Part shown: piece after piece, positions 1 to 54,940 of the stretch
Position numbering within the stretch: the first letter of the stretch is position 1
How the letters are laid out: the number at the start of each line of letters is the position of its first letter
Source of the DNA: a phage
Assembly (NCBI GenBank): GCA_025829515.1
Contig: GCA_025829515.1_4865.2
Length of the DNA: 54,940 bases
Strand: one strand, 5' to 3'
The notes under the pieces: generated by a model
Databases searched by the model: none
What the model was told of the DNA's origin: nothing
Seen by the model: only the letters and a program-made list of their open reading frames with translations
Program-made: the position numbers and the translations under genes

Positions 1-1
1 G

Positions 2-943
2 CCGATTAACATCCCGCTGGAATCTATTCCGCTGTGGTGTGACATCCAGTACAGCGACGGAACCAAACGCCTACCTATCGATGGTTCGCGTGTGAAGTTT
101 AACGGTCTGCGTAACTCTGGTGCACATGACACGTTTTACATCGCTTCAAACGCCGGTAATGAGTTACCTTGCCAGTTAAGCTATCAGTTGGCTCGCGGTG
201 AAACCTACGGTGGTACTGACATTGTTAAAGATACAATTGTCAAAGACTACACCGCTGTAACCGAAACAGTCGATGGTGCTTATTCCATGAAGCTGTTTGT
301 GGTTCCGCGTTGGTTGGATGCGAACCGTGGTTATCGTCTGTCGTTCCTGCTGTACAACCTGACACGCGGCCAAGTCTACGACGCGACCGCAAACATCCAG
401 TACACCACAGGGACTACATTCGACCCACTGTTGATGGGTGTGAAACAGCGTCTGAATGTGCAGGTGGATATCAGCAAAGTAAATCCACAATTCCGCGCAT
501 TCATCCAGGCGCAGTCTTTCGCCATCACGTTAGTGAACCCAGGTAACGAGTTGAATACCAACTTCCTTATCGAATACCTGCCTGATGGGCTGGTCTACGG
601 TAATGAAATTTGGGCGGAGTTCAAATACTCTAACGTCAACTACTCCACGCTGAACCTTCGTTGTGGTTGTGCCTCTAAAGCCGAGTGGCTTAAAGCGTTG
701 TACGAGCCGATTTATCCGCTCTACGATCGTCGTAATGAATCTGAGGCTCCCGAGCCTACACACTTTGAGGTGCATGTCGGTGGTAAGGTTTACACCCACA
801 GCATCGATGAGTGGTTAAATGAGCAAACGGTAGATTATCGTATCGCTCTGGACGATTCGTTAGTTATTCGCTGGATTCGTCGCACTCCTACGGATACGCT
901 TAACCTCGCGGCTACGCCAATGCTGGCGCACCACATCGAGTAA
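2..943 (+). CDS. hypothetical protein, 5'-truncated at window edge
   Basis: Reading frame is open from nt 2 to the TAA at 941-943; the ORF track starts at the first ATG (92) but there is no upstream stop, so the gene likely begins outside the window. Confidence 0.5.
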   Translation, partial: PINIPLESIPLWCDIQYSDGTKRLPIDGSRVKFNGLRNSGAHDTFYIASNAGNELPCQLSYQLARGETYGGTDIVKDTIVKDYTAVTETVDGAYSMKLFVVPRWLDANRGYRLSFLLYNLTRGQVYDATANIQYTTGTTFDPLLMGVKQRLNVQVDISKVNPQFRAFIQAQSFAITLVNPGNELNTNFLIEYLPDGLVYGNEIWAEFKYSNVNYSTLNLRCGCASKAEWLKALYEPIYPLYDRRNESEAPEPTHFEVHVGGKVYTHSIDEWLNEQTVDYRIALDDSLVIRWIRRTPTDTLNLAATPMLAHHIE

Positions 944-950
944 CAAACCT

Positions 951-976
951 TCCTCCACCCCTTCGGGGGTGGAGGT
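951..976 (+). promoter_or_regulatory. GC-rich hairpin (cctccacccc-ttcg-ggggtggagg) without T-tract, between genes
   Basis: Perfect 10-bp inverted repeat with a UUCG loop directly upstream of the terminase start; no U-run, so more likely an RNA processing or stability element than a terminator. Confidence 0.35.
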
Positions 977-987
977 ATGGAGATTGT

Positions 988-3099
988 ATGATACTGCGAA
1001 AAAACGATTGGCGACACTATCCGGGGGCGATTGTTGACGATGTCACACCAAACGTCCACTTCCTTCAATTCGCCACAACACTACAAGGATTAGGTGTCCA
1101 GCATTGGTACGTCCACCTGGCATTACACAATCCCGAACTCCGTGGTGTTGATCCGTTTAGCCCGGATTTAACACTCGAACAAAAAGCGATGATTGTTACG
1201 GAGTGTGCGGAAAACCCATGGTACTTCTTCCGTGAGTGTGTCCGGGTCCCTGCGGATGGTGTAAAGAACGGGATGCCGTTTCGTCTAGACCGCGGTAACT
1301 TTTCGATGTATTGGATTTTCTTCAACAACATCGACGCCGCTATCGAGTTTCTCCGTCAGCATGGTAAGACTGTCGGGATGTCCGCATTGCTATTGTGGCT
1401 GATGCGCTTCCTGGAGAACTCACGTACGATTCTTATCACGAAGGGTCCTGCCCTGCGTGAAGAAACTATCAACAAAATGAAACAACTGCGTAACGCGTTA
1501 CCGGATTATCTCTGGCCTCATCACCCGGACGATCCTGATAACCGTGAGACATTTGCATGTCTAGCGCAGGGTAACAAACTTATCACCGGCATCGGTCAAA
1601 ACGATAAGGAAGCTGCGAACGGGGTAGGCCGTGGACTCACAGCCGGACGCCTGTTCTCGGATGAAGGACCGTTTACCAACAACATCCACCATATCCTCCC
1701 TGCTGCACTAGCATCGGGTACCGCGGCGCGTCGTATTAACGAAGCCGAAGGTGTTCCATACGGCAACGTCTTCGCAACAACGCCTGGGGATTTGGCGACA
1801 GAAGAAGGCGAGTACATGTACAGCCTGATGACGTCGGGGATTTCGTGGGATGAACGGTATATCGACATTCCGACTCGTGCACAACTGATTGACATGATTC
1901 GCAAAGGCTCTACTGCGAAGATTCCACGTATCATGTTCTACGTGAAATACAACCACCGCCAACTCGGTACCACGGACGAAGAACTCGCAGATATGATTGC
2001 GAACGCCCCAGGTACACCAGACCAAATCCGCCGTGACTTCGGTGGTGAATGGACAACCGGTGGTTACAACAAACCGTTCTCAGGCGATGATGCAAGACGT
2101 ATGAACGCCTCGCGTATTCGGGCAGCACAGAAAATTATCTCTGCTTCCAACTACGTAACGGATTGGTATTACACTGAAGAGCAGATGCTGGTTAAAATGC
2201 AAGACCGCCACATCATCGGTTTGGATACTTCCGAAGCCGTGGGGCGGGACGCCATTGCCATGTCAATCGTCAACTCTGTCACTGCCGAATATGCCGGCAA
2301 GCTCACCGTGAACGAAACAAACGTCATCGGGTTTGCGATTCACTTAGCAGACTTCATGATCGAATATCCGAACACGGTACTCATTCTGGAACGACGGTCT
2401 ACCGGCTCCTCGGTAGCAGATGCCATTATACTGCAGCTGCAATCTAAGGTTCGCGATTTGCATCGTCGTTTGTACGTGAAAGTGACCCAGGATTACTCAA
2501 GGAACGATGAACTTTACAAAGAGTTCCATCGTGGCCCTGTGGGCAGTCCAGAGCGCTTCTGGGACAAATTCCGTAAATACATCGGTTTCTCAACCGACCA
2601 GGATAAACGCCGTAAGTTGTATGGTGAAGTATTTACCACGGCGTTGCGTCTTTCTGCGGACTTACTGCGGTCAGGCGAATTGATCGACCAAATCCTCGGT
2701 CTCGTCGAACGAAACGGGCGCATAGACCACCGTGCATCCGGTCACGATGACCTGGTAATATCCTGGCTCCTGGCAATGTGGTTACTTCTGTTCGGCAACA
2801 ACTTAGGCCACTACGGTATAAGTAACAGCCGACTGATGATGCGCAACCGCAATATGCTCGGGGGCATGGCAGGTGAATTCGATGAAGAGGCTGCAGTCGA
2901 GGAAGAAGAAAAGCAACAACAACTGATGGGGCAAATTGAAACGATGATTAGGCAGAGTCAAGTTGTAGCCGACCCGGTACAACAGCTCATGTACAAGAAT
3001 CGTATTCAAGCGCTCGTCTCTCAACTCAACACTGACGTTCGTAACGTCGCATCGATGGAAAGCTTGAAAGAGCTAATCCAACGACAGAGGATGAAGTGA
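988..3099 (+). CDS. putative terminase large subunit (ATPase plus RNase H-like nuclease)
   Basis: 703-aa ORF; terminase-type deviant Walker A (LRQHGKT); C-terminal motifs GLDTSEAVGRD and GHDDLVISWLLA resemble terminase nuclease Asp motifs; ATG preceded by GGAG. Confidence 0.6.
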   Translation: MILRKNDWRHYPGAIVDDVTPNVHFLQFATTLQGLGVQHWYVHLALHNPELRGVDPFSPDLTLEQKAMIVTECAENPWYFFRECVRVPADGVKNGMPFRLDRGNFSMYWIFFNNIDAAIEFLRQHGKTVGMSALLLWLMRFLENSRTILITKGPALREETINKMKQLRNALPDYLWPHHPDDPDNRETFACLAQGNKLITGIGQNDKEAANGVGRGLTAGRLFSDEGPFTNNIHHILPAALASGTAARRINEAEGVPYGNVFATTPGDLATEEGEYMYSLMTSGISWDERYIDIPTRAQLIDMIRKGSTAKIPRIMFYVKYNHRQLGTTDEELADMIANAPGTPDQIRRDFGGEWTTGGYNKPFSGDDARRMNASRIRAAQKIISASNYVTDWYYTEEQMLVKMQDRHIIGLDTSEAVGRDAIAMSIVNSVTAEYAGKLTVNETNVIGFAIHLADFMIEYPNTVLILERRSTGSSVADAIILQLQSKVRDLHRRLYVKVTQDYSRNDELYKEFHRGPVGSPERFWDKFRKYIGFSTDQDKRRKLYGEVFTTALRLSADLLRSGELIDQILGLVERNGRIDHRASGHDDLVISWLLAMWLLLFGNNLGHYGISNSRLMMRNRNMLGGMAGEFDEEAAVEEEEKQQQLMGQIETMIRQSQVVADPVQQLMYKNRIQALVSQLNTDVRNVASMESLKELIQRQRMK

Positions 3100-3338
3100 T
3101 GACTCAACTCTACTACGCAATCGTGCTGGTAATGTGGATTTGCCTATACTTTGGCTTACGCCACACCATCGAAGTAATACGCATACACGCACAAAGCCAC
3201 GATGTCTGCACACGCACAATGCGGCTCGGACAGATTATCTGTAGCTTTGGCGTATTGCTTATCGGTGGACTATCGACCGCGGGGCTACACGTTGTGTATA
3301 CCCTACATCAAGTTGCCGTATCGGGAGCACTCGCCTGA
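3096..3338 (+). CDS. small hydrophobic protein (probable membrane protein)
   Basis: 80-aa ORF, ATGA overlap with the upstream stop, two hydrophobic segments, followed by a terminator. Confidence 0.4.
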   Translation: MMTQLYYAIVLVMWICLYFGLRHTIEVIRIHAQSHDVCTRTMRLGQIICSFGVLLIGGLSTAGLHVVYTLHQVAVSGALA

Positions 3339-3368
3339 ATCAACTTTAACTCGAAAAAATACGACGTA

Positions 3369-3410
3369 GCCACCTCTCCGAAACTGGAGAGGTGGCATTT
3401 TATTTTATTT
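3369..3410. terminator. rho-independent terminator, probably bidirectional
   Basis: 10-bp stem ccacctctcc/ggagaggtgg followed by a T-run on plus and a T-rich stretch on minus; lies between convergent genes. Confidence 0.6.
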
Positions 3411-4781
3411 CTGCAAAGAGCGGATCAAGAAGTACAACAGTAACGCATTACGTAAGGCAGCCAGAGCGGCTTCATGACGGATGTGTGTTTCCCGTGCGGC
3501 CAGTTTCTCAATCCGTTCACGCAACGATAACACGTATGGGTTAGGGGACTTCGAAGCCTGGTACAACGAACGCATACGCAGTAGAACCGTACTCGCATCG
3601 TTAAAGTTCAGACGAGAGGTAACAATTTCATCGAACGCGTGCGATAGCGTGTCCTCCATGATAGCGTTAATCTCATCACGCTTTTTGCCAAGCGGTAGAC
3701 TTGCAATATACGCCAGCAAAGTTTTCAGTGCCGCGGGAGATGCTTTGGGTACTAGCTCCAACACCACTTTTGCTAATTGCTCTTTGTAAAGATTGTTGAT
3801 ATCGTAAGACGCATCGAACAGATTCTGCTTAGCGATATCCAGCGCACCCACTTTGTCACGAATAATCGATTCGCCGTCTAACTCTATACGAGTTGACTGC
3901 GTAATCACACGGCTATTATCGCGACGTACTTTGTCCAGTACCGCGTAATAGTCCTTCACGGTTTGTTTGGTACGGGTGTTCAAGTCGGTGATGAAGCGCA
4001 GCACCAAATCCGGCGTATCGAAGCGTTTAACCGCATCGTAGTTTGGGTACTCTGGGGAACAGAAGTATTCTGAACGCTCCTGCATGTGCAAGCCCCAGTT
4101 ACCTAAACGTCGAATATCGAACTTTAACGACAGCATTGAATACGCAGCGTCGGCGGCGGCCATGTCGACCGGCTTGGGGAAGAAGTGGTAATATATACTG
4201 GAGTAGAATTTGAATTGCAGAAGCGTTACTAACGATACAGCCGCGGCGTGGATTTCACGATCGGCGAATTTCGACATCATTCGATGTAGAGTATACACCG
4301 TAGAGAGGTTATACGGATCACCCGCCACTGCCCAGTCGGTGTTAATCGTGCCCGATTCTTTAATCATCTCGAACAGATAGTCTTCGTCGACTTTCAAGAC
4401 ATCTTCAAAAAAGCGGTTACGGTCAGAATCGTAGAAACGAATGGTGTGGACGCCTAATAGATTAGACCCTAGCCACTCCACATTGCCTTCACGTTTAAGG
4501 ATGTTGTCTACGTGAAGTTGAATTTGCTTTGCAAAACGACGATCGATGACGACGTGTTTAAAGCATTCGTCAAACACTTTACGTAATCGGTCATTCTTCA
4601 TGGCTTCTGCAGCAACCACCAGTCCCATCGGGACGTAGCCGCCAAAACCATAGTCGTAATACAAGCCCGTAGAATACGTGTCATCGTCGAAGAATGGGTC
4701 ACGTCCGAATGATTCGACGGCAACCTTCACTCCGGTATCACGATAACAACCGGTACTGAAATCATAAACCAGTTCAGACAT
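3405..4781 (-). CDS. hypothetical protein
   Basis: 458-aa ORF; ATG at 4779-4781 (minus) preceded by AGAGG. Confidence 0.6.
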   Translation of the reverse strand: MSELVYDFSTGCYRDTGVKVAVESFGRDPFFDDDTYSTGLYYDYGFGGYVPMGLVVAAEAMKNDRLRKVFDECFKHVVIDRRFAKQIQLHVDNILKREGNVEWLGSNLLGVHTIRFYDSDRNRFFEDVLKVDEDYLFEMIKESGTINTDWAVAGDPYNLSTVYTLHRMMSKFADREIHAAAVSLVTLLQFKFYSSIYYHFFPKPVDMAAADAAYSMLSLKFDIRRLGNWGLHMQERSEYFCSPEYPNYDAVKRFDTPDLVLRFITDLNTRTKQTVKDYYAVLDKVRRDNSRVITQSTRIELDGESIIRDKVGALDIAKQNLFDASYDINNLYKEQLAKVVLELVPKASPAALKTLLAYIASLPLGKKRDEINAIMEDTLSHAFDEIVTSRLNFNDASTVLLRMRSLYQASKSPNPYVLSLRERIEKLAARETHIRHEAALAALRNALLLYFLIRSLQK

Positions 4782-4853
4782 GGCACTAAACCTCTAAAAA
4801 TTTACGGATATATGTTATCATACTGAGAGTATACCTGAAGGAGATTTTACCCA

Positions 4854-5987
4854 ATGATGAACTTTGAACGTAAGCACGCGTGGCAAGAAAAGCTACGCAC
4901 GGGGCAGATACATTCTGCCCAACAAGTGAAGATGTGGGTGCTGCCGCACGGCGTCATCTGCGAAATGGTCCAGGTCGGGGGATTACCTATTCTTCGAAAT
5001 GGCAAATACGATTCGATGAACACGGTACTCGCGCGCTTGCTGGCCGATGCAGGCATAATGGGTACCGTGATTTTATATTCAACCGCAACGATTCCTCAGA
5101 ACCTTTCTCGCTGGTTAACACATTGGCTTTCCAATGACCCTAGCGAGGACGATCCGTGGCTACGTTCGATGACAGTGACAACAATGGGTCAACGGCCGAC
5201 GAAACCCCTCCCATTCCAGGTCAATGTAATCGAACCAGCTATTCTGGAAGCGGGTGAAGTGTTTGAAGCAATCAAACATCGATCTCGCGATGTTAGCATC
5301 AGTCAGTTTCTTATCGAAGCGAATGATGTGACTTACCGGCTGGAGCCTGTACGACGTATGGACGCTCGTATCGTCGACTGCACAGAGTTCGGTTATGTCT
5401 TGCGTACACAGGGCAACCATACCTTCCTGGCATCGATGCTCTCTCGCCGCGTGCAGGGACAGTTAGCACACTACAAAGTGTCCCCTGCTGACCTCGTCGG
5501 TACCGACGTTAAGGTCGAATACACAATGTTTACCGAAGGGAATCGACTGTGTAATTTTAAGTCTCCGGTAGTCTATCGGAGTAAGGCACTTGATGCCTTA
5601 GGCGACCAGAATGTCCCGACATACGATGGCCCCTATCCGTTTAAATCGCAAGCATCTGCAAACCGTGCGCTCCTTACGGTAACTCGGTGTAAACGCGCAG
5701 CGATCACACGGACCGACGGGGAAATTTATGGTAAGGACACTGAGTCTGACGCAAAACTCTTTTCGTTCCGGCGTGGTGTGAAACCTGGATTGTATGCCGC
5801 GACGTTTGAAAAGGGGGATGACGTCGAGTTCTGGCAGTTCGACAGCGATTTTGCAGTAGATGCGATTGACCCAGATGCGTTAGTGAGTGTCATCACAGAC
5901 CAAATCTTTTACGCGACGGGTATGAGCCTGCTGGAAATCTTTTTAATGTACGATGCCAGATTACCTTCACAGTCAGTCAAAACGTAA
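4854..5987 (+). CDS. hypothetical protein
   Basis: 377-aa ORF; AAGGAG 7 nt upstream of ATG. Confidence 0.6.
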   Translation: MMNFERKHAWQEKLRTGQIHSAQQVKMWVLPHGVICEMVQVGGLPILRNGKYDSMNTVLARLLADAGIMGTVILYSTATIPQNLSRWLTHWLSNDPSEDDPWLRSMTVTTMGQRPTKPLPFQVNVIEPAILEAGEVFEAIKHRSRDVSISQFLIEANDVTYRLEPVRRMDARIVDCTEFGYVLRTQGNHTFLASMLSRRVQGQLAHYKVSPADLVGTDVKVEYTMFTEGNRLCNFKSPVVYRSKALDALGDQNVPTYDGPYPFKSQASANRALLTVTRCKRAAITRTDGEIYGKDTESDAKLFSFRRGVKPGLYAATFEKGDDVEFWQFDSDFAVDAIDPDALVSVITDQIFYATGMSLLEIFLMYDARLPSQSVKT

Positions 5988-5997
5988 GGAGCCTCCT

Positions 5998-6507
5998 ATG
6001 TTTACTGCGCCAACCGTGCAGGTGGGGCAAGGTCTTAACCTGGTGGTACACGACCAGCGGTTAATCGACCTCTGCGACACAAGCATAATTACTGCGATGA
6101 TGGACCATAACCCTTTAGGTGACTACGGAAATACCAGCGAGATTTTGGCTGTTGCTGCCGTCCTCCGTCGTATTTACGGTCAAATAACCATCGTAGATCT
6201 CTGTAACTTCATTGACAACCACAGAGATTTAACTAAAGGGTTGGTCGCACTTACTCAAGATGGGGTGTCAAGTTTTGACAGTTCTCTTGGTAATTTCCTA
6301 GACATCGGTTCCGGGTTCGACTCCGGGCTAATGTTCATCACTCGTGAACGCTACGTCGCCGTCTGGGAATTTCTGCAACGCATGGGTGTGCATGTTCCTG
6401 CAAAGATCATGCATTACCAAACTTACGACCTGAATATTTTCGGGGAGCCAGGGTTATGGATAAAACCAGTACACCTTGGCCTTGATGGCTACACCATCAA
6501 GTGTTAA
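5998..6507 (+). CDS. hypothetical protein
   Basis: ORF track starts at 5953, but the in-frame ATG at 5998 has AAGGAG 6 nt upstream and follows the previous stop at 5987. Confidence 0.5.
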   Translation: MFTAPTVQVGQGLNLVVHDQRLIDLCDTSIITAMMDHNPLGDYGNTSEILAVAAVLRRIYGQITIVDLCNFIDNHRDLTKGLVALTQDGVSSFDSSLGNFLDIGSGFDSGLMFITRERYVAVWEFLQRMGVHVPAKIMHYQTYDLNIFGEPGLWIKPVHLGLDGYTIKC

Positions 6508-6514
6508 GTCACTA

Positions 6515-6567
6515 GGCGTACTCTCTTCGGGGAGTACGCCAATCTTATTTTTTTTTATTTTTTTTTT
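6515..6567 (+). terminator. rho-independent terminator
   Basis: Stem ggcgtact/agtacgcc with cUUCGg-type loop followed by a long T-tract. Confidence 0.6.
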
Positions 6568-7164
6568 GGTTACTTTTTAACCAACCGGTTAAAGGGGTCT
6601 GGGAAGCATCAGAAAACGATTAGGTGGTATCGACGTAGGGTAGCTCGTTTTTGGCAGTTTATCGTTTTCTAGGGTCGGTTACGTGCGTTTTAGAGGGGGT
6701 TATGTATCGAGACAGAGAATTTATTTTTGTCGGGGCGAGGAAATTCAGGGAATGGGGATTCAGGATTGTATGTTTTTTAACCAGTTATTAAAAACGCTCT
6801 AGAAAGCGCTAGAACGAGATTTAACTCAGACCCAGTACACTTGGGTTCCCCCTACCGGAAAATCGCGCCAGCGGGCCGTTGAGAGCGCGAGAGTGCCATT
6901 CCCGTTTCGGTTCCGGGACGACGGTCGCGGCCGGCGACGACGATCACACGTTGGGTAGCACTTCGTGCCATGTCTGGGTGAAAACTGGATCGTTCTGTAA
7001 CCGACACACACTGTCGGTTACTTACGAGTTCTTTGGGTTGTTTAACTCGCTCTAAAATCCCCCTTAGGGGATAATTTAATCTAATTCTCAAAATTTCTTT
7101 TTAAAACAATCACTTAGATTGTTTTTTAGATTGATCCTGTGGATCGGGTCGAAGACCCTTTCCT

Positions 7165-7330
7165 TATACGCGTGCGCGTGCGCACACCCGTATCCTCCAG
7201 GATCTTTTAAAATATATAATAATATTAAATATAATAATACCTTTAGGTATTATATTTAATTATTATAATTATTTATATAAATAAATATATTAATATATTA
7301 AGATCTTAAAACGCGTGCGGGCGCGCGCGT
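7165..7330. other. AT-rich imperfect palindrome (~110 bp, >90% AT) flanked by alternating purine-pyrimidine GC tracts; candidate origin or DNA-unwinding element
   Basis: Left tract tatacgcgtgcgcgtgcgcacac (7165-7187) and right tract cgcgtgcgggcgcgcgcgtg (7311-7330) bracket a block centred on the hairpin aataatacc-ttt-aggtattat (7232-7252); GATC-containing repeats flank both sides. Confidence 0.45.
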
Positions 7331-8279
7331 GATCCTTATTAAGAGATCGTGATCGGACGGAAGACCGAGATCGGGTACCCTGTGTATTTTTTACGTGGTT
7401 TCCCTATCGTGTGTTCAGACCACCACTCGATGTCCAAAAACCCATAGCTTCGGTGGTCGCCTCCCTGGTCGGTAGACTCTGACAAGTCGACCCACAACAC
7501 CAACCCGTCCGGGGACGGATTTTTATTCCAACGACAAGCTCCACGAAAATCCCCGCAGAGGGACTCACTGCTGTGTGACTCACCGGCTCCTGGACGCCTA
7601 CGCCTCGAGCCGGTAATTTTTTGATTACGTGAGTTTGTTGTTATATGCGAATAGCGATTGACCGCGCCAATGGTCCAATCACTTTTAAACCCTGCACGCT
7701 AGGGCTCCAAGTCCTGGGACTGATACCCAGGACGCTTTTTCGAAAATACCTACCGTGGTGTCTTCGACAAAGCGCAATCTAACACTGCGTGATTTATTAT
7801 GTTCTGGAAAACTTTCGCCGTGGAACAGAACCGGTGAGCGTCGGCGGGGATTCCGACAATCACCACCCATTCAGGTACTCGGTAAATAACCGACCTGCCG
7901 ACGGTGCTACGTCGGGCGTAGTTCGGTTTGCGAGAGTGTCGAGAAAGTCGACTGCGCACCCATGACAAAATCCGAGTTGACCGTGGCAGCGCCAGAGGAC
8001 TGGGCAGCGGAGAGACGTCGTTGAACTTACCTCCGATAGTTATCGCTGATTCCGCTCTGGCGTCGGGCCAAAACTGATTCGAATTCGGCGTTGCGTCGAA
8101 AAGGGGTCTGCGTGTAGAACCGCAGACTTGGGGGATAACTCCAAAGTGGGGTGATCGGATCTTGACGGCTCGGAATAGACGAGAGGGGTGGGTACTCCCG
8201 TTGAGAAACGACGGTACCTGGCTGATTAAAATTTACAGATTCTGCGTGAGGTATGATAAACCAAACGGAGAATTAAACC

Positions 8280-8855
8280 ATGAACTTGTATCGCATCGGG
8301 TTTTACCGAAACGAGATGCCTGAATCGGTTTTGGTTGTCTTAGCCGAAAACGAGGAGCAGGCCAAATCCTTCTGGCCGGTTAGCGCAGAGCGTCCAGCGG
8401 TTGCGTGCTGCTACGACGGCGCTGTGTCTACCCCGATGGTTACGCCTGGGGTGGTTCTGAAGCAAGGCCGTTGGGATGATTATTCCCATCCCGGTTTGGA
8501 ATTTGTTTCCGAATCCGCCAGACACACCTGGAATCTTACCACGGGTAAAACCAGAGTGTACTTCGGCCACCAAGCCAAGCAACCGTCGCTCATCAAGCTG
8601 TACCTGGTTTACAGCGACGTCGCTACCGAAGACTATGTCGACGCCGGAATCATCGTCGGGGCAACAACCCCCGAGGCGGCATTCGCACATTGGGACGGTG
8701 ATAAACCCGGAATCGTTTCGGTCTGTGAGCTACCACTTGAAGCCGGTTTGGTTACGAACATCAAGTGTGAGCAAGGCCAGGAGCTGACTTGGATGCGCCA
8801 GGATTACCTGACGGAAACGACATTCGAGTACACACCGAGGAAGGTGACCCAATGA
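8280..8855 (+). CDS. hypothetical protein with internal duplication of a ~90-aa domain
   Basis: 191-aa ORF with GGAG RBS; N- and C-terminal halves share an LY...VxA..EEqA pattern, also present in the 9578..9820 product. Confidence 0.5.
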   Translation: MNLYRIGFYRNEMPESVLVVLAENEEQAKSFWPVSAERPAVACCYDGAVSTPMVTPGVVLKQGRWDDYSHPGLEFVSESARHTWNLTTGKTRVYFGHQAKQPSLIKLYLVYSDVATEDYVDAGIIVGATTPEAAFAHWDGDKPGIVSVCELPLEAGLVTNIKCEQGQELTWMRQDYLTETTFEYTPRKVTQ

Positions 8856-9343
8856 CGACGATAGCGTTCGATGGAAAAGTCTTAGCTGCTGACGGTCAGC
8901 TGACCCGCGGGTCGAATATCTGCAACCTGAACACCCAGAAGTTATTCATCTGCCCTTCTGACGAGGAATGGTGGATTACTGGTGAACGGATTGTGGCGTT
9001 CGGAGTAAGCGGTGACATCACAGGACAGTTGGCCCTGCTGGAAACGGTCCGCTTGAGACCCGGCTACAAGGGGTTAACGCAAAGCTCGCAGTTACCTGCG
9101 AAGATGGATTTTACTTTCCTGATGCTTCTGGCCTCAGGAAAAGCGATAGTCGGCGGAAAACGTGAAGACGACGTGACGTTGTGGTGGAGTGAAGCCACAC
9201 CGCCTCTGGCAACCGGAAGCGGTTACGAGTATGCGTTGGGTGCGATGAAGATGGGCGCGAATGCGGTTCGTGCTGTTGAGATTGCGTCCGAATGCGATAT
9301 CTACACCGGTGGTGAGATTAGCACTTACGAATTACGGAGGTGA
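8852..9343 (+). CDS. HslV-like Ntn-hydrolase (proteasome beta-type peptidase homolog)
   Basis: Start MTTIAFDGKVLAADGQ matches the HslV N-terminus MTTIVSV...AGDGQ with Thr2 as candidate nucleophile; GSG motif (LATGSGYEYA) and C-terminal CDIYTGGEISTYEL resemble HslV; ATGA overlap with upstream gene. Confidence 0.75.
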   Translation: MTTIAFDGKVLAADGQLTRGSNICNLNTQKLFICPSDEEWWITGERIVAFGVSGDITGQLALLETVRLRPGYKGLTQSSQLPAKMDFTFLMLLASGKAIVGGKREDDVTLWWSEATPPLATGSGYEYALGAMKMGANAVRAVEIASECDIYTGGEISTYELRR

Positions 9344-9435
9344 ATCATGCGGGAGTCAGAAGCACGCAAGCTTGACCCCATCAATCGCCTGCGATAACGG
9401 GGTAGCGCATCCGTATAAACACGTTCAAGAATTCT

Positions 9436-9511
9436 AGGAAAGTGACGCAATTGGTAGCGTACCGGTCTCCAAAACCGGCTGTTTAGAGTTCGAGTCTCTA
9501 CTTTCCTGCCA
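9436..9511 (+). tRNA. tRNA-Trp (anticodon CCA)
   Basis: Hand-folded cloverleaf: acceptor aggaaag/ctttcct, D-stem acgc/gcgt, anticodon stem ccggt/accgg with loop ctCCAaa, 5-nt variable loop, T-arm tagag-ttcgagt-ctcta, discriminator G and encoded CCA. Confidence 0.8.
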
Positions 9512-9577
9512 CATTTAGCCAACAAGGCCATGATTCAAAGCAGAATGACACCGAATGTCTAACTGCGGAGAATAATC

Positions 9578-9820
9578 ATGAACTTGTATTTGCTAGAACG
9601 AACTGACGATATCGGGTATGATGAATTTGATTCCATAATCGTGGCGGCTCCTACGGAGCAAGCTGCGTGTGCAATTCCTCCCGACTGTGGCCATTGGATG
9701 GACTGCCGCTGGTTACCGAAAGAGCGCTGGGATGAAGGGCTTACCCTGACCGTTACTCTTATCGGTACTACGCACTATCCTGCTGGGACCGTCGTTCATG
9801 AATCGTTCAATGCTGGCTAA
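9578..9820 (+). CDS. hypothetical small protein, paralog of the 8280..8855 repeat domain
   Basis: 80-aa ORF starting MNLY like 8280..8855; GGAG RBS; followed by hairpin 9823-9840. Confidence 0.45.
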   Translation: MNLYLLERTDDIGYDEFDSIIVAAPTEQAACAIPPDCGHWMDCRWLPKERWDEGLTLTVTLIGTTHYPAGTVVHESFNAG

Positions 9821-10865
9821 ACAGTGGGCTTCGGCCCACTAACCCTATTCGAGCCGTGATACTTACTCAGATTGTGCGGGTTGATGTCCCGCATGAGCCG
9901 GTAGCAGCTCAGACCTACGGTAGACCAATAAATCCGTAGCAGCCAGGTACACAAAGTACCAGGTCGCTTGTACAGGATGCTGGGTATCTGACCGGTCATA
10001 ACCTCATTCGATACGAGACACGTTTATGCATGAAATACTCCAGTACATCAGGATGTTGATTTCCAACGTCCGGTTCTGGGTATTCAATCATGTTTGGTTT
10101 ACAGGCGATGGGTTTTCCCGCAAGGGCCCCACTTACAGACTGGCGTCTCCACGACAACCGTCCCTAGGGGACAGGCAAGCACCGGCCCATTAAGCCGCTA
10201 CGCTACGCCTGTAAATCCACAATCTGATAACCGAATGGGATTGAGTTCCCAGTGTTAGGGTGACTGTGTGTCACCGTAGGCGCGGTACCTCATACGGCCG
10301 GTACGCCACGAATGTACGTGATAGCGGGTGGTGCTTGGAGACGCTAAGACCTGACCTTGCGGCCAGGCTCAGAAGAAGAAGTCCATCACCCGCATTCAGA
10401 AATGAATTTAGGTTAATTATTATTTATGGAAGTGATGAAATCGTTTACGTGATAACTTAGTAGTATGCAACGAACAATACCAGAGTGACTTTACGAGGTT
10501 ACTGTGGTATATGTCGGTGCGCCGGGCAACGTGTTGCCGCAGATAAGCCCGAGGGAGCTGAGTGCACTAACACACGCCGGGATGCATCGGCACCTTACAA
10601 TGGGAGCGCTGTCACCATCAGTGATGACAGGAGTGAAGGATTCGTACCTCACTCGACTGGGCGGAAGCCTGGGCGTTCCCCCATCTTCACATCATGGCCG
10701 GCTTGCCGGTTCAACGTAGACGTCTCGTAAGAGATTTCCAGTCAGGCAACTGATAACACACCTAAGCGTCGACCTTGGACGTATGGTGTCTGGTTAAGTC
10801 CCCCGAAACGGAAACCAGTAGGGGTGTGGTACGTTGAGTGTAACTATCATGATGCCATGAACAAT

Positions 10866-10935
10866 GGCTTTGTAGCTCAGGTAGGTAGAGCAACCTCTTC
10901 GAGGAAGGTCGCCGGTTCGAGTCCGGTCAAAGCAA
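10866..10935 (+). tRNA. tRNA-like element with canonical acceptor, D and T arms but a truncated anticodon arm (possible pseudo-tRNA)
   Basis: tagctcaggtaggtagagc D-arm and gccggttcgagtccggt T-arm are tRNA-typical, but only 14 nt (aacctcttcgagga) lie where an 18-nt anticodon arm should be; G1-A72 mismatch. Confidence 0.4.
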
Positions 10936-11009
10936 GAGCAGCGAAGTTAGAGGAATTAACACCCGACTCATAATCGGATATTTCGACGGTTCGAATCCGT
11001 CCGTTTGCT
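10936..11009 (+). tRNA. tRNA-like element, possible tRNA-Met/Ile2 (anticodon CAU), non-canonical D and acceptor arms
   Basis: T-arm gacgg-ttcgaat-ccgtc and anticodon arm cccga-ctCATaa-tcgga are recognisable; acceptor pairing imperfect and the 5' boundary is uncertain. Confidence 0.35.
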
Positions 11010-11390
11010 CGCCCCATTTGTGTTATCCTTATCCCGAAGGCATTCGAAATAAGACGCGTATCCACACACGGGTCAAGGGTAACACGAACCACTTCCGCGG
11101 TCACCGTGTCCATTGCCGCCTACCTGCATGGGCTGTCCTCCGACACGGTGACTTCGGGCCAACTTACAGGCCAGGGCCGTTTGGGTTTTTCTTACGCATC
11201 CATCCAGAGCCACCTCGCGCCCTAGTCTGTATACCCCTTTTCTGTTCCTGGTTTGCCAACTAAATCAATTAAGCCTGGTGCGTTGCCCTGGGAACAGAAA
11301 AACTTATTCGGTTACACACCGAACCCACCCACGAGGGATATGTCGTGGACTACCAATAGAAGCAGCAATAGTAGTAAGAAGGAAAGCAAC

Positions 11391-12215
11391 ATGTTTACAG
11401 TTAAACGTGTGATTGATGGTGACCGTATTATTACCGAACATGAAAAGGTACGTATCGGTGACCGTAAGTCTCGTGTATTCCGCGAGGCATTAAAAATGCT
11501 CGAGAACGAGCGCTTCGACATCGTTGTCGATGATGAAAAGTTAGCCCTTAATCCGGGGTTAAAACGCGTTGCCCCTGATGTGCCTGATCCGAACACCATG
11601 CATTTGTCTGACTACTATAGTTGGGCGTATCGCAGAGAGAAAAGTTGTGAAGACGCGCATTTATACTTAAAACAGCTGTTCCCTAACCTGGTATTGCCTG
11701 ACCATGATTCAGTCGGCGTTATTGATAACGACTATCAAACGTTTATGAACTATGTAGAGGCTAATCCGGGCGTAACTCGCATTTTGGTTTTAGCTGAAAA
11801 CCACAAGTCCACTGATGCTATTGTAAAACTGGTTATGAGCCAGCTTGCAGACGAAGGCACGATGTACAGCATCGACTACTATAAACCTTCTCCGGATAGC
11901 GATCTCGGTATTATTGTTTATACCTACGGTGAGTTACAACAGGTCGAACTGGAACCTGGTCCAGCGATGGAGTTCACCGACGTCCAGGAGCAGTCTCAGT
12001 GGGTTAACGGTGAGTGCGTTGTTACTGTTTTAAAAGGCGCGCGCCCTGGCGACCGGTCAGTCGATGAACTGATTGGCGCAATGTGCATCGAAGAAGAATC
12101 TGGATACGATCCTGATAACCAGATCAGTACCGGTGCGTTGTACGAACTGTTTTATAAAGGCGACGAAGTCTACGTGGTTAACTCTCACGGTAAGACTACC
12201 GACGTCCTTCGCTGA
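11391..12215 (+). CDS. hypothetical protein
   Basis: ORF track starts at 11253, but the first 46 codons are low-complexity; the in-frame ATG at 11391 has AAGGAAAG upstream. Confidence 0.5.
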   Translation: MFTVKRVIDGDRIITEHEKVRIGDRKSRVFREALKMLENERFDIVVDDEKLALNPGLKRVAPDVPDPNTMHLSDYYSWAYRREKSCEDAHLYLKQLFPNLVLPDHDSVGVIDNDYQTFMNYVEANPGVTRILVLAENHKSTDAIVKLVMSQLADEGTMYSIDYYKPSPDSDLGIIVYTYGELQQVELEPGPAMEFTDVQEQSQWVNGECVVTVLKGARPGDRSVDELIGAMCIEEESGYDPDNQISTGALYELFYKGDEVYVVNSHGKTTDVLR

Positions 12216-12305
12216 ATTAGCTAACGCCCAGTAGCTATGTTCCTGACGATTAGCCCTCGTCTGACCTTGTAAGACCTTGTAGATTTACATGCCAACACCA
12301 GGGAA

Positions 12306-12348
12306 GTCCTCACTCTTCGGAGTGAGGACAACTCTTTTATTTTTTTTG
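12306..12348 (+). terminator. rho-independent terminator
   Basis: Stem gtcctcact/agtgaggac with cUUCGg loop followed by a T-run. Confidence 0.65.
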
Positions 12349-12364
12349 TATTCCAAATATTCAC

Positions 12365-12380
12365 AGATAGATATTACCTA
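12365..12380 (+). promoter_or_regulatory. palindromic motif site A (agatagatattaccta, one mismatch to AGATAtTATCT core)
   Basis: Seven-member motif family; this copy is ~60 nt upstream of the 12439 start. Confidence 0.45.
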
Positions 12381-12438
12381 AGTGAGATGAGAAAGCCTCA
12401 TCTGAATTCCCCCAACTCGACTATAAAAGGTAAGCATC

Positions 12439-13386
12439 ATGTACAGACCAAGTAATCCTAGTGCTATTGAAGGATTAAACCAGGATGGCTTCAGCCTCGC
12501 AGAAGCAACCCGCATTCGACCTTTCTTACCTCGCAGATTCTTCCCTTTCGGTTCGTTATACAGAACGAATTTCGACGCCTGGGAAGCGATACGTGCTGTA
12601 AAAGATGCACTACAGTACAAGAACTTCGAATTCCGATTTGTTTTCAAATGGGTCAACGGCGAATTGCTCCACCACTTCGGATTCCAACAGAACGAGTTCA
12701 TTGAGTATACCTCACCTACGTACCACACCAGGTTCTTAAGTATCGAATTCGTTCGCCATTTCGGCGATGCACTCTTTACGGAACGGGCTACAGATGAAAA
12801 CCACGGACGTGGGCTGATGTTAACGAACGGCGCACTGCGCATCAAGATGAATCGTTTACGGGAAGCGTATAACCAGCTTATCAATCCTGAACCGGTAATG
12901 TTTCCAACTGTGGCTGATTTGAACATTACACCGCTCCAGTTACCTGTGGATGTGGATAGACCGATTCTGGCAATCCACGCTCTCCAGGCAGGCTATGCAA
13001 ACTGGTATAAAGAGCACAGTCTCCCGAACACCAGATTGAACATCGCACCGTTTGAGTTGTGCCTGTTCTTAACGTTACGCAAACAACTCGAGCCAGAAAA
13101 CTTAGACTTACGTTATCTGGCTAAAACAGATAGCGGTAGTTACTACCCAACGACCTGGATGCTGGCGGCTGTATTACCCGGCGGTGAAATTATCGGTAAC
13201 CCAGTCACCGATGTTCAACAGTTACCATCACCGTTAACACCACCGAAAGATTCAATCTATCCGTACGCTTCGTGGTACGCGAGCAGTATTGGCGTGAGAT
13301 GGTTAATGTTACACGTTCCTGAAGAGGTCTATAATTTATTCCCGCATGAGCAATGGCTCCGTGCGTATGAAAATCGGTTTGGTTAG
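12439..13386 (+). CDS. hypothetical protein
   Basis: 315-aa ORF downstream of terminator and motif site A. Confidence 0.6.
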   Translation: MYRPSNPSAIEGLNQDGFSLAEATRIRPFLPRRFFPFGSLYRTNFDAWEAIRAVKDALQYKNFEFRFVFKWVNGELLHHFGFQQNEFIEYTSPTYHTRFLSIEFVRHFGDALFTERATDENHGRGLMLTNGALRIKMNRLREAYNQLINPEPVMFPTVADLNITPLQLPVDVDRPILAIHALQAGYANWYKEHSLPNTRLNIAPFELCLFLTLRKQLEPENLDLRYLAKTDSGSYYPTTWMLAAVLPGGEIIGNPVTDVQQLPSPLTPPKDSIYPYASWYASSIGVRWLMLHVPEEVYNLFPHEQWLRAYENRFG

Positions 13387-13400
13387 TAGTCGATGCTTTT

Positions 13401-13436
13401 GAGGGAACTTCGGTTCCCTCTTTTTTTTTCTTTTTT
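13401..13436 (+). terminator. rho-independent terminator
   Basis: Stem gagggaac/gttccctc with UUCG loop and T-tract tttttttttcttttttcacg. Confidence 0.65.
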
Positions 13437-13460
13437 CACGACTGCCTCAGAATCTTATAG
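13421..13460 (+). promoter_or_regulatory. terminator-tail/promoter-like cassette (TTTTTTTTTCTTTTTTCACG-N12-TCTTATAG), copy 1
   Basis: Identical 20-mer plus TCTTATAG box also at 19421-19459; sits 13-33 nt upstream of the next gene start. Confidence 0.4.
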
Positions 13461-13472
13461 GAGGAAGTTACC

Positions 13473-13889
13473 ATGATTACGCAGTGCTACTACCAGACGC
13501 AAGATTTATTTAAAGCATTGGAAGAAAATAAGCTACCCACGACTTTAAGACCGCAGTGCAGTTATTCAAGAATGCTTGCAAGTGAGGTCTTTCCGGTGCT
13601 AATGCAGTTACCTCAATTCCAACCGTGGCTCGACTCGCTAGATGTGGTAGATGTTGTGGCTATCTACACTGGGTCAGACACACCAACAATAAATACAAGC
13701 GAGTGTTTATCCCGTAGCGAATCGTCGGCGATAAATGAAATGCCGCAGCTAATGCCTTCTTTATTCGATTCGATGTGCGCTGCAGTTATGCAGAAACGAC
13801 TACCTTATGAGGAAGTATTCGCCATTGTGTTAGACAGCATCCACGCAATGAATTATAAACACTATAAAACCCTCGGAACCTTACACTGA
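13473..13889 (+). CDS. hypothetical protein
   Basis: 138-aa ORF; AGGAGGA 8 nt upstream of ATG. Confidence 0.55.
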   Translation: MITQCYYQTQDLFKALEENKLPTTLRPQCSYSRMLASEVFPVLMQLPQFQPWLDSLDVVDVVAIYTGSDTPTINTSECLSRSESSAINEMPQLMPSLFDSMCAAVMQKRLPYEEVFAIVLDSIHAMNYKHYKTLGTLH

Positions 13890-13956
13890 CTTTTTTACGG
13901 CAGGCACCTATCTTGTAGGGAGTCTGTGCTGTAATAGATTCCAAAGGAGATGCTCG

Positions 13957-14346
13957 ATGAAAAACAAACTGCGTCCGCTGGACGTGATTATGGCGCATCC
14001 GGATACCCTCAAGAAAATTAAAGTGGTCAACGAACTTGACCGTGGTCTCCTGGATACTATTCAATGGGGTTTTACTTTCCACCCCGATGAAGAGAACAAC
14101 ACGCGTCAATTAGATGTCTGCGACGGCGTAGAAATCGATTGGTCTTCTAACGAAGGCTTTGATGATGTCGTCGATTATGTTAAACAAGCCACCGTTCCGC
14201 CTGTGTTCCCAGTAGCGGGTTTAGCGGAACACACAATTTCTCTCCGCCGACTGGTTAACGCTCAACCAGAAATCGTGCGTGAAGGTGAGGCGTGGACGTC
14301 AGGCATTACCCACCATCTTAAGGATGTGTTGGGTGTTGCCGGTTAA
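13957..14346 (+). CDS. hypothetical protein
   Basis: 129-aa ORF; AAGGAG RBS. Confidence 0.55.
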   Translation: MKNKLRPLDVIMAHPDTLKKIKVVNELDRGLLDTIQWGFTFHPDEENNTRQLDVCDGVEIDWSSNEGFDDVVDYVKQATVPPVFPVAGLAEHTISLRRLVNAQPEIVREGEAWTSGITHHLKDVLGVAG

Positions 14347-14356
14347 AAAAGAAGAA

Positions 14357-14398
14357 GTACCTCTACGCGAGTAGAGGTACGGAATCTTTCTTTTTTTG
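14357..14398. terminator. bidirectional rho-independent terminator
   Basis: Perfect 10-bp palindrome gtacctctac-gcga-gtagaggtac flanked by an A-run upstream and T-run downstream; lies between convergent genes. Confidence 0.65.
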
Positions 14399-15211
14399 TT
14401 ACGACTTGAAGCGTCCACCGTTCATGTAGTTCCAACGGTTTCCGATGTTGTCGTTGTGGACCAGGCAACGTTGCATTTTCGGCAAGGTGTCTTCGAACAT
14501 TTGACCGGCGTCCGAGTAACCTTCAATAACGTTTCTGAAGGCACCGAACTCCATACCATTTTCCAGTTTACCGGAATCCATGTCGAAGATCATGGTGTTG
14601 TAGATATATTGCTTAACAGCCATGACTGCCAGCTCACCTACAACCGGATAGAATGCTGGTTTGATTTCGTTCATCTCCTGGGACAGTTCGTACTTCACCA
14701 CGAGTTTGGTAGAGTAAACGAACATGCCTGGGTCTTTGATACGAATGGTATTCGGACCGAGCACTTCAACTTCTGGTGAGGCGATACGCGGCATCGCGGA
14801 TTGACTATCAACCACTTGTTGAGTGGACGCCAGTACGCCAGAGGTTGCACCGTCCAGATACGAACCCGCGGGTGGCATGGTGTACGCCTGTCCGGCAACA
14901 GGTGTTACAGAGATATGGGCGTCCAGAATTGGGCGACCACCTGTTTTGATGTCGTCGAGATAATACACGCGACTGAAATAATCTTGCGTGTCGTTATCCC
15001 AAGGAACACCTTGCAAATCTACTTCTTGATACTGCCCCATTCTGGAGATTTCAGGGACCAGAATTTCACGAATAACGCGTTGTTGAATTTCGTTATCTAC
15101 AGAGCTTGCAATTCCCAGTAACTTGAGGTTTTCTGGAACAAAAGCCGCCTGTAGAATCGGGGCAGGGATATGCTGTCTGATTTTACGCAGGCAGTAGTCG
15201 ATAACATTCAT
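14399..15211 (-). CDS. hypothetical protein
   Basis: ORF track extends to 15241 via a TTG; the in-frame ATG (plus 15209-15211) has AGGAG 7 nt upstream, giving MNVIDYCL... Confidence 0.6.
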   Translation of the reverse strand: MNVIDYCLRKIRQHIPAPILQAAFVPENLKLLGIASSVDNEIQQRVIREILVPEISRMGQYQEVDLQGVPWDNDTQDYFSRVYYLDDIKTGGRPILDAHISVTPVAGQAYTMPPAGSYLDGATSGVLASTQQVVDSQSAMPRIASPEVEVLGPNTIRIKDPGMFVYSTKLVVKYELSQEMNEIKPAFYPVVGELAVMAVKQYIYNTMIFDMDSGKLENGMEFGAFRNVIEGYSDAGQMFEDTLPKMQRCLVHNDNIGNRWNYMNGGRFKS

Positions 15212-15332
15212 TCTAAGGCTCCTATGAAGCTCGTAGGACAACTCATACCATCGGGTAATGGGATAGCATTACCTGACATTAAAATACGTTTTACGACCTT
15301 TATGTGCGCACCATACTCGAAGAAATTTTGCA

Positions 15333-15345
15333 TAGATATTATCTT
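15333..15345. promoter_or_regulatory. palindromic motif site B (perfect core AGATAtTATCT)
   Basis: Located in the divergent intergenic region between the minus gene starting at 15211 and the plus gene starting at 15375. Confidence 0.5.
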
Positions 15346-15374
15346 CGTGAATTATCCTTAAGGAGCATTTCTCG

Positions 15375-15695
15375 ATGACGCGCATGTTCTTTAATTTCTC
15401 TCCAGGGACAAATGAGCTGATTGTGCCTGCGGACATGTTACTGTGCGCGATACAAGAAGTTATTTATCCCGGCACGCATGAGTTTCCACGCGAGTGGACA
15501 CGCATTGCCGAAAGTTATTTTGGCACGGAAGCGTGGTTTGTTATTTCGGCGTTGGGCCGAAACCATAGCTATCCCTTTCATTACAAAAATGGAGTTGTGC
15601 AAACGTGGTCAGAATATACCTCGAACCAGCTGCGGTTCATTCTAGCTTCTGGGGGCCTGTCGATGCTTCCCAGTACGCTACCGCTCTGCGGATGA
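15375..15695 (+). CDS. hypothetical protein
   Basis: 106-aa ORF; AAGGAG RBS; first gene of a tightly coupled run of small genes. Confidence 0.5.
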   Translation: MTRMFFNFSPGTNELIVPADMLLCAIQEVIYPGTHEFPREWTRIAESYFGTEAWFVISALGRNHSYPFHYKNGVVQTWSEYTSNQLRFILASGGLSMLPSTLPLCG

Positions 15696-16255
15696 GCCAA
15701 AAAGAACGCGAGATGTTAACTGTACAACTGTTACACACTGCGCTCGAAGATATCTTTTACTCCGTTCCGGAAATGCCTAATGCACGTATGGAACCTTTGC
15801 TGGAACCTTATACTGACGCTTTTAATCTCACGATGATGTTGGTGGCTGACCAGATCATACTTCCACCGAAAACAGTTCCTGTGGAACGTACACACGTTTC
15901 CAGTGGCGGTTTGGGTACTCCGGTTAATAAGACGAAAGAGACCGTAGCGATTTTACGTTCTACCGAATATCTTATCGGATTAGCATTCGAAGACTGTTAC
16001 AACAGTTTCCTGGACAGTATCCATGCGCTTGTGGAGAATGCTGTGAAAGCCGCCAAACACCCGTTTAATCGTTATGCGACGATTAAACTGGAACCACACA
16101 TAACCCGTCGTGGGCAGGTGCAATCTCTGGAGTTACAAATTGGAGAAGACATCAGATTCATCCACTACCGCCAATGCTTCCCAAACAAACGATATCGTCC
16201 GTCTGGTACTGATCGATCACATTGCCTCGACGGCATACGTCAGGATATTGAATGA
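15692..16255 (+). CDS. hypothetical protein
   Basis: ORF track start 15605 overlaps the upstream gene by 90 nt; the in-frame ATG at 15692 forms an ATGA overlap with the upstream stop. Confidence 0.5.
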   Translation: MSQKEREMLTVQLLHTALEDIFYSVPEMPNARMEPLLEPYTDAFNLTMMLVADQIILPPKTVPVERTHVSSGGLGTPVNKTKETVAILRSTEYLIGLAFEDCYNSFLDSIHALVENAVKAAKHPFNRYATIKLEPHITRRGQVQSLELQIGEDIRFIHYRQCFPNKRYRPSGTDRSHCLDGIRQDIE

Positions 16256-16268
16256 CCCCAGCGACATC

Positions 16269-16577
16269 ATGTTCAGCATGTATGATGTTAACACGGGGTT
16301 GAAGCATATCATTCTCTGTATGCTCGAATACATGATTCCGACATTTACAGAACACGGTGCGTGGGACACAGAAACAGTCTCACTGATTGTTAGGTGTTAT
16401 CGTCCCAGAAGTCATTCGCGGGAAATCCACACCATCGCGTCACACGTTCATCGTGCTATCTGTGAGGAAATGGGCATTCCTCCGAAAGGGTATCGGTATC
16501 ATTATAATCAAGCAGACAGAATTCTCCGTTTCATTCCACGTAAGGTAACCGATGTCTATGATGACGGTTTATACTGA
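16269..16577 (+). CDS. hypothetical protein (start uncertain)
   Basis: ORF track start 16110 overlaps the upstream gene by 145 nt; first in-frame ATG after the upstream stop is 16269. Confidence 0.4.
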   Translation: MFSMYDVNTGLKHIILCMLEYMIPTFTEHGAWDTETVSLIVRCYRPRSHSREIHTIASHVHRAICEEMGIPPKGYRYHYNQADRILRFIPRKVTDVYDDGLY

Positions 16578-16959
16578 GTTCGTGCGATTGACTTGCCGAC
16601 TCACCGCACTCGTCAAAGAGAATCTCGGCATCGATTACCAGGATGCTGCGGTAGAGCTTGACGACTATATCGAGCAAATTGTTCGGTTGCATGTTCTGCG
16701 GAAAAAATATGGCGTTATCGATAGCATGATACGCCAGTTCTTTATGGAGTATGTTCACGATAACCCAATCATTACTCCAACCACGTCGGCAAAATACTGG
16801 GCTCTTTGTCGATTTGAGTTGTTGATACGGGACACCGATTGCATCTGGCAAGCAATCGACGAGGACATGACTTATTTACCACAATCCGACTTCCTCCTTT
16901 GGCATGTAGGAGATGGTGTCTGGAAAATGTTAACTACAGGGGTTACTTACAATGATTGA
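16552..16959 (+). CDS. hypothetical protein
   Basis: 135-aa ORF with short overlap to the upstream gene. Confidence 0.5.
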   Translation: MSMMTVYTEFVRLTCRLTALVKENLGIDYQDAAVELDDYIEQIVRLHVLRKKYGVIDSMIRQFFMEYVHDNPIITPTTSAKYWALCRFELLIRDTDCIWQAIDEDMTYLPQSDFLLWHVGDGVWKMLTTGVTYND

Positions 16960-17461
16960 GCGATCTCATTTTTATATCCCCGGCTATCAGTTATTGGCTG
17001 GGCCGTTAACGGAGTTTTCGCCAAACGATGTGCTCCGCGAAGTGAATGACGATTTGAACTCGATAATCAATACCGCCATGAGCTTCGTGGAACGTGGAAC
17101 CATTGGTAGTGAGTTAAAGTTTATGATGAACAATACCTTTGGGTTTGTTTCTCGTACACTGAATGCGCACGGCGTTGTGTTGGAAAATGAGCAAGTAACC
17201 ACTTACGGCACCGCAATTCAAAACATCGGTCGTGCGTATATGACCGCCGTATCGCAGTCTCCTTATTGGTTTACTCACTACGGTCGTTGGGTCGGTGCAC
17301 AATACACAACGCGCAATCCGGCGGATGTCGAATTCTTATTAGACTATAACGGTGGTGATAAATTCCCACAGTTTGCCAGCCAAGAAGCGTACGAGCGAAT
17401 CACCCCACAACTTCTGCCTGTTATCGATTTGCTTATCGGTAATCTCGGAGGTCGTGTATGA
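16952..17461 (+). CDS. hypothetical protein
   Basis: 169-aa ORF; start overlaps the upstream stop. Confidence 0.55.
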   Translation: MIERSHFYIPGYQLLAGPLTEFSPNDVLREVNDDLNSIINTAMSFVERGTIGSELKFMMNNTFGFVSRTLNAHGVVLENEQVTTYGTAIQNIGRAYMTAVSQSPYWFTHYGRWVGAQYTTRNPADVEFLLDYNGGDKFPQFASQEAYERITPQLLPVIDLLIGNLGGRV

Positions 17462-17946
17462 GCGTTCTGTTTGATGTGGCGGATATTGCGAACCAATATA
17501 GCGCGACTCGGTTTTACGAGCATGTTCGTGAAGCGGCATTGCGTGTACTGGAAGCCAGTAACCTGGAGATTGATGAAACACAGATACGTGATTTTTATCA
17601 ACGTTTTGCGTTTGCGTATATCATCGGTGTGAAAACTCGTGACCCTTCGACGATGGTTGATTTGTTACAGGAAGACACGCTTGAACCTCTGGGCAATTGG
17701 GAGTTGGTGACCGATGGTCTGTCCGTTGACCAGTTCGCTAAGGAAACGTCTGTCGATACGACGTTTCTGGCAGCACAAGGTTCGCCCGAACAACATCAAG
17801 CCGCCTTCGGCGCTGCGGTAAGTTTGCTGGCCGAAGAGTTAACAAACTTAACTGGTTTTGCTGGACTGATAGAGTCGCTGTATCCGGGGCGATATCAAAC
17901 GTATGTAGGTGATAGTTTTAACGATGTGGTGTTAATCTGCGAATGA
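17458..17946 (+). CDS. hypothetical protein
   Basis: 162-aa ORF; ATGA start/stop overlap. Confidence 0.55.
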   Translation: MSVLFDVADIANQYSATRFYEHVREAALRVLEASNLEIDETQIRDFYQRFAFAYIIGVKTRDPSTMVDLLQEDTLEPLGNWELVTDGLSVDQFAKETSVDTTFLAAQGSPEQHQAAFGAAVSLLAEELTNLTGFAGLIESLYPGRYQTYVGDSFNDVVLICE

Positions 17947-18374
17947 AACTGTACATGACCATAGGCGAAGTCTTCAAATATGAGTCGTTGTTGGCACGGG
18001 CCGAGATTGCTGATACTAGCGAGATCGAGCCCGCTGTCGCTTATTTGTTTCTGGCCAGTTACGCCGAATTAACGGTACGTTCTATTGTTAATGGGCTAGG
18101 TAAGGGTAAGAACTTTCTTACTTTTATCCCCCCAGACCCTGCGTTGATACTGGAACAGTTGCGCGGGCTGTGGGGTACTGAAAAGGTGCTGCCTCTAAAC
18201 TGCTACAGCATGAGCAGTGGGATTAAGGATGATGTTCGGTTCTATGAAATCCTTTCCGTGATAGAACGTGTGTGGGGCATGGCTGGCTTGACTCCAGAAG
18301 ACGGAGCAAAAAAGACAAAGGTTTCACTCCTTATGAATGAAATTGGCAACGCACTCATCTGTGTTGAATGTTAA
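17943..18374 (+). CDS. hypothetical protein
   Basis: 143-aa ORF; ATGA start/stop overlap. Confidence 0.55.
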   Translation: MKLYMTIGEVFKYESLLARAEIADTSEIEPAVAYLFLASYAELTVRSIVNGLGKGKNFLTFIPPDPALILEQLRGLWGTEKVLPLNCYSMSSGIKDDVRFYEILSVIERVWGMAGLTPEDGAKKTKVSLLMNEIGNALICVEC

Positions 18375-18383
18375 GGAGTACGA

Positions 18384-18983
18384 ATGATCTACAAGGTGAT
18401 CGCCAACCACTTGATTAATGTGGACTTGGGGGTCGTGGGGTATCTTCCGGACGGTATGCGGTTTTTGGATTTGGTGGTTGACACCGTGGTCCGCCTACCG
18501 CGTATCACCGTGGAGATACCCGTAAAAGAATTGGACCAGGACGAGATACACGAACTTATACGTGAAACGCTGACTAGCTATACGTACGAGTTTCGTTGCA
18601 TGTTGCCTCGCACCGACCTTACGTTCTTGCACGACTTCTTTACGTTACTGACTGACGAGTACCGTCGGTGGAAGTTTAATGTTGCAATGGAAGCCAGCAC
18701 TGAGTCACATTTTAACGGGCTGACACCATTGTTAGATTTAGCGTTGGTGTACAAAGAGCAAGACAGTTCACACTGGGCTACGCTCAAGCACTACACGTTG
18801 GATCTAATGGCGACCGCCGTAACGGAGGCAGTTATGGCGCATTATGTTGAGCCGGTGAAGATGTTCTTAGAGGCGCATAATGGCGCTATCCGTACGTTGG
18901 TTCTCAAGGTGGACTTCCCGAAAACACCAGTGACCAATGCTTTGGATATGAGGCTGCTTATTGATGTTCCTGAGGAGGAATAA
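18384..18983 (+). CDS. hypothetical protein
   Basis: 199-aa ORF; AAGGAG RBS. Confidence 0.55.
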   Translation: MIYKVIANHLINVDLGVVGYLPDGMRFLDLVVDTVVRLPRITVEIPVKELDQDEIHELIRETLTSYTYEFRCMLPRTDLTFLHDFFTLLTDEYRRWKFNVAMEASTESHFNGLTPLLDLALVYKEQDSSHWATLKHYTLDLMATAVTEAVMAHYVEPVKMFLEAHNGAIRTLVLKVDFPKTPVTNALDMRLLIDVPEEE

Positions 18984-19393
18984 TGTTCGATTTACGCACA
19001 CTGGTCGCTGGGCAAAAAGTTAACATTGTTTACGACACCCCTTTGAAAGGGCAAGAGACGCGTGTAATTATTCTGGCAACCGGCGTTGGCTACGAGATGG
19101 CCAAAAGTTATATGGATGTGATGGCGGAGCAGAAGAATATCTACTCGTCCATCGTTTCCCAGCCAGAAGATAATGTGAACAAATACACGTATCTGATTTT
19201 CAAAGGTGTTGACGGCAAACCAAAAGTCGCTGCCGATGCCTGGATTCGTGATGTTCAGATTATCGAAAACACGAAGGTGCGCTTCACCGTCACCCTGGAT
19301 AACAAACAGGAGATTGACGACCTTAAACGTGCCCTGGCTGCCAATGGTTTCAATGACGTCGATTTTGAAATCGTTGAGAGTATTGCCGGTTAA
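18983..19393 (+). CDS. hypothetical protein
   Basis: 136-aa ORF; TAATG overlap with the upstream stop; followed by a terminator. Confidence 0.55.
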   Translation: MFDLRTLVAGQKVNIVYDTPLKGQETRVIILATGVGYEMAKSYMDVMAEQKNIYSSIVSQPEDNVNKYTYLIFKGVDGKPKVAADAWIRDVQIIENTKVRFTVTLDNKQEIDDLKRALAANGFNDVDFEIVESIAG

Positions 19394-19399
19394 AGTAAG

Positions 19400-19436
19400 C
19401 CCACTCTTCGGAGTGGGTTATTTTTTTTTCTTTTTT
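19400..19436 (+). terminator. rho-independent terminator
   Basis: Stem cccactc/gagtggg with UUCG loop and long T-tract. Confidence 0.65.
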
Positions 19437-19459
19437 CACGTATCCCGCAAGTCTTATAG
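19421..19459 (+). promoter_or_regulatory. terminator-tail/promoter-like cassette (TTTTTTTTTCTTTTTTCACG-N11-TCTTATAG), copy 2
   Basis: 20-mer identical to 13421-13440 with the TCTTATAG box at near-identical spacing. Confidence 0.4.
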
Positions 19460-19485
19460 CTGAGTAAAAAACCAAGGGGCCAGAC

Positions 19486-21765
19486 GTGGACTACAATTCA
19501 CCATTTCGTCTTAGTCAAGACGAGTATCATCGCGACATTGACGTTATCGATGCGTACTACGAACAACTGGCGCTCTACATTCATACCGTCACCAACGGGA
19601 AATATTCTTTGGAGTTCTGTCGACAGCAGGTCGAAGAAATGTTCCAACCTGGTGGTGAGTTAGTACACGAATTTCCCGTGTGTAAGATGTGGGTGCGCAA
19701 TCAAAAGACCGGCGATCGCGAAGAAAAATACACCACGGTAGATAAACTGTTCCGTACAGTGATTGATAAGCAGATTATCTCTGCGCCGTCGCTGACCTTT
19801 TATCTGCCTGAGCACGTCAAGCGCTCTAAGCTTGCTGAATTTACCGCAGAGAACGTGCGTAAGCGTGCGGTTGTTAAGAAAGAGATGTACGCAGCAGGTG
19901 CTGCGGGTAATGAAGTTCTGCGTATTAACAAAAAGAACGAACAGAACGCTGTTAAGACGTTGAACAACGGGATGTCGGGTGCATTCTCATCACCGTACAC
20001 GGTAATCTTTAACCAGTCTTCGCACTCTGTATTGACGTCAACCTGCCGTACGGCTACATCGTTCGGTAACGCGGGTAACGAACGTCTACTGGGCGGTAAT
20101 CGTCACTACGACACGCCGTCCCGTGTTATCGACCACTTACTGTCTATTGGTACACTGACTAACTTTGCGGAGTTCAAGAAGTGTATGGAACTCTATAACC
20201 TCCACTACCCAACAGTGGACGAGGTTATGGAAGTGGTTATGTACTCTGCAGAGTTTTACTTCCGTAACGACGAAGGGCTGGAGTTCATTCGTCACTACGT
20301 CGGTAATTGTAGCCCGCTGGTACGTGCAGCGTTTGTCTACATGGGTGACTTCTACCACCTGGCGAAATACAACGATGAATTCATGCGCGGATTTATCGGT
20401 GCGCTGATTGCCGAGGAGATGGAAGACGAGATCACCGATTGGGATGCTGCTGAGCGCTCTATCGACGGTGACATGCAGATCATTATCTCGCAGTTCCGTA
20501 CTGATATCGTGCCGTTAGGTAAGTCGTTCTCTGACGTTAAACTCAAAGACGAAAACACGAACAAAGCGGAACCGTGGGATAAGCAGGAAAAATACAAAGA
20601 GCTGATTCGCTCAGCGGTGTATCTGCAGAAAACCATCGGTAAGTACGCGTGCTTGATTCGTAATATCCTGACTACCAAAAACCTGCCGATTAACATTGCC
20701 AGGATGCCTGACGTGGTTCGTCGTGTCGGTGTGGTATCTGATACCGACTCCACGATGATGACTGCACAGTGGTGGGCACAGTGGTATACCGGTCAACATT
20801 ACGGTCGTGAAGCTACGCGCGTATCGGATGCGATGATTTATATTGCAACCCAGCACTTACGTCATCTGATGGCGAGTATGTCGGCGAACATCGGTGTGGC
20901 GAAAGAGCGTCTGTTTTTGTACGCAATGAAGAACGAATTTAAGTTCGACTCCTTTGCGTTAACCACAAAAGCAAAACACTACTTCTCCATCATCACTGGC
21001 CAGGAAGGACAATTGAAGTCCGACCCTGAGTTAGAAGTTAAAGGTGTGTCTTTACGTACGTCGAACATACCGCCTGTGGTCATGAAAGAGTTCAAACGCA
21101 CGATTAAAGAACTCTGTGAGATTGTAGCGCGCGGCGATAAGATTAAGATTCTGCCTCTGCTGGAAAAGGTTGCTGCAATTGAGCACGTTGTGGTGGACTC
21201 TATTCGTGCTGGTAAAGCAGGCTACCTGAAAACAACCAACGTCAAAGACCGTAGTGCGTACTCTGAAGATGATGAAAAGAGCTACCACTACCACCGCATG
21301 TACAACGCCATCTTTGGACCGAAGTACGGCTACCTGGACGAACCGCCTTATGACGCCGTGAAACTTCCGGTAAACCTGGAGAACAAAACAGCCGTTAAAG
21401 AGTGGCTGGAAAACATTAAAGACCCGATGATTAAGACCACTGCAACACGGTGGTTCGAAGAGAACAACTATCGCACCTATCGTACTCTGATACTGCCAGA
21501 GTTCTTGGTGGAAAACTTCGGTATTCCTCCGGAGCTGATTGATGCTGCAGACACACGTCGAAGCGCATTCTCCACAGTAGAACCTTACTATCACATCCTG
21601 GAATGTCTGGGTGTCTTCATGATGGACAAGAACAGAACTCGTCTGCTTTCGGATTACTACGGCGAGTCCGTAGACTCGGTCAAGGAAGAATTAGGTAGCG
21701 GCGAGTACGTTAAGAAATCTGAACGTGATGGAGAGGAAGAGGATGGGGAAGAAGCGGAGGAGTAA
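19486..21765 (+). CDS. large hypothetical protein (759 aa) with weak DNA-polymerase-like motifs
   Basis: GTG start with AAGGGG RBS; contains KTLNNGMSGAF (resembles family-B motif KxxxNSxYG) and VVSDTDS (resembles YGDTDS); acidic C-terminus; assignment not verified. Confidence 0.55.
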   Translation: MDYNSPFRLSQDEYHRDIDVIDAYYEQLALYIHTVTNGKYSLEFCRQQVEEMFQPGGELVHEFPVCKMWVRNQKTGDREEKYTTVDKLFRTVIDKQIISAPSLTFYLPEHVKRSKLAEFTAENVRKRAVVKKEMYAAGAAGNEVLRINKKNEQNAVKTLNNGMSGAFSSPYTVIFNQSSHSVLTSTCRTATSFGNAGNERLLGGNRHYDTPSRVIDHLLSIGTLTNFAEFKKCMELYNLHYPTVDEVMEVVMYSAEFYFRNDEGLEFIRHYVGNCSPLVRAAFVYMGDFYHLAKYNDEFMRGFIGALIAEEMEDEITDWDAAERSIDGDMQIIISQFRTDIVPLGKSFSDVKLKDENTNKAEPWDKQEKYKELIRSAVYLQKTIGKYACLIRNILTTKNLPINIARMPDVVRRVGVVSDTDSTMMTAQWWAQWYTGQHYGREATRVSDAMIYIATQHLRHLMASMSANIGVAKERLFLYAMKNEFKFDSFALTTKAKHYFSIITGQEGQLKSDPELEVKGVSLRTSNIPPVVMKEFKRTIKELCEIVARGDKIKILPLLEKVAAIEHVVVDSIRAGKAGYLKTTNVKDRSAYSEDDEKSYHYHRMYNAIFGPKYGYLDEPPYDAVKLPVNLENKTAVKEWLENIKDPMIKTTATRWFEENNYRTYRTLILPEFLVENFGIPPELIDAADTRRSAFSTVEPYYHILECLGVFMMDKNRTRLLSDYYGESVDSVKEELGSGEYVKKSERDGEEEDGEEAEE

Positions 21766-21821
21766 GAATAAGTCACGATCGTGTGTACCACAAACAATAA
21801 CCGTTACGGGGGTGGAAGGGT

Positions 21822-22022
21822 ATGTATCGAAATAGTGGGAAGTCCACAGAGATGATAACCGCAATCCGTCGCGACCTCGAAGAACGGGGTTGCGTGGATA
21901 TTGAGTTACATCAGGCAGGCGAAACGGTGCATATCACGGCATTGGATGCCAAACGGAAACGTAGTATCACTGTGTGGGGTAAACCATACGCAAGTGATTT
22001 TACGGAGACGATAAAATACTAG
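21822..22022 (+). CDS. hypothetical small protein
   Basis: 66-aa ORF with GGAAGGG upstream, followed by a terminator. Confidence 0.4.
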   Translation: MYRNSGKSTEMITAIRRDLEERGCVDIELHQAGETVHITALDAKRKRSITVWGKPYASDFTETIKY

Positions 22023-22047
22023 ACAGACAAAAAATAAAAAAAAAGAA

Positions 22048-22073
22048 CTACACACCGAAGTGTGTAGTTTTTG
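22048..22073. terminator. bidirectional rho-independent terminator
   Basis: Stem ctacacac/gtgtgtag flanked by an A-run upstream and T-run downstream; between convergent genes. Confidence 0.6.
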
Positions 22074-22121
22074 TATATAGTATGAATACTCGAAAGAGTG
22101 TTCGCGAGGAGAGAGTAAGTC

Positions 22122-23189
22122 TTATTTTTCTTCTAGCTCTGTCGTCAACGGGATAATCAAATCCCGTTGGATAAAGTTATAGAAGGATTTAGTCAGACGT
22201 GTGAGGACTTTAGAGTCCACATAACGCGCCAAATCAACCAACATCGTACGTTTATGCTTTTCCATATTCCCCTGGTTGTATTGAAGACAAAACAGTGCCC
22301 AGTACCAGTTCACCATGTTCTGGTGCCAGGTGTTCTGCAGTGTTTGACCTGGTTCTCGAAAGACAATCAGTTCCAGTGCTGTGTGGCCTTCTTCATCAGG
22401 GTGTTGGAAGAACAATGGGATGTTGTTTAAGACTTGTCCCGGTAACGGGTTGGCAGCCAGTAGTTTACTACGGATGCCTTTTGCGTGCTTCACAGCTAAA
22501 GCTTGAAGCGGCGGAACAGGAATGACACGTAATGTTTCATCCGGTTCAATCTCTTTCCCGAAGGCTATCGCACGATGTATATTTACAAAGGCGATATCCA
22601 TGTAGCTCGGCAACATGCGAGAGATCACATGTCGTTGGAGATACACAGGTGTGGCAATAGGTTCGGTACCGCGACTGTAGTGCTGCTGACCTTTGACATA
22701 TTGCCAAAGCAAAGCAACCAGGTTGATTTCGATCACCGTAACACCTCGGGGCCGTCCGTCACCGAACTTCCAATTGAGGTTGGTATACTCGTGGTAGAGG
22801 TAACGTGCGGGGGTGTAGTCGCGGAACGAAAGGTCTGGATTTACTGGGCGGGCTACGAGAGAGATTACCTCATCTTGGCCCTGGATAAACTTGCTATTAA
22901 AGATTTGACCGTACTCACCAACAGACGTCAAGCGTAAGGCGTTACCGATCTGAACAAGTTTGCGACGGCAAGCCCATTCGATGTCTTCGTACTCTGGTTC
23001 ACCGGCATAGCCGATGGCAGACAACACCTCTTGCAACAAATGGCCATTACCAGCACTGCGATTAAGCTGTTCGTAGTAGTTGCGTATACGCTGGCTGTTG
23101 TTTTTTACGTGAGCCGCTAATGTTATAGCGGAGGGGTCCGTGCTGTGACCCTTTATGGCCACTTGGTTTAACTCGGCTTGGCTGAACAT
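22122..23189 (-). CDS. hypothetical protein
   Basis: ORF track extends to 23210 via GTG; the in-frame ATG (plus 23187-23189) has AAGGAG 7 nt upstream, giving MFSQAELNQ... Confidence 0.6.
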   Translation of the reverse strand: MFSQAELNQVAIKGHSTDPSAITLAAHVKNNSQRIRNYYEQLNRSAGNGHLLQEVLSAIGYAGEPEYEDIEWACRRKLVQIGNALRLTSVGEYGQIFNSKFIQGQDEVISLVARPVNPDLSFRDYTPARYLYHEYTNLNWKFGDGRPRGVTVIEINLVALLWQYVKGQQHYSRGTEPIATPVYLQRHVISRMLPSYMDIAFVNIHRAIAFGKEIEPDETLRVIPVPPLQALAVKHAKGIRSKLLAANPLPGQVLNNIPLFFQHPDEEGHTALELIVFREPGQTLQNTWHQNMVNWYWALFCLQYNQGNMEKHKRTMLVDLARYVDSKVLTRLTKSFYNFIQRDLIIPLTTELEEK

Positions 23190-23241
23190 GGCAGACTCCT
23201 TAGATTCCACATAGGAAGTCAGTCACAGTCAAAAATATCTC

Positions 23242-23256
23242 AGATTGATATTATCT
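23242..23256. promoter_or_regulatory. palindromic motif site C (cagattgatattatct, one mismatch)
   Basis: About 55 nt upstream of the minus-strand gene start at 23189, in a divergent intergenic region. Confidence 0.45.
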
Positions 23257-23337
23257 ATGTGACAGTTCCTGAGAAATGTCTGGACTATGTGCCTTGTAAG
23301 TAAGCGACGGCGTACTTGCATTCCATGAAATTACAGG

Positions 23338-23350
23338 CAGATATTATCTC
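23338..23350 (+). promoter_or_regulatory. palindromic motif site D (perfect core AGATAtTATCT)
   Basis: About 50 nt upstream of the highly codon-optimised 617-aa gene. Confidence 0.5.
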
Positions 23351-23395
23351 TGCGAACCGAACTATGATTGCAATCACTATTAAGGAATATTTAAA

Positions 23396-25249
23396 ATGGT
23401 AAAAATCGTTGACTCTAACAACAACGCTCAGCAGAACAACACTCAGACTCAAGACACCGCACCACTGGGCGGTCTGGGCAACGAGACTGTAAAAGTGCAA
23501 ACTGCTGTGCCGGGTACTTCTACTGTCAGCCAATTCGATAACGCATTTGGCATCCGCAACATCAGCACCTATGCAATGCACTTCGTCAACCTCCTGGACG
23601 AGCTGAAGAAAAGCAACGAATACCTCAACGCATTCCGCTGGGGCACCATCGCTGGCGTGGGTAACGAAATGGGTTCCGCGGCGTATGTCGCAGGCCAATG
23701 GCAGGGCCACTGGCTGTATGGTATCATCTTCTTTGAACGCGGTCAGTCTCTGCGTCTGAAAGAAACTACCAACAACGGCCAGGAAGACTACTACACCATC
23801 ACTGAACTGTTCAACAAAGACGTGCTGGCAGTAGTACAGAAAAACATCATGGAAGCGCATGGTCTGACCAATGCGAACTTCATGATCATCAACTCCGTAC
23901 CAGACCTGGGTAAAGTTCTGGATGCTGAGTGGGCACGTACTCTGATGGGTCAGATGATGATGGGCATCTTCGGTCGTATCGCAGGCTACCTGGGTACGCT
24001 GAACCTGCGTAAGCATGACCGTTATCAGGCTGCAGTAATGCCGCTGGAAGATGGTGCGGTTGTGGATGCTAACGGCCACGCACAACGTGCTGATTTCGCA
24101 ATCACCGTTGAGCACAGCCCAAGCAACGTATCCGACGCCACTCCGACTCTGCTGGACACCAATCAGGTACAGGTGTATCCGCGTGTATCCGGTACTGGTT
24201 TCGTCAACATGCGTTTCACCGGTCAGAAGCCTGTCGTTAACGGCGTCTACGACCTGAAACAGCTGCAGGCTGAAATCGTAGTAAGTCTGGTCGATTCTCA
24301 AACTGAAGGTGCAATGGCACCGTATGAACGTCAACTGCTGCTGCTGGCTGCATTTGCAGAAATCGCGGCAATCGGTGGCTGGCGTGACCTGTTTGTGAAA
24401 CGTCTGAACAAACAAGATCGCAAGTTCTCCCGTGTGGCAGAATACCTGTCCTGGGGTGCTGACGCTCGTCCTGATGTATCCAAAATCGACGGTAGCCGTG
24501 AAGCTATCGAAGGTTGCCTGGATATGTTCGCACCGCGTGAAGCAGCACTGGTAGTTAGCCATCGTGCCGGTAACGGTCTGGGTGGTCTGTCTACTATGCT
24601 GTCTGAAATTGCGGTCGGTTACGACAACTCTCTGAAACAGCTGCTCGCTATTCTGAATTCCATGTCCCCGCGTGATCAGAACGGCGAAGTTGTTGCAGCG
24701 ACCAGCTTCACTGCAGTATTTGCTTCTGCACTGAAAGCACAGCTGGGCGATGCCTTCAATGGTACCATCCATTGCAGCCACATCGTGAAAGCAGCCGTAC
24801 CGACTGTTTCCGGTGTTTACACCGGTACTGCACAGAAACGTAGCTTCCAGGATATGGACCTGATTTCCGTTGTTACCAAACTGGGTGATAACGCGAACGA
24901 CGTCTATAGCTACCTGAACGCACAGTCCTACAGCCACCGTGAACTGAACGAGCGTCAACAGCGTATCTACATGCTGAAACTGGCCGCTTCTCTGTTCGCA
25001 TCCAAAGCACCGCAAGCTACCGGTGAATCTCTGGATATGGCTATCAACCCGATCTTCGGTAAATGCCTGCTGGACTTCGTCCGTAACAACTGCACCTGGT
25101 CTATGACTGGTGTAAATGCCTACAACACGATGGCGACCTCTCTGTTCTTCAACAACGGTGGGGAAGACTTCACGCTGTCTGGCAACGGCCTGTCTGCAAG
25201 CGGTTCCGATTTCGGTCTGGGCGTGTCTCTGAGCAACTTCAAACTGTAA
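23396..25249 (+). CDS. abundant 617-aa protein; candidate phage-nucleus shell protein (chimallin-like) by synteny, alternatively a major structural protein
   Basis: Strongly biased codon usage (ctg, cgt, ggt, aaa) implies very high expression; AAGGA RBS; lies immediately upstream of the RNAP beta' N gene, as chimallin does in phiKZ; no sequence-level confirmation. Confidence 0.6.
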   Translation: MVKIVDSNNNAQQNNTQTQDTAPLGGLGNETVKVQTAVPGTSTVSQFDNAFGIRNISTYAMHFVNLLDELKKSNEYLNAFRWGTIAGVGNEMGSAAYVAGQWQGHWLYGIIFFERGQSLRLKETTNNGQEDYYTITELFNKDVLAVVQKNIMEAHGLTNANFMIINSVPDLGKVLDAEWARTLMGQMMMGIFGRIAGYLGTLNLRKHDRYQAAVMPLEDGAVVDANGHAQRADFAITVEHSPSNVSDATPTLLDTNQVQVYPRVSGTGFVNMRFTGQKPVVNGVYDLKQLQAEIVVSLVDSQTEGAMAPYERQLLLLAAFAEIAAIGGWRDLFVKRLNKQDRKFSRVAEYLSWGADARPDVSKIDGSREAIEGCLDMFAPREAALVVSHRAGNGLGGLSTMLSEIAVGYDNSLKQLLAILNSMSPRDQNGEVVAATSFTAVFASALKAQLGDAFNGTIHCSHIVKAAVPTVSGVYTGTAQKRSFQDMDLISVVTKLGDNANDVYSYLNAQSYSHRELNERQQRIYMLKLAASLFASKAPQATGESLDMAINPIFGKCLLDFVRNNCTWSMTGVNAYNTMATSLFFNNGGEDFTLSGNGLSASGSDFGLGVSLSNFKL

Positions 25250-25278
25250 TCGAATCGGTTACTGAGTAGTTAGGAAAC

Positions 25279-25317
25279 GGACGGGGGCTAACGCCTCCGT
25301 CCTTCCCTCTTTTTTTG
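25279..25317 (+). terminator. rho-independent terminator
   Basis: GC-rich stem ggacggggg/cctccgtcc followed by a T-run. Confidence 0.6.
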
Positions 25318-25331
25318 TTGAGGTTGACAGA

Positions 25332-27283
25332 GTGAGAAAGGTACCAAAATTCTACGGAATATCCGGCCGGTTGGTTAGTCAGGATAACTATTTGTCCGAT
25401 TTGCAAATAGAAGCTGCAGCCAAAGGTATTAAACCACCCACTATTATTAACGATGTCGCCGTTAACGGGGATGCTATCGAGGTTGCTGAACTTATCGATC
25501 GCATGGTACAGAACAGAATCGTTGACGAAGAACTGAACTCTGCACCGATTTGTAGTTTGGATTGTCCGGCACCGATCGCGCATCGTTACAATCTCGGTTG
25601 TAAGTGTCCGACGTGTGGCTATGTTGTAACTGAACATCGAATTGAATCCGATGTCTGGTTACGTGCACCCGATGAAATGGGTAACTTCGTCAACCCACGA
25701 TTCTGGGCAATGTTCAATGCTTTCTTTAATAGCAAGTTGAAGAAGTTTGAACGTAACAAGGTCACTATCGAACGCGGTAATGACTTGATGATGTGGATGA
25801 TTGACCCGTATTACCGTATAGAAGAACCAGACGGTAAACGCGCACATGCTGTGAAACGTGTATTGGAAGAACATGGTTTCGTTCGTGGCTTGCGCAATCT
25901 GGTTGATAACCACGTTAGTATCTTTAACATCCTTACCACGCCAGAAGCCTGGAAGGAAATCTTCGCACCTAATCGGCATAACGCCGCTGAAGGTGAACGC
26001 TTACGTTTACAATGGAAGGAGCTATTCGAAACGCAACGTCACGCATTCTTCCCAAGACACTTACCGCTAATCTCCTCTAAACTTATCGTTACTGAGGAAG
26101 GTCGTCGTGGTGTCATGGTAGACCCAGTGTTCACGGGTGCTATTGATGCGGTGAAAAATATCGCGTTGCTCTATACGCGGCGTAAAGCGATCGAACCACG
26201 TTTTCTGATTAGTCGTGCTTTGAAGGCGAACCGTCAGCTAACGTACTTCCACATGGACTTCCGTCGTGAGTCTATGGAAGGTAAACCGGGTGACTATCGT
26301 GCGAAATTGGGTTCTACCCATATCCCGTTCGGTGGTCGTGCAACCATCTCACCTATCTCAGAACCACATGATGCCTGGAAGTTAAAAGCACCATGGCGTT
26401 GGATGGTTGGGTTGATGTCGACCCACATCGAGAACAAACTGCTACGACGCGGTTATTCGTCACGGCAGTGTGAACGTATCGTTGCGAAAGCGGCAATGCA
26501 GTATGACCCGCTTGTAGATGAAATCTTTAAAGAACTGATTCGTGAATCCCCAGGCGGTCTTGGGATCATGGTCATACCGTTACGTAACCCAACGCTGGTA
26601 CAGTTGTCTATTCAAACGCTGTACATCGATGAAGTTGTTACCGATGTTAACCAGTGTTCGCTGCGTATCTCTGACCGTGTGATCAAGATGGCTAACGGTT
26701 CGAAAAGAGCCCCATCGGACGGGAAACCTCTGATGCGTATTCTCCTGAAATGCTGGGAAACCCTAAAGCGTATCTACCAGAAATGGGGACGAAAGTCTGA
26801 AACAACAGATACGATGACCTACGCTAAACAATACTGCTAACGGTTGTGATAATGGGTAATCAGCAGCGAAGCCTCGTGAGAGGAACGTTCAACGACTATC
26901 GCTGAAATGCGAGTAGGGGTCCCAGTGGACTTCGAAGTGGGAGAACACCTAAGGCGATAGCTATGGTGAAGATATAGTCTGTGCCTTATCGAGAGATAAG
27001 GAGGGTGTCTTAGCACACCTGCTGTATACGGAAACGGTATACGGTGGACAAACAGGATTTCGATGGCGACCAGTTCCAGGTACGTTTGCCAGTCGATGAA
27101 ACTGAGATGAAGTTGGCGCTCCAATTCCGTCCAGATAACGGCTTTATGTCTTCTACTGATGTGGACCGCGTAGAACACGGCATGGTTTTACATAACGAGC
27201 TAATCAGTATGCAGAACCAGTTCCTTATTGAAGCAGATGAGGATGATGAAGAAGGCATTCCGTTGGAAGCGGTGATGGGCTAA
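25332..27283 (+). CDS. multisubunit RNA polymerase beta'-like N-terminal fragment, interrupted by a group I intron (exon 1 ~25332..26662, exon 2 ~27037..27283)
   Basis: Exon 1 has a beta'-type zinc ribbon (CSLDCPAPIAHRYNLGCKCPTCG), FRRESMEGK...GGRATISPISEP and IPLRNPTLVQLSIQ (cf. E. coli NRAPTLHRLGIQ); downstream frame encodes DFDGDQFQVRLPVDETEMKLALQF (cf. [26 protein letters not shown]); the two parts are in different frames ~370 nt apart and the second has no RBS. Confidence 0.65.
26663..27036 (+). ncRNA. putative ORF-less group I intron (boundaries +/- ~10 nt)
   Basis: Core elements in canonical order: P-like ggacgggaaa (26717-26727), Q-like aatcagcagcgaagcc (26858-26873), R-like gttcaacgactat (26887-26899), and aagatatagtc (26969-26979) identical to the Tetrahymena intron S element; gactat and atagtc can form P7; a U-ended exon 1 and G-ended intron restore the frame. 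Confidence 0.55.
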
Positions 27284-27296
27284 TAGGAGTATTGTA

Positions 27297-27878
27297 ATGT
27301 GGCTACAAGGTAGCACGGTGTGGACGAAACAGACCGAAGGTAGCGGGGCACTCAGCGTATTCAAAGAATCGTTTTCGCTGTCTAGCCTGGCACCCGATCT
27401 CGTTGACCGTGTAAAAGAACATTGTCAGGACTTAATCTCACTGGAGCGTTTCCGTGAAACATTCAGTACCGCACGTAAATTACGTTATAGCGATGCGGTA
27501 GAGATGGTAAGACAGATCGAAGAGTTGGGTGAATTCCAGTTCGCCAATGCTGCTTTACAGCCATTCCTCGTTGCCATGCCGGAATATCGTAAGTTGTATA
27601 ATGACGGTATGGCGACTGGTTATGAGAACGGCTTTTCTCGGTTGGATGTGTTCAAAGGCAATGCGTATATGCGTACCGATGACCACTTCCGCGAAGCAAC
27701 ATCGGGCATTTCGACGAAGTACGATGAAGATAAGATTTGGCAATGGGCTACCAATGAAGATCGTGCAGTACGACTGAGTCGAATCGATAAAGTGGATATT
27801 CAACTTAACTGGGCACGCATGTCAGCTTTCGACTGGGAAGATGGTGATCCCTGTTCGGAACTTGGCGCGACGTGTTAA
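27297..27878 (+). CDS. hypothetical protein
   Basis: 193-aa ORF; TAGGAG RBS. Confidence 0.55.
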   Translation: MWLQGSTVWTKQTEGSGALSVFKESFSLSSLAPDLVDRVKEHCQDLISLERFRETFSTARKLRYSDAVEMVRQIEELGEFQFANAALQPFLVAMPEYRKLYNDGMATGYENGFSRLDVFKGNAYMRTDDHFREATSGISTKYDEDKIWQWATNEDRAVRLSRIDKVDIQLNWARMSAFDWEDGDPCSELGATC

Positions 27879-27883
27879 AAAAG

Positions 27884-27912
27884 ATGGGGCTTCGGCCCCT
27901 CTTTTTTTCTTC
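27884..27912 (+). terminator. rho-independent terminator
   Basis: Stem ggggc/gcccc with UUCG loop followed by tctttttttcttc. Confidence 0.6.
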
Positions 27913-27960
27913 ACTGGGGGCTGTATGCAGCATCCTACCTTGAATTTGACAGGAGCTAAC

Positions 27961-28347
27961 ATGATTGCGGTAGGAACCTTATCCACACGTGGCTGGGCAC
28001 GTACACCCCAGGAAAAGGCGCGTGAGTTGATGAACCATTACACCGAGTCTGGCTATAGCCAATCGGTGGTTTATCGTGGGAACATTAAATCACTTGCGTA
28101 TACGCAAGCTGTGTTTGCACAAGATCCCGACGGGATGGTTGCCCAGATTAAAATGGATTTGGAGAACCTCTACGGGAACGTATTTCCTGCTGGCGTTGAA
28201 GTTGAAACCAGCTGGGAGTTTTTAAAAGATTCAGATGTGCGTTACCGCATCTTCATTAGTGTCCGTGTGCAAGAAGTTGTAGACGGTGAATGGTACGATG
28301 TTGAGCGGTACGTGGATACCGAGTCGAGTGCGATTGAGGATATGTAA
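27961..28347 (+). CDS. hypothetical protein
   Basis: ORF track start 27841 runs through the terminator; in-frame ATG at 27961 has AGGAG upstream (alternative ATG at 27925). Confidence 0.5.
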   Translation: MIAVGTLSTRGWARTPQEKARELMNHYTESGYSQSVVYRGNIKSLAYTQAVFAQDPDGMVAQIKMDLENLYGNVFPAGVEVETSWEFLKDSDVRYRIFISVRVQEVVDGEWYDVERYVDTESSAIEDM

Positions 28348-29021
28348 TGAGCCAGGAACCTACATTTAACGGTGTACCGTTAAGTCAGATGAATGAGCAG
28401 ATGCGCTTTGAGTATAACAAACTCAAAGAGATTGAAAACGATTTGGCGGAAAGCCAGAACGTCTGTAGTGTCTTCACCGAAGCACAGTTCCGTCGACAGG
28501 GCTTACCACTGCTGTCCGGGATGCTTGATGGTACTTTTAACGAAGAGACCTGGACGGCTTACGTAGGAAGTCCATTTGTACCCCTACAGATTGTGGACGA
28601 TGCTGATAACAGCAAACTGCTATTTACCATCCCTGCTCTGCTGAACACCGGCCGCTCGTTAATCACCGTTGACGGCGAACCCTCCCTCTCCGATGAGACT
28701 GAGTACATCCGTCGTCAGGTTGATGTGATTGCAACCGTCGGTGAAACCCAGATGTACAAGATGATCGATTACACCTTAACCGGGATCGAAAATATGTCTC
28801 TGGCTGAAAATTCAGTTCGTGCGAAGTACATTATTGACTTGCTGAACTGGATTTTCCGACGCTACGGTGTGGGTGGTCAATTGCCATATCCGGAAGGGTT
28901 GGTTGAATACGTCGATAAAATTACCGGCGGTAAAAACACGGCGACAGCTGCAGAGACTTCGGTGCAAGCCCCAGCTCAAACGCAGCCAATCGTAGGGATC
29001 GGTGATGGAGAAGATTACTAA
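28347..29021 (+). CDS. hypothetical protein
   Basis: 224-aa ORF; TAATG overlap with the upstream stop. Confidence 0.55.
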   Translation: MSQEPTFNGVPLSQMNEQMRFEYNKLKEIENDLAESQNVCSVFTEAQFRRQGLPLLSGMLDGTFNEETWTAYVGSPFVPLQIVDDADNSKLLFTIPALLNTGRSLITVDGEPSLSDETEYIRRQVDVIATVGETQMYKMIDYTLTGIENMSLAENSVRAKYIIDLLNWIFRRYGVGGQLPYPEGLVEYVDKITGGKNTATAAETSVQAPAQTQPIVGIGDGEDY

Positions 29022-30153
29022 ACCTCCTAAGAAACCAGAAGGTGTTAAGCGCCTTTTGAACACTAACGATATCCATTTGTTGCATAAGCGTGTGCCTACT
29101 TGGCACATCGTGGATGTGATACGTGAGGTACTCATTAGCTGCGAAAATACGCTTGACGCCTTTTATATAGCAGGGGATTTATTTGATGATTCCCGACATC
29201 TTCGCCAGGAAGATTCTCAAGAAGCTGTGGGCTTCTTGACGTGGTTGCTCCAGTGGTCTAAGGCCACTAATACCGCAGTTCGCATCGTTGAGGGAACACC
29301 GTCCCATGACCATGGCCAGTCCAAAATAGTTGAGTCGCTGAACATCAGTATAGGCGCAGACTGTTTGTATTTGGCAGGGATCGGGATATTTTACGATCCG
29401 GCTCTCGATGCGATGGTAGGTTGGGTGCAGGACGAATATAAAGCTGCTGGCGTCGATGAAATTAATGCTGCTGCCACTGAGGCAGAAATGGCAGAACTGA
29501 TGGCGACACGAGGCTTGGAGAAGTTAGACTTTATCTTCATGCACGGCTGCTTCCAGTTTCAACTCCCTGTCGAGTCCCCTCGTTCTTTCCACGAGGAGTT
29601 CTGGTTGCCGAGAGTCAAGCACCTGATATTTATCGGGCATGACCATCGACCCAAGGAATTAGACAAGATAAGAGTTGTAGGTAGTCCTGAGCGACTATCT
29701 CAAGGTGAAGAGGAGGACAAAGGCGTAGCTCTTGTCGATTTCACCGATACGGTTGCCAGGGATTATTTCCTGGTTAACCCACGCGCGTGCCCGCAGAAAA
29801 AGATTCGGGCACAGGAAGACTTTGATGCGCAGTTAGCAGCTTGTCTTTCTGCATTAGAATACATCGACAATCATCCCTCGTCCGCTATTGGGCGATTTGA
29901 GGTCGAGTATTACGCAGGCTCACCGATGGCCGAATACGTCAGTCGGTGGAAAAAAGAATACACGTTCCACATTTCTGGAGAGCGTGTGCGCTCCTCTGAA
30001 GAGGAGGAGTTGTTAGTGAAGAGTTTTTCGAACGAAGCCCCAGTGTACGAAAAACCTACTCCTGAGAACTTCGAACGGTTGGTTCTCGAAGAGCTAACAT
30101 CAGTGAAGTACGACCCTGATGTTGTTACTGCAATCATTAGGAAAATAGAATGA
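29005..30153 (+). CDS. calcineurin-like metallophosphoesterase, SbcD/Mre11-like nuclease
   Basis: Ordered phosphoesterase motifs: TNDIHL (D-x-H), AGDLFDD (GDxxD), EGTPSHDH (GNHD-like), FMHGCF, FIGHDH (GHxH). Confidence 0.65.
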   Translation: MEKITKPPKKPEGVKRLLNTNDIHLLHKRVPTWHIVDVIREVLISCENTLDAFYIAGDLFDDSRHLRQEDSQEAVGFLTWLLQWSKATNTAVRIVEGTPSHDHGQSKIVESLNISIGADCLYLAGIGIFYDPALDAMVGWVQDEYKAAGVDEINAAATEAEMAELMATRGLEKLDFIFMHGCFQFQLPVESPRSFHEEFWLPRVKHLIFIGHDHRPKELDKIRVVGSPERLSQGEEEDKGVALVDFTDTVARDYFLVNPRACPQKKIRAQEDFDAQLAACLSALEYIDNHPSSAIGRFEVEYYAGSPMAEYVSRWKKEYTFHISGERVRSSEEEELLVKSFSNEAPVYEKPTPENFERLVLEELTSVKYDPDVVTAIIRKIE

Positions 30154-30986
30154 ATCCAATCAGTGTTGATCGCACTTTCGGGTTCTATTCAGTGTCAATC
30201 GCCAGTTCGCTGGCGTTTGAAGGTCTGCTGCATACCGGCGAATACGCCGACTGGAAAGGCGAATTGCCTATCCATTCCTATCAGGAAATATACCTGAATC
30301 TCCGGACATTGTTCCGTAACGCCTTCTATGCGTTTGAAGAGAATAGAGAACGGTTAACACCCGACGTGATGCTAACATCGATTGAAGAAGATATTAATAA
30401 TCTTACGGCTACCGCGAGAGCGGTAGCCCCTTCGGTGTTATGCGTTCCGTACCTTTGTAGCTATCGTAGCGCTAACAAAGTGTTTCCCGAAGCCTCGTTC
30501 AAAAACATTGCAGGCGGTCAGGATAAGATGACGCCAAACCAGCTGCACTATAATGCACTGGAACACGACACCTTAAAAATGTACGGTGAGAAACACGAAA
30601 ATGACTTCCGTCAATTCGATGTTTTCCCAGAGGGTAGCCGCGACACACTGTTACTGACCCACATGCCAGCTGATCTCCTGGCACGTAAAGATTTCCCTAA
30701 ACTGGGTTTGTTGGAATCGCACACCGGTAAAGTGAAAACACAGCTGGAGTGGTACACCAAACTTAACGGGAAACCCCAACATATTCCGTTTAACAAAGCG
30801 TTCCTGACGTTGTTTGGCGACGGGATAATGTTTTCACCCCTCGATCGCAAAACGCGTGGGGTGGTGTTAAAAACCGCAGAGAAGTACAGCTGGAAACAGG
30901 ATACCACAATGGACCGTATTTATAACTGTCTAAAACTGGTGAATGAGCCATTTGTAATTGAACTGCTCCGCAGGCTTATGAAGTAA
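30150..30986 (+). CDS. hypothetical protein
   Basis: 278-aa ORF; ATGA overlap with the upstream gene. Confidence 0.55.
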   Translation: MNPISVDRTFGFYSVSIASSLAFEGLLHTGEYADWKGELPIHSYQEIYLNLRTLFRNAFYAFEENRERLTPDVMLTSIEEDINNLTATARAVAPSVLCVPYLCSYRSANKVFPEASFKNIAGGQDKMTPNQLHYNALEHDTLKMYGEKHENDFRQFDVFPEGSRDTLLLTHMPADLLARKDFPKLGLLESHTGKVKTQLEWYTKLNGKPQHIPFNKAFLTLFGDGIMFSPLDRKTRGVVLKTAEKYSWKQDTTMDRIYNCLKLVNEPFVIELLRRLMK

Positions 30987-31051
30987 GTTAAAATTTACGT
31001 TAGTGGGACATCATGTGTGAACCACTAGACTGCTTTTCCGAAAAGGATGAA

Positions 31052-31723
31052 ATGATGATTAACCAAGAAATTTTCAAAGACAAATGGCTTTACCCGCAGA
31101 CCGAACCGGATCAGCAAAACCGTACGCGTAAACTCAACATCGAACCGAATGATTTCAACGGCGATGTTGAAACTATGAAGTTTAGCTACTCCTTTGGTAA
31201 GGGCGAAGGTCTCTATTTCTCTGCGCCGATTACGGTTTGCCGTACCATTATCGAAGCTCTGCAGGATTGTCTGCGTAAGAGCGAAAAGAGTATGCTGAAG
31301 TTTACTAACGAAAACGGCAACAAACCGCCCGTTAGTCTGATTGTTGGCCGTGAAGACAACCTGGTACCGTTCATCGCTATTGCCGGTGAAATCCAGGGCG
31401 TTGGTGCCCGCCAGAAGAAGTTCTACTTCTCCTACCCGAAAGGTTTCCGTATTTTCCGCGACGGCCAGCAGGTTTCTGATTTAGAACTTGCCGAGCGCTG
31501 CGCACGTGCGTTTATCACTAACTTCGAGAAGTTCTTACAGAACCTGGAAGAGAAATATAAGCCGCGTGAATTCCAGCAAGGTGGTGGTAGCTTCGGTCGT
31601 GGTGGATACGGTGGTGGCCAGGGTGGTGGCCAGGGTGGTGGTCAGCGTAGCGGCGGCGGTTATCAACAGCAGCAACAATCTGTACCTCCAGCAACCACTG
31701 ATTCTTACGACGAGTTCCTCTAA
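31052..31723 (+). CDS. hypothetical protein with Gly/Gln-rich disordered C-terminal tail ending in an acidic tip (possible ssDNA- or RNA-binding protein)
   Basis: AAAAGGA RBS before ATG 31052 (track start 31013); codon-optimised; C-terminus GGGSFGRGGYGGGQGGGQGGGQ...DSYDEFL resembles SSB-type tails. Confidence 0.5.
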   Translation: MMINQEIFKDKWLYPQTEPDQQNRTRKLNIEPNDFNGDVETMKFSYSFGKGEGLYFSAPITVCRTIIEALQDCLRKSEKSMLKFTNENGNKPPVSLIVGREDNLVPFIAIAGEIQGVGARQKKFYFSYPKGFRIFRDGQQVSDLELAERCARAFITNFEKFLQNLEEKYKPREFQQGGGSFGRGGYGGGQGGGQGGGQRSGGGYQQQQQSVPPATTDSYDEFL

Positions 31724-31804
31724 GAAACAAAATAAAAAATACGCCCAAGGGAAACCTTGGGCTATTAACGCTTATGCGTGGTCCTGCAACACACACTGTA
31801 AGAA

Positions 31805-31824
31805 GATTTAGATAGATATTATCT
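31805..31824 (+). promoter_or_regulatory. palindromic motif site E (gatttagatagatattatct)
   Basis: Perfect core; 20-mer identical to site F; ~40 nt upstream of the 31859 start. Confidence 0.5.
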
Positions 31825-31858
31825 CAGTGCAATCGACTATTCGCGGAGTTCAACTATA

Positions 31859-33493
31859 ATGAAAATTATGAAGATTAAAGACCGGATGACAATCGAGCAT
31901 CATGGTCAAGAGGTCACATTTATTGGCTTACGTTATCGGAAGGATAACAACGCACCCGACTACATCACTGTTAAAGGTAAACAGATTGCACGCGACAACA
32001 TTCTCTTCATGGAATTACAACGCGTGTGGGATTATTTAACGCCAGACGAACAAGATGAACTGTTCATGGCGTATCTGATGCTGGACGAGCTGGCAAACGA
32101 ATCGACGGAAACGCAGCGTAAGCACATGCCGAAGATTGTGCAGACGATTGCGAAGTTCCACAAGGCCGAAGTGTATCGTAAGCTGTATCCCATCGATAAG
32201 CTGTGGATTCCGCAGAACATGGAAGATACGCACGATGAAATGAACAGTAATTATCCGGAAGCGATGACGTACATTCGTCCGGACTATTACGAGTTGTTGA
32301 TACTGGTCCTGATGATTAAACCGTATATTCCGGTGTTCCTCACCATGGGGACGTTCCCGATAGGTAAGAACTTGCCAATCGAAACACATCGGAAAATGGT
32401 GTACAATCTGACATACTGTCTGGAGATGCTTCAAGACACAGAAGTCATGTCTTTACCTGCTATTCCGAAACTGCGTGGATTCCTACAGACAGTGATGGAA
32501 AAGGTAGAAAAAGAACTGGCAAACAAAGGTACGAACAGCACCAGTTTGTCGGTACTAGCTACGGTGCGGGGCTATGGCACGGATATGATGGAAGATTATA
32601 TCCTGGCGTATGCTATTATTAAATTGTTGGCTGTCCGTGAAGTCGGTGGTGAATTACCGGTTGAAATCATGGTTAACAACAATATCGTCACCGGCATGTA
32701 TTTTCTGGTTAAACAAGAGATTGAAACAGGTTTTGCAAACAAAATCTCTAACCAGCCGGTGCTGTTAAAAGCGCATCCGGAAAGTGTGGTATTCAATGGC
32801 GAAAAGGGTAAGATAAACGCCATGGATTTGGTGCAGGCACGTTCTCCTGCACAGATGAAAGAATACGTCCGTACCGAGTACGTATTTAAAGAATACCGCT
32901 CTTTCTTGAAAACAATGCGTCTGGATAATGCCGCTCCAGCAGATGTTAAGTTATTGATTGATTCGCAACTGGCAACACACGACGGTCCTGTCTATACGTT
33001 GCACGAATGGTTAGTCGCATTAGCACTCCATCGTAGCGTGCATTATAAGACGTATACTGAATGTGGACCAGAAGCGTTTCGCTACGGTATGGCATTGGCG
33101 CAGGCAACTTATCTCAATTATGGAATGTATGACGTTGCGCAACTGTTAAGTTGCAATATGGTGCGTTCTGAGATGTCTGCCGGCTATGCAGCCGACCCAA
33201 TTCGATCTGAACTCAAAGCAGATTTAGATAGATATTATCTTCAGGAGTATCGCAACCCGCGTAATCTCGAACCGCAATCTACACCACGGGAATCACTGAC
33301 CTTGTTACACAAGGATCACATCAACCCGTATCTGTTCCATCTCAGGGCTACACCAGAAGCAGCTGCGCTGCTGAAGTGTGAGACGGATCAGCCAAACTAT
33401 ATACCTCACTTGTCACTGCACAATAGCCTGGCGGAGTTTATGGTGTTGAATGCACGTCGCAAGTTAGAAGAAGTTGAATGGTTTAATTCTTAA
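31859..33493 (+). CDS. hypothetical protein
   Basis: 544-aa ORF downstream of motif site E. Confidence 0.6.
   Translation: MKIMKIKDRMTIEHHGQEVTFIGLRYRKDNNAPDYITVKGKQIARDNILFMELQRVWDYLTPDEQDELFMAYLMLDELANESTETQRKHMPKIVQTIAKFHKAEVYRKLYPIDKLWIPQNMEDTHDEMNSNYPEAMTYIRPDYYELLILVLMIKPYIPVFLTMGTFPIGKNLPIETHRKMVYNLTYCLEMLQDTEVMSLPAIPKLRGFLQTVMEKVEKELANKGTNSTSLSVLATVRGYGTDMMEDYILAYAIIKLLAVREVGGELPVEIMVNNNIVTGMYFLVKQEIETGFANKISNQPVLLKAHPESVVFNGEKGKINAMDLVQARSPAQMKEYVRTEYVFKEYRSFLKTMRLDNAAPADVKLLIDSQLATHDGPVYTLHEWLVALALHRSVHYKTYTECGPEAFRYGMALAQATYLNYGMYDVAQLLSCNMVRSEMSAGYAADPIRSELKADLDRYYLQEYRNPRNLEPQSTPRESLTLLHKDHINPYLFHLRATPEAAALLKCETDQPNYIPHLSLHNSLAEFMVLNARRKLEEVEWFNS
33221..33240 (+). promoter_or_regulatory. 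palindromic motif site F, embedded in the 3' part of CDS 31859..33493
   Basis: Exact 20-mer gatttagatagatattatct, here encoding DLDRYYL; ~270 nt upstream of the 33506 start. Confidence 0.4.
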
Positions 33494-33505
33494 GGAGTAT
33501 TTAAA

Positions 33506-35206
33506 ATGCAGCTTGTAAATCTACTGATGTATCCGGTCTACGATGTTCCAGAGCAAGTTCGTCGCCGCATCGGCTTTAACGCATCTACGGGTGCGCTGGA
33601 TGACTTAGCAGCAGCGGTTGAACTGGGCGGGGAAAAAGCTGTGGGGACACAGCAGTATCAAGAAGCGTTATCTGCCATCGTGGGCTTCGATGGCACCCAG
33701 AATGGTTTTGAGCGTCCATTCATCAACGTGTCCGATGATGACAATCGTCCTGTACAGTTCCAATGGGAATCACGTGATACCGGTATCTTTAACTTCGTGG
33801 CGGTGTTTATTGCTAAACCTCTGAATGCAACACGCACTCAGGAAACGCAATACATCGTCTCCGGTTATACCAGTCAGGCAGAAACCAGCCTGGGTAGCCT
33901 GCTGCCGGACGATATGGTGTTGTACATTAACGACATCTACGGCTTACAGGCAACGTATACACACGATGCCCTGGGCGGCAAAACATTGAACCCAGACTCA
34001 TTCCGTCTACTGGATAACTACGTTTTATCGAAAGCGCTGTCTGTTGAAGGTCAAACAGAAAGTACGGTAGATATCATTTCGATCGCGAAAGCAGCGGACA
34101 TGGTAAAACGTATTGAAATGAATAGCGGTGAGAAGTTCGTCCCAACGAGCGACTCTGTGCTATCCGCAACCAGTAGCTCTGCACCACAGTTGATGGTATC
34201 CCAACTCCAGCGTCCAGAAAACTACGTATCTGCCATCAGTAATGCGTATCTGGCAAGCTCTGGGGTAGATACCGAACTCGGTAGCGTGGAAAGCTTCTTT
34301 GCAGGTAATAACTCCATCGGCGTTGAATCTGAATTGAAGCAACGTGGTGTTATCCGTAACTACAGCAACCACGAACTGATTGCTGCGATGCGTCAAGCAC
34401 TCCAGAACGGGATGTCTGATGTATCTGGCGGCTGGAAAGCAACCAGTAAGGCGACGTTCCGTTTGGCTGATTTGCGTAATGCGATTGTCAACCCAATGCG
34501 GTTGGATGAATGTATCCGTGAATCGCTGGCGCTGGCAAGTCGCCGTGGGTTGGGTGCAGGGCTGGTTAACCAAACCGACCACTGGATTGGACGTAATGGC
34601 TTCTCCACGCAGGGTAGTCTAGTTGCGTATGATCTGGCTATGTCTATCGGGCCGATTATGTCACGTAACCTGATTGGTGAAGTGAGCTTTGTCTTTGATA
34701 ACCGCAACACAGATATCATGATAGAGCCTACGCTGGAAGTTATTCCTAACTCAGTCAGCAGCATCACGCACCATCAGTTACCTGCTGCGTTAGGTCGTCG
34801 TTTCTTGCAGAACATGAAAGAAGCGATGGTTCAGGTTACTAAACATAACCATATTCGCTGCCACATGCTGGTCACCGCATTGTTGGGGACCGTTACTCGT
34901 ATTGAAATCCGTGTCGACGACGAACCGCTGGAATATTACACCTACGCGTCGTTTATGCAATTCCGTCTTCATACCGGCAACACCACCGATCTCAAATACG
35001 TTGGTGAGCTGGCACAGAACACCGCAACGCTGTTGAAAGCCGTGGAAGAAGGTTATACAGAATTCGAGAAAGGCCAAGGCCGGGGTCGAATGCTATCTAA
35101 CATTCCAACTAACACAGGTGGCTTAGATCCTCTCGGAGGTCTTGACCTGGGTGGTGGCTTAGGCGGTATAGGCGGAAACGGACTCGGCAACGGTCTCATT
35201 GATTAA
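33506..35206 (+). CDS. hypothetical protein with Gly/Leu-rich C-terminal tail
   Basis: 566-aa ORF; AAGGAG RBS; C-terminus GGLDPLGGLDLGGGLGGIGGNGLGNGLID. Confidence 0.6.
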   Translation: MQLVNLLMYPVYDVPEQVRRRIGFNASTGALDDLAAAVELGGEKAVGTQQYQEALSAIVGFDGTQNGFERPFINVSDDDNRPVQFQWESRDTGIFNFVAVFIAKPLNATRTQETQYIVSGYTSQAETSLGSLLPDDMVLYINDIYGLQATYTHDALGGKTLNPDSFRLLDNYVLSKALSVEGQTESTVDIISIAKAADMVKRIEMNSGEKFVPTSDSVLSATSSSAPQLMVSQLQRPENYVSAISNAYLASSGVDTELGSVESFFAGNNSIGVESELKQRGVIRNYSNHELIAAMRQALQNGMSDVSGGWKATSKATFRLADLRNAIVNPMRLDECIRESLALASRRGLGAGLVNQTDHWIGRNGFSTQGSLVAYDLAMSIGPIMSRNLIGEVSFVFDNRNTDIMIEPTLEVIPNSVSSITHHQLPAALGRRFLQNMKEAMVQVTKHNHIRCHMLVTALLGTVTRIEIRVDDEPLEYYTYASFMQFRLHTGNTTDLKYVGELAQNTATLLKAVEEGYTEFEKGQGRGRMLSNIPTNTGGLDPLGGLDLGGGLGGIGGNGLGNGLID

Positions 35207-35218
35207 GGATTATTAACC

Positions 35219-36586
35219 ATGAAATTGATTGAATTCTACCGTTCGTTTCTGACCTCGCTCGGATACGGATTCGAAGGTGACATGCTGACTATCGATGATG
35301 GTCATCCGGCAATGTTCACCTACAACAAAGTGAAGCGCCGCTTGGTGCTTCCAACTGCAGCGATGATTAAGCGTGGGTTGGAAGATGACGAAGGTAGTGA
35401 ATGTCATGCGTTCCACCCACTGTGTGAATCGGTACTGGCTGGCGAATCTGGAACGATTCGTTTCCTGAAGAAAGCCATCAACGCGAACCTCTTCCTGAAA
35501 AGCTTCGAGTTAATCGATGCGATTTTGGAAACAGCAGCCGAAGGAAAAAATATCCGTCTGGCAGCGTACAAGAAGTTTTTAAGCGATGTGGTTTGTGCTG
35601 ACCTGAAAGATCCAACGATGGATAAGAAACTGGTTCAGAGCTGGCACGCAGTGAAGAACTACGTTTACGGGTTGCTGGAAGAAGATAAAAAGACAAAGAT
35701 CACCAGTATCTTCATCTCCAGCGATATGACCATTGAAGGTATCAAATATATCCGTGTGGCGAACTACAAACACATGTTTGAAGAAGAGTCACTGGATGGT
35801 ACGGCAACATTCTTCGGTGCCAAGCTCCAGCGTAAGCAGGATAAGGTCATTATCTTTAACCTGCTAACTGCAGTGTTTGGTTGGTATCCTTCGGTTACGG
35901 GTTCTAACGATCCGCGTCCGTACTTCGGTTCTTTGGCACGCGGTTGGGCACAATACGTGACCAACTACAATCAAGTGGTTCGTGGTCTGCGTGACCACAC
36001 TCCACTGCGTCCGTTAGAAGAAGAATGGATTGGCCAACTGGATAACATGAGCGTTTATGATAACGTTATCCAAACTCTGCCGTATAATACCGGCCCACGC
36101 ACCGATCAGGCAACAGACACCACCGCAACGGATTTCCGTATCGGGCGTACACCTGCCGGCACAAAGCCGGTCGTTGCTTTAGCTTCTCAACAAGCTCCGC
36201 AGGAAAATCTTGATCTCAACGATCCGGTAAACTATTTCCGTGCGAAGAAAGCGCAACAGGCGTCTTCAGCTAATAGCTTCAATGCGTTAGCACCGAAGAT
36301 TCAGGAAGCGCTGCGTGAGAACAACGGCCATTTACCGAAAGGGACAATTAAAGAACTGTCTCTCGGTGAAGCGCTGCGTGGTAATGCGGTGACGAAAGAA
36401 AGTGGTCTGGGTTCTGGTTTGCTGGGAAGTAGTAATAATCTCTTGGGGGGTAGCACGCAGTTGGGCGGCGGTAGCACCAACCTCTTAGGAGGGAGTAGTG
36501 ACGTGTTAGGTGGTCTGGGTGGTTTAGGTGGCGGAAGTAGCAGCAGTTTAGGCAACCTACCATTCTCATCAGCTAATTTACGTTAA
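35219..36586 (+). CDS. hypothetical protein with Gly/Ser/Leu-rich C-terminal tail
   Basis: 455-aa ORF; AAGGA RBS; C-terminal ~70 aa of LLGG/SGLG repeats. Confidence 0.6.
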   Translation: MKLIEFYRSFLTSLGYGFEGDMLTIDDGHPAMFTYNKVKRRLVLPTAAMIKRGLEDDEGSECHAFHPLCESVLAGESGTIRFLKKAINANLFLKSFELIDAILETAAEGKNIRLAAYKKFLSDVVCADLKDPTMDKKLVQSWHAVKNYVYGLLEEDKKTKITSIFISSDMTIEGIKYIRVANYKHMFEEESLDGTATFFGAKLQRKQDKVIIFNLLTAVFGWYPSVTGSNDPRPYFGSLARGWAQYVTNYNQVVRGLRDHTPLRPLEEEWIGQLDNMSVYDNVIQTLPYNTGPRTDQATDTTATDFRIGRTPAGTKPVVALASQQAPQENLDLNDPVNYFRAKKAQQASSANSFNALAPKIQEALRENNGHLPKGTIKELSLGEALRGNAVTKESGLGSGLLGSSNNLLGGSTQLGGGSTNLLGGSSDVLGGLGGLGGGSSSSLGNLPFSSANLR

Positions 36587-36596
36587 GCGTTAGAAA

Positions 36597-36626
36597 GAAG
36601 GGACTGGGCGTCCCTTCTTTTTTTCA
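36597..36626. terminator. bidirectional rho-independent terminator
   Basis: Stem aagggac/gtccctt flanked by an A-rich stretch upstream and T-run downstream; between convergent genes. Confidence 0.6.
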
Positions 36627-36947
36627 AGATTCTACGATAGTCGATAAGATGTTACTTACCACACCGACACTAGGAACCAATAAGGTTCTTATCTCTGGCG
36701 TGAAATCAAACGGAGTAGAAATTCCGTTCATTAACATCATCGGATAAATAATACTATTATCGTACTGTTTGAGACGACAGTACGCGTAGAAACTGTGTAC
36801 CTCTGGGTAGGCATATTTTGGGTCAACAACTTCTTCTGTAGTATCTGGGTGTTTGCGAAGGAAGTCTGTATAGTCATGCAACACCTTATACTTGGTCGAA
36901 TCAGGCGAAGGTATTATTTCGGATAAGGTAGCAAATTTATCTAGCAT
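36624..36947 (-). CDS. hypothetical protein
   Basis: 107-aa ORF; ATG (plus 36945-36947) preceded by AAGGAGA on the minus strand. Confidence 0.55.
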   Translation of the reverse strand: MLDKFATLSEIIPSPDSTKYKVLHDYTDFLRKHPDTTEEVVDPKYAYPEVHSFYAYCRLKQYDNSIIYPMMLMNGISTPFDFTPEIRTLLVPSVGVVSNILSTIVES

Positions 36948-36967
36948 CGTCTCTCCTTAAAATAAAA

Positions 36968-36984
36968 CAGATAGATATTATCTT
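36968..36984. promoter_or_regulatory. palindromic motif site G (cagatagatattatctt)
   Basis: Perfect core in the divergent intergenic region between 36624..36947 (minus) and 37014 (plus). Confidence 0.5.
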
Positions 36985-37013
36985 ACCGAGGTAACCAAAA
37001 GGAGCATTTACGA

Positions 37014-39251
37014 ATGAAAACACCAGTCGAACTCATGTCAAGCGTTGCTGACCGTGAGGTGAATATCACTGGCGTATCTGGGGCACGTGCCTCAATGGTG
37101 GGTGGACATATGAAGTCGGCGGTACCACTGGACAATCCAGATCCGACTATCCATTTTACCGGCGCTGATGTGAACTACCACGATTATTGTTTTAACGATA
37201 TCGTGGAAGACAGTGGTACCGTGTGCAGTTACACAACCAAAGAAGGTGTTACTCGTGCAGCTGTTTTTGCACGCTATGGTCGTGAAGGGGATCACGATCC
37301 GCTCCAACATGTTATCTTCTTCACGCGCGCAGATTTAACCAACCAGCGCAAAGTGATGATTGATGTAATCGATATCAAGTATTACACCAACCACGATAAC
37401 ATTTTCTCGTCTAAGAAAGAGGCTACTGGGAAACTTCAGGCGTTGCTGCGCGGGCAGACTCAGCACCTGGAAAAAGATGAAATGCTTACCGTGCTGCCGG
37501 CACAGAAAGACGGTGAGTTTGTCGATGGGGTCAACCTGCACACCGTGACAATGTCGCACCCGGACATTATCGAGGACTCGTACACCATCTCCGAAACTGC
37601 AGCGAAGGCGATGCACGCTTATGGTTTGCGTGCAATTGACTTTACCCTGCGCGACGACGAGTACCTGCTTGACACGTATGGGACAACGGGTATTGATGGC
37701 GTTCGTCGACCACAGTACCTGCCCAATAAAGGACAGGCAATTCGTGATGATGGGTTGGTTATTGCCGCGCGCCGTTTCGATAAGCTATGGGCAGCCATTG
37801 ACTCGCACGTAGGTGAAACACAACATATCTCTCCGCACTTCGACCGTTGTGAGTATGTTGATGCTGACCCTGAGCATTACAAAGCGCGTCAGGCTGGCGA
37901 CTTTGAAAAGATGGAACGTACTGGTTCTCGTGTCGTTGATATTCAGGTATGGCGGGACGAAACCAAATGCGATCGTGGTGTTAACAATATCGCATGTACC
38001 GAAGAGAACAAACGCGAGTTAGATCACTACGCGAACGCTTTGAAACGTTTTTACAATGATATCGTGCGGTTCTATTTTGCGATGTCCAAGGACAAGAATA
38101 TTGTCTGGTCACCGAAAGCGTTTGAGATTCTTGACAAGGCGTTCTGTTCTGAGACGTATGAAGTCTATAACGACTTCCGTGAAGAGATTGGTCGTGAATA
38201 CGATGAAGCCATGCGTAAAGGTGAGTATAACCGTTCTGCTGATAAGAACGTGTTAAACAAACTGGCGCAGCCGGTTCAGCGTGGTCTCTGGGACCCAATT
38301 GGTAGTTACACGATACGCATCGTGGTACGTTATCCAATCCCAGTTACCGTCTCATCGAAAATCACCGACCGTTCAGGTACAAAAGGTATCGTGGGCGCAG
38401 TGCGGCCTGATGAAGAAATGCCGATTAACGAGTTCGGAGAACGTGTGCACGTCATTCGTTCCATGAACGCCGTAATTCGTCGTTCGACTTATGCTGCGCT
38501 GTTCCACATGTATTGGTCTGCTGCATCCGAGCAGTTGAAGATGCGGTTGAAACCATTACTTGCTGCCAACCAGGTTGATGAAGCCTGGGAAATCCTGATG
38601 GACTATATCGATCGCTATAACCCACGCTGGACATTCTATCTCAATGCCAGTCACCCAGATACTGAGTCACGTCTGGAACTCTTTAAAGAGATTTACGACT
38701 TCACGATTCGTATCTGGCTTCCCCACGAATTGAATGCCACCCAGGTAGAAATCTGCCGTGCTCTAGGCGAGTATGCACCACGCAAGTCTAAGCTACTGAT
38801 TACTAACTATCAGGGTGAGAAAGAGTGGACGAAGAACCAGTTCTACGTCGGCATGGTAGAGACTCTGCGCCTGGATAAAACCGGTCGTGAGTTCTCCAGT
38901 ATCTCGTCGATGTACACGAACTATTTGGGTTGTATTGATGCATCCAACCAAGGACGTGGTTCATATCCGATTAACCTGAAAGGGTTGAAGTGGGGTGGTC
39001 CTTCCGAGCAGCGTCTTACCGACGGCTTTGGTCCGGGCAACTTCCCCGAAACTCATGACCGCGCTAATAACCCTGCGGTACACCGTGCGATCGTAACGGG
39101 GTTGTATAACTCGCCAACACCAACCAATCCGGGGGTGCTGGTCGATCGTAAGAAACTGCCAATGGGAGATTCGCAGATTGACAGGATGATACGTAACATC
39201 CATCGCTGTGAAGGTTTTGAATTAGTGCGTCCAATTCGGGAGGATAAATAA
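37014..39251 (+). CDS. multisubunit RNA polymerase beta-like subunit fragment (C-terminal region homolog)
   Basis: [38 protein letters not shown] aligns with E. coli beta [74 protein letters not shown] aligns with [33 protein letters not shown] RBS. Confidence 0.65.
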   Translation: [745 protein letters not shown]

Positions 39252-41356
39252 TGGCGGGTCGTTCTGTACACGTGCGTGATTTGCGTATGCTTAACTCTGA
39301 TCAGGTGTGGAAACTACGCGGGCGTTATTACGTGACATTCGACGATGGTAAGTCGTTGGAAATGTCTAGTCGCCACATCAAACTCAGCTGGCCGTATTGG
39401 GGTGTGTCGCGTCTGTATCCGCAGGTGCCCACTCCATCGACCATGGCGTATCGTCCAGGTCAGGTAGCAACAGATGACCTGCATCTGGACTTTATGTCGG
39501 AAGCAGCGGTACTGGCCCGTAAAGCAGGTGTCGACCTTGCTGAAACGCGTTATATCCTGAGTCAACATGTCTACGCCGATGCGTTCAACATGACAGTGAA
39601 GAACTTGCTGTCGTATTGTACGACAATCGACTTTGACACGATGATGGAGATCTACGACCACCCGAACTTCGAACTCATCCGTCAGTGGGAAGTGCAATAC
39701 CCTACTGGCTACGATGAAGATGGTCAGGATATGGTTGAAGAAGCGTACAAGCTTATCGAGAAAATCTTCAAAGACCCTGCGCTACGGTATAACCCGGTCG
39801 TGATGTCGGTACTGGACGGTACTGTGAAGATGAACCAGGTACTGCAAGCCTTCGTGCGTGGTAAAACGTCAGAAATTGACTCACGTGTATACACCAATCA
39901 GGTGTGGGAAGGCTTCTTTACCGGAATGCACTCGGTTATTTCGCGTTTGAAAGAATCCGGTGCAACATCACGTTCCCACTTGTACAACACTGACAAGATT
40001 GCCGAAGCAGAATACGCCTCACGTAAACTGCAGCTGGCAGCAAACGTACTGATGTATTTCACGTACGACGACTGCGGTACAACTCACGCACACCGCTACA
40101 CGTTTAAGGATACGCAGCTGGATGAGCGTGCCTATAAAGCGATGGTGGGGATGCGTTATCGTTTAGAAGGCGATAATGGTCCGTGGTTGAGATTTGAGAA
40201 AGGTGGATACGCAGACCTGGTTGGTAAACCGCTGGTCTTCCGTAGTGCAATGACCTGTAAAGAGATGGCGAATCAGTCCATCTGTGCGACCTGCATGGGG
40301 GATTTGATTTATAACCTCTCTGAAGGCACGTCACCGGGTCACCTGGCATCCACTTCCATCTCAGAAAAGGGTACACAGGGAATTCTCTCCACCAAGCACC
40401 TTGACTTCTTGCGTTATCTGCTCAACCTGGTACTCACGCCGAGAATGCGTGAGTACATGACCGAATACAAACATAACTCTCTGAAAGGGTTGTGCTTGCT
40501 ACCAAAACCACAGCGTGGTAATTGGTCAGAATACGAGTTGGTCGTTACCGACAAAGTTTATTCGGAGCTGAGCCAGATTGCGTATCATGAAGATCTCGAT
40601 GCAATCGATGAAACAGCATTGCCGGAAATCACCGACTTGACATTCCAGCGTCGTTTAGAAGATGGGCAAATCATCGCTGCAGATTCTATCGATGTGCGAA
40701 TGGGTGTTTGTGGGAACTTCTCTAAACCGTTCTTGCATTACTTCTTGAAACAACGTGCGAACATTCGTATCGAGAAGAAGACGGTTCAGATTCCTTTGAA
40801 AGGATGGAACCCGAAACACCCGGTACTGGTCTACACCAACCGTTCTGAATCGATGGCAGAATTCGTGGCAGGGTTAGAAACCAAGCTACGTTCAATCGCA
40901 GCCGATAAGAACGAAGACATTGTGGAAATCATCAACACAGCCTCGACTGTGAAGTTGAACAAGAAACAAGGTCGTGTGAAACCGGTAACGTTGGTTGAAA
41001 TGGGTGGTGCTACAGAGAAACAGTGTACTTATGCGTTGATGGATACGTTTAAGTACATCCAGCGTAAGCTGAGCGGTATACCGATGACGCACATTGCGAT
41101 TATGTTGGCGATATCTCGTGTAGAGTCACCAACCAATCCGTTCCCGGCAGTAGGATTTGACAGTGAGGATTCTACTAATGCCACCGGGAAACGGTTTGTC
41201 GATCACAACACGCTCATTAGTTTGCGCTCGGCAATTCCGATGTTGTTGTTTGAAGGACAGCAGGGGAATATCGATCGCGTTGGTTTTTATACCGAGTACA
41301 AAATCCCGGCATCGTTGTACGATGACCTAGGAGCCGCTGTGGTAATTGAGTTGTAA
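39251..41356 (+). CDS. multisubunit RNA polymerase beta'-like C-terminal fragment (trigger-loop region)
   Basis: CATCMGDLIYNLSEGTSPGHLASTSISEKGTQGILSTKHLD aligns with E. coli beta' [42 protein letters not shown]; TAATG overlap with the upstream gene. Confidence 0.65.
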   Translation: MAGRSVHVRDLRMLNSDQVWKLRGRYYVTFDDGKSLEMSSRHIKLSWPYWGVSRLYPQVPTPSTMAYRPGQVATDDLHLDFMSEAAVLARKAGVDLAETRYILSQHVYADAFNMTVKNLLSYCTTIDFDTMMEIYDHPNFELIRQWEVQYPTGYDEDGQDMVEEAYKLIEKIFKDPALRYNPVVMSVLDGTVKMNQVLQAFVRGKTSEIDSRVYTNQVWEGFFTGMHSVISRLKESGATSRSHLYNTDKIAEAEYASRKLQLAANVLMYFTYDDCGTTHAHRYTFKDTQLDERAYKAMVGMRYRLEGDNGPWLRFEKGGYADLVGKPLVFRSAMTCKEMANQSICATCMGDLIYNLSEGTSPGHLASTSISEKGTQGILSTKHLDFLRYLLNLVLTPRMREYMTEYKHNSLKGLCLLPKPQRGNWSEYELVVTDKVYSELSQIAYHEDLDAIDETALPEITDLTFQRRLEDGQIIAADSIDVRMGVCGNFSKPFLHYFLKQRANIRIEKKTVQIPLKGWNPKHPVLVYTNRSESMAEFVAGLETKLRSIAADKNEDIVEIINTASTVKLNKKQGRVKPVTLVEMGGATEKQCTYALMDTFKYIQRKLSGIPMTHIAIMLAISRVESPTNPFPAVGFDSEDSTNATGKRFVDHNTLISLRSAIPMLLFEGQQGNIDRVGFYTEYKIPASLYDDLGAAVVIEL

Positions 41357-41359
41357 ACC

Positions 41360-41386
41360 GAGGGGCCTTGCGCCCCTCTTTTTTTG
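41360..41386 (+). terminator. rho-independent terminator
   Basis: Stem gaggggc/gcccctc followed by a T-run. Confidence 0.6.
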
Positions 41387-41402
41387 TGCGAAGAGGGGCA
41401 GC

Positions 41403-43109
41403 ATGGTAGAAATTCAAATGACTTACACGAGTATGGGGGTACGGGTTGAAGTCCCCATCCGCCAGGCTGAAAGGGCCATACTCGCGTGGGCCGAAGAGAA
41501 TATGCACGCCCCAAAGATGGGCAAGCAACATGGACGAATAACTACGGAACGCGGCGATGCGTACTACGCCCACATTCCGTCTTTAAGGACATTCATTTTC
41601 CATAAAGTGTTCGCTGAGAAGATTAAACATATCCTCCAACGGGCAGCAATTGAATACGCTTTTCAGTACAAGCTTACAGAGCACCATCCCGAACGTGCAG
41701 AACCTTATAAGTGTACGTTTGATAATTACGGATTCGATCTCGAGGTCACCGATCCTAACTCGCGTTTCTATTATCAGAACGAAGTTAGCGAAGCGGCGAT
41801 GACCCCAGGTCGACAGCAGACAATATTTGCCATCCAGACCGGAGCTGGGAAATCTAAAAGCTTCATGAAAGTGGTTGTTAAGAAGGGTGTTAGGACAGGT
41901 CTTATCATTCGACCGACCTATGTTCCGAAGTGGATATTCGATACCACTGAAGACCCGACGGGCTTAAGGGAATCTCGCGACGGCGTGCTGGTTTGTACCG
42001 GTGTACAGGCCATCTACGACGCTCTGGAGATGGGTAAATCGGGTGAGCTGGATAGACGTGGGATTAAGCTGATAATCCTCCCTACGGTGACGCTACAGCG
42101 TTTCTTGAAGGAGTATATCAACACAGCCGCAACTAACCCTGTAGATTTGGATACGTTTTACGACGTACTGGGTATCGGGTTGTTGGGAATGGATGAGGTG
42201 CATGAGCATTTCCACCTGGTCTACATGGCAGGCGTAATGCTTAACCCGCCACCAAGTATTGAAATGTCTGCAACGCTAACTCCTGGTTCCAGTAAAGCGT
42301 TTATCGCTGAACGGTACATGGAGCGTTTCCCAATGGAGTGCCGTATCAGTATCCCTATCGTTCCGGTAGTCGACGTGAAAGCGTTGTACTACCGTTTAGA
42401 TGATAAGAAGTTTGCGTGGTGGGCGTCGAAGATGACGCCGTATAACCACAAACTCTTCGAAGGGAAACTGATTAAAGAGAACTTACACTTAGAATACGCA
42501 AACATGATTTGGGATGTGGTTGAGAAATCGTTTCTTAAGCGGTATCAGCCGGGTCAGAAATGTTTGATACTCTTTGCAACCGTTGCAATGTGTGAGTTCT
42601 TTACCGAGTATGTGAAAGATAAGTTGTCGCGTGACCCTGTATTTCACGCCTTAATGGTGTCGAAATATAATGCAGGTGATTCGTATGACGACTTTATCCA
42701 AGCAGACTTCTCTATCTCCACACCGGGGAAAGCGGGGACTGCGGTCGATAAACCTGGGTTGGTGCACATGTACATCTCAACCCCGGTAGAAGACCAGCAA
42801 CTGAACGAACAGATGGCCGGTCGTCCACGTAAGATTCTCCACAACGAGTGGGGTGAAATAGACCCAACGGTGTGGTTATTCCATGCGTATAACGTACCGA
42901 AGCATTGCAATTACCTGAATGCCCGCCAGAAATCACTCAAGGATGTCGTATTGTCGTTCCGCATCGCGACATCCCCCTACGTTGTAAGGAAATCACATGC
43001 TCACTCCGCCGCGTCCAGCAGAGCCACTGCCACCCTACATCGGAATGACTTTAGCAAGTTTTCTCGAAAACATTCTAAAGGCGTATCCCGGCGTAGAAGA
43101 CGTCGCTAA
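41403..43109 (+). CDS. DExH-box (SF2) helicase
   Basis: Walker A AIQTGAGKS and Walker B LGMDEVHEH; ORF track start 41346 runs through the terminator, the in-frame ATG at 41403 has GAGGGG upstream; the last ~40 codons are Arg-rich with rare codons and overlap the next ORF. Confidence 0.6.
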   Translation: MVEIQMTYTSMGVRVEVPIRQAERAILAWAEENMHAPKMGKQHGRITTERGDAYYAHIPSLRTFIFHKVFAEKIKHILQRAAIEYAFQYKLTEHHPERAEPYKCTFDNYGFDLEVTDPNSRFYYQNEVSEAAMTPGRQQTIFAIQTGAGKSKSFMKVVVKKGVRTGLIIRPTYVPKWIFDTTEDPTGLRESRDGVLVCTGVQAIYDALEMGKSGELDRRGIKLIILPTVTLQRFLKEYINTAATNPVDLDTFYDVLGIGLLGMDEVHEHFHLVYMAGVMLNPPPSIEMSATLTPGSSKAFIAERYMERFPMECRISIPIVPVVDVKALYYRLDDKKFAWWASKMTPYNHKLFEGKLIKENLHLEYANMIWDVVEKSFLKRYQPGQKCLILFATVAMCEFFTEYVKDKLSRDPVFHALMVSKYNAGDSYDDFIQADFSISTPGKAGTAVDKPGLVHMYISTPVEDQQLNEQMAGRPRKILHNEWGEIDPTVWLFHAYNVPKHCNYLNARQKSLKDVVLSFRIATSPYVVRKSHAHSAASSRATATLHRNDFSKFSRKHSKGVSRRRRRR

Positions 43110-43380
43110 GAAACTCTGCACCGACGCCACTATCAACCAGGCGTTTCATTACTACATGGTCACTGAACATTACAGCGGCCTGTTCCTTAACCAACGCGGG
43201 TTGACGTATTACGTCACCCGCACGTCAAGTATCCGTAACACTTCGTCGTACGAGTTATATACGTACGTGTTGTGGAATGAGAACCCGGCCGGTAGTGTCG
43301 ATCAGAATCCAAAGATGGCTTATCGTCTTTACTCTGAAAAATGGCACGATTGGGTGACTGTTCCACACGATGCAAGTTAA
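43045..43380 (+). CDS. hypothetical protein (start uncertain; overlaps helicase 3' end in another frame)
   Basis: Frame-1 ORF 42997..43380 has better codon usage than the helicase frame across the overlap; candidate starts at 42997 or 43045. Confidence 0.35.
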   Translation: MTLASFLENILKAYPGVEDVAKKLCTDATINQAFHYYMVTEHYSGLFLNQRGLTYYVTRTSSIRNTSSYELYTYVLWNENPAGSVDQNPKMAYRLYSEKWHDWVTVPHDAS

Positions 43381-43389
43381 TCACGTTTT

Positions 43390-43412
43390 GGGTGTATATT
43401 GTGTATACACCC
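43390..43412. promoter_or_regulatory. perfect 9-bp inverted repeat gggtgtata-ttgtg-tatacaccc upstream of the 43441 gene
   Basis: Perfect inverted repeat ~30 nt upstream of a start codon with no T-tract; candidate operator or RNA hairpin. Confidence 0.35.
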
Positions 43413-43440
43413 AACCCCTAATTGCAAAAGGATTATTACG

Positions 43441-44061
43441 ATGAGTCGTCGCAAAAAGAAACCCGCTTATAACCCACGTAAAGACGCACGCGATTTCGTC
43501 AAAGCGATGATGCAGTCTGTGTTGAAAAAACAAGCTGTGTTTATCGAAAGTACCGAATTCCTGTCAGGCAAAATTGATCGGGAGCGTGAAGTAACTGAAG
43601 CCATTGCGCACGAAGAGCTGAAAGCTTTCACGTTGAAAGCGCTGGATGAAGCACAAGCGGCATTCCTCGGCATGTGCCAACAAGGCAAAGAGCTGTTCGG
43701 TAAACTGATTGTTGAGGCAGATGCTAAGGCTGTGCCGGTGTTTGACATGCTGAACGATAACAGCAAAACCTGGAAAGAGGTTAAAGACCAGTTCCATGTC
43801 GACCACACCGAGCTGTCTTTGATTGACCAGCGGGCGAATATGCTCGCGATGGATATCCAGGGCACCAGTATCGAAATCTTCTCTACGTATAACGCGAAAG
43901 TGAAGTTCGTGAAGCAGGCGCTGAATAACGGGCATACCGTGGAACAAGCCGAAGTTCTGTTGGCTGAAGCTCTGGCTAATAATTCGAAAGAACTCCCTAA
44001 AAACGCCATCGTCGATCACAACGACGTCGTAGTAGAAACCGAGGAAGCGGCACATGTCTGA
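43441..44061 (+). CDS. hypothetical protein (basic N-terminus MSRRKKKP)
   Basis: In-frame ATG at 43441 with AAAAGGA RBS; ORF track start 43399 lacks an RBS. Confidence 0.55.
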   Translation: MSRRKKKPAYNPRKDARDFVKAMMQSVLKKQAVFIESTEFLSGKIDREREVTEAIAHEELKAFTLKALDEAQAAFLGMCQQGKELFGKLIVEADAKAVPVFDMLNDNSKTWKEVKDQFHVDHTELSLIDQRANMLAMDIQGTSIEIFSTYNAKVKFVKQALNNGHTVEQAEVLLAEALANNSKELPKNAIVDHNDVVVETEEAAHV

Positions 44062-46021
44062 GATCCAAGATCAGCGTCCGGGTAATGCCCGTCGCCCTAA
44101 TCCCGATCAGCCAGCCCCTGTGGCGGCTGCTACCCAACAAGAGATGATTCTTCCGACCGTGCCTGATGACGCGAATCCGGATGCAATCATCATGGCTATT
44201 AAACAAGCCAACCCCGATTTTTCTTTTGCCCGTGCAGAAGAAGTTTATCACCAACATTATCATCAGCCGGAGCCTAAGCTCGAGCGTCCGACGTTTGTAG
44301 AAGAAGCTTTGCCCGAACCGGCACCGGTACAGCCTGTAGCCCAGACCTTCTCTGAACAGGTGCACGAGCATATTCATCACGCCCCAGAACCGGTGGTAGA
44401 GAAAGCGCCTGCGGTAGAACCTGCTCCGCAGCCAAAAGCTCCGGAGGCGGTTGCACCGGCACAGCCGGCTGTAAAAGAAATGGAAGACGCAGCACCGAAG
44501 GTTCCGGAACAACAACAGGTGCGTGAGATTGACTTCGGTAATACCCATTTAGCTGAAACCGCCGAAATGGGTGAAGATGAAGCTGATCGTATCCTGACAC
44601 AGTCGAAGATGTTGATTGGTCTGAAACAAGACCCTAACATCATTGCAGACTCTCTGCAAAAGTTCCTCGGTAATATTAAACGTTCACCGAAAGACGGTCG
44701 GCTGCTGTTCGAAAGCCCTGAACAACAACAGGTTTACGACGACATCTATCGTGCTTTGAACATGACACCGCCACGTCTACAGGACGGCGTACCGGCATTC
44801 GCTGGTGCACTGGACCGTGGTGACACCGCTTGGGAACAGCGGGTGATGTTGCCGGACGGTAAGGCATCTGGTGCTATTGCACCGCGTGACAATATGCACA
44901 CTGGCGCGCTGGCTGCTTTGCGTCGTGTACGTAAGTCAGGTATTCCGAACATGGTTTGGCTGCCGGCCACAGGTATCTACGTGGGCTTCCGCGCACCGCA
45001 TGAACGCGACCTTTGTGATTTCGACATGCGTCTAACGCTGGAAACTGCGACCATCGGTATGCAGACCTACGGATTGATGCTGTCGTCGTCTTCTGGCGTG
45101 TACATGCGTCACATGGTTGAATTCGCACTTCAGTTTGTTACCGAAGCAACCATCGATTGTGCAGGTAACGATCTGCGTACGGTGCTGTTGGATACCATTG
45201 ATCTGGCTGACTACTGGCTGGTTATTCTGGGTCCGTTGCAGGCGAAGTGGCCGTCTGGTATTCCATGGACGCTGATGTGTGGCGAAGACGGTTGCACTCA
45301 GCAGGAAGATGTGAAGCTGAATATCGCACGTTGTATCCGTTTTGGTTCCGGTCTGTTTAGCGACCTGCAGAAACAACTGTGGGCACGTCAGCGCGGTACT
45401 GAGCGTCCAGTGATTTCTATTGCTGAACAGCGCGAATATATCGCGGCGCATCAGGTTGACCCATCCTCGGTATTTGAATACCACGACGTGCGTGTTGAAT
45501 TTGGCCGTTCTACCCTGGGTAGCTTCTTTGACTCCACCGAGAAGTGGATTGAAGACGTTAACGCGTCAACTACGGCAGCGCTGTCTGAATTTGCTACCGA
45601 GCGTGAACGTGAATCCCATATGCGTTTAACTGCGGAAGCCCGTCGCTTAACGCGCTACGCTCACATGGTGAAATCTATCACTGTTAATGAGCAACGTGAA
45701 GTAAACGGTGAAATGCAGGTTATCCCACAAACTGAAACCGACACAGCGAAAATCGTTGAGATGCTGGAAGAGCTGTCTTCCGACCGTATCTACGTTGGCC
45801 AGTTTGAAAACGCAATTGCTGAATACAACGAACGTACACGTTTAGCGGTATTCGGTTACATGGGTAAACGCTGCCCGGCGTGCGGTAAAACACACGGCGA
45901 GAAAGACGGTCTGTATCGTGGTATTGTTACCATCTCACCGGACAGGGTTTTTTTCGTGCTCTCTCGAGTGGTGTCCGAGATTCAGAAATTCTTGCTGGAT
46001 CAATACGCCGATATTGGCTAG
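44054..46021 (+). CDS. hypothetical protein with Pro/Ala-rich linker and C-terminal CxxC zinc-ribbon-like motif
   Basis: 655-aa ORF; PEPVVEKAPAVEPAPQPKAPEAVAPAQPAV low-complexity segment; CPACGKTHGEKDG near the C-terminus. Confidence 0.6.
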   Translation: MSEIQDQRPGNARRPNPDQPAPVAAATQQEMILPTVPDDANPDAIIMAIKQANPDFSFARAEEVYHQHYHQPEPKLERPTFVEEALPEPAPVQPVAQTFSEQVHEHIHHAPEPVVEKAPAVEPAPQPKAPEAVAPAQPAVKEMEDAAPKVPEQQQVREIDFGNTHLAETAEMGEDEADRILTQSKMLIGLKQDPNIIADSLQKFLGNIKRSPKDGRLLFESPEQQQVYDDIYRALNMTPPRLQDGVPAFAGALDRGDTAWEQRVMLPDGKASGAIAPRDNMHTGALAALRRVRKSGIPNMVWLPATGIYVGFRAPHERDLCDFDMRLTLETATIGMQTYGLMLSSSSGVYMRHMVEFALQFVTEATIDCAGNDLRTVLLDTIDLADYWLVILGPLQAKWPSGIPWTLMCGEDGCTQQEDVKLNIARCIRFGSGLFSDLQKQLWARQRGTERPVISIAEQREYIAAHQVDPSSVFEYHDVRVEFGRSTLGSFFDSTEKWIEDVNASTTAALSEFATERERESHMRLTAEARRLTRYAHMVKSITVNEQREVNGEMQVIPQTETDTAKIVEMLEELSSDRIYVGQFENAIAEYNERTRLAVFGYMGKRCPACGKTHGEKDGLYRGIVTISPDRVFFVLSRVVSEIQKFLLDQYADIG

Positions 46022-46065
46022 ACCAGGAAGACGTTCCGTCCGAGCAAATCATTACAACGCTCAAG

Positions 46066-46437
46066 ATGGATACCACCTCTCTCTTCAAGCAGCGTAGCAC
46101 ACGTCCTATTACGTATCAGGAAGCCCATAACGAGCTTCTGGAAGCGTATGACCGTACACTGGCTCTTAATACCGGCGACCATCAGGTAGGGTTGTCGGAT
46201 TTTGAAAACCCGGTATACGGTAGTCTTTACGATATCTGGTACGCCACTTACTTACGTGAAGAGGTCGGTGAAAACTACCGGATGTCGATAGACGAGTTCC
46301 TCGACCGTCCCCGCTGGCAGATACTGCTGATGCTCGACAATATCCGTCGTCGCAAAGCGATTATCGCCAAAGCCGGCGAACAGGTGGCAGGTGAACGTGC
46401 GCTAAAGGAGCTGGAGAAAGATCTGACGGGACATTAA
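46066..46437 (+). CDS. hypothetical protein
   Basis: 123-aa ORF followed by a terminator. Confidence 0.5.
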   Translation: MDTTSLFKQRSTRPITYQEAHNELLEAYDRTLALNTGDHQVGLSDFENPVYGSLYDIWYATYLREEVGENYRMSIDEFLDRPRWQILLMLDNIRRRKAIIAKAGEQVAGERALKELEKDLTGH

Positions 46438-46445
46438 TAGAAATT

Positions 46446-46476
46446 CGGGGCTTCGGCCCCGTTTTCTTTTTTTTAT
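46446..46476 (+). terminator. rho-independent terminator
   Basis: Stem cggggc/gccccg with UUCG loop followed by ttttcttttttttat. Confidence 0.65.
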
Positions 46477-46490
46477 TCGCCTTGGTATGA

Positions 46491-47375
46491 ATGCCCTTTT
46501 CACTATGGAACAGAGCCATGATTGATATTTATACCGACTATGCGGCTGTATTGACAGTCAACCGTCACGAAGGTCGTGCAGCACCGATGCTAGATTTAGT
46601 GACGCTCGGTATGGATTACGGTTACGATGTGGCGTTATCCGATGTTTATAGCAACCCGTTGTCTGACCCTGCGGACGAAACTGTTCGTCTGGAATCCATT
46701 ATCGTGAAGGTAGCGGTTGGGTTAGGCAACCGCCTCGGTATCGGACTTAATCCACAAATCGTCTTCCAGAAACCGAAAGAAACCGTACGTATCCTTCACG
46801 GTGTGTTGGAAGCCTTCGAAGAGTTCGAAGACAGTGATGCCCTTTACGGGATTGTCTCCTCTGGTGAGACACCAGAGTATATCCTGGAGAACATGTGTCG
46901 TTATGTTTACGGTGACGAAAACCTGCACTTCGAAGACCTGATTACTGTTGTCAGCCCACGCGTGCTTACCGTGATGGAAAACTTCTTAGCGGCAGAGTCG
47001 TTGGAAAGCCAGAAAAGAAATGGCGATGATGAGCGCCAAGCGCGTATCGTCACTTACTTGCGGTTGTTCCCTGAGAACCCGTCAGCGTTTGTCTTTATGA
47101 ATCTGCCTGCTGAACCAGACTTAACAGTGGTGCAACAATCGTTAGAATTTCGCGTAGAAGACATTAGCGAAATTGATTTGCTGACAATGTATGCAGTAGG
47201 CTTATCGATTATTCCTCATGCGGAGTTTGACGGGGCTTACGGTGACTTAGAAAAGAACCTTGCCTTGTTGAACGTCGACAACGTCCCGCCTGGAGAAATC
47301 TTGCGGAAAGGATTGGAAGCGTTGAAAGTCATATACGCTAGTGGGGACGCGGAGGTAGATGATGAACAAGATTGA
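46491..47375 (+). CDS. hypothetical acidic protein
   Basis: 294-aa ORF; start uncertain (alternative ATG at 46518). Confidence 0.5.
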   Translation: MPFSLWNRAMIDIYTDYAAVLTVNRHEGRAAPMLDLVTLGMDYGYDVALSDVYSNPLSDPADETVRLESIIVKVAVGLGNRLGIGLNPQIVFQKPKETVRILHGVLEAFEEFEDSDALYGIVSSGETPEYILENMCRYVYGDENLHFEDLITVVSPRVLTVMENFLAAESLESQKRNGDDERQARIVTYLRLFPENPSAFVFMNLPAEPDLTVVQQSLEFRVEDISEIDLLTMYAVGLSIIPHAEFDGAYGDLEKNLALLNVDNVPPGEILRKGLEALKVIYASGDAEVDDEQD

Positions 47376-48657
47376 TTATCTGGTTGCTGCGTGTAAAGCA
47401 GAAGCTTGGCGTAGACTGGTGTGGCGTATTGCGGTTTTCAACGTGGCTATCTTTAATGAAAAAGGTGAGCCACCTGAGCAATACGACCTGAACTACATTG
47501 ACGGCTTACCCCACTACTGGGAAAACGAAGAAACCAAGTGGGTGCCGATTGAAGGGTGCAAAAAAGATGAAGAGCTGTTCGTGCCGGAAGAGCAGTTTGA
47601 ATTGCGTCCTGAGATGTACCCAGGTTTAGCTGGTCCCATTCCGACTACCGTGGGTCGCTATGTCTTTAACTGGATTGCTATCTATTACGCTTTCGGTACC
47701 CGTCTCCCGTATCTGGCAGAGTCTCGTGACCCGCTAGCCTACCGTAAAGAGATGTATGAGCGTTGTGTGGAATATGATGACACCGATCCAGACAACGAAG
47801 ACGCGATTCGACCGTACATGATAGGACGCTTTGTAGGGGGTCTACACGAGCTTGCTCCGTTGTGTCGTGGGATTGCCCCAACAGGAACTATTAGAAGCCT
47901 TACAACGCATCCTGACGCGTATAAGGTACGAGATGCGTTGCTGTTGAAGCACAAAGACGAACTGGATAACCCTGCGGTTATCGTTATGATTGAAAAAGCT
48001 CTCGACGAACTTGATAAAGAGTGGTTGAGTGGCGACCAGTCCGTTGAGTTCTACAGCTCGCCTAAAGCGCGTATGCGTCGCCGTAAGCTGATGCTGATGT
48101 ACGGTATTCAGACCGCTTTTAAAGAAGGGGCAGATTTTACCTTAATCCCAACGAGTCTGATGGAAGTTGATCAGACCGGGATGAAGTATCTGGTAGAGAA
48201 ATTCAATGATACGCGAGAAGGTTCCTTCATGCGTGGTGCAGAAACTGCCAAGGGCGGGGAGCAAGTACGTATCATCCAGATGATCTTCCAGAACCACAAA
48301 ATCGTACCTGGCGATTGCGGGACAAAACTGACACATGCACTTGTAATTAACCAGTATAACTACAAGCGTTATGTTGGCATGAACGCGATGATTAACGGTA
48401 AAGTTACCCAACTTACTGAAGAGTATTTGAAAACACAATTTGGTAAAGTTGTTCGACTCCGCCGACCCATCTTATGTCAGCAAGGTCACGTAGACTGTTG
48501 TGCGGCGTGCGCCTCTGCACACAAAGCAGAAGAGCCACGGGCAATCGCTGCGGATATCTCTTCCGGCTTCTCGAACGTTATGACCACTGCAATGGGTGCG
48601 ATGCACGGTCGCGAAACCGTGGTTAAAGAGTACATCCCTAAATTCCACATCACCTAA
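47359..48657 (+). CDS. hypothetical protein with C-terminal Cys cluster
   Basis: 432-aa ORF; GGAGG RBS; CQQGHVDCCAACASAH motif. Confidence 0.55.
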   Translation: MMNKIDYLVAACKAEAWRRLVWRIAVFNVAIFNEKGEPPEQYDLNYIDGLPHYWENEETKWVPIEGCKKDEELFVPEEQFELRPEMYPGLAGPIPTTVGRYVFNWIAIYYAFGTRLPYLAESRDPLAYRKEMYERCVEYDDTDPDNEDAIRPYMIGRFVGGLHELAPLCRGIAPTGTIRSLTTHPDAYKVRDALLLKHKDELDNPAVIVMIEKALDELDKEWLSGDQSVEFYSSPKARMRRRKLMLMYGIQTAFKEGADFTLIPTSLMEVDQTGMKYLVEKFNDTREGSFMRGAETAKGGEQVRIIQMIFQNHKIVPGDCGTKLTHALVINQYNYKRYVGMNAMINGKVTQLTEEYLKTQFGKVVRLRRPILCQQGHVDCCAACASAHKAEEPRAIAADISSGFSNVMTTAMGAMHGRETVVKEYIPKFHIT

Positions 48658-48670
48658 GGATTGTTTCCTC

Positions 48671-49171
48671 ATGACTAAGAAAGACACTACTACCCTTGAC
48701 CCGCGTACAGAAGGCGTGGTCCGTGATAGCGCTTCTTACAGCAACGACGACCAATATCGTGTTAAACTGATCACCACGATGCTCGATGAAGCAGGTAACA
48801 ATGCCGGCCCACGTAAACCATCTGGTACCCAGGCTGAGAAAGATGCGTATAATAAGCTGCATCACTCTTTCCGTGAGCTGTTTAAACTGCGCGGTCAGGC
48901 CTTCCTGGATGGTTTCTACGCCTTCGTAGAAGCGGCTAATAAGCATCGTAACGGTATTTTCTACGCACCGGCTGCTAATAACCGTATCAGTGAGAACTTC
49001 CCGAATCGTGACGAGCGTGAAGTCTTCGTTATCTTTATTAACATGCTGATTCGTTACGCACGTTGCGCCGATAAAGGCCGTTTCCGTGATACCAACGATG
49101 TTGACCGCCTGGCCCGTCGCCTGAACGACCCGGACCTGCGTTCGCTGGTTATGCACGCCTTTGGCGGTTAA
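48671..49171 (+). CDS. hypothetical protein
   Basis: In-frame ATG at 48671 with AAGGA RBS (track start 48596 lacks one); optimised codons. Confidence 0.55.
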   Translation: MTKKDTTTLDPRTEGVVRDSASYSNDDQYRVKLITTMLDEAGNNAGPRKPSGTQAEKDAYNKLHHSFRELFKLRGQAFLDGFYAFVEAANKHRNGIFYAPAANNRISENFPNRDEREVFVIFINMLIRYARCADKGRFRDTNDVDRLARRLNDPDLRSLVMHAFGG

Positions 49172-49178
49172 ATAAAAG

Positions 49179-49220
49179 TACCTCTCTACCCTAGGGTAGA
49201 GAGGCCTTTCTTTTTTTGTT
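49179..49220. terminator. bidirectional rho-independent terminator
   Basis: Near-perfect palindrome cctctctacc-ctag-ggtagagagg flanked by an A-rich stretch upstream and T-run downstream; between convergent genes. Confidence 0.65.
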
Positions 49221-51005
49221 TTAGAACCCGCAGATGTACTCCATAGGCTCTGTCACTACTTCCCCTTGCTTACGTAAGAACGTAGACAGGACAGTGTCTT
49301 TGTCCGGTAAGCAGAAGAAGTCTGTCGCTATTTCCATGGCATTAACTCGCCCAGCAGTTAAGTTGACGCCCGTGCGACGTCGAATCTCTTCACTAACCCC
49401 ATTGATGGATAGCAGTTCAATGAGTGTGGTCTCACGAGACTGGTTCATCATGTTTGTGGCCGAAGGGTAGGCCTGGGTTAAGTCCGCATCCGCAGTTTGA
49501 CCACGGAACGCAGAGTAATATTCGTCAATCTCCTCCAGAATGTTGTTCAGACCGTTCTCAGCATTCATACATGCTGTCAGGGTAACAATCCAACCGTCCG
49601 TACCGATAACTTCTTCATCGTAATCGTTACGCATTGCAGACCCTACGGAACCGATGACGTATCCTTTGTCATACAGATAATAGGTAAAGGCCACGCAGAT
49701 ACGTTTTGGTAGCGACGGGAAGATATCGTACATCGAGAAACCTGCCAGAATGGATATTGCCGAAGACAAGTCGTTCGTCTTCTTATCCAACAACACGATT
49801 AACAAGTTATCCATCATGTTGTATACGGCATATTCGGCAGGGTAGTCCCGTTGTGCTTTTATGTGCCATTGCAGGTTATCTTCATACGGCAGTCCGGGAA
49901 TGTCGAGTTTGTGTAAACCGAGTTCGGTGTACAGTATGGCAGATAACTTGTACGAAGGACGTTGCCCTTCGTGGACACGCAACGAACGGAATAACACCAT
50001 GGCATCCACACAGTAGAAAGACGCAGTACAGTAGAGTACGTGCCACTGTTGTGACGGTGCTTTGGTGAGTGACTTGGATTCCGTCTTTTTGTTCGCCTGG
50101 TCTTCTTTAAACCACAGACGACGGTATTTCTCCGGCACATCCGGATGGTTAAAGACGCCCAGTGGATCGATACCTTCTTTCTGCAAGGTTTCCAACATGC
50201 GTGAAATATCGAACTGGTGGTTCCATGCGACCAGCAAATCAGGAAGACGCGGATGAATCTCTTCGAACATCCTGACGATGCACTGCCCTGCCGTAGCGCA
50301 GGTATAGGTGAAGATTTTATAACCACTGATAATGTCTTTGGTCTTTGTCACCTTTTCGCCGGTCTTTTTGTCTTTCTCATCGAATTCGATTTTGCTTAAG
50401 AGTTCCTGCGCTTTTTTGAGAATGACTTCTTCCGCGTTTTTACCGATGCGGTCCATGTAGTTCTTAGCACCAAAGAAATGGATTTCGTCGTCTAAGATAA
50501 ATGACACGATCCACGGTTCCTTCGTGCCGTCCATTTCGTTGGTCTCCACGTCGTATACGCAAAGACGGTTAGGGCTGATGTTGTTCGGCCAGCGCTTTAA
50601 ATATTTCTGTTTAATCCAGCTGGTAATCGGTAAGTCGGCCCAATAAACGTACGGGCTAGTACAGACACGCCGCAGGTTCTTTTTCGGGTCAGGGAAACGT
50701 GCACCTAAACCCATCTGCAACGTCTTCGCCATCTGCGCATCAGTAGTCCAGAGTTCTTGACATTTTCCTTTTTCTTCGAACTCTTTTTTCTCCTGGTGGT
50801 TACGATATTCTTCACGGGTAACGTACACCGGACGCTTTAAATTCTCACGCATTACCAAGCGCGGGATAAGCCTGCCATCCTTAGTATGGATGACCTCTTT
50901 GATGAGGACAAAGTCATTTTCTTTTTCTTCGTCCGTCGCATAAGCGACGTGTTTGCACTCTTTAGCGATGACATCCTCGGGTGCGTAATAGGTATTGATT
51001 TCCAT
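49221..51005 (-). CDS. DEDD-family 3'-5' exonuclease domain protein (possible exonuclease part of a split family-B DNA polymerase)
   Basis: Exo I LCVYDVETNEMDG, Exo II LVAWNHQFDISRM, Exo III YAVYNMMDNLLIV at polymerase-like ~115-aa spacing; ATG at plus 51003-51005. Confidence 0.6.
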   Translation of the reverse strand: MEINTYYAPEDVIAKECKHVAYATDEEKENDFVLIKEVIHTKDGRLIPRLVMRENLKRPVYVTREEYRNHQEKKEFEEKGKCQELWTTDAQMAKTLQMGLGARFPDPKKNLRRVCTSPYVYWADLPITSWIKQKYLKRWPNNISPNRLCVYDVETNEMDGTKEPWIVSFILDDEIHFFGAKNYMDRIGKNAEEVILKKAQELLSKIEFDEKDKKTGEKVTKTKDIISGYKIFTYTCATAGQCIVRMFEEIHPRLPDLLVAWNHQFDISRMLETLQKEGIDPLGVFNHPDVPEKYRRLWFKEDQANKKTESKSLTKAPSQQWHVLYCTASFYCVDAMVLFRSLRVHEGQRPSYKLSAILYTELGLHKLDIPGLPYEDNLQWHIKAQRDYPAEYAVYNMMDNLLIVLLDKKTNDLSSAISILAGFSMYDIFPSLPKRICVAFTYYLYDKGYVIGSVGSAMRNDYDEEVIGTDGWIVTLTACMNAENGLNNILEEIDEYYSAFRGQTADADLTQAYPSATNMMNQSRETTLIELLSINGVSEEIRRRTGVNLTAGRVNAMEIATDFFCLPDKDTVLSTFLRKQGEVVTEPMEYICGF

Positions 51006-51075
51006 GGTCTACTCTCAAATATGGTGTCTGCTATACTGATTTGTGGGTAACGTATTTTCTAAAAGGAACGTCTAA

Positions 51076-52425
51076 ATGGGACACTGGCAAAAGCACATAA
51101 CCTCGTTGGCCGACGCGAAAGCCGTGGCCTCGGAATCCATCGGATTCCAAGATAAAAAGAAACTCGCCTCTTTGGCGGAAGTGGTACGTAAGTTCCGTGA
51201 TGCGGGCGACTTCTCGCCAGCGGGTTATCAGAGTTCTGGTATTGCTGCCTGGGTCTTTGACAACAACGGTATTACAGTCCTGCCTCGTAACGGGTCCGAC
51301 TTAGGTGTGGCGGACGTTGTGTTTGCGGGTGTGGAGCCACCGAAGCTCGACGCGAACAACCCAATCATCGCCGACCTGCAACGCAAGATGGTGCAGGGTA
51401 ACACCGACCTGGATGTCTACAGTAAGTTCTTAAAAGAGAACGAACTGAACGGCGAGTTCGACGATAAAAATGCGAAGCTTTCAGGCGAACTCAGCAAGGT
51501 GCCGTCCCCACTTTGGCTGACCCCGAAACTACTGACCAGTATCGACTTAACGGATTTAGAAGTCGCGGCGATTATTCTACATGAAGTCGGCCACGTCTAT
51601 TACTATTTCCGTACCTTGATGCGTACGGTGGTAACGAACCTGATTGCGGATGCTGCAGCGAACCGCATGATGCAAACCGAAGACCCGACAGTGCGTTTAA
51701 AAGTCGTAAAAGACGTTGAACGTATGCTGAACACCAAAGTGAATCAGCCGGAAACTATCTGCAAAGAGATGTCTAAAGAGAACATCTACATGCATCTGGT
51801 GACAGACATTCTGCTTGAGCGTCCGTTTGTTACCGGTTCGGAAGGGTTCGCTAACCGTACCTGGGAACGTGCTGCAGATGACTTCGCAGCTCGTTTTGGT
51901 GCAGCCCCGTACCTGGCGTCAGCCCTGTACAAAATCGAAACGTCCCAATTCTATCTCTGCCGGAACGCGTCGTACATGAACTACGGTGTGCATCTGATGC
52001 TGGAAATGCTTAACGTTTCGCTGCTGATTGTGGCTTCGACTAATCCAGTTGGCCTGTTCTTCACGACTATCTCGGTGGCGTTCGGTCTGATTGTGAACGA
52101 CCCACGCAACACCATCTACGATCCGCCGCAGGAACGTTTTGAGACGATGCGCCGTAACTTAGTGGAAGAGCTGAACACCTTAAAAGGTAGCACCACGAAA
52201 GAAGCGAACGAACATCGTAAACGTATTCTGCAGGGCATTGCGTCTATCGACGAATTACTGAAAACCGTGAAAGACAAAGACAACGTCTTTAGCTTCATCA
52301 TGAAAACGCTGACCCCTGGCGGTCGCCGTGAGCGCGCTGGTGTGGATTATCAGCGTACGATGGAGCGTTATCTTTCTAATGACCTGCGTGTGGCTTCTGC
52401 GAAGCTCGCCACGGTAAAGTCGTAG
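51076..52425 (+). CDS. HExxH-motif protein (putative zinc metallopeptidase)
   Basis: 449-aa ORF; AAAAGGA RBS; AAIILHEVGHVYYYF contains HExxH; hydrophobic segment near the C-terminus. Confidence 0.55.
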   Translation: MGHWQKHITSLADAKAVASESIGFQDKKKLASLAEVVRKFRDAGDFSPAGYQSSGIAAWVFDNNGITVLPRNGSDLGVADVVFAGVEPPKLDANNPIIADLQRKMVQGNTDLDVYSKFLKENELNGEFDDKNAKLSGELSKVPSPLWLTPKLLTSIDLTDLEVAAIILHEVGHVYYYFRTLMRTVVTNLIADAAANRMMQTEDPTVRLKVVKDVERMLNTKVNQPETICKEMSKENIYMHLVTDILLERPFVTGSEGFANRTWERAADDFAARFGAAPYLASALYKIETSQFYLCRNASYMNYGVHLMLEMLNVSLLIVASTNPVGLFFTTISVAFGLIVNDPRNTIYDPPQERFETMRRNLVEELNTLKGSTTKEANEHRKRILQGIASIDELLKTVKDKDNVFSFIMKTLTPGGRRERAGVDYQRTMERYLSNDLRVASAKLATVKS

Positions 52426-52463
52426 GGGAATCTTCGTCCACAGCACCTCGCGTGTTGTGGGTG

Positions 52464-52889
52464 ATGCTGCCGTACCACTGGAAGGTGCTGTCAGCCAGTC
52501 AGATTGACCGTGACTTATACGGCGACCGTATTGGAACTGACACACCGACCCTCGAAGCGTATGCGACGCGCGCAGAGGCGGTTAAAGCGGGTATCGAGTA
52601 CGCCTGTCGAACTAATCGTTCATCGGCACCGGGGCAGCCTATCGCTTCCGTACGCGTACAACAGCGCGGCAACGAGCTATTGTTGAAATCGAACGGTTAC
52701 TGGAACAATATTTCGATGCAGGACAGCTTGCATCTGTATCGGATTGATCCTAGTAAATGCTCCGAACCCTGGCAGCAAGCCTACGAAGGTTCCCCCGAAT
52801 ATTACACACGTGGCGTGACAGACTACGAAGAAGTCTACTTCGACACGATTCACAACCACATCAAAGAAGCCGGTCTTACCGTTTCTTAA
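52464..52889 (+). CDS. hypothetical protein (start uncertain)
   Basis: ORF track start 52452 is GTG; first ATG in frame is 52464; no clear RBS. Confidence 0.4.
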   Translation: MLPYHWKVLSASQIDRDLYGDRIGTDTPTLEAYATRAEAVKAGIEYACRTNRSSAPGQPIASVRVQQRGNELLLKSNGYWNNISMQDSLHLYRIDPSKCSEPWQQAYEGSPEYYTRGVTDYEEVYFDTIHNHIKEAGLTVS

Positions 52890-52904
52890 GTAAGGGTACT
52901 TAAC

Positions 52905-53348
52905 ATGACGCATAAAGTTTCTTTAAATAACCTGGTACTGGATTTCAAACGTACCAACGAAGGGAAAGGTGTACACGCCCAGCGTGCTTTGACCGGTCTG
53001 GTTGCTTTCTCACTGGCGTATAACGCGGTATTGGCTGACAATGGCCAATATGGCGCTGCAGAGGCCGCTGGGACGTTTTTACGTCCGGTAATGCGTAACA
53101 TCGTCTCTGACGTTAACGAGCTGTACTGTGTTGATTTAGGCGTGATTGAGGACATGACCGTGGGTCTGTACTGCAATCGTTACTGCAACGTGTATGGCGG
53201 CGCTAAAGCTCTGGAAAGTTTCTCAGTTCGTGAGATTTTCAACCAGGCACTCGGGGAAGATATCTGGGAAACCGTCGGTCTGTGGATTAGCCGCTTTATG
53301 GAAGTGGTTGGTTTCTACATGGCAGAACTGAAAGGGCAGATTTCATGA
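52905..53348 (+). CDS. hypothetical protein
   Basis: 147-aa ORF; AAGGG RBS. Confidence 0.5.
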   Translation: MTHKVSLNNLVLDFKRTNEGKGVHAQRALTGLVAFSLAYNAVLADNGQYGAAEAAGTFLRPVMRNIVSDVNELYCVDLGVIEDMTVGLYCNRYCNVYGGAKALESFSVREIFNQALGEDIWETVGLWISRFMEVVGFYMAELKGQIS

Positions 53349-54940
53349 GCATGGAAATGACAGGTAACGCCACCCACCCCAAATGGCGTTTGGGGGAGAT
53401 CGGTGAAGTCCTGCGTTCACGTATGGCCGAGCGTATTGATTCTGTCAACCAGCTCAATCTGTACATGCAACGCAACGAAGCCGACTTAATCTACGGCTCT
53501 CGACTGATTCTGCAAATCGACGCGATTCTTGACGAAGTTCGTCGCGCAGGTCTGTCGAAAGATGTCGCTGTCGCGGTTGAATCTTCTCGCCCAGGTACAA
53601 TTCCCGAAGCCGTTCGCAAAATCCTGACCTCGAACTATACCCGCACGCACCAGAAAGAGACTATTGTTGCGCTCGAATCCTGGGCAAATGCAGGTAAAGT
53701 GGGATTGGTTGTGCTGATCATGACCGCGATTATCAAAATTATCGGTTGGATTATCAGCAACGGTAACGGGTTTGCTGGTAATGGCGAATTCGACGGCGAA
53801 GGTTACGCTGAGAAAGTCGGCGAAAAAGCAGAGAGTTTCTCCCAGACCGAAAATACCATCATCGGTCAGCTGAAAATCAGCGCAGTGAAAGATGCATACA
53901 TCGAAGCCTCTAAGGGTCTGAAAGGTCGTGACCTGGAAAACCTGAACTTGGCTATCGCGATGGCCGACGAAGTGTTTACGAACATGAACGCGGAAGAGTA
54001 TCTGAACGACTTGAGCAGCGCGCTGGGTCGTTCGCCGTTCACTGAATTGTTCAAAGGTTACACTAAGAAACGCCAATCGAGCCAGCAGGTTATTCACGAT
54101 CTGTTAGACACCCTGTTACAACACAACGTGACGTACGGTATCTACCCGATTGAAGTGGGTAAGAAAGCCTGGCAGGCGTTACCGAAGTCTGCTCGCGAAG
54201 CCGGTGTGCGTATTCCGAACCTGTTGAACTTCCATCAGATGTCGAATGTTGCCAGCGAACTTATCGGTTACTTTGGCTCGCTCCAGAGTGCCTTTAAAGC
54301 GATGATTGACCCAAGCGTCGCCGAAGGTTTTAAGAATCAGCAAGGTTCAACCACCACGCACAACGGTAAGCAAGTTAACAAAGCAGCACACGACACCGCG
54401 CTTATTTTCGGTCAGGCGTTAGCGCAGCTGAACACCACGATGAACTTCATCATCAGCGACGTTTCCCGCAAAGGATTCGAATACGCTACTGCGCCTTTGG
54501 TCGTTATCCCAGAAAACAAAGTTCGCGGTTTAGTGGGTCATGACGATGGTGTGGACTTCGTGCCTGGTAAGGTATTGGTTAATGCACAAGCATCTGCGTT
54601 CTTGGGACGCGAGTGCTTAGAGCAAATGCGCCAAGCGGGCACGTTATCGGTTGGCGACGAACGTGAGTTGCTGGCTGTAGTGGTAACGTTAGGTAAACAA
54701 GGCTTTACCAACGACACCGCCGCGACTAACCTGAACCGCTACAGTGCACTGGATAAGGCAGTTAATAACACGATTAAAGTGTTGGAGCAGTTCCAGAAAG
54801 CAACCAAGGATAACGCTGAATACGTTAACCTGATTAGCGAAGTCATTATGAACGAGCTTAATCAACCTTCTGGTCTGCGCACTGACGGTCGTGAACTCTC
54901 GATGGTGTTATTCTCCCCAGACGGTGACGAAGACCTCTTC
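53345..54940 (+). CDS. hypothetical large protein, 3'-truncated at window edge, with a predicted transmembrane helix
   Basis: Not in the ORF track because no stop occurs before the window end; hand translation from ATG 53345 (ATGA overlap with upstream stop) is open for 532 codons; GLVVLIMTAIIKIIGWII hydrophobic helix; the track's minus ORF 53486..54097 is its antisense shadow. Confidence 0.55.
   Translation, partial: MSMEMTGNATHPKWRLGEIGEVLRSRMAERIDSVNQLNLYMQRNEADLIYGSRLILQIDAILDEVRRAGLSKDVAVAVESSRPGTIPEAVRKILTSNYTRTHQKETIVALESWANAGKVGLVVLIMTAIIKIIGWIISNGNGFAGNGEFDGEGYAEKVGEKAESFSQTENTIIGQLKISAVKDAYIEASKGLKGRDLENLNLAIAMADEVFTNMNAEEYLNDLSSALGRSPFTELFKGYTKKRQSSQQVIHDLLDTLLQHNVTYGIYPIEVGKKAWQALPKSAREAGVRIPNLLNFHQMSNVASELIGYFGSLQSAFKAMIDPSVAEGFKNQQGSTTTHNGKQVNKAAHDTALIFGQALAQLNTTMNFIISDVSRKGFEYATAPLVVIPENKVRGLVGHDDGVDFVPGKVLVNAQASAFLGRECLEQMRQAGTLSVGDERELLAVVVTLGKQGFTNDTAATNLNRYSALDKAVNNTIKVLEQFQKATKDNAEYVNLISEVIMNELNQPSGLRTDGRELSMVLFSPDGDEDLF

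Follow-up and report, generated by a model that had tools for sequence, protein, structure and literature searches.

Terminator-linked sites in a Seoulvirus jumbo phage resemble phiKZ middle promoters

The analysed DNA (the window; 54,940 nucleotides of GenBank assembly GCA_025829515.1, contig GCA_025829515.1_4865.2) belongs to an SPN3US-like jumbo phage of the genus Seoulvirus. Its closest sequenced relative is Escherichia phage Lh1B (98.9% identity), and its identity to SPN3US is 96%. Two sites in the window, one upstream of a gene for a 138-aa protein (site 1) and one upstream of the DNA polymerase gene (site 2), probably each combine an intrinsic terminator with an abutting promoter of the phiKZ middle type, as judged from sequence comparison. 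This bipartite start signal is most likely read by the RNA polymerase of the phage itself and is the likely counterpart of the phiKZ middle promoters in Salmonella and Erwinia jumbo phages. Both sites are members of a family of approximately 12–16 bipartite elements per genome, in which T(4–6)(C)AC-R is followed by 14–15 variable nt and then by T-R-T-R (TATG, TGTG, TATAG, or TGTAG; Table 1).

Table 1. Features of the two terminator-linked sites and of other family members in the window.
Feature	Position	Strand	Description
Further family member	7387–7413	+	TTTTTTAC, 15 nt, TGTG; gene-poor region with tRNA genes; same site in Lh1B at 93–118
Candidate family member	8232–8255	+	AAAATTTAC, 15 nt, TATG; phiKZ-like A-rich form; 25 nt upstream of ATG 8280
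Site 1 intrinsic-terminator hairpin	13401–13420	+	GAGGGAAC[UUCG]GUUCCCUC; 8 bp, −14.1 kcal/mol, z = −4.0
Site 1 T9-C-T6 tract	13421–13436	+	5′ part, terminator U-tract; last T6, also putative T-run of the promoter upstream box
Site 1 upstream box T6-CAC-G	13431–13440	+	Family consensus T4–6 (C)AC R
Site 1 spacer	13441–13455	+	Variable; 16 nt from C of AC to TATAG, G13440 included
Site 1 initiator-like box TATAG	13456–13460	+	Predicted start A13459 or G13460
Downstream gene 1	13473–13889	+	138-aa protein, PHROG 9322, function unknown; orthologue of SPN3US ACQ60_gp260
Third family member	13891–13918	+	TTTTTTAC, 15 nt, TGTAG; no preceding hairpin; 39 nt upstream of 129-aa gene 13957–14346
Site 2 intrinsic-terminator hairpin	19398–19419	+	AGCCCACUC[UUCG]GAGUGGGUU; 9 bp, −16.1 kcal/mol, z = −5.3
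Site 2 T9-C-T6 tract	19421–19436	+	Terminator tail and putative promoter T-run
Site 2 upstream box T6-CAC-G	19431–19440	+	TTTTT.AC without variation in an alignment of 12 phages from 5 genera
Site 2 initiator-like box TATAG	19455–19459	+	Predicted start A19458 or G19459; exactly 15 nt after AC
Downstream gene 2	19486–21765	+	Divergent family-B DNA polymerase; Pfam PF20286, E = 4e-284; phiKZ gp50, 34% identity, E = 1e-148
Fourth family member	23101–23128	+	TTTTTTAC, 15 nt, TATAG; antisense in the 5′ end of ORF 22122–23210

An earlier note had described the two sites as a duplicated cassette. The strings on which that description was based were recovered as stated: the 20-mer TTTTTTTTTCTTTTTTCACG (T9CT6CACG) occurs exactly twice in the window, at 13421–13440 and 19421–19440 on the + strand, each copy directly preceded by a cUUCGg hairpin, and the 8-mer TCTTATAG follows after 12 and 11 nt, with exact matches only at 13453–13460 and 19452–19459. 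No third match to the 20-mer was found in the window even with 3 mismatches allowed; shuffles predicted 0.02 matches, and none of 100 reached 2. With one mismatch, the 8-mer was not enriched in the window (22 found versus 31 expected). The distance to the next start codon, given as 13–33 nt, holds at 13 nt for site 1 (ATG 13473), whereas the value of 33 nt does not hold for site 2, where GTG 19486 lies approximately 26–27 nt past the box. Within the 240-kb Lh1B genome, TTTTTTCACG is found only at the two orthologous sites, and at site 1 TCTTAATG replaces TCTTATAG, the box being TAATG instead of TATAG. The literal 20-mer plus 8-mer is a two-copy feature, and the wider family becomes visible only by a degenerate pattern; the sites are better described as two members of this larger family, with spacers that differ between them, than as copies of a cassette. 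The T9 of the 20-mer, and probably its C, belong to the terminator tail (first 9–16 T), and the promoter-like unit probably comprises the last ~10 nt together with TATAG. In the 8-mer, T-N-T-A-G rather than TCTTATAG is the constrained core.

The family was delineated by scanning for TTTT[CT]?AC-N(n)-T[AG]T[AG] with n from 8 to 25. Lh1B yielded 21 matches at n = 15 versus 0–5 at other spacings (18 versus 0–2 with TTTTT), against a shuffle expectation of 1.4 for n = 15–16; 23 of the 25 raw matches lay on the + strand, which carries most genes. Erwinia phage Wellington, of which 150 kb were scanned with the region orthologous to the flagged sites left out, yielded 9 distinct sites with the 15-nt spacing; every one lies on the + strand, and 6 directly follow a hairpin and T tract. 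These two genomes are approximately 70% identical, and the peak at 15 nt was found independently in both. All 20 of 20 family members have a purine directly after AC, a feature that the search pattern left free. Approximately 60% of the members are fused to a terminator, and the remaining ~40% have no preceding hairpin and retain just T5–6 before AC. Lh1B and Wellington together have 21 strict-pattern sites, and at 14 of these the initiator box ends 26–40 nt before an annotated start codon; apart from a few outliers, the others lie 75–119 nt away. The downstream genes are non-structural and encode DNA polymerase, a UvsX-like recombinase, an SMC-like protein, an acyltransferase, and a transcriptional regulator.

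Comparison across genera revealed a common footprint shared by sites 1 and 2 and the 13891 copy, in which pairwise identity was 0.88–0.96 for the T-run plus AC and 0.79–1.0 for T-N-T-A-G, compared with 0.34–0.59 for the spacer. The spacing was fixed at 15 nt, or at 15–16 nt at site 1. The genera compared were Seoulvirus, Erskinevirus, Machinavirus, Wellingtonvirus, and Derbicusvirus for site 2, and the first four of these for the other two copies. At site 1, the hairpin terminates the upstream 315-aa gene (12439–13386); all relatives have a hairpin at the same position, with stems of differing sequence. Boxes and spacing are kept there in 10 of 11 phages from four genera; the T-run plus AC has a pairwise identity of 0.90 against 0.34 for the spacer (10 phages), whose sequence is not conserved and whose length is 16 nt in 8 phages and 15 nt in the other 2. 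The TATAG box at site 1 is invariant in 10 phages (pairwise identity 1.0), and part of this conservation is due to its overlap with the GGAGG ribosome-binding site (13460–13464).

At site 2, the hairpin ends an operon whose last gene (18983–19393) encodes an SH3-fold DNA-polymerase-associated protein, and its stems vary between genera with both arms changing in match. The upstream box has a pairwise identity of 0.96 versus 0.48 for the spacer; all 12 of 12 phages have the 15-nt spacing, and the box reads TATAG in 10 and TTTAG in 2. In Derbicusvirus phages, the hairpin is joined straight to AC by a single T6 run. The copy at 13891 keeps its 15-nt spacing in 9 of 9 relatives examined, and its Huxley counterpart has AAATTAC, which resembles the phiKZ form. 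The copy at 23101, which also has no hairpin, lies 268 nt upstream of a 617-aa gene (23396–25249); 10 phages show no change in its boxes or spacing, a conservation confounded by the coding constraint on the opposite strand.

In the arrangement that we propose, the UUCG hairpin and first T run would form a factor-independent terminator closing the upstream transcription unit, and a bipartite promoter for one phage multisubunit RNA polymerase would follow directly. This promoter would consist of the T(4–6)(C)AC-purine box, a free spacer of 14–15 nt, and a T-R-T-R(G) initiator with the start predicted at its 4th or 5th base, and the promoter T-run would at the same time be the final T run of the terminator tail. 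Transcription would restart at site 1 for the 138-aa gene and at site 2 for the DNA polymerase gene, which would give these genes a timing independent of the preceding operon. Genomes of the Lh1B/SPN3US type encode the subunits of virion and non-virion multisubunit RNA polymerases, and the window encodes a homologue (E = 1e-13) of phiKZ gp68, described in the literature as a sigma-like subunit of the non-virion RNA polymerase (nvRNAP). Transcription in phiKZ-type phages is independent of the host polymerase (PMC4666361). Our literature search for 5′-end or expression data on SPN3US-like phages found none. The suggestion that the sites represent a second promoter class fused to terminators and distinct from the AGATAGATATTATCT class is supported by the comparative evidence; initiation at the sites, the polymerase or accessory factor that would read them, and the middle timing are inferred.

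The closest known counterparts are the phiKZ middle promoters, in which an AT-rich TAC box lies approximately 20–22 nt upstream of a TATG start (Ceyssens 2014, as cited elsewhere; Yakunina 2015, PMC4666361; Wicke 2020, PMC8244752). The middle motif obtained by dRNA-seq is TACT, with its centre 22 nt ahead of the start site, and phiKZ 5′ UTRs are typically 31–40 nt (PMC8244752). The phiKZ promoter P78M has both AAAATTACC and a TATG in the correct position (PMC4666361); in the phiKZ sequence it reads TTAC, 15 nt, TATG, a spacing equal to that of the family. A search for TTAC-N15-TATG in 40 kb of phiKZ gave no spacing peak, so the parallel is based on P78M and the published logos. Common to both groups are an AT-rich box ending in TAC and a phage with two multisubunit RNA polymerases. 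The differences are that (i) the upstream run is A-rich in phiKZ and T-rich here; (ii) TAC is followed by C or T in phiKZ and by a purine here; (iii) the initiator here is often TATAG, TGTAG, or TGTG, unlike the TATG of phiKZ; (iv) the motif here is much sharper and detectable without start-site data; and (v) unlike the phiKZ middle promoters, approximately 60% of the copies are joined to an intrinsic terminator. Purified nvRNAP does not transcribe phiKZ middle promoters in vitro, and the class is poorly understood (PMC4666361).

It is unlikely that the elements are phage-polymerase promoters of another class, that is, late nvRNAP promoters of the TATG type with an optional T-run or weak early promoters of the virion polymerase. 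The T-R-T-R box, in the forms TATAG and TATG, does resemble the phiKZ late consensus T-3 A T G+1 read by nvRNAP (PMC4666361), including a purine at the predicted start, and some members adjoin presumed early AGATAGATATTATCT-class promoters. However, phiKZ late promoters lack a conserved upstream box, whereas here the T-run-AC with its fixed 15-nt spacing gives the strongest signal and defines the family; none of the downstream genes is annotated as structural; and the motif is clearly unlike the AGATAGATATTATCT class, which precedes nvRNAP genes. The late promoters of AR9 (A-11 ACA, 6 nt, T A/G+1; template strand, uracil DNA) are likewise short and bipartite, with an AC-containing box, a T-purine start, and a jumbo-phage nvRNAP, but their box lies at −11 to −8 rather than at approximately −20, they depend on uracil, and they have no T-run.

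We consider it improbable that no initiation occurs, with the 20-mer being terminator tail only and the TATAG region a translation or 5′-UTR signal on read-through transcripts. The sites share with bacterial and phage intrinsic terminators a GC-rich UUCG-tetraloop hairpin followed by a T tract, and TATAG abuts GGAGG at site 1. The T tract differs in being unusually long and bipartite (T9-N-T6 or longer), with a 3′ end common to the next putative promoter. Comparable bipartite tracts without a downstream box follow other terminators of the window, at 6515 on the + strand (T9-A-T10) and at 22069 on the − strand (T9-A-T6). Against a role restricted to termination and translation, hairpin-less copies (13891, 23101, and several Lh1B and Wellington sites) keep T5–6-AC exactly 15 nt from the box; the site 2 TATAG is conserved in five genera despite lying outside the ribosome-binding site; and the rigid distance to an upstream DNA box has no obvious translational role.

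We give a similarly small chance to an element that acts at the RNA level or binds a regulator, for example a processing site or an operator of a phage DNA- or RNA-binding protein. In two Machinavirus phages, the 13891-type copy is the perfect palindrome CTCCCTATAGGGAG, and the middle promoters of phiKZ may depend on an additional factor (PMC4666361). A factor-dependent promoter would still be a promoter; the RNA fold of the cassette itself is no better than chance (z = −0.6 and +0.5); and an asymmetric, bipartite, gene-co-oriented element with a free spacer at 5′-UTR distance is typical of promoters.

Reading by host sigma-70, with TTCACG as −35 (4/6 against TTGACA) and TATAGG as −10 (4/6 against TATAAT), is very improbable, since the spacer would be 14–15 nt, outside the 16–18 nt of sigma-70 promoters; a consensus scan called neither site, the family includes TGTG, TGTAG, and TTTAG boxes with an invariant G where T is needed at −7, and phiKZ-type transcription does not use the host polymerase. 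Recent duplication or gene conversion of functionless intergenic DNA has scarcely any likelihood and is largely refuted by the comparative data. The 20-mers are identical with T-run lengths varying in step (T9/T9 in the window, T8/T8 in SPN3US), and CAC is common to both sites only in Seoulvirus, so some homogenisation between sites is possible, but both sites occupy the same positions in at least 4 genera with differing flanks, spacers, and hairpins, and the 11–12 nt between 20-mer and 8-mer are unrelated in the two copies.

Promoters of the T7/T3/SP6 single-subunit type (..CACTATAG+1GGAGA) also have TATAG followed by G-rich GGAG or GAGG. The 13891-type copy of Erwinia phage Caitlin reads ACCCTCACTATAGGGAG, identical at 16 of 17 positions to the T3 promoter core. 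The AT-rich −17 to −13 part is missing here, the upstream box lies approximately 8 nt further away, and the match is limited to one lineage. Finally, the two motif classes stand in tandem in places, family members adjoining presumed early AGATAGATATTATCT-class promoters at Lh1B 74821 and 96823 and at 23101/23242 in the window; phiKZ gp54 likewise has early and middle promoters in tandem (PMC8244752).

The T9CT6CACG 20-mer occurs only twice in the window, against 0.02 copies expected, and TCTTATAG, the box downstream of it, has its only exact copies in the window at the same two sites, one upstream of a gene for a 138-residue protein (site 1) and the other upstream of the DNA polymerase gene (site 2). 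At both sites, a transcription unit ends with a stable GC-rich UUCG hairpin and an adjoining U tract, together a predicted intrinsic terminator. An earlier note had read from the DNA a two-copy 20-mer and box after UUCG hairpins, which exact searches and hairpin energies bear out. Judging from the sequence patterns, we consider it probable that each site joins an intrinsic terminator to a phiKZ-type promoter of the middle class that the phage's own polymerase would use.

Coordinates of the flagged sites, the predicted promoter family and the early-type motif in the window
Feature	Position	Strand	Description
Site 1 hairpin	13401-13420		UUCG loop; -14.1 kcal/mol, z = -4.0
Site 1 20-mer	13421-13440		T9CT6CACG
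Site 1 box	13453-13460		TCTTATAG
Gene after site 1	ATG 13473		138-aa protein, function unknown
Site 2 hairpin	19398-19419		UUCG loop; -16.1 kcal/mol, z = -5.3
Site 2 20-mer	19421-19440		T9CT6CACG
Site 2 box	19452-19459		TCTTATAG
Gene after site 2	GTG 19486		divergent family-B DNA polymerase; Pfam E = 4e-284; 34% identity to phiKZ gp50
Terminator	6515-6570	+	tail T9-A-T10
Terminator	22069-22020	-	tail T9-A-T6
Family copy	7387-7413
Probable family copy	8232-8255		A-rich form AAAATTTAC
Promoter-family candidates	10444-10467, 10490-10513		gene-poor region 6500-11250
Family copy	13891-13918	+	TTTTTTAC, 15 nt, TGTAG; without hairpin; spacing conserved in nine of nine relatives
Family copy	23101-23128	+	TTTTTTAC, 15 nt, TATAG; fully conserved
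AGATAGATATTA[TC]C(T) motif	12365-12378, 23242-23255, 31810-31823, 33226-33239, 36969-36982	+

Positions 12000-21000 of the window are 98.9% identical to Escherichia phage vB_EcoM_Lh1B (Lh1B), the closest sequenced relative, and 96% identical to Salmonella phage SPN3US (genus Seoulvirus, genome of ~240 kb), and they match Erwinia jumbo phages at 60-80%. The genomes of the closest relatives contain several annotated RNA polymerase beta-like genes, and the window encodes a homologue (31859-33493, E = 1e-13) of phiKZ gp68, described in the literature as a sigma-like fifth subunit of the non-virion RNA polymerase (nvRNAP); because of these genes, we place the phage in the phiKZ-related group. In such phages, transcription does not depend on the host enzyme: the virion RNA polymerase (vRNAP) serves the early genes and nvRNAP the middle and late ones (PMC7598289).

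The literal strings define no class, because TCTTATAG is not enriched in the window when one mismatch is allowed and TTTTTTCACG is found in the entire 240-kb Lh1B genome only at the orthologues of the two flagged sites. At site 1, Lh1B (5866-5896 in its extracted sequence) reads TCTTAATG in place of the window's TCTTATAG and T8 in place of T9; therefore, the initiator box of this site can change within a 99%-identical lineage. A search of IMG/VR for the exact cassette pattern returned 8 stretches, all on jumbo-phage-sized contigs of the SPN3US/Erwinia group or a fragment, and none outside that jumbo-phage group. The class is defined by a degenerate bipartite pattern, T(4-6)(C)AC-R followed by 14-15 variable nt and a T-R-T-R(G) initiator-like box; a genome-wide motif search thus yields two copies with the literal strings and a family with the degenerate form.

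When all terminators of Lh1B were inspected, many of their tails were seen to run on into TTTTTAC. Scanning the 240-kb Lh1B genome for TTTT[CT]?AC-N(n)-T[AG]T[AG] with n from 8 to 25 gave 21 matches at n = 15 versus 0-5 elsewhere; the same scan with TTTTT gave 18 at n = 15 versus 0-2 at other spacings, and shuffled Lh1B sequence gave an expectation of 1.4 matches for n = 15-16. The raw matches lie almost all (23/25) on the + strand, which carries most genes. In Erwinia phage Wellington (150 kb, with the region orthologous to the flagged sites left out), the peak was again at n = 15, where 9 distinct sites were found; each is on the + strand, and 6 directly follow a hairpin and T tract. The base following AC is a purine in 20/20 matrix sites (10 A and 10 G), a property not imposed by the search, which explains the G of CACG in the flagged 20-mer. 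Among the strict-pattern sites of Lh1B and Wellington, the box ends 26-40 nt before an annotated start codon in 14/21, and the genes that follow family sites encode a DNA polymerase, a UvsX-like recombinase, an SMC-like protein, an acyltransferase, and a putative regulator; none of the downstream genes in these two phages has a structural annotation. About 12-16 promoters per genome are predicted, and they are new for the clade and of a known kind.

We compared the orthologous intergenic regions of both sites in SPN3US, SPAsTU, phiEaH2, Asesino, Huxley, Caitlin, ChrisDB, pEa_SNUABM_8, and Wellington, and those of site 2 also in EarlPhillipIV and CR5. In the flanking coding DNA, these phages share 69-82% identity with the window. 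The order of parts (hairpin, T tract, (C)AC, spacer, T-N-T-A-G) is kept at site 2 in 12/12 phages and at site 1 in every phage examined save Lh1B. The hairpin stems vary by genus, with both arms changing complementarily (CCCACTC/GAGTGGG, CCCCGC/GCGGGG, and CCTACCGC/GCGGTAGG), and the spacer between (C)AC and T-N-T-A-G is unrelated in sequence among phages. At site 2, AC and the box are separated by 15 nt in all 12 phages; at site 1, the gap is 16 nt in 8 phages and 15 nt in 2. Mean pairwise identity over the two sites is 0.90-0.96 for the T run with AC and 0.94-1.0 for the box, versus 0.34-0.48 for the spacer. Upstream of the DNA polymerase gene of Vibrio phage pVa-21, there is a hairpin with a T tract but no clear AC-N15-TNTAG. 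Two conserved boxes whose distance is fixed while the sequence between them is free point to a DNA site recognised by a protein, and not to a copied segment. That the element is a regulator site or an RNA-processing site instead of a polymerase recognition site seems very improbable to us, and against the reading at RNA level, the cassette has no fold above chance and the flagged sites have no Rfam match.

The earlier note had described the 20-mer plus box as a terminator-tail/promoter cassette, and the 20-mer can be divided between these two parts. The tails of the terminators at 6515 (+) and 22069 (-) have no promoter-like box downstream, and long interrupted U tracts appear to be the usual form of this phage's terminators. 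About 40% of the family members have no preceding hairpin and keep just T5-6 before AC. On both grounds, the T9 of the 20-mer, and probably its C, is assigned to the terminator tail; T6-CAC-G would be the upstream box, with the T6 run serving the terminator and the putative promoter alike. In Derbicusvirus phages, a single T6 run links the hairpin to AC. A terminator tail and nothing more, which is how the U tract after each hairpin could be taken, is contradicted by the hairpin-less copies and by the conserved TATAG 26 nt from the start codon of site 2.

The 2 sites had also been described as a duplicated cassette. A recent duplication is contradicted by the same part order at orthologous sites across relatives, where the spacers are unrelated and the stems differ. 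Homogenisation between sites 1 and 2 inside Seoulvirus is possible, as both sites there have CAC and their T-run lengths vary in step; it would account for the exact identity of the 20-mers, not for the existence of the elements. Promoters of T7-like single-subunit polymerases are conserved over ~23 nt, from -17 to +6, with an AT-rich segment from -17 to -13, and the part common to the flagged sites is just TATAG(G)GAG, with the stretch from about -17 to -5 varying among relatives. In a sigma-70 promoter, 16-18 nt separate the -35 and -10 hexamers, and positions -11 and -7 are A and T; this reading is rejected by the spacer of 14-15 nt, the invariant G where T-7 belongs, the TGTG and TTTAG members, and a consensus scan that made no call.

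The proposed terminator-promoter junction has its nearest counterpart in phiKZ. In the middle promoters of phiKZ, 5'-AAanTTACc-3' is centred ~24 nt before the start; P62M and P78M have, in addition, a TATG in the right place, its G being +1, and purified nvRNAP does not use the middle promoters in vitro (PMC4666361). By dRNA-seq, the middle motif is TACT, with its centre 22 nt before the start and an A-rich run ahead of it (PMC8244752). In phiKZ, P78M has the sequence AAAATTAC-C-AAATGTGTTAAATA-TATG, that is, AC, 15 nt, and TATG, which is the spacing of the family and of site 2, with 16 nt at site 1. If the predicted start is base 4 or 5 of T-R-T-R(G), TAC lies at -21 to -19 or at -22 to -20, and 1 nt further from the start at site 1. 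The family differs from phiKZ in that (i) the upstream run is T-rich and not A-rich, with AAAATTTAC at 8232 and AAATTAC in Huxley as exceptions; (ii) the base after TAC is a purine; (iii) the initiator may be TATAG, TGTAG, or TGTG besides TATG; and (iv) the motif can be found without transcript data, unlike phiKZ-type middle and late promoters as reviewed (PMC7598289). Upstream of the phiKZ DNA polymerase gene, a hairpin and a T-rich run that ends in TTTTTAC are followed by 15 nt and AATGTG, a parallel to site 2 that is suggestive only. A TTAC-N15-TATG spacing peak is absent in 40 kb of phiKZ, and P62M and P33M could not be located unambiguously from the phiKZ sequence; the apparent parallel draws on P78M and on text descriptions of the motifs. 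We infer the middle rather than the late temporal class only from the architecture and gene content.

AGATAGATATTATCT, a different and much longer motif, precedes nvRNAP genes (for example at 31810 and 36969 in the window) and likely represents the early class. Given this separate motif, the flagged element would be a second class, and the earlier proposal of a second promoter class gains substantive support from sequence comparison. The early-type motif AGATAGATATTA[TC]C(T) is strongly conserved, with ~12 occurrences in Lh1B, and presumably represents the early promoter class, that of vRNAP. Copies precede the gp68 homologue (31859) and a beta-like gene (37014), some copies directly follow terminators, and near-palindromic variants occur near 15320 and 23335. 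The motif includes a phiKZ-like ATATTAC; the phiKZ early consensus TATATTAC as an 8-mer is not enriched in the window.

A 2020 review regarded middle and late promoters of these phages as not predictable bioinformatically (PMC7598289). In the SPN3US/Erwinia clade, the phiKZ-like architecture is detectable from sequence alone through its rigid 15-nt spacing and strong cross-genus footprints, and the family offers a testable map of predicted promoters that includes the one of the DNA polymerase gene, defined positions for mutation, and a template better suited to in-vitro work than the degenerate phiKZ sites. Being compact, the junctions may also be of use as insulating parts for engineering phages of this clade. 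A bolder reading, which we think unlikely, is that the TAC box, 15 nt, and T-R-T-purine form a conserved middle-promoter code of nucleus-forming jumbo phages, weak in phiKZ and sharp in the enterobacterial clade, and that termination and re-initiation at the junction are mechanistically coupled. Through the shared T run, the polymerase, or a factor that accompanies it, would then pass directly from the hairpin, where termination has just taken place, to the adjoining promoter. If true, the junctions would be a clean substrate for finding the factor or polymerase form that reads phiKZ-like middle promoters, a question standing since 2014-2015.

Several individual copies have features of their own. 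In 2 Lh1B members (171648-171673, and 136932-136906 on the minus strand), the initiator TATG overlaps the annotated ATG start codon, which would imply leaderless or mis-annotated gene starts. The Machinavirus orthologues of the 13891-13918 copy read CTC(A/C)CTATAGGGAG (2792-2805, 2815-2828, and 2779-2792 in the extracted sequences), a perfect palindrome in ChrisDB and pEa_SNUABM_8. Caitlin has ACCCTCACTATAGGGAG, 16/17 identical to what we take to be the T3 RNA polymerase promoter core, a likeness that may be convergence or chance. The gene-poor region also contains tRNA-Trp (9436-9511) and weak tRNA-like Rfam matches (10866-10935 and 10938-11009) not called by ARAGORN.

The 23101-23128 copy is antisense to the minus-strand ORF 22122-23210, inside its first ~30 codons, and stands upstream of 2 early-type motifs and a 617-aa gene (23396-25249). 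The position of this gene matches that of the phiKZ shell protein gene gp54, a link by synteny only; homology of its product to gp54 was detected neither by BLASTP nor by phmmer against solved structures. In phiKZ, gp54 is reported to have early plus middle start sites (PMC8244752). Further downstream, a group I catalytic intron (26680-27001, +; Rfam RF00028, 69 bits, E = 1e-15) separates 2 parts of an RNA polymerase beta-like gene (25332-26840 and ~27044-27283), which are annotated in Lh1B as "beta subunit 1" and "beta subunit 2"; the SPN3US RefSeq record has a single uninterrupted CDS at the orthologous position.

Follow-up and report, generated by a model that had tools for sequence, protein, structure and literature searches.

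A predicted chimallin gene and a non-virion RNA polymerase gene set with an intron-split beta'N gene in the core block of a Seoulvirus jumbo phage

What does a 617-aa gene lying beside split RNA polymerase (RNAP) genes encode, and to which polymerase do the fragments belong? We analyzed a window of 54,940 nucleotides, the whole stretch of phage DNA available; the features given below with coordinates lie on its plus strand. Across positions 23396-41356 the window is 99.3-99.6% identical to sequenced Seoulvirus genomes, and on sequence grounds the phage is a Seoulvirus, an SPN3US-like jumbo phage of the family Chimalliviridae. Seventeen window ORFs identified by phmmer are collinear with phiKZ gp42-gp82, with the order kept, and the homologues of gp59, gp67, gp68, gp69, and gp70 fall in the same PHROG families as their phiKZ counterparts. 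The initial annotation had marked four ORFs, whose coordinates agree exactly with ours: 23396-25249 (617 aa), 25332-26840 (502 aa), 37014-39251 (745 aa), and 39251-41356 (701 aa). It took the split RNAP beside the 617-aa gene as the signature of a nucleus-forming jumbo phage, which is now supported by fold, homology, and synteny. We consider it highly probable that the region is the conserved replication and transcription core block of such a phage, with 23396-25249 encoding the chimallin ChmA. This core gene block, combining a chimallin shell with a split RNAP in SPN3US-like jumbo phages of Salmonella and E. coli, has already been described and is not new. The initial annotation had passed over an intron that splits the beta'N gene, a fourth subunit of the non-virion RNAP (nvRNAP), and nuclear-import genes among the RNAP genes.

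The 617-aa protein, for which the initial annotation had proposed a chimallin identity from synteny only, shares 99.5% amino-acid identity with SPN3US_0022 (gp22, AEP83855.1; ACQ60_gp244, YP_009153316.1, in RefSeq), which is also 617 aa long. This SPN3US protein, as gp244, was named a 'diverged chimallin homologue' by Laughlin et al. 2022, who reported 10% identity to the characterised chimallins (PMC9365700). An AlphaFold (AF2) model of the window protein (pTM 0.77) showed an ordered core at residues 57-578 and disordered tails at residues 1-56 and 579-617 (pLDDT < 50). When the model was used as a Foldseek query against the PDB, ranks 1-9 were all chimallin/PhuN structures with probability 1.00 and E-values from 2.3e-21 to 7.3e-17 (entries 7sqv, 7sqt, 7squ, 7sqq, 7sqs, 7sqr, 8igg, and 8fne among them), aligned with TM 0.56-0.68 over about 560-610 columns at 12-14% identity and an rmsd of 6-10 A. 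The next match, at rank 10, had an E-value of 0.05. In BFVD, structure matches were obtained to 17 full-length proteins from phiKZ-like phages. These results support a predicted two-domain alpha/beta chimallin fold. Searches of the PDB with phmmer and with a 27-sequence profile returned zero matches for the protein even at E <= 10, and a Pfam search gave nothing significant; it belongs to the unannotated phrog_8316, while phiKZ gp54 stands in a separate family, phrog_4795, 'nuclear shell protein'. That these searches detected no homology to the characterised chimallins is a caveat, though such homology does not strictly define the family: because none of the sequence methods used ties the protein to the solved chimallins, the supported assignment rests on the structure model, synteny, and one published statement. 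The C-terminal tail, though modelled as disordered, is kept across 27 homologues, in which F584, N586, G588, L594, G596, G598, and L608 are invariant or nearly so.

Reilly et al. 2020 found gp22 at about the abundance of the major capsid protein in gradient-purified preparations of proheads from protease mutants and found none in mature virions, and a scaffold or core role in the head was suggested for it by the SPN3US group (PMC7411985). We regard such a role as very unlikely for the 617-aa protein, since the model shows a chimallin fold with nine chimallin top matches, and the gene stands immediately before nvRNAP beta'N, which is the conserved place for a chimallin gene. Moreover, the same SPN3US-infected cell lysates held large protein sheets with a p4 tetragonal lattice (PMC7552025), which Laughlin et al. 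attributed to chimallin (PMC9365700); by our own reasoning, these sheets could explain the co-sedimentation of gp22 with proheads. The chimallin reading also agrees with the phiKZ annotation, where PHIKZ054, 'nuclear shell protein', precedes PHIKZ055, so that the initial placement of the shell gene immediately upstream of the beta'N fragment, as in phiKZ, was borne out. On the other side of the shell gene from beta'N lies a minus-strand gp21-like gene, as in SPN3US.

The initial annotation had described the three remaining ORFs as RNAP fragments encoded as separate polypeptides, on the basis of short motifs. In a phmmer comparison with the phiKZ nvRNAP structure (PDB 7OGP), the 502-aa ORF matched chain A (gp55 + gp56.1; E 1.5e-32, residues 52-456), the 745-aa ORF matched chain C (gp71-73; E 1.9e-29, residues 427-737) as well as chain C of AR9 7S00 (E 1.6e-8), and the 701-aa ORF matched chain D (gp74; E 8.8e-39, residues 8-548). 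The similarity to the phiKZ subunits thus extends far beyond the motifs, and the separate polypeptides are confirmed. In Pfam, Rpb2_6 scored above the cut-off in the 37014-39251 gene, and Rpb1_5 gave a weak match. Exon 1 of the beta' N-terminal subunit (25332-26699, 456 codons) carries the zinc ribbon C-x12-CxCxxC, the beta C-terminal subunit (37014-39251; SPN3US gp34) the motif DRSGTKG, and the beta' C-terminal subunit (39251-41356; SPN3US gp35) CATCMGDL...GTQ. The motifs reported initially are therefore real and lie within long stretches homologous to 7OGP, with the exception that DFDGD is absent from the 502-aa ORF and opens exon 2. Another gene, at 31859-33493, encodes a 544-aa homologue of phiKZ gp68, the phage-specific fifth nvRNAP subunit (7OGP chain B, E 2e-6), and both proteins belong to phrog_3209. 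Four of the five nvRNAP subunits (beta'N, gp68-like, beta-C, and beta'-C) are consequently encoded in the window; beta-N, the gp123 homologue, was not found within it, and in SPN3US beta-N is encoded by gene 77 (Thomas 2016), a locus beyond the limits of the window.

The beta'N gene is interrupted at 26700-27055 by a 356-nt group I self-splicing intron with no ORF inside, which matched Rfam RF00028 over model positions 1-253 of 253 (69.4 bits against a GA of 50, E 1.3e-15). In the MFE fold, P1 pairs GGU before and UC after the splice site with GAGCC, including a U26699-G wobble, and the terminal intron G at 27055 precedes GATTTCGATGGCGAC. Residues 457-502 of the 502-aa ORF are read-through into the intron, and its phrog_2987 match stops at residue 456. 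Exon 2 (27056-27283, 75 aa) is in another reading frame, opens with the catalytic DFDGD, and matches the C-terminus of SPN3US gp23. Joining the exons gives an ORF of 1,596 nt, or 531 aa plus stop, that reads ...IKMANGDFDGDQ... and contains both the zinc ribbon and the catalytic (N)ADFDGD. Exon 1 is collinear with the intron-less SPN3US beta'N gene, and, compared by length and junction, the spliced ORF is as long as that gene and shares its ...ANGDFDGDQFQVRLP... junction. Judged from these comparisons, the 502-aa ORF is not a real product and the spliced beta'N is 531 aa. Since the 7OGP chain holds fused gp55 + gp56.1, the homologous phiKZ intron at the beta'N site is removed, and from the literature on relatives the window intron would likewise be spliced in vivo.

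Each RNAP ORF codes for its own subunit of a split multisubunit RNAP of the phiKZ type, and the comparisons support the non-virion enzyme. The virion-packaged RNAP (vRNAP) is likewise built from split beta/beta' homologues, and GenBank labels all of them 'RNA polymerase beta subunit', so that the three ORFs might be assigned to it. However, they match the phiKZ nvRNAP chains gp55, gp71-73, and gp74, and a homologue of the nvRNAP-specific gp68 is encoded alongside them, while Thomas 2016 lists gp42, gp218, gp240, gp241, and gp244 as the SPN3US vRNAP and gp35 as nvRNAP beta'. The vRNAP subunit of the window is a different ORF, outside the region studied (47359-48657; homologue of phiKZ gp80 and SPN3US gp42, phmmer E 1.5e-40), and we hold a virion assignment for the three ORFs to be extremely improbable. 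In phiKZ, gp80 is annotated as a 'structural head protein'.

Among 48 window ORFs, chmA had the highest CAI (0.667, against a mean of 0.327 and sd of 0.088; computed with E. coli Sharp-Li weights) and the lowest Nc (34.4), in line with the initial statement that it shows the strongest codon optimisation in the window. SPN3US gp22 is reported as 'abundant in infected cells' (PMC7552025, PMC7411985), and this proteomic abundance together with the host-like codon bias suggests very high translation of chmA. An HK97-fold major capsid protein would fit only the size and this codon bias and is a negligible prospect, as in SPN3US the role of major capsid protein falls to gp75, whose gene lies elsewhere (Thomas 2016, PMC7552025), and gp22 is missing from purified virions (PMC7411985). 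The initial annotation had itself named such a fold as the case against its reading; no HK97 or capsid structure occurred among the 50 best Foldseek PDB matches.

An AAGGA Shine-Dalgarno sequence stands about 10 nt before the chmA ATG, and the gene is followed at 25279-25316 by a 10-bp GC-rich hairpin and a T-run (RNA fold -24.3 kcal/mol, z -2.0), which may act as a terminator. The motif AGATAGATATTATCTNNGTG, which resembles the early promoter consensus of OBP, N1M2, 201phi2-1, and phiKZ (PMC7058600 Table 2), had 7 matches in the window, all on the plus strand, against 0.04 expected. Two of them stand upstream of the shell gene, a distal copy (AGATTGATATTATCTATGTG) at 23242-23261 and a proximal copy at 23335-23354, about 40 nt before the start codon; a perfect match lies upstream of the gp68-like gene (31810-31829) and a further copy upstream of the beta-C/beta'-C gene pair (36969-36988). 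From the literature on relatives, we propose that the injected virion RNAP would transcribe chmA early from the two tandem phiKZ-type motifs, that the transcript would be translated at a very high level, and that ChmA would self-assemble into a square lattice around the replicating phage DNA by means of the flexible tails at its two ends. The non-virion RNAP (genes at 25332-27283, 31859, 37014, and 39251) would then transcribe middle and late genes inside the nucleus.

Several neighbouring genes are related to nuclear proteins of phiKZ, in which gp59 is Imp3, a nuclear import factor, gp67 is Imp6, and gp69 is Imp1, and gp70 is among the nuclear proteins listed in the Imp1 study (bioRxiv 10.1101/2024.03.27.586873). 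We identified homologues of gp59 (27297-27878; phmmer E 1.1e-5, phrog_3254 common to both), of gp67, a ChmC-type RNA-binding protein (31013-31723; PHROG 3284), of gp69, also called PicA, a nuclear protein-import factor (33506-35206, 566 aa; phrog_3141, in the phiKZ-equivalent position), and of gp70 (35219-36586; phmmer E 6e-11, phrog_3520 common to both). An SbcD-like nuclease homologous to phiKZ gp65 lies at 29002-30153 (phmmer E 2.4e-31) and carries the same annotation in relatives. The gp67-like gene has the second-highest CAI in the window (0.545), and its translation probably begins at the ATG at 31055. By analogy with relatives described in the literature, the Imp3, Imp6/ChmC, and Imp1/PicA homologues may function in import. 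Low-complexity C-terminal tails are found on four neighbouring nucleus-associated proteins, ChmA and the Imp6/ChmC-, Imp1/PicA-, and gp70-like proteins. Of the window ORFs, only the latter three reach at least 20% Gly over their final 40 residues, where GGGQ/RGG (on the Imp6/ChmC-like protein), GGL, and LGG repeats occur, and the ChmA tail falls below this level. The phiKZ counterparts are also tailed but differ in composition, so that the feature is conserved and the sequence is not. One could imagine that the tails act together at the shell, by docking into the chimallin lattice in the manner of the C-terminal segments of chimallin itself or by forming an FG-nucleoporin-like phase that is selective in import and export, and, separately, that an SPN3US-type chimallin could build a geometrically distinct shell, given its identity of 12-14%, its separate PHROG, and the reported difference in lattice period; we think these ideas unlikely.

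Compared with known systems, the window protein differs from SPN3US gp22 in essentially nothing, with the same length and position, while the SPN3US beta'N gene is without the intron found here. The chimallin/PhuN proteins of Goslar, 201phi2-1 (gp105), and phiPA3 (gp53) (7SQT-7SQV, 7SQQ-7SQS, 8IGG, and 8FNE) share its overall fold, are of similar length, and likewise have disordered extensions at both termini, and flexible segments of the solved chimallins dock onto neighbouring protomers; however, they share only 12-14% structural-alignment identity with the window protein, show no phmmer or profile homology to it, and belong to separate PHROG families. The lattice period reported by Laughlin et al. 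(PMC9365700) is 13.5 nm for the SPN3US lysate and 11.5 nm for 201phi2-1 and Goslar. Pairwise phmmer against the phiKZ import factors detected the gp59 homologue but neither the gp67 nor the gp69 homologue, whereas all three are in the same PHROGs as Imp3, Imp6, and Imp1/PicA and stand where these do with respect to the RNAP genes. The phiKZ nvRNAP (gp55/56.1, gp68, gp71-73, gp74, and gp123; 7OGP) is split in the same way and has its genes in the same order, and the four subunits encoded in the window match it at E-values between 2e-6 and 9e-39. Its beta-C gene is intron-split (gp71/72/73), while that of the window is continuous, and an HNH endonuclease (gp56) is encoded within its beta'N intron, while that of the window has no ORF, yet both beta'N introns are inserted at the same site before DFDGD.

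To place the window among known phages, we compared 23396-41356 with 50,697 phage records by megablast. Full-length matches were obtained to Salmonella phage 1252 (99.6%), SPLA5c (99.4%), and SPLA3 and E. coli phage Lh1B (both 99.3%), and at least 80% of the query was covered in 26 records. The close matches whose records were inspected are classified in the genus Seoulvirus, and more distant matches came from Erwinia phages. Because the Seoulvirus matches reach 99.3-99.6%, the window is, judging by sequence, derived from a sequenced and named group of 240-kb jumbo phages with SPN3US as the type phage. It spans the arbitrary start/end of the SPN3US record (window 1-7600), which means that its source genome has a numbering unlike that of SPN3US. 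The 703-aa ORF at 988-3099 has the length and relative position of the SPN3US large terminase gene (234363-236474), an assignment made from coordinates only. Three tRNA genes reached the Rfam gathering threshold (9436-9508, 10866-10935 and 10938-11009), the third marginally (30.6 bits versus a threshold of 29); the corresponding SPN3US region is annotated with tRNA-Trp and 'tRNA-OTHER'.

The 617-aa product of chmA (23396-25249, plus strand), which the initial annotation had named chimallin from synteny only, is 99.5% identical to SPN3US YP_009153316.1 (ACQ60_gp244; SPN3US_0022, gp22), which Laughlin et al. 2022 (PMC9365700) call a diverged homologue of chimallin. No PDB match was found by phmmer at E 0.01 or E 10, nor with a 27-sequence profile of the family, and a Pfam search of the protein and all 27 homologues returned noise but no family; PF25677 is precomputed on some of the homologues, yet it was not matched in our Pfam search. 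A tblastn search of the 50,697 phage records found the protein in Seoulvirus, Erwinia and Cronobacter phages only, and not in phiKZ, Goslar or 201phi2-1. It belongs to PHROG 8316, whose function is not annotated, while phiKZ gp54 falls in the separate PHROG 4795, 'nuclear shell protein'. We then modelled the protein with AlphaFold2 using the 27 homologues (pTM 0.77), which gave an ordered core (residues 57-578) flanked by disordered tails (1-56 and 579-617). The nine top Foldseek matches of this model in the PDB were all chimallin structures, from Goslar (7SQV/7SQT/7SQU), 201phi2-1 (7SQQ/7SQS/7SQR/8IGG) and phiPA3 (PhuN, 8FNE), with probability 1.00, E 2.3e-21 to 7.3e-17 and TM 0.56-0.68, while the tenth match had E 0.05. 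Moreover, 17 full-length matches were found in BFVD, from phiKZ-like phages including Noxifer, RP12, RSF1, Eowyn and pTD1. The C-terminal tail carries residues invariant across the family although it is disordered in the monomer model, as would be expected of a segment that binds neighbouring protomers. The predicted fold shows that the 617-aa protein (gp22) is the SPN3US chimallin.

It has been suggested that gp22 is a head scaffold: prohead preparations contain about as much of it as of the major capsid protein (PMC7411985). However, the chimallin fold of gp22, the conserved position of its gene beside that of the nvRNAP (non-virion RNA polymerase) beta'N subunit, and the p4 tetragonal sheets seen in the same kind of lysate (PMC7552025) all speak against this suggestion, which we reject; gp22 may instead have co-purified with proheads as fragments of the shell. 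A capsid protein of the HK97 type is excluded, as no HK97-fold protein appeared among the 50 best Foldseek PDB matches. The fold result settles which SPN3US protein is chimallin and argues against the scaffold suggestion. With a correction for an intron, the initial observation is confirmed, and its reading is supported. The feature was already known: descriptions of the split RNAPs of SPN3US date from 2011-2016, its shell protein was named as a chimallin in 2022, and reviews cover the formation of a nucleus by phages of this group. The result carries little weight as a discovery, and its residual value lies in practical annotation fixes and small side observations.

Naming is one of these annotation problems. 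None of the 60 GenBank homologues listed names the shell protein by function: 59 are 'hypothetical protein' and one is 'protein of unknown function DUF2019'. The reason is that its PHROG is unannotated and separate from the phiKZ type; PHROG-based annotators therefore cannot name the shell protein of the window (phrog_8316 versus phrog_4795). In addition, the RefSeq locus tags of SPN3US mirror the original numbering (NC_027402.1 / JN641803.1). The 617-aa ACQ60_gp244 (YP_009153316) corresponds to gp22 of the original numbering, SPN3US_0022, and ACQ60_gp022 (YP_009153538) to its gp244, SPN3US_0244, a 240-residue fragment of the virion RNAP (vRNAP) beta'C (Thomas 2016). As a consequence, Laughlin et al. 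2022 (PMC9365700) use 'gp244' for chimallin, and Thomas 2016 uses it for the vRNAP beta'C fragment of 240 aa. A 2025 preprint (10.1101/2024.12.31.630880) gives YP_009153538 for what it calls the 'experimentally confirmed chimallin' of SPN3US; the record is that of a 240-aa virion structural protein, and by the modelled fold it is the 617-aa protein that is the chimallin. An identical chimallin sequence is deposited in a Salmonella enterica serovar Derby assembly (XI41_21145), in line with what the preprint reports on Seoul-like virulent jumbo phages in bacterial genome assemblies.

The shell gene also stands out in codon usage. With E. coli weights its CAI is 0.667, whereas the 48 window ORFs average 0.327 (sd 0.088), which bears out the earlier claim that its codon optimisation is the strongest in the window. 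Nc, which needs no reference set, gave the same ranking, with the lowest value in the window for this gene (34.4). The codon bias agrees with the published description of gp22 as 'abundant in infected cells' (PMC7552025). The second highest CAI in the window, 0.545, belongs to an Imp6-like gene. We found the decamer GATATTATCT twice upstream of chmA, and the extended pattern AGATAGATATTATCTNNGTG, allowing up to 3 mismatches, occurred 7 times in the window versus 0.04 expected, always on the plus strand (starts at 12365, 15330, 23242, 23335, 31810, 33226 and 36969); the motif of the seven copies is AGATAGATATTATCTnnGTG. Six of the seven are intergenic and lie 30-150 nt ahead of start codons, and two of these precede the shell gene as a tandem pair. 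The copy at 33226 is internal to the gp68-like gene, some 260 nt short of the start codon of the Imp1-like gene. In sequence, the motif closely resembles predicted early promoters of OBP/N1M2 (TTTYARRYAKATATTATYWWADTG) and of 201phi2-1 and phiKZ (TATATTAC) (PMC7058600). According to a review (PMC7598289), AT-rich motifs of this kind, with their centre near -10, serve the virion RNAP as early promoters. A scan for sigma-70 promoters showed no enrichment (4 found versus 4.7 expected). Immediately after chmA, the stop codon is followed by a GC-rich hairpin of 10 bp and a T-run; the terminator scan did not report it, because the T-run begins 7 nt past the stem.

The three RNAP-like ORFs were found at the positions first assigned to them, and their identity as RNAP extends well beyond short motifs, with matches spanning hundreds of residues to chains of the phiKZ nvRNAP structure (PDB 7OGP). 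Residues 52-456 of the 502-aa ORF (25332-26840) matched gp55 (E 1.5e-32), the 745-aa ORF (37014-39251) matched gp71-73 (E 1.9e-29) as well as the AR9 nvRNAP (E 1.6e-8), and the 701-aa ORF (39251-41356) matched gp74 (E 8.8e-39). Pfam identified Rpb2 domain 6 in the 745-aa ORF above the cut-off and, weakly, Rpb1 domain 5 in the 701-aa ORF. A fourth nvRNAP subunit is encoded at 31859-33493 (7OGP chain B, E 2e-6). In SPN3US, gp35 is nvRNAP beta' and gene 77, outside the window, is nvRNAP beta-N, while gp42, whose counterpart lies at 47359-48657, is assigned to the virion RNAP (Thomas et al. 2016). These assignments, together with phmmer against phiKZ proteins, exclude the three ORFs from being vRNAP subunits. 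The helicase gene downstream of beta'C (41346-43109) encodes about 568-587 aa in the window and SPN3US; in Lh1B (23990-26734) and SPLA5c (23996-26740) it is annotated as a 914-aa CDS, labelled 'terminase large subunit' in SPLA5c. The extra ~1,020 nt, absent from the window, might represent an intein or the fusion of a mobile element.

The block was further compared with phiKZ, both through the phiKZ annotation and by searching the phiKZ proteins with the window ORFs in phmmer. It is collinear through gp42, gp50 (DNA polymerase), gp52 (minus strand), gp54, gp55, gp59, gp62, gp65 (SbcD), gp66, gp67, gp68, gp69, gp70, gp71/73, gp74, gp75 (helicase), gp77, gp80 (virion RNAP) and gp82. Of these, gp54, gp67 and gp69 were undetected pairwise by phmmer. 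Since direct search missed them, the gp67 and gp69 homologues were assigned by shared PHROGs (3284 and 3141) with window ORFs at equivalent positions; PHROG families are likewise common to window ORFs and phiKZ gp59, gp68 and gp70. The interval therefore also holds homologues of Imp3 (gp59), Imp6 (gp67, ChmC-type RNA-binding) and Imp1/PicA (gp69), whose roles have been described (bioRxiv 10.1101/2024.03.27.586873). Among window ORFs, only the Imp6/ChmC-like (31013-31723), Imp1-like (33506-35206) and gp70-like (35219-36586) products reach 20% Gly or more over their C-terminal 40 residues, as GGGQ/RGG, GGL and LGG repeats; the disordered tail of chimallin (23396-25249) also contains Gly. phiKZ gp54, gp67, gp69 and gp70 have low-complexity tails too, but of a composition unlike that of the window counterparts.

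The beta'N gene, which the initial annotation had read as a single ORF with a zinc ribbon and DFDGD, is RNAP by homology, but this reading needs a correction. Rfam placed a complete group I intron at 26680-27001 (69.4 bits against a gathering score of 50; E 1.3e-15), and comparison with the uninterrupted 1,596-nt gene of SPN3US set its bounds at 26700-27055 (356 nt). Exon 1 (25332-26699, plus strand, 456 codons) ends in ...AAC GGT and exon 2 (27056-27283, plus strand) begins with GAT TTC GAT GGC GAC, so the spliced beta'N would be 531 aa, ...IKMANG|DFDGDQ.... For its final 46 residues the 502-aa ORF runs on into the intron, and its PHROG match accordingly ends at residue 456. In the predicted fold, P1 pairs GGU|UC with GAGCC and has the canonical U-G wobble at the 5′ splice site; the terminal base of the intron is G. 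On this exon structure, the 502-aa ORF does not correspond to a real protein. In GenBank relatives that carry the intron, each exon has its own CDS, as if the two were unrelated ('beta subunit 1' and 'beta subunit 2'), and correcting this is of practical value.

Three states of the site were found in Seoulvirus. It is empty in SPN3US and, judged by 98% megablast coverage, in the SPFM series; the ORF-less intron is present in six records (identity at least 98.6%); and Proteus phage 7 (MT679221.1 18018-23333) has an insertion of ~1.39 kb whose ORF gave a NUMOD1 match and weak HNH matches. SaP7 apparently carries the same type of insertion, with a related intron core (79% identity). The empty, ORF-less and HNH-bearing states look like a homing cycle at several stages. 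In phiKZ (47923-50761), an intron interrupts beta'N at the same site as in the window (...KAPNG / ...ADFDGD), and the chain in the solved phiKZ nvRNAP is a fusion of gp55 and gp56.1; the phiKZ intron carries the HNH endonuclease gene gp56, whereas that of the window is ORF-less.

Follow-up and report, generated by a model that had tools for sequence, protein, structure and literature searches.

The Interrupted Polymerase Gene

The window analyzed here, a stretch of 54,940 nucleotides from a phage contig (GenBank assembly GCA_025829515.1), belongs to an SPN3US-like jumbo phage with 99.5% identity to Escherichia phage vB_EcoM_EC001. It carries the gene for the beta' N-terminal (catalytic) subunit of the phage's non-virion RNA polymerase (nvRNAP), a homologue of SPN3US gp23 and phiKZ gp55, which is divided into two exons. 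Exon 1 (25332-26699, plus strand) comprises 456 codons colinear with nucleotides 1-1368 of the SPN3US CDS and ends in ATG GCT AAC GGT (…MANG), with U26699 as its last base. Exon 2 (27056-27283, plus strand) comprises 75 codons and the stop, colinear with nucleotides 1369-1596, and its first five codons, GAT TTC GAT GGC GAC (27056-27070, plus strand), encode the DFDGD catalytic motif. Between them lies a group I intron of 356 nt without an ORF (26700-27055, plus strand), a block that is missing from intron-less relatives.

A sequence-only reading of this DNA had proposed a beta'-like RNA polymerase gene with an intron directly upstream of DFDGD. Both proposals have been borne out, the second by the opening codons of exon 2 and the first by database matches. 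The gene product matches PHROG 2987 (E 9.8e-180), Pfam RNA_pol_Rpb1_2 weakly, and phiKZ gp55 in PDB 7OGP_A (HMMER E 1.4e-38 over residues 52-494). The last alignment runs through the catalytic loop, …ANGDFDGDQ in the window facing …PNADFDGDQ in phiKZ gp55, and exon 2 provides the part that aligns to …NADFDGDQ. Given this alignment and the NADFDGD motif of phiKZ gp55, the interrupted gene is predicted to be essential in kind. The gene before phiKZ gp55 is annotated as "nuclear shell protein". The ORF upstream of the window gene (23396-25249) gave no PDB match and does not resemble the C-terminus of phiKZ gp54; it is not identified as a shell protein by these comparisons, and therefore only its upstream position can be compared with phiKZ.

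Intron Identity and Borders

The Rfam covariance model RF00028 matches positions 26680-27001 on the plus strand with 69.4 bits (E 1.3e-15; gathering score, 50 bits), and the match spans model positions 1-253 of 253. The fold z-score of 26700-27055 is -4.0. The borders are fixed to the base by SPN3US gp23, which is naturally intron-less: its empty site reads GCAAATGGA/GATTTCGATGG, and the alignment with it places the insertion at 26700-27055. The intron is in phase 0, with the Gly codon before it and the first Asp codon behind it (…MANG/DFDGD). Its last inserted base relative to SPN3US is the terminal guanosine (omega-G, 27055, plus strand), and both this G and the U at -1 are present in all seven homologous introns. 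In the predicted spliced message …GCTAACGGT is joined to GATTTCGATGGC, and in the predicted protein …NQCSLRISDRVIKMANG is followed by DFDGDQ, with MANGDFDGDQFQVR as the predicted tryptic peptide across the junction. At these borders splicing restores one reading frame, as had been claimed, in the form of an ORF of 1596 nt with the same length as SPN3US gp23; a single residue out of 531 differs between the two proteins. What interrupts the gene directly before DFDGD is a group I catalytic intron, the precise excision of which gives the 531-aa protein.

The exon-1 ORF continues into the intron as a spurious read-through tail of 46 codons and TAA (26700-26840, plus strand), not of 59 codons as first counted, with a peptide that includes …SKRAPSDGKPLMR. 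On the other side, a GTG ORF starting at 27044 takes in 12 nt of the intron. Neither the tail nor an antisense ORF has a Pfam match. No ORF with such a match, and hence no candidate homing endonuclease, was found within 26700-27055, in agreement with the sequence-only reading, and L1 measures only 5 nt.

Structure of the Ribozyme

The intron fits a 17-helix model, P1 to P9.2, with 0 mismatches in the window, all elements being on the plus strand. The model includes five GNRA tetraloops and the P3-P4-P6-P7-P8 core with its P3/P7 pseudoknot. An alignment of seven homologous introns was used for covariation. In this alignment 89.4% of cells are paired (38-46% in slid controls), and 42 of the 101 pairs are compensatory (6-13 in slid controls). 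None of 500 shuffles reached the observed values, a statistic that overstates independence since the sequences represent only four lineages, of which three are each present as two nearly identical copies. The same helices are independently recovered by RNAalifold. Together with the Rfam score and the intron-less SPN3US allele, this covariation upholds the original proposal of a group I intron between two ORFs.

P1 (26697-26711; GGU/UC-GAAAA-GAGCC) consists of three exon pairs and two intron pairs. It is 100% paired in the seven sequences, with compensatory changes in three of its five pairs, and is also predicted by RNAalifold. The wobble U26699•G26709 at the 5' splice site is invariant in 7/7 sequences, and the neighbouring P1 pairs covary. 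P1 is short, pairing only three exon nucleotides. A longer P1, between exon GAUGG (26687-26691) and CCAUC (26712-26716), which forms the first hairpin in the Rfam alignment, was rejected because CCAUC is taken up by P2, which covaries, and because the Raoultella and Vibrio copies lack the exon pairing.

P2 (26713-26735) is a hairpin of nine pairs with a GAAA tetraloop, 100% paired and with four compensatory pairs. It contains the string GGACGGGAAA, which had been taken for the P-like element; the true 5' strand of P4 is UGCUGG (26751-26756). The Q-, R-, and S-like strings had been rightly placed and correspond to P4'/P6, J6/7-P7, and J8/7-P7'. P3 is formed by UUCUCCU (26740-26746) and GGGAGAA (26939-26945), with seven pairs, 100% paired, four of them compensatory. 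P4 (26751-26756 with 26860-26865), also 100% paired, encloses P5 (26761-26763 with 26854-26856), P5a (26769-26775 with 26807-26813), the GAAA hairpin P5b (26788-26797), and P5c (26815-26846), the last three with compensatory pairs. The P6/P6a hairpin (26866-26888; GUGA tetraloop) has 0 mismatches in the window and a 100% paired outer stem.

The P7 pseudoknot forms the guanosine-binding site of group I introns. In the window its 5' strand GACUA (26894-26898) pairs with UAGUC (26975-26979), and the five pairs are 100% paired, with one compensatory change, U-A to C-G, in SaP7 and Proteus phage 7. A sixth pair (26899-26974) was dropped, and P7 is given as 5 bp, because that pair is confined to the window (14% paired across the sequences). 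J8/7 and the P7 3' strand constitute the S element AAGAUAUAGUC (26969-26979), which fits the Rfam consensus gAAGAUAUAGUCu. P8 (26946-26968; GAUA tetraloop) has four outer pairs, 100% paired, two of them compensatory. The 3' domain contains P9.0 (26980-26982 with 27052-27054), P9 (26984-27001; GAGA loop), P9.1 (27003-27020), and P9.2 (27022-27044), each with 0 mismatches in the window. Across lineages this region (26980-27054) is 71-87% paired, and the alignment of the Vibrio clade is poorer here. A P10 pairing of UCGAAA (26700-26705) with UUUCGA (27058-27063) is tentatively proposed for the window and is not conserved across lineages.

Extra hairpins P7.1 and P7.2 between P7 and P3' are typical of subgroup IA in the Michel and Westhof scheme. 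Both occur in the window, P7.1 at 26900-26911 (compensatory changes in two of three pairs) and P7.2 at 26916-26933 (five of seven pairs). These hairpins and the established classification, rather than a subgroup-specific model, suggest that the intron is IA-like.

Splicing and Alternative Explanations

What is established here is the ribozyme signature, the covarying structure, the position of the insertion to the base, and the restoration of the protein; catalysis in vivo is predicted from these. Group I introns are generally excised by a two-step, guanosine-initiated mechanism. In the window, the pre-mRNA would fold into P1-P9, and an exogenous guanosine bound at P7 would attack after U26699, held in P1 by its U•G pair with G26709. 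The freed 3'-OH of exon 1 would then attack after the terminal G27055, possibly aided by P10, and the joined exons would encode the protein of 531 aa, its catalytic motif intact. Positions 26700-27055 very probably represent a functional, endonuclease-less IA-type group I intron in the nvRNAP beta' N-terminal gene.

Three other explanations have been considered, all of them improbable. The one that survives best, though still unlikely, is that the intron is real and no longer autocatalytic, and needs a host or phage protein, or the translation of exon 1, for splicing. The short P1 with its three exon pairs is consistent with this, as is the need of T4 introns for efficient translation to splice in vivo (Sandegren and Sjoberg 2007, as reported in PMC10914365). 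An ONT-cappable-seq study reported no spliced reads for the phiKZ introns, the homologue of the window intron among them, under the conditions used (PMC10914365). Against protein dependence, all core helices of the window intron are intact with 0 mismatches, the five GNRA tetraloops are typical of self-folding introns, and the Rfam match covers the full model length.

Less probable still is a split gene without splicing, in which the polypeptides encoded by 25332-26840 (502 aa) and 27044-27283 (79 aa) assemble with each other. Both ORFs exist, two CDSs are annotated in the EC001, SPLA3, and SaP7 records (as "beta subunit 1" and "beta subunit 2" in EC001), and the RNAP beta and beta' of jumbo phages are known to be split into several proteins (PMC7598289). 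However, the spacer between the ORFs has all the parts of a group I ribozyme, with covariation, and the break coincides exactly with the point at which excision gives back the SPN3US protein, accurate to the residue. Neither the 46-residue tail nor the four leading residues of the second ORF have homologues in the intron-less protein or a Pfam match, and in such a split the catalytic loop and its double-psi beta-barrel would come to lie on different polypeptides.

Splicing of the same intron after U26662 and G27036, the borders (26663-27036) originally proposed, keeps the frame (1331 + 247 nt, 526 codons) and satisfies the U…G rule, but its product …NQCSL/YTVDKQDFDGD would delete RISDRVIKMANG and add YTVDKQ, and it is ruled out by the intron-less SPN3US gene, which runs colinearly through 26663-26699 (RISDRVIKMANG) and lacks anything equivalent to 27037-27055, so that these junctions lie 37 nt (5') and 19 nt (3') too far upstream; moreover, P1 with its conserved U•G forms at 26699 and not at 26662, and phiKZ gp55 aligns across the supposed 5' junction region without a gap.

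Allelic States and Mobility

With its intron at 26700-27055, the window allele is one of three states that occur at this site within Seoulvirus: no intron, an endonuclease-less intron, and a 1404-nt intron with an HNH/NUMOD1 endonuclease. The intron block is missing in SPN3US, SPLA1a, MET_P1, SEGD1, and SPFM17, and the same intron is present in six independently isolated, viable phages with 98.6-99.7% identity. The codons before the site are GCT AAC GGT in all intron-plus alleles and GCA AAT GGA in all close intron-minus alleles, so that three synonymous changes at -7, -4, and -1 are perfectly linked to intron presence (11 alleles). The exon background of intron-plus and intron-minus alleles is mosaic. 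The site exhibits the presence/absence polymorphism and flanking co-conversion by which mobile introns are recognized, and the intron of the window lacks the homing endonuclease of its own that also characterizes them. A literature search found no paper on an intron in Seoulvirus.

The introns of SaP7 and Proteus phage 7 share with the window the identical insertion site, the preceding GCT AAC GGT, and the ribozyme architecture. They differ in their length of 1404 nt and in an ORF of 288-332 aa with HNH and NUMOD1 in the P1 loop. BLAST identities were used for ribozyme cores, as global-alignment values are inflated by free end gaps; by this measure the ribozymes are ~79% identical and the exons ~98%. 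The SaP7-type intron therefore constitutes a separate lineage, from which the window copy did not directly arise. The SPFM1 record, with SaP7-like junction strings in inconsistent order and no Rfam match, was treated as a low-quality record.

Introns that are related to this one and located at the same motif, each scoring higher than the Rfam gathering threshold, are found in Raoultella, Klebsiella, Vibrio, Photobacterium, and phiKZ phages, and BLAST similarity of the core reaches as far as Bacillus and Staphylococcus phage records. Sister introns of SaP7, Proteus phage 7, phiKp_32, and phiKZ encode HNH/NUMOD1 proteins. Insertion points fall at N/A in phiKZ, between A or G and the first D in the window phage and in the Raoultella and Klebsiella phages, at D/F in the Vibrio and Photobacterium phages, and at DFDG/D for a second insertion, which cuts off a micro-exon of 12 nt. 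The second insertion of Raoultella phage VB_ZK_P1, 311 nt in length, gave no match at E <= 1 when searched with Rfam.

The mobility history can be reconstructed from these comparisons with due reserve. The intron of the window may belong to a mobile lineage targeting the NADFDGD-coding DNA of jumbo-phage nvRNAP beta' genes. Lacking an endonuclease, this copy cannot home by itself, and its spread would probably depend on recombination or on the endonuclease of a co-infecting relative. Its persistence may be due to the essential active site, which any inexact loss would destroy. A bolder and rather doubtful proposal is that the intron is a protective allele, shielding the nvRNAP gene from a SaP7-like HNH enzyme, at a homing hotspot used by multiple lineages. 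Site occupancy and the changes at -7, -4, and -1 would provide the shield without the cost of a nuclease, and the intron would not be a mere decaying selfish element. The hotspot would span the ~12 nt that code for (N)ADFDGD and include no fewer than four different insertion points. If this were true, the SPN3US group would be a natural three-allele system in which to test intron-mediated interference.

Implications for Annotation and Phage Biology

In GenBank, nine or more jumbo-phage records carry this polymerase gene under a wrong annotation, as two or three unrelated CDSs, as "alpha subunit", or as "hypothetical protein". These records contain junk C-terminal tails; EC001, SPLA3, and others count the tail at 26700-26840 as CDS. 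The corrected borders allow proper annotation of the 531-aa catalytic subunit and of an intron that has been unannotated so far.

Within the SPN3US group, a single site is found empty, with an endonuclease-bearing intron, and with an endonuclease-less one, so that each of the three stages of the homing cycle is represented. The genomes concerned are ~98-99% identical and amenable to genetics, and an amber-mutant system is available for SPN3US (PMC5105663). The group is therefore convenient for testing intron endonucleases as weapons between co-infecting nucleus-forming phages. One more case is also added in favour of the view that the active-site codons of polymerases are repeatedly targeted by introns.

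Comparison with Known Systems

The td, nrdB, and sunY introns of T4 and the SPO1-type introns (IA2) resemble the window intron in their location in phage protein genes at active-site codons and in the presence of P7.1 and P7.2, and differ in their host genes. The endonuclease ORFs of T4-type introns sit in the P6, P8, or P9 loops, and where an endonuclease ORF is present in the lineage of the window intron it sits in L1.

In PhiPA3, the gp210 intron is found in the vRNAP beta gene gp211/209 (Birkholz et al., Science 2024, PMC11620839). As in the window, a group I intron lies beside conserved catalytic aspartates of a multisubunit RNAP gene of a jumbo phage, whereas the polymerase is the virion one, the subunit is beta, and the site is another. 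The PhiPA3 gp210 protein is an I-HmuI-like HNH endonuclease, which has no counterpart in the window intron, and acts in interference competition of PhiPA3 against phiKZ (PMC11620839).

The closest known case is the phiKZ intron at PHIKZ055, PHIKZ056, and PHIKZ056.1, which is named as a known intron in PMC11512511 and PMC10914365; its status as a known intron is based on these secondary citations and on the sequence itself, which scores 75.6 bits with RF00028. The gene is orthologous, the intron lies in the same NADFDGD-coding stretch, and the two introns agree in the U at -1 and in the terminal G. In contrast to the window, the phiKZ junction lies one codon (3 nt) upstream of the position MANG/DFDGD, the intron carries the gp56 HNH endonuclease where that of the window has no ORF, and phiKZ gp55 is clearly divergent from the window protein despite the significant HMMER match. 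With the phiKZ intron already known at almost the same spot, the intron of the window joins a known kind.

An Intron Directly before the Catalytic Motif

A group I intron interrupts the polymerase gene of this phage, and this explanation of the split reading frame is well supported. An Rfam covariance search matches the group I model RF00028 at 26680-27001 (+) over the full model length (69.4 bits, gathering 50, E 1.3e-15), and relaxing the threshold reveals no second match in the window; the region folds better than 100 of 100 shuffles (z = -4.0). Both results bear out the sequence-only reading, which had proposed such an intron between two ORFs. The strings that it assigned to Q, R, and S do correspond, in the Rfam alignment, to P4'/P6, J6/7-P7, and J8/7-P7'; its P-like string, GGACGGGAAA, lies within P2, and the true P4 5' strand is UGCUGG (26751-26756).

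The borders are given by intron-less relatives. A 2-kb query finds SPN3US, together with at least 20 further records, in two pieces whose span is shorter by about 356 nt, and SPN3US has a single uninterrupted CDS of 1596 nt at the site. Colinearity with SPN3US stops at 26699 (…AAG ATG GC(T/A) AA(C/T) GG(T/A)) and restarts at 27056 with GAT TTC GAT GG(C/T) GAC; therefore, the insertion comprises 26700-27055 (+, 356 nt), preceded by U26699 and ending in G27055. In phase 0, it separates a Gly codon from the first Asp codon of DFDGD. When 25332-26699 is joined to 27056-27283, the result is a protein of 531 aa whose sole difference from SPN3US gp23 is Y431F. Junctions at 26662/27037, as originally placed, keep the frame but are excluded by the intron-less allele; they would remove RISDRVIKMANG and add YTVDKQ. 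ORF calling over-extends exon 1 by 46 codons plus a stop (26700-26840), not by 59 codons, and the first 12 nt of the GTG ORF at 27044 are intron.

The Phage and the Interrupted Gene

The 2 kb around the intron resemble SPN3US-like jumbo phages (genus Seoulvirus), with 38 phage records matched and Escherichia phage vB_EcoM_EC001 as the best match (99.5%). The gene is the counterpart of SPN3US_0023 (gp23), annotated as "putative DNA-directed RNA polymerase beta subunit 1". The product of the joined exons shows a match to PHROG 2987 "RNA polymerase beta subunit" (E 9.8e-180). Its best solved-structure match is phiKZ gp55 (7OGP chain A, E 1.4e-38), deposited under the name PHIKZ055 plus PHIKZ056.1; AR9 and bacterial beta' subunits match more weakly. 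The alignment with gp55 is unbroken through the motif, across …IKMANGDFDGDQF. The catalytic fragment of the virion polymerase in SPN3US is gp240 (PMC5105663), and gp23 is therefore the catalytic beta' N-terminal fragment of the non-virion RNA polymerase.

The gene is adjoined upstream by an ORF of 617 aa (23396-25249, +; SPN3US gp22, PHROG 8316, function unknown). An annotated "nuclear shell protein" occupies that position in phiKZ and in the Vibrio and Photobacterium phages; comparison of the ORF with PDB chains and with the C-terminus of phiKZ gp54 detected no similarity. Elsewhere in the window, adjacent Rfam tRNA matches occur at 10866-10935 and 10938-11009 (+; 40.9 and 30.6 bits, gathering 29), the former with an anticodon loop that the Rfam alignment shows as shortened. 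ARAGORN calls neither, only tRNA-Trp(CCA) at 9436-9511, and the two could be tRNA genes that are degenerate or unusual in form.

Secondary Structure and Covariation

Diverged copies from SaP7 and Proteus phage 7 (same site as the window), Raoultella phage VB_ZK_P1, Klebsiella phage phiKp_32, Vibrio phage 2 TSL-2019, and Photobacterium phage PDCC-1 all exceed the RF00028 gathering score (51.9-66.5 bits). On an alignment of these copies with the window intron, RNAalifold independently predicts P1, P2, P3, P4, P5 with three extensions, P6, P7.1, P7.2, P8, and P9 hairpins, with compensatory changes in 40 of 88 pairs. An explicit model in window coordinates, including the P3/P7 pseudoknot and P9.0, has no mismatch within the window in any of its 17 helices. 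Standard pairs form in 89.4% of its cells, against 38-46% after the partners have been shifted by 1-3 columns, and 42 of 101 pairs are changed on both sides, against 6-13 in the shifted controls, the seven sequences representing just four independent lineages. None of 500 shuffles matched the observed pairing values.

Across the alignment, pairing is complete (100%) in P1, P2, P3, P4, the 5-bp P7, and the P8 stem. P1 is short (GGU/UC-GAAAA-GAGCC, the slash marking the junction), with three exon pairs and two intron pairs; its splice-site U•G is invariant, while the neighbouring pairs covary (GGU/GCC, GCU/GGC, GAU/GUC). GNRA tetraloops close L2, L5b, L6, L8, and L9. The presence of P7.1 and P7.2 between P7 and P3' is a mark of the IA type. 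By these helices and the established classification, rather than by a subgroup-specific model, the intron belongs to this type.

According to the standard group I mechanism, the pre-mRNA would be made by the virion RNA polymerase and then fold; a guanosine bound in P7 would attack after U26699, the 3'-OH of exon 1 would attack after G27055, and the ligated mRNA would encode the intact catalytic subunit. At least six isolates carry this allele in a gene of an essential type and are viable, which speaks for efficient splicing. One study of phiKZ found no spliced reads for its introns (PMC10914365).

Three Alleles in the SPN3US Group

The site is empty in SPN3US, SPLA1a, MET_P1_082_240, SEGD1, SPFM17, and many other SPFM phages. 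EC001, Lh1B, 1252, JN03, SPLA3, and SPLA5c carry the 356-nt intron (98.6-99.7% identity), and SaP7 and Proteus phage 7 have a 1404-nt intron at the identical position. The latter contains an ORF in the P1 loop that matches NUMOD1 (E 7.8e-15), HNH_3, and PHROG 59 "HNH endonuclease" (E 6.6e-29). The SaP7 and window ribozymes are about 79% identical, the exons about 98%; judged by sequence, the two introns are distinct lineages and not parent and deletion derivative. As the earlier reading held, the window intron has no endonuclease ORF: L1 is 5 nt long, and Pfam yields no match for the read-through tail or for the antisense ORF. This copy cannot promote its own homing.

All intron-plus alleles have GCT AAC GGT before the junction, and all closely related empty ones GCA AAT GGA. 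These three intron-linked differences (-7, -4, -1) are synonymous, and the -1 change provides the U required by P1. No further difference occurs within 150 nt upstream, and the next one downstream is 12 nt away. In other respects the exon backgrounds are mosaic; the window differs at 15 positions from the empty SPLA1a and SPFM17 and at 19 from the intron-plus SPLA3. Two explanations, separately or together, are compatible with the pattern: acquisition of the intron through homing or recombination with a very short co-conversion tract, and selection for a junction that can be spliced.

The SPFM1 record (LR535901.1, 224415-227614) contains SaP7-like junction strings (GGT/AAAAGT and ACAAACAG/GATTTT) whose order is inconsistent; BLAST matches it in many short pieces, and Rfam gives no match. 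In several SPFM records matches are broken into 26-28 pieces. This looks like an assembly or sequence-quality problem, not biology.

Insertions in the Same Gene of Other Jumbo Phages

More distant jumbo phages carry related ribozymes in this gene within a few nucleotides, an apparent insertion hotspot around the catalytic motif. The junction is (A/G)/DFDGD in the window, SaP7, and the Raoultella and Klebsiella phages, NAD/FDGD in the Vibrio and Photobacterium phages, and KAPN/ADFDGD in phiKZ, where the intron (RF00028, 75.6 bits) contains the HNH endonuclease gp56. The SaP7, phiKp_32, and phiKZ endonucleases belong to one HNH/NUMOD1 family with a mutual identity of only 24-37%. In Vibrio phage 2 TSL-2019 and PDCC-1 (loci L008/L009, 2455-2846), the intron is located 3 nt downstream of the window site, with a hairpin of about 40 nt in L1 in place of an ORF and a 6-bp P9.0 (AUCUAC with GUAGAU) directly 5' of the terminal G.

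VB_ZK_P1 (locus L006, 2848-3170; PV662128.1, 26200-26522) and phiKp_32 have a second insertion directly after a 12-nt micro-exon, GATTTTGACGGT (DFDG), splitting the motif into FNA/DFDG/DTMY. It is 311 nt long, follows a U, ends in G, is structured (z = -3.5), and has a possible P1 (CGGU/AA-ACGUA-UUGCCG). An Rfam search gave no match at E <= 1, and partial relatives occur in unannotated stretches of the Aeromonas jumbo phages CF8, ZPAH34, and PS1/PS2. A divergent group I intron that RF00028 fails to recognise is the probable explanation. In the gp55 homolog of Pseudomonas phage KTN4 (KU521356.1; locus L011, ~1925-3160), a further RF00028 intron (87.5 bits), containing the ORF KTN4_075, sits at HRN/PTLQR, the other highly conserved beta' motif. 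It is also present in OMKO1, SL2, fnug, and other phiKZ-like phages, and absent from phiKZ itself.

Annotation and Comparison with Known Introns

No intron is annotated in MN445185, OM456492, MT679221, OR413581, PV662128, LC768500, NC_048747, or NC_048821, where the exons appear as separate CDSs with read-through tails ("beta subunit 1/2", "alpha subunit", or "hypothetical protein"). The SEGD1 record leaves an intact polymerase gene without any annotation. A literature search for Seoulvirus together with intron found no paper. For phiKZ, PMC11512511 and PMC10914365, citing Mesyanzhinov 2002 and Ceyssens 2014, describe the endonucleases gp56, gp72, and gp179 as well as introns interrupting gp55 and gp180. 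The type phage SPN3US lacks the present intron. The window intron is thus an undescribed, mis-annotated case of a well-known kind. Its main value lies in the correction of annotation and in a natural set of three alleles with which to study how introns and endonucleases behave in nucleus-forming phages. In PhiPA3, the intron endonuclease gp210 has been shown to mediate interference competition; its intron lies within the virion RNA polymerase gene, beside the catalytic aspartates (PMC11620839).

Follow-up and report, generated by a model that had tools for sequence, protein, structure and literature searches.

The locus studied here raises the question of why a 20-nt sequence found just upstream of a phage gene recurs, base for base, inside that same gene. 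In the initial annotation of the window (the whole 54,940-nt stretch of phage DNA that was analyzed), the internal copy was proposed to be a promoter or operator superimposed on coding sequence, through which downstream genes could be expressed independently. Searches of the window with the 20-mer (GATTTAGATAGATATTATCT) returned exactly two matches, at 31805-31824 and 33221-33240, both on the + strand, which bears out the annotated recurrence. Dinucleotide-preserving shuffles gave a chance expectation of 0.01 matches, and the window contained no further copies with ≤3 mismatches. The identity between the two copies extends one base further to the left, making 21 nt (AGATTTAGATAGATATTATCT, 31804-31824 and 33220-33240). 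The upstream copy is intergenic and lies 35 nt 5′ of the ATG at 31859. The internal copy is read in frame within the open reading frame (ORF) 31859..33493 as GAT TTA GAT AGA TAT TAT CT(T), encoding D L D R Y Y L (residues 455 to 461), the peptide originally reported, and its end lies 266 nt from the next ATG, at 33506 (annotated as ~270 nt).

33220..33240, + strand: internal 21-nt copy, AGATTTAGATAGATATTATCT; exact repeat that supplies codons for (A)DLDRYYL.

The window comes from an SPN3US-like jumbo phage: the region shows 98 to 99% identity to phage SPN3US of Salmonella and its kin (Seoulvirus, ~240-kb phiKZ-like jumbo phages) and ~78% identity to SPAsTU/STsAS and Erwinia phage pEa_SNUABM_29. 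The product of ORF 31859..33493 matched PHIKZ068 in both tblastn (E value of 2e-7 over 78% of the query) and blastp (E value of 6e-13) comparisons and is a full-length member of phrog_3209, and the surrounding gene order follows that of phiKZ gp65 (SbcD)-gp66-gp67-gp68-gp69-gp70-gp71 (polymerase beta). Judged by sequence and synteny, the ORF is a homologue of phiKZ gp68. In phiKZ, gp68 is the fifth subunit of the non-virion RNA polymerase (PMC7598289; bioRxiv 10.1101/2024.03.27.586873), gp69 is the nuclear import factor Imp1, and gp67 is its partner Imp6 (bioRxiv 10.1101/2024.03.27.586873; PMC7598289). The genes of the unit are as follows.

31859..33493, + strand: gp68-like host gene, 544 aa (phiKZ gp68 homology, phrog_3209, synteny).
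33506..35206, + strand: gp69-position gene, 566 aa, first gene downstream of the internal site (synteny; phrog_3141).
35219..36586, + strand: gp70-like gene, second gene downstream (blastp E value of 4e-12 versus phiKZ gp70).

The name Imp1 was considered for the product of 33506..35206 and dropped because pairwise BLASTP similarity to phiKZ gp69 was not significant (best E value, 2.3). The two proteins agree in size (566 versus 557 aa) and otherwise in position alone, and the synteny-based label "gp69-position" was kept. The gp70-like gene is the last one before an opposite-strand gene (36624-36947) and the next site of the motif family described below. Pfam searches yielded no matches for the three genes of the unit.

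The core of the repeat, GATATTATCT, was found in 6 copies on the + strand of the window, along with one GATATTACCT. All core copies except the internal one are intergenic and lie a few tens of nucleotides 5′ of + strand start codons. We built a 44-position scoring matrix from 15 intergenic SPN3US sites (consensus, T..AA.A.AT.T.AGATAGATATTATCT..G.GA) and assembled the whole SPN3US genome for the scan. Twenty-three sites scored >20 bits, every one of them (23/23) on the + strand; 22 lie 32 to 141 nt upstream of annotated + strand starts, and only the internal site lies deep within coding sequence. One of the 22 start-proximal sites overlaps the last codons of the preceding gene. True intergenic SPN3US sites scored 28 to 48 bits in leave-one-out analysis, and the same palindromes read on the reverse strand scored <18 bits. 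When the window itself was scanned, 8 + strand sites scored ≥27.9 bits, and the maximum in 50 shuffles of the window was 10.6 bits. Two of the eight flank the unit, and both are conserved in all relatives compared.

31792..31835, + strand: predicted intergenic promoter of the gp68-like gene, 38.4 bits; contains the 21-nt copy 31804-31824.
36951..36994, + strand: following predicted promoter of this family, ahead of the beta gene of the non-virion RNA polymerase (37014..), 36.5 bits.

Jumbo phages that encode their own RNA polymerases each carry an AT-rich, ~10-nt conserved motif, centered near -10, 5′ of presumed early operons; such early promoters are thought to be recognized by the virion RNA polymerase (PMC7598289). 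phiKZ gp68 itself is preceded by the early promoter consensus TATATTAC, 41 nt before its ATG, which has the ATATTA core and the relative position in common with the site at 31804, and an early promoter has been mapped upstream of the gp68 homologue gp124 of 201phi2-1 (PMC11512511). Because the motif family matches the published jumbo phage descriptions and these two promoters, it is best read, by analogy with phiKZ and 201phi2-1, as the early promoter predicted for the SPN3US clade, a relative of the TATATTAC promoter of phiKZ. A literature search found no 5′-end mapping for Seoulvirus, Erskinevirus, Machinavirus, Wellingtonvirus, or Derbicusvirus phages.

The family could instead represent the binding site of a phage DNA-binding regulator or some other DNA-level signal, with the internal copy serving as an operon-internal roadblock or regulatory site. 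Its core, AGATAtTATCT, is an 11-nt near-palindrome, as is typical of sites bound by protein dimers. The strand bias of the SPN3US sites argues against this explanation, however, as do the low reverse-strand scores of the palindromes, which arise because the asymmetric flanks matter. The spacing to start codons is also promoter-like, and in profiled phages a predicted motif of this kind is the early promoter consensus (PMC7598289). We regard an operator or similar signal as very unlikely. Since the family members are sense oriented at the start-proximal distances given above and phiKZ gp68 has TATATTAC at the same relative position, these comparisons favor a promoter over an operator.

The internal site was then considered over the full span of the matrix, together with the transcription start that the geometry of the family predicts.

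33208..33251, + strand: internal promoter-like site within the gp68-like gene, full 44-nt matrix span, 27.9 bits.
33245..33246, + strand: predicted transcription start region of the internal site (from the invariant G at +6 and the -10-centered geometry).

The equivalent site in SPN3US scored 30.2 bits, inside the leave-one-out range of the true sites. The internal site keeps the invariant flanking positions T-27, AA-24/-23, and G+6; the last of these, counted after the C of the core, is invariant in the promoter family and contributes 2.0 bits. It is the weakest of the eight sites in the window and is without the G that is common in the family at +4 (GTG to AGG). The site is in the sense orientation, 266 nt from the next start codon compared with 32 to 141 nt for the other 22 SPN3US sites, and its predicted leader, at ~260 nt, greatly exceeds all others in the family.

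Searches for other signals at this position were negative. Predicted sigma-70 promoters and intrinsic terminators were as numerous as in shuffled sequence, with none at 33220-33250; Rfam returned no match at the site and two chance-level matches elsewhere (E value of ~0.75); and the only alternative ORF at the site was a 23-aa GTG ORF. An internal in-frame start downstream of the site was also considered and rejected: the ATG near the end of the gene is not conserved and is replaced by Leu in other genera. phiKZ gp68 has no equivalent internal promoter and contains only a partial ATATTAC at a nonhomologous position. The internal arrangement is evidently clade specific and dispensable elsewhere, since phiKZ does without it.

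The initial annotation had called for a comparison of synonymous positions in related phages. A 13-nt core within the internal copy was found to be exact across genera.

33227-33239, + strand: cross-genus invariant core, GATAGATATTATC (13 nt), within the internal copy.
Seoulvirus (SPAsTU, pEa_SNUABM_29): GATAGATATTATC exact at the homologous codons; 81 to 84% amino acid identity to the window protein.
Erskinevirus (phiEaH2): exact at the homologous codons; 58% amino acid identity.
Machinavirus and Machinavirus-like (pEa_SNUABM_10, Huxley, Caitlin, ChrisDB, and two metagenomic contigs): exact; ~50% amino acid identity.
Wellingtonvirus (Kwan, pEa_SNUABM_11): exact at the homologous codons; 47 to 48% amino acid identity.

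The motif is thus conserved at synonymous positions, its 13-nt core being invariant in four genera, of which three (Erskinevirus, Machinavirus-like phages, and Wellingtonvirus) have only 47 to 58% amino acid identity to the window protein. Codon alignments were made for 11 orthologous genes from ten genomes in three genera, and a second set that includes Wellingtonvirus covered 9 genes from 12 genomes in four genera. In the first set, the codon was invariant in only 8.8% of the 1,550 degenerate columns with an invariant amino acid. GAT AGA TAT TAT (D-R-Y-Y) was the sole run of ≥3 invariant codons in the 9 to 11 genes, and the longest invariant nucleotide run was the 13-nt GATAGATATTATC, followed by one of 10 nt. 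With amino-acid-specific invariance rates, 0.014 all-invariant four-codon runs were expected from the 206 windows of four invariant residues, and one was observed; in the set that includes Wellingtonvirus (12 genomes, 9 genes), 0.004 were expected and the result was unchanged. The sequences in this test are related by descent, and the empirical baseline corrects for kinship only approximately.

Part of the nucleotide conservation at the internal site is due to the protein, because D-[RI]-Y-Y and neighboring residues (Y459, Y460, Q462, Y464, and R465) are conserved across genera. This observation can be carried further, to an explanation in which the DNA has no function of its own: the protein requires D-R-Y-Y-[LP], AT-rich codons happen to spell the core, and occasional conversion from true promoters keeps the identity. 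Protein constraint does not fix these codons, however. One codon is kept in 8 to 13% of invariant D, R, and Y columns, AGA accounts for 4.4% of Arg codons in the phage, and a lineage that encodes DRYYL has a probability of 0.003 of spelling the core. Conserved neighboring residues (Q, Y, R, R, and N) vary freely at synonymous sites, no other three- or four-codon invariant run exists in the 9 to 11 genes, and the flanking promoter positions named above are retained as well. These comparisons point to selection on the DNA itself, beyond the encoded protein, as what has kept the internal core.

Synonymous divergence shows a local dip around residues 442 to 460. A second dip, at residues 482 to 497, was considered as another conserved element and set aside, as it comprises only two invariant codons (TTC CAT). 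The first dip, along with the retention of the rare AGA codon in four genera, would also be expected if the signal acted in the mRNA, either as a conserved rare-codon pause that helps the subunit to fold or assemble or as a local RNA signal. Such a signal leaves unexplained the match to a 44-position DNA matrix, which includes positions beyond the four codons, and it fares no better with the two more distant versions of the site described next.

In Derbicusvirus (Phobos and CR5), whose proteins are 37 to 39% identical, the sequence of most early promoters is ATATAT(G/A)TTA(T/C)C. At the internal site it is GA(C/A) ATA TAT TAT CC, and the peptide is changed to D/E-I-Y-Y-P; Arg gives way to Ile through AGA to ATA, and an identical G-to-T difference distinguishes the Derbicusvirus consensus from that of Seoulvirus. 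With a matrix built from 18 intergenic CR5 sites, the CR5 internal site scored 19.2 bits and ranked 19th of 447,892 positions, right behind the 18 training sites, at the low end of their leave-one-out range (13 to 44 bits). By these scores, Derbicusvirus retains a weaker, lineage-typical version of the internal site. A pause at a rare Arg codon does not account for a lineage in which the codon specifies Ile and the promoter-like core is retained.

In Kwan, a Wellingtonvirus phage, the internal site (6842-6861) copies 20 nt of the polymerase beta promoter (10544-10563) without mismatch, GATAGATATTATCCTCATGA. The peptide encoded there is DRYYPHDYR, in which His replaces the Gln, and Asp the Ala/Glu, of other genera (Q to H and A to D). 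The identity to the true promoter extends 3′ in Kwan and 5′ in the window; as read from these sequences, the long identity in Kwan arose independently of that in the window. An RNA-level or translational signal leaves this promoter copy unexplained too, and Rfam offers no match; we consider that explanation highly improbable. For the protein-only explanation, Kwan weighs on both sides. The 21-nt (window) and 20-nt (Kwan) identities resemble conversion tracts, and conversion requires homology, not function. Conversion from a 13-nt core that was repeated in five genera, despite the Q-to-H and A-to-D changes in Wellingtonvirus, is nevertheless unlikely without selection, and we judge it quite unlikely that the protein sequence alone accounts for the site.

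The reading that we consider probable is that 33208-33251 is a functional early promoter within the gene, from which the gp69-position and gp70-like genes receive additional transcripts. The full-length family score and the conservation at silent positions support the original proposal of a regulatory element over coding sequence, with promoter activity predicted from sequence comparison. The early RNA polymerase (virion packaged and multisubunit) would recognize AGATAGATATTATCT, centered near -10, and a few A/T positions upstream of it and would start transcription at ~33245-33246. The ~260-nt leader of the resulting mRNA would correspond to the last 82 codons of the gp68-like gene. The message would extend through the gp69-position gene (by synteny, Imp1-like) and the gp70-like gene and reach as far as the opposite-strand gene (36624-36947) and the promoter that follows (36951-36994). 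Under this model, the gp69-position and gp70-like genes would be fed by two promoters (31804 and 33220) and the gp68-like gene by one, and we propose that the dosage of the two distal genes is thereby uncoupled from that of the subunit gene. More speculatively, should the gp69-position product serve in import, as gp69 does in phiKZ, the phage may require more of it than of the polymerase subunit, which must be imported too, or may require the two independently of each other. The 13-nt core would be under two constraints at once, because the same 13 nt also encode the conserved D-R-Y-Y.

Intragenic phage promoters that boost distal operon genes are well known in phages, as exemplified by the T7 RNA polymerase promoters within coding sequences. 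The resemblance to the predicted internal site is that a phage polymerase promoter overlies the coding sequence of an upstream gene, in the sense direction, and feeds the genes downstream. The systems differ in that the T7 enzyme has a single subunit, compared with the multisubunit virion enzyme proposed here; the promoter sequences are unrelated, and the evidence in the present case is comparative. AR9, a uracil-DNA Bacillus jumbo phage, likewise has an AT-rich, -10-like motif upstream of early operons, and its early promoters were found by sequence analysis and confirmed by transcript mapping (PMC5312081, PMC7598289). AR9 has another consensus and another host, and our literature search found no report of an internal copy in the gp226/gp68-family gene.

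Another close likeness is to the early promoters of phiKZ and 201phi2-1 (TATATTAC with a T-rich upstream region). Both they and the window family have an AT-rich, ~10-nt element with an ATATTA core, in the sense orientation 30 to 60 nt 5′ of early genes, including genes for non-virion polymerase subunits, and one promoter precedes the gp68 homologue in phiKZ, in 201phi2-1 (PMC11512511), and in the window. The window consensus differs, being AGATAGATATTATCT with a conserved downstream G(N)GA, and the internal copy of the window lies ~1.36 kb into coding sequence, and phiKZ has nothing comparable at the homologous position. What sets the internal site apart from the phiKZ type is thus its intragenic position, its long leader, and the lack of a phiKZ counterpart.

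The internal site amounts to a precise prediction for this clade, open to testing by synonymous, protein-neutral mutation. If the site is active, the late polymerase subunit gene and its neighbors do not form one simple expression unit, and the locus would be a clear example of a single DNA stretch that serves as both protein code and promoter, with both functions kept over long evolution in five genera. Recoding or engineering of the gp68-like gene, or annotation of operons in such phages, must take the predicted promoter into account.

The exact 20- to 21-nt identity that drew attention to the locus is a strain-level detail, found in some strains only, laid over a deeply conserved feature. 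The 80-nt upstream region of the window was matched at 100% by 3 of 23 full-length SPN3US-like records, the other 20 having one mismatch; in SPN3US, the upstream copy reads GATTGAGATAG..., with a single mismatch (GATTGAG). The part conserved across phages is the 13- to 14-nt core, GATAGATATTATC, and a few flanking positions. In the internal copy, the further seven bases of identity (AGATTTA) belong to codons (..GCA GAT TTA..) and are present in both Seoulvirus subgroups. At the upstream promoter, the SPN3US subgroup has GAAGATT(T/G)A versus GCTATCTT(G/A) in SPAsTU and pEa_SNUABM_29, with the flanks otherwise conserved. Because the differences in the upstream promoter are clustered between conserved flanks, they suggest a conversion tract in the SPN3US lineage. 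On the sequences compared, the extra 7 nt are best explained either by short-patch gene conversion in that lineage, with the internal copy as donor and the upstream promoter as recipient, or by convergent selection on the -20 region.

Across the clade, the promoter sequence appears to have pulled the protein sequence along in two of the five genera. A broader model, which we hold to be rather unlikely in full, is that internal site and true promoters undergo concerted evolution, through short-patch conversion or shared selection by the polymerase, such that the promoter consensus dictates changes in the host subunit (R to I in Derbicusvirus; Q to H and A to D in Wellingtonvirus). The arrangement might also form a hand-over circuit, in which initiation by the early polymerase inside the gp68-like gene sets the ratio of late polymerase subunit to nuclear import factor. 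If such concerted evolution holds, a promoter consensus would have been shaping the protein sequence of a subunit of the transcription machinery over five genera.

In Erwinia phage Kwan, the polymerase-beta promoter (10544-10563) was identical at 20/20 nt to positions 6842-6861 within the gp68 homologue (GATAGATATTATCCTCATGA), an exact internal copy that suggests gene conversion or shared selection among copies of the promoter. The peptide encoded at the internal site in this phage was altered to DRYYPHDYR. Codon alignments of the orthologous genes also contained a second-longest invariant nucleotide run, the 10-nt TTTATATAGC (window 29162-29171), which lies inside the SbcD-like gene and is invariant in four genera; this run showed no resemblance to the promoter motif.

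Further sites of the predicted early promoter family were found outside the gp68-like gene. Two of them form a tandem pair with a spacing of 93 nt in the divergent intergenic region 5′ of ORF 23396..25249, which, judged from sequence, appears to have a predicted double early promoter.

Tandem promoter-family sites in the window
23224-23267, first of the pair, 47.6 bits
23317-23360, second of the pair, 38.4 bits

Another strong site (47.9 bits) was located at SPN3US 72468-72511, in a 333-nt gap past the major head gene, and is followed downstream by AAGGAG and then ATG without an annotated ORF; an unannotated small early gene may lie behind it.

The gp68 homologue of SPN3US is annotated in RefSeq from an internal ATG (23886 versus 23859, 27 nt downstream), while the upstream ATG (MKI(M/T)KIKDR...) is used in related records and in the window; this difference is probably a start-codon annotation inconsistency. 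The protein at the gp67 position (31013-31723), which in phiKZ is that of Imp6, carries a Gly/Gln-rich repeat (GGQGGG...) at its C-terminus. Pfam gave no match for this protein, and blastp against phiKZ gp67 returned no match at an E value of 1e-3.

A conserved hairpin, GCCCAAGG-TTTC-CCTTGGGC (31743-31762), precedes the gp68-like promoter, in the gap that follows the gp67-like gene. Only the minus-strand side carries a T run, so the hairpin would be an atypical terminator if read on the plus strand. The window also contains two families of GC-rich hairpins (CACTCTTCGGAGTG... and GGGGCTTCGGCCCC...) in which loops of the TTCG type precede a run of T; from their sequences both look like putative intrinsic terminators reused at operon ends.

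GC-rich hairpins in the window
6521-6555, 12311-12345, 19402-19436, first set
9819-9837, 27878-27908, 41355-41385, 46439-46469, second set

Overlapping palindromes (inverted repeats I2, I4, and I15) were also present in a very AT-rich stretch (window 7162-7307) near the start/end point of the SPN3US GenBank record.
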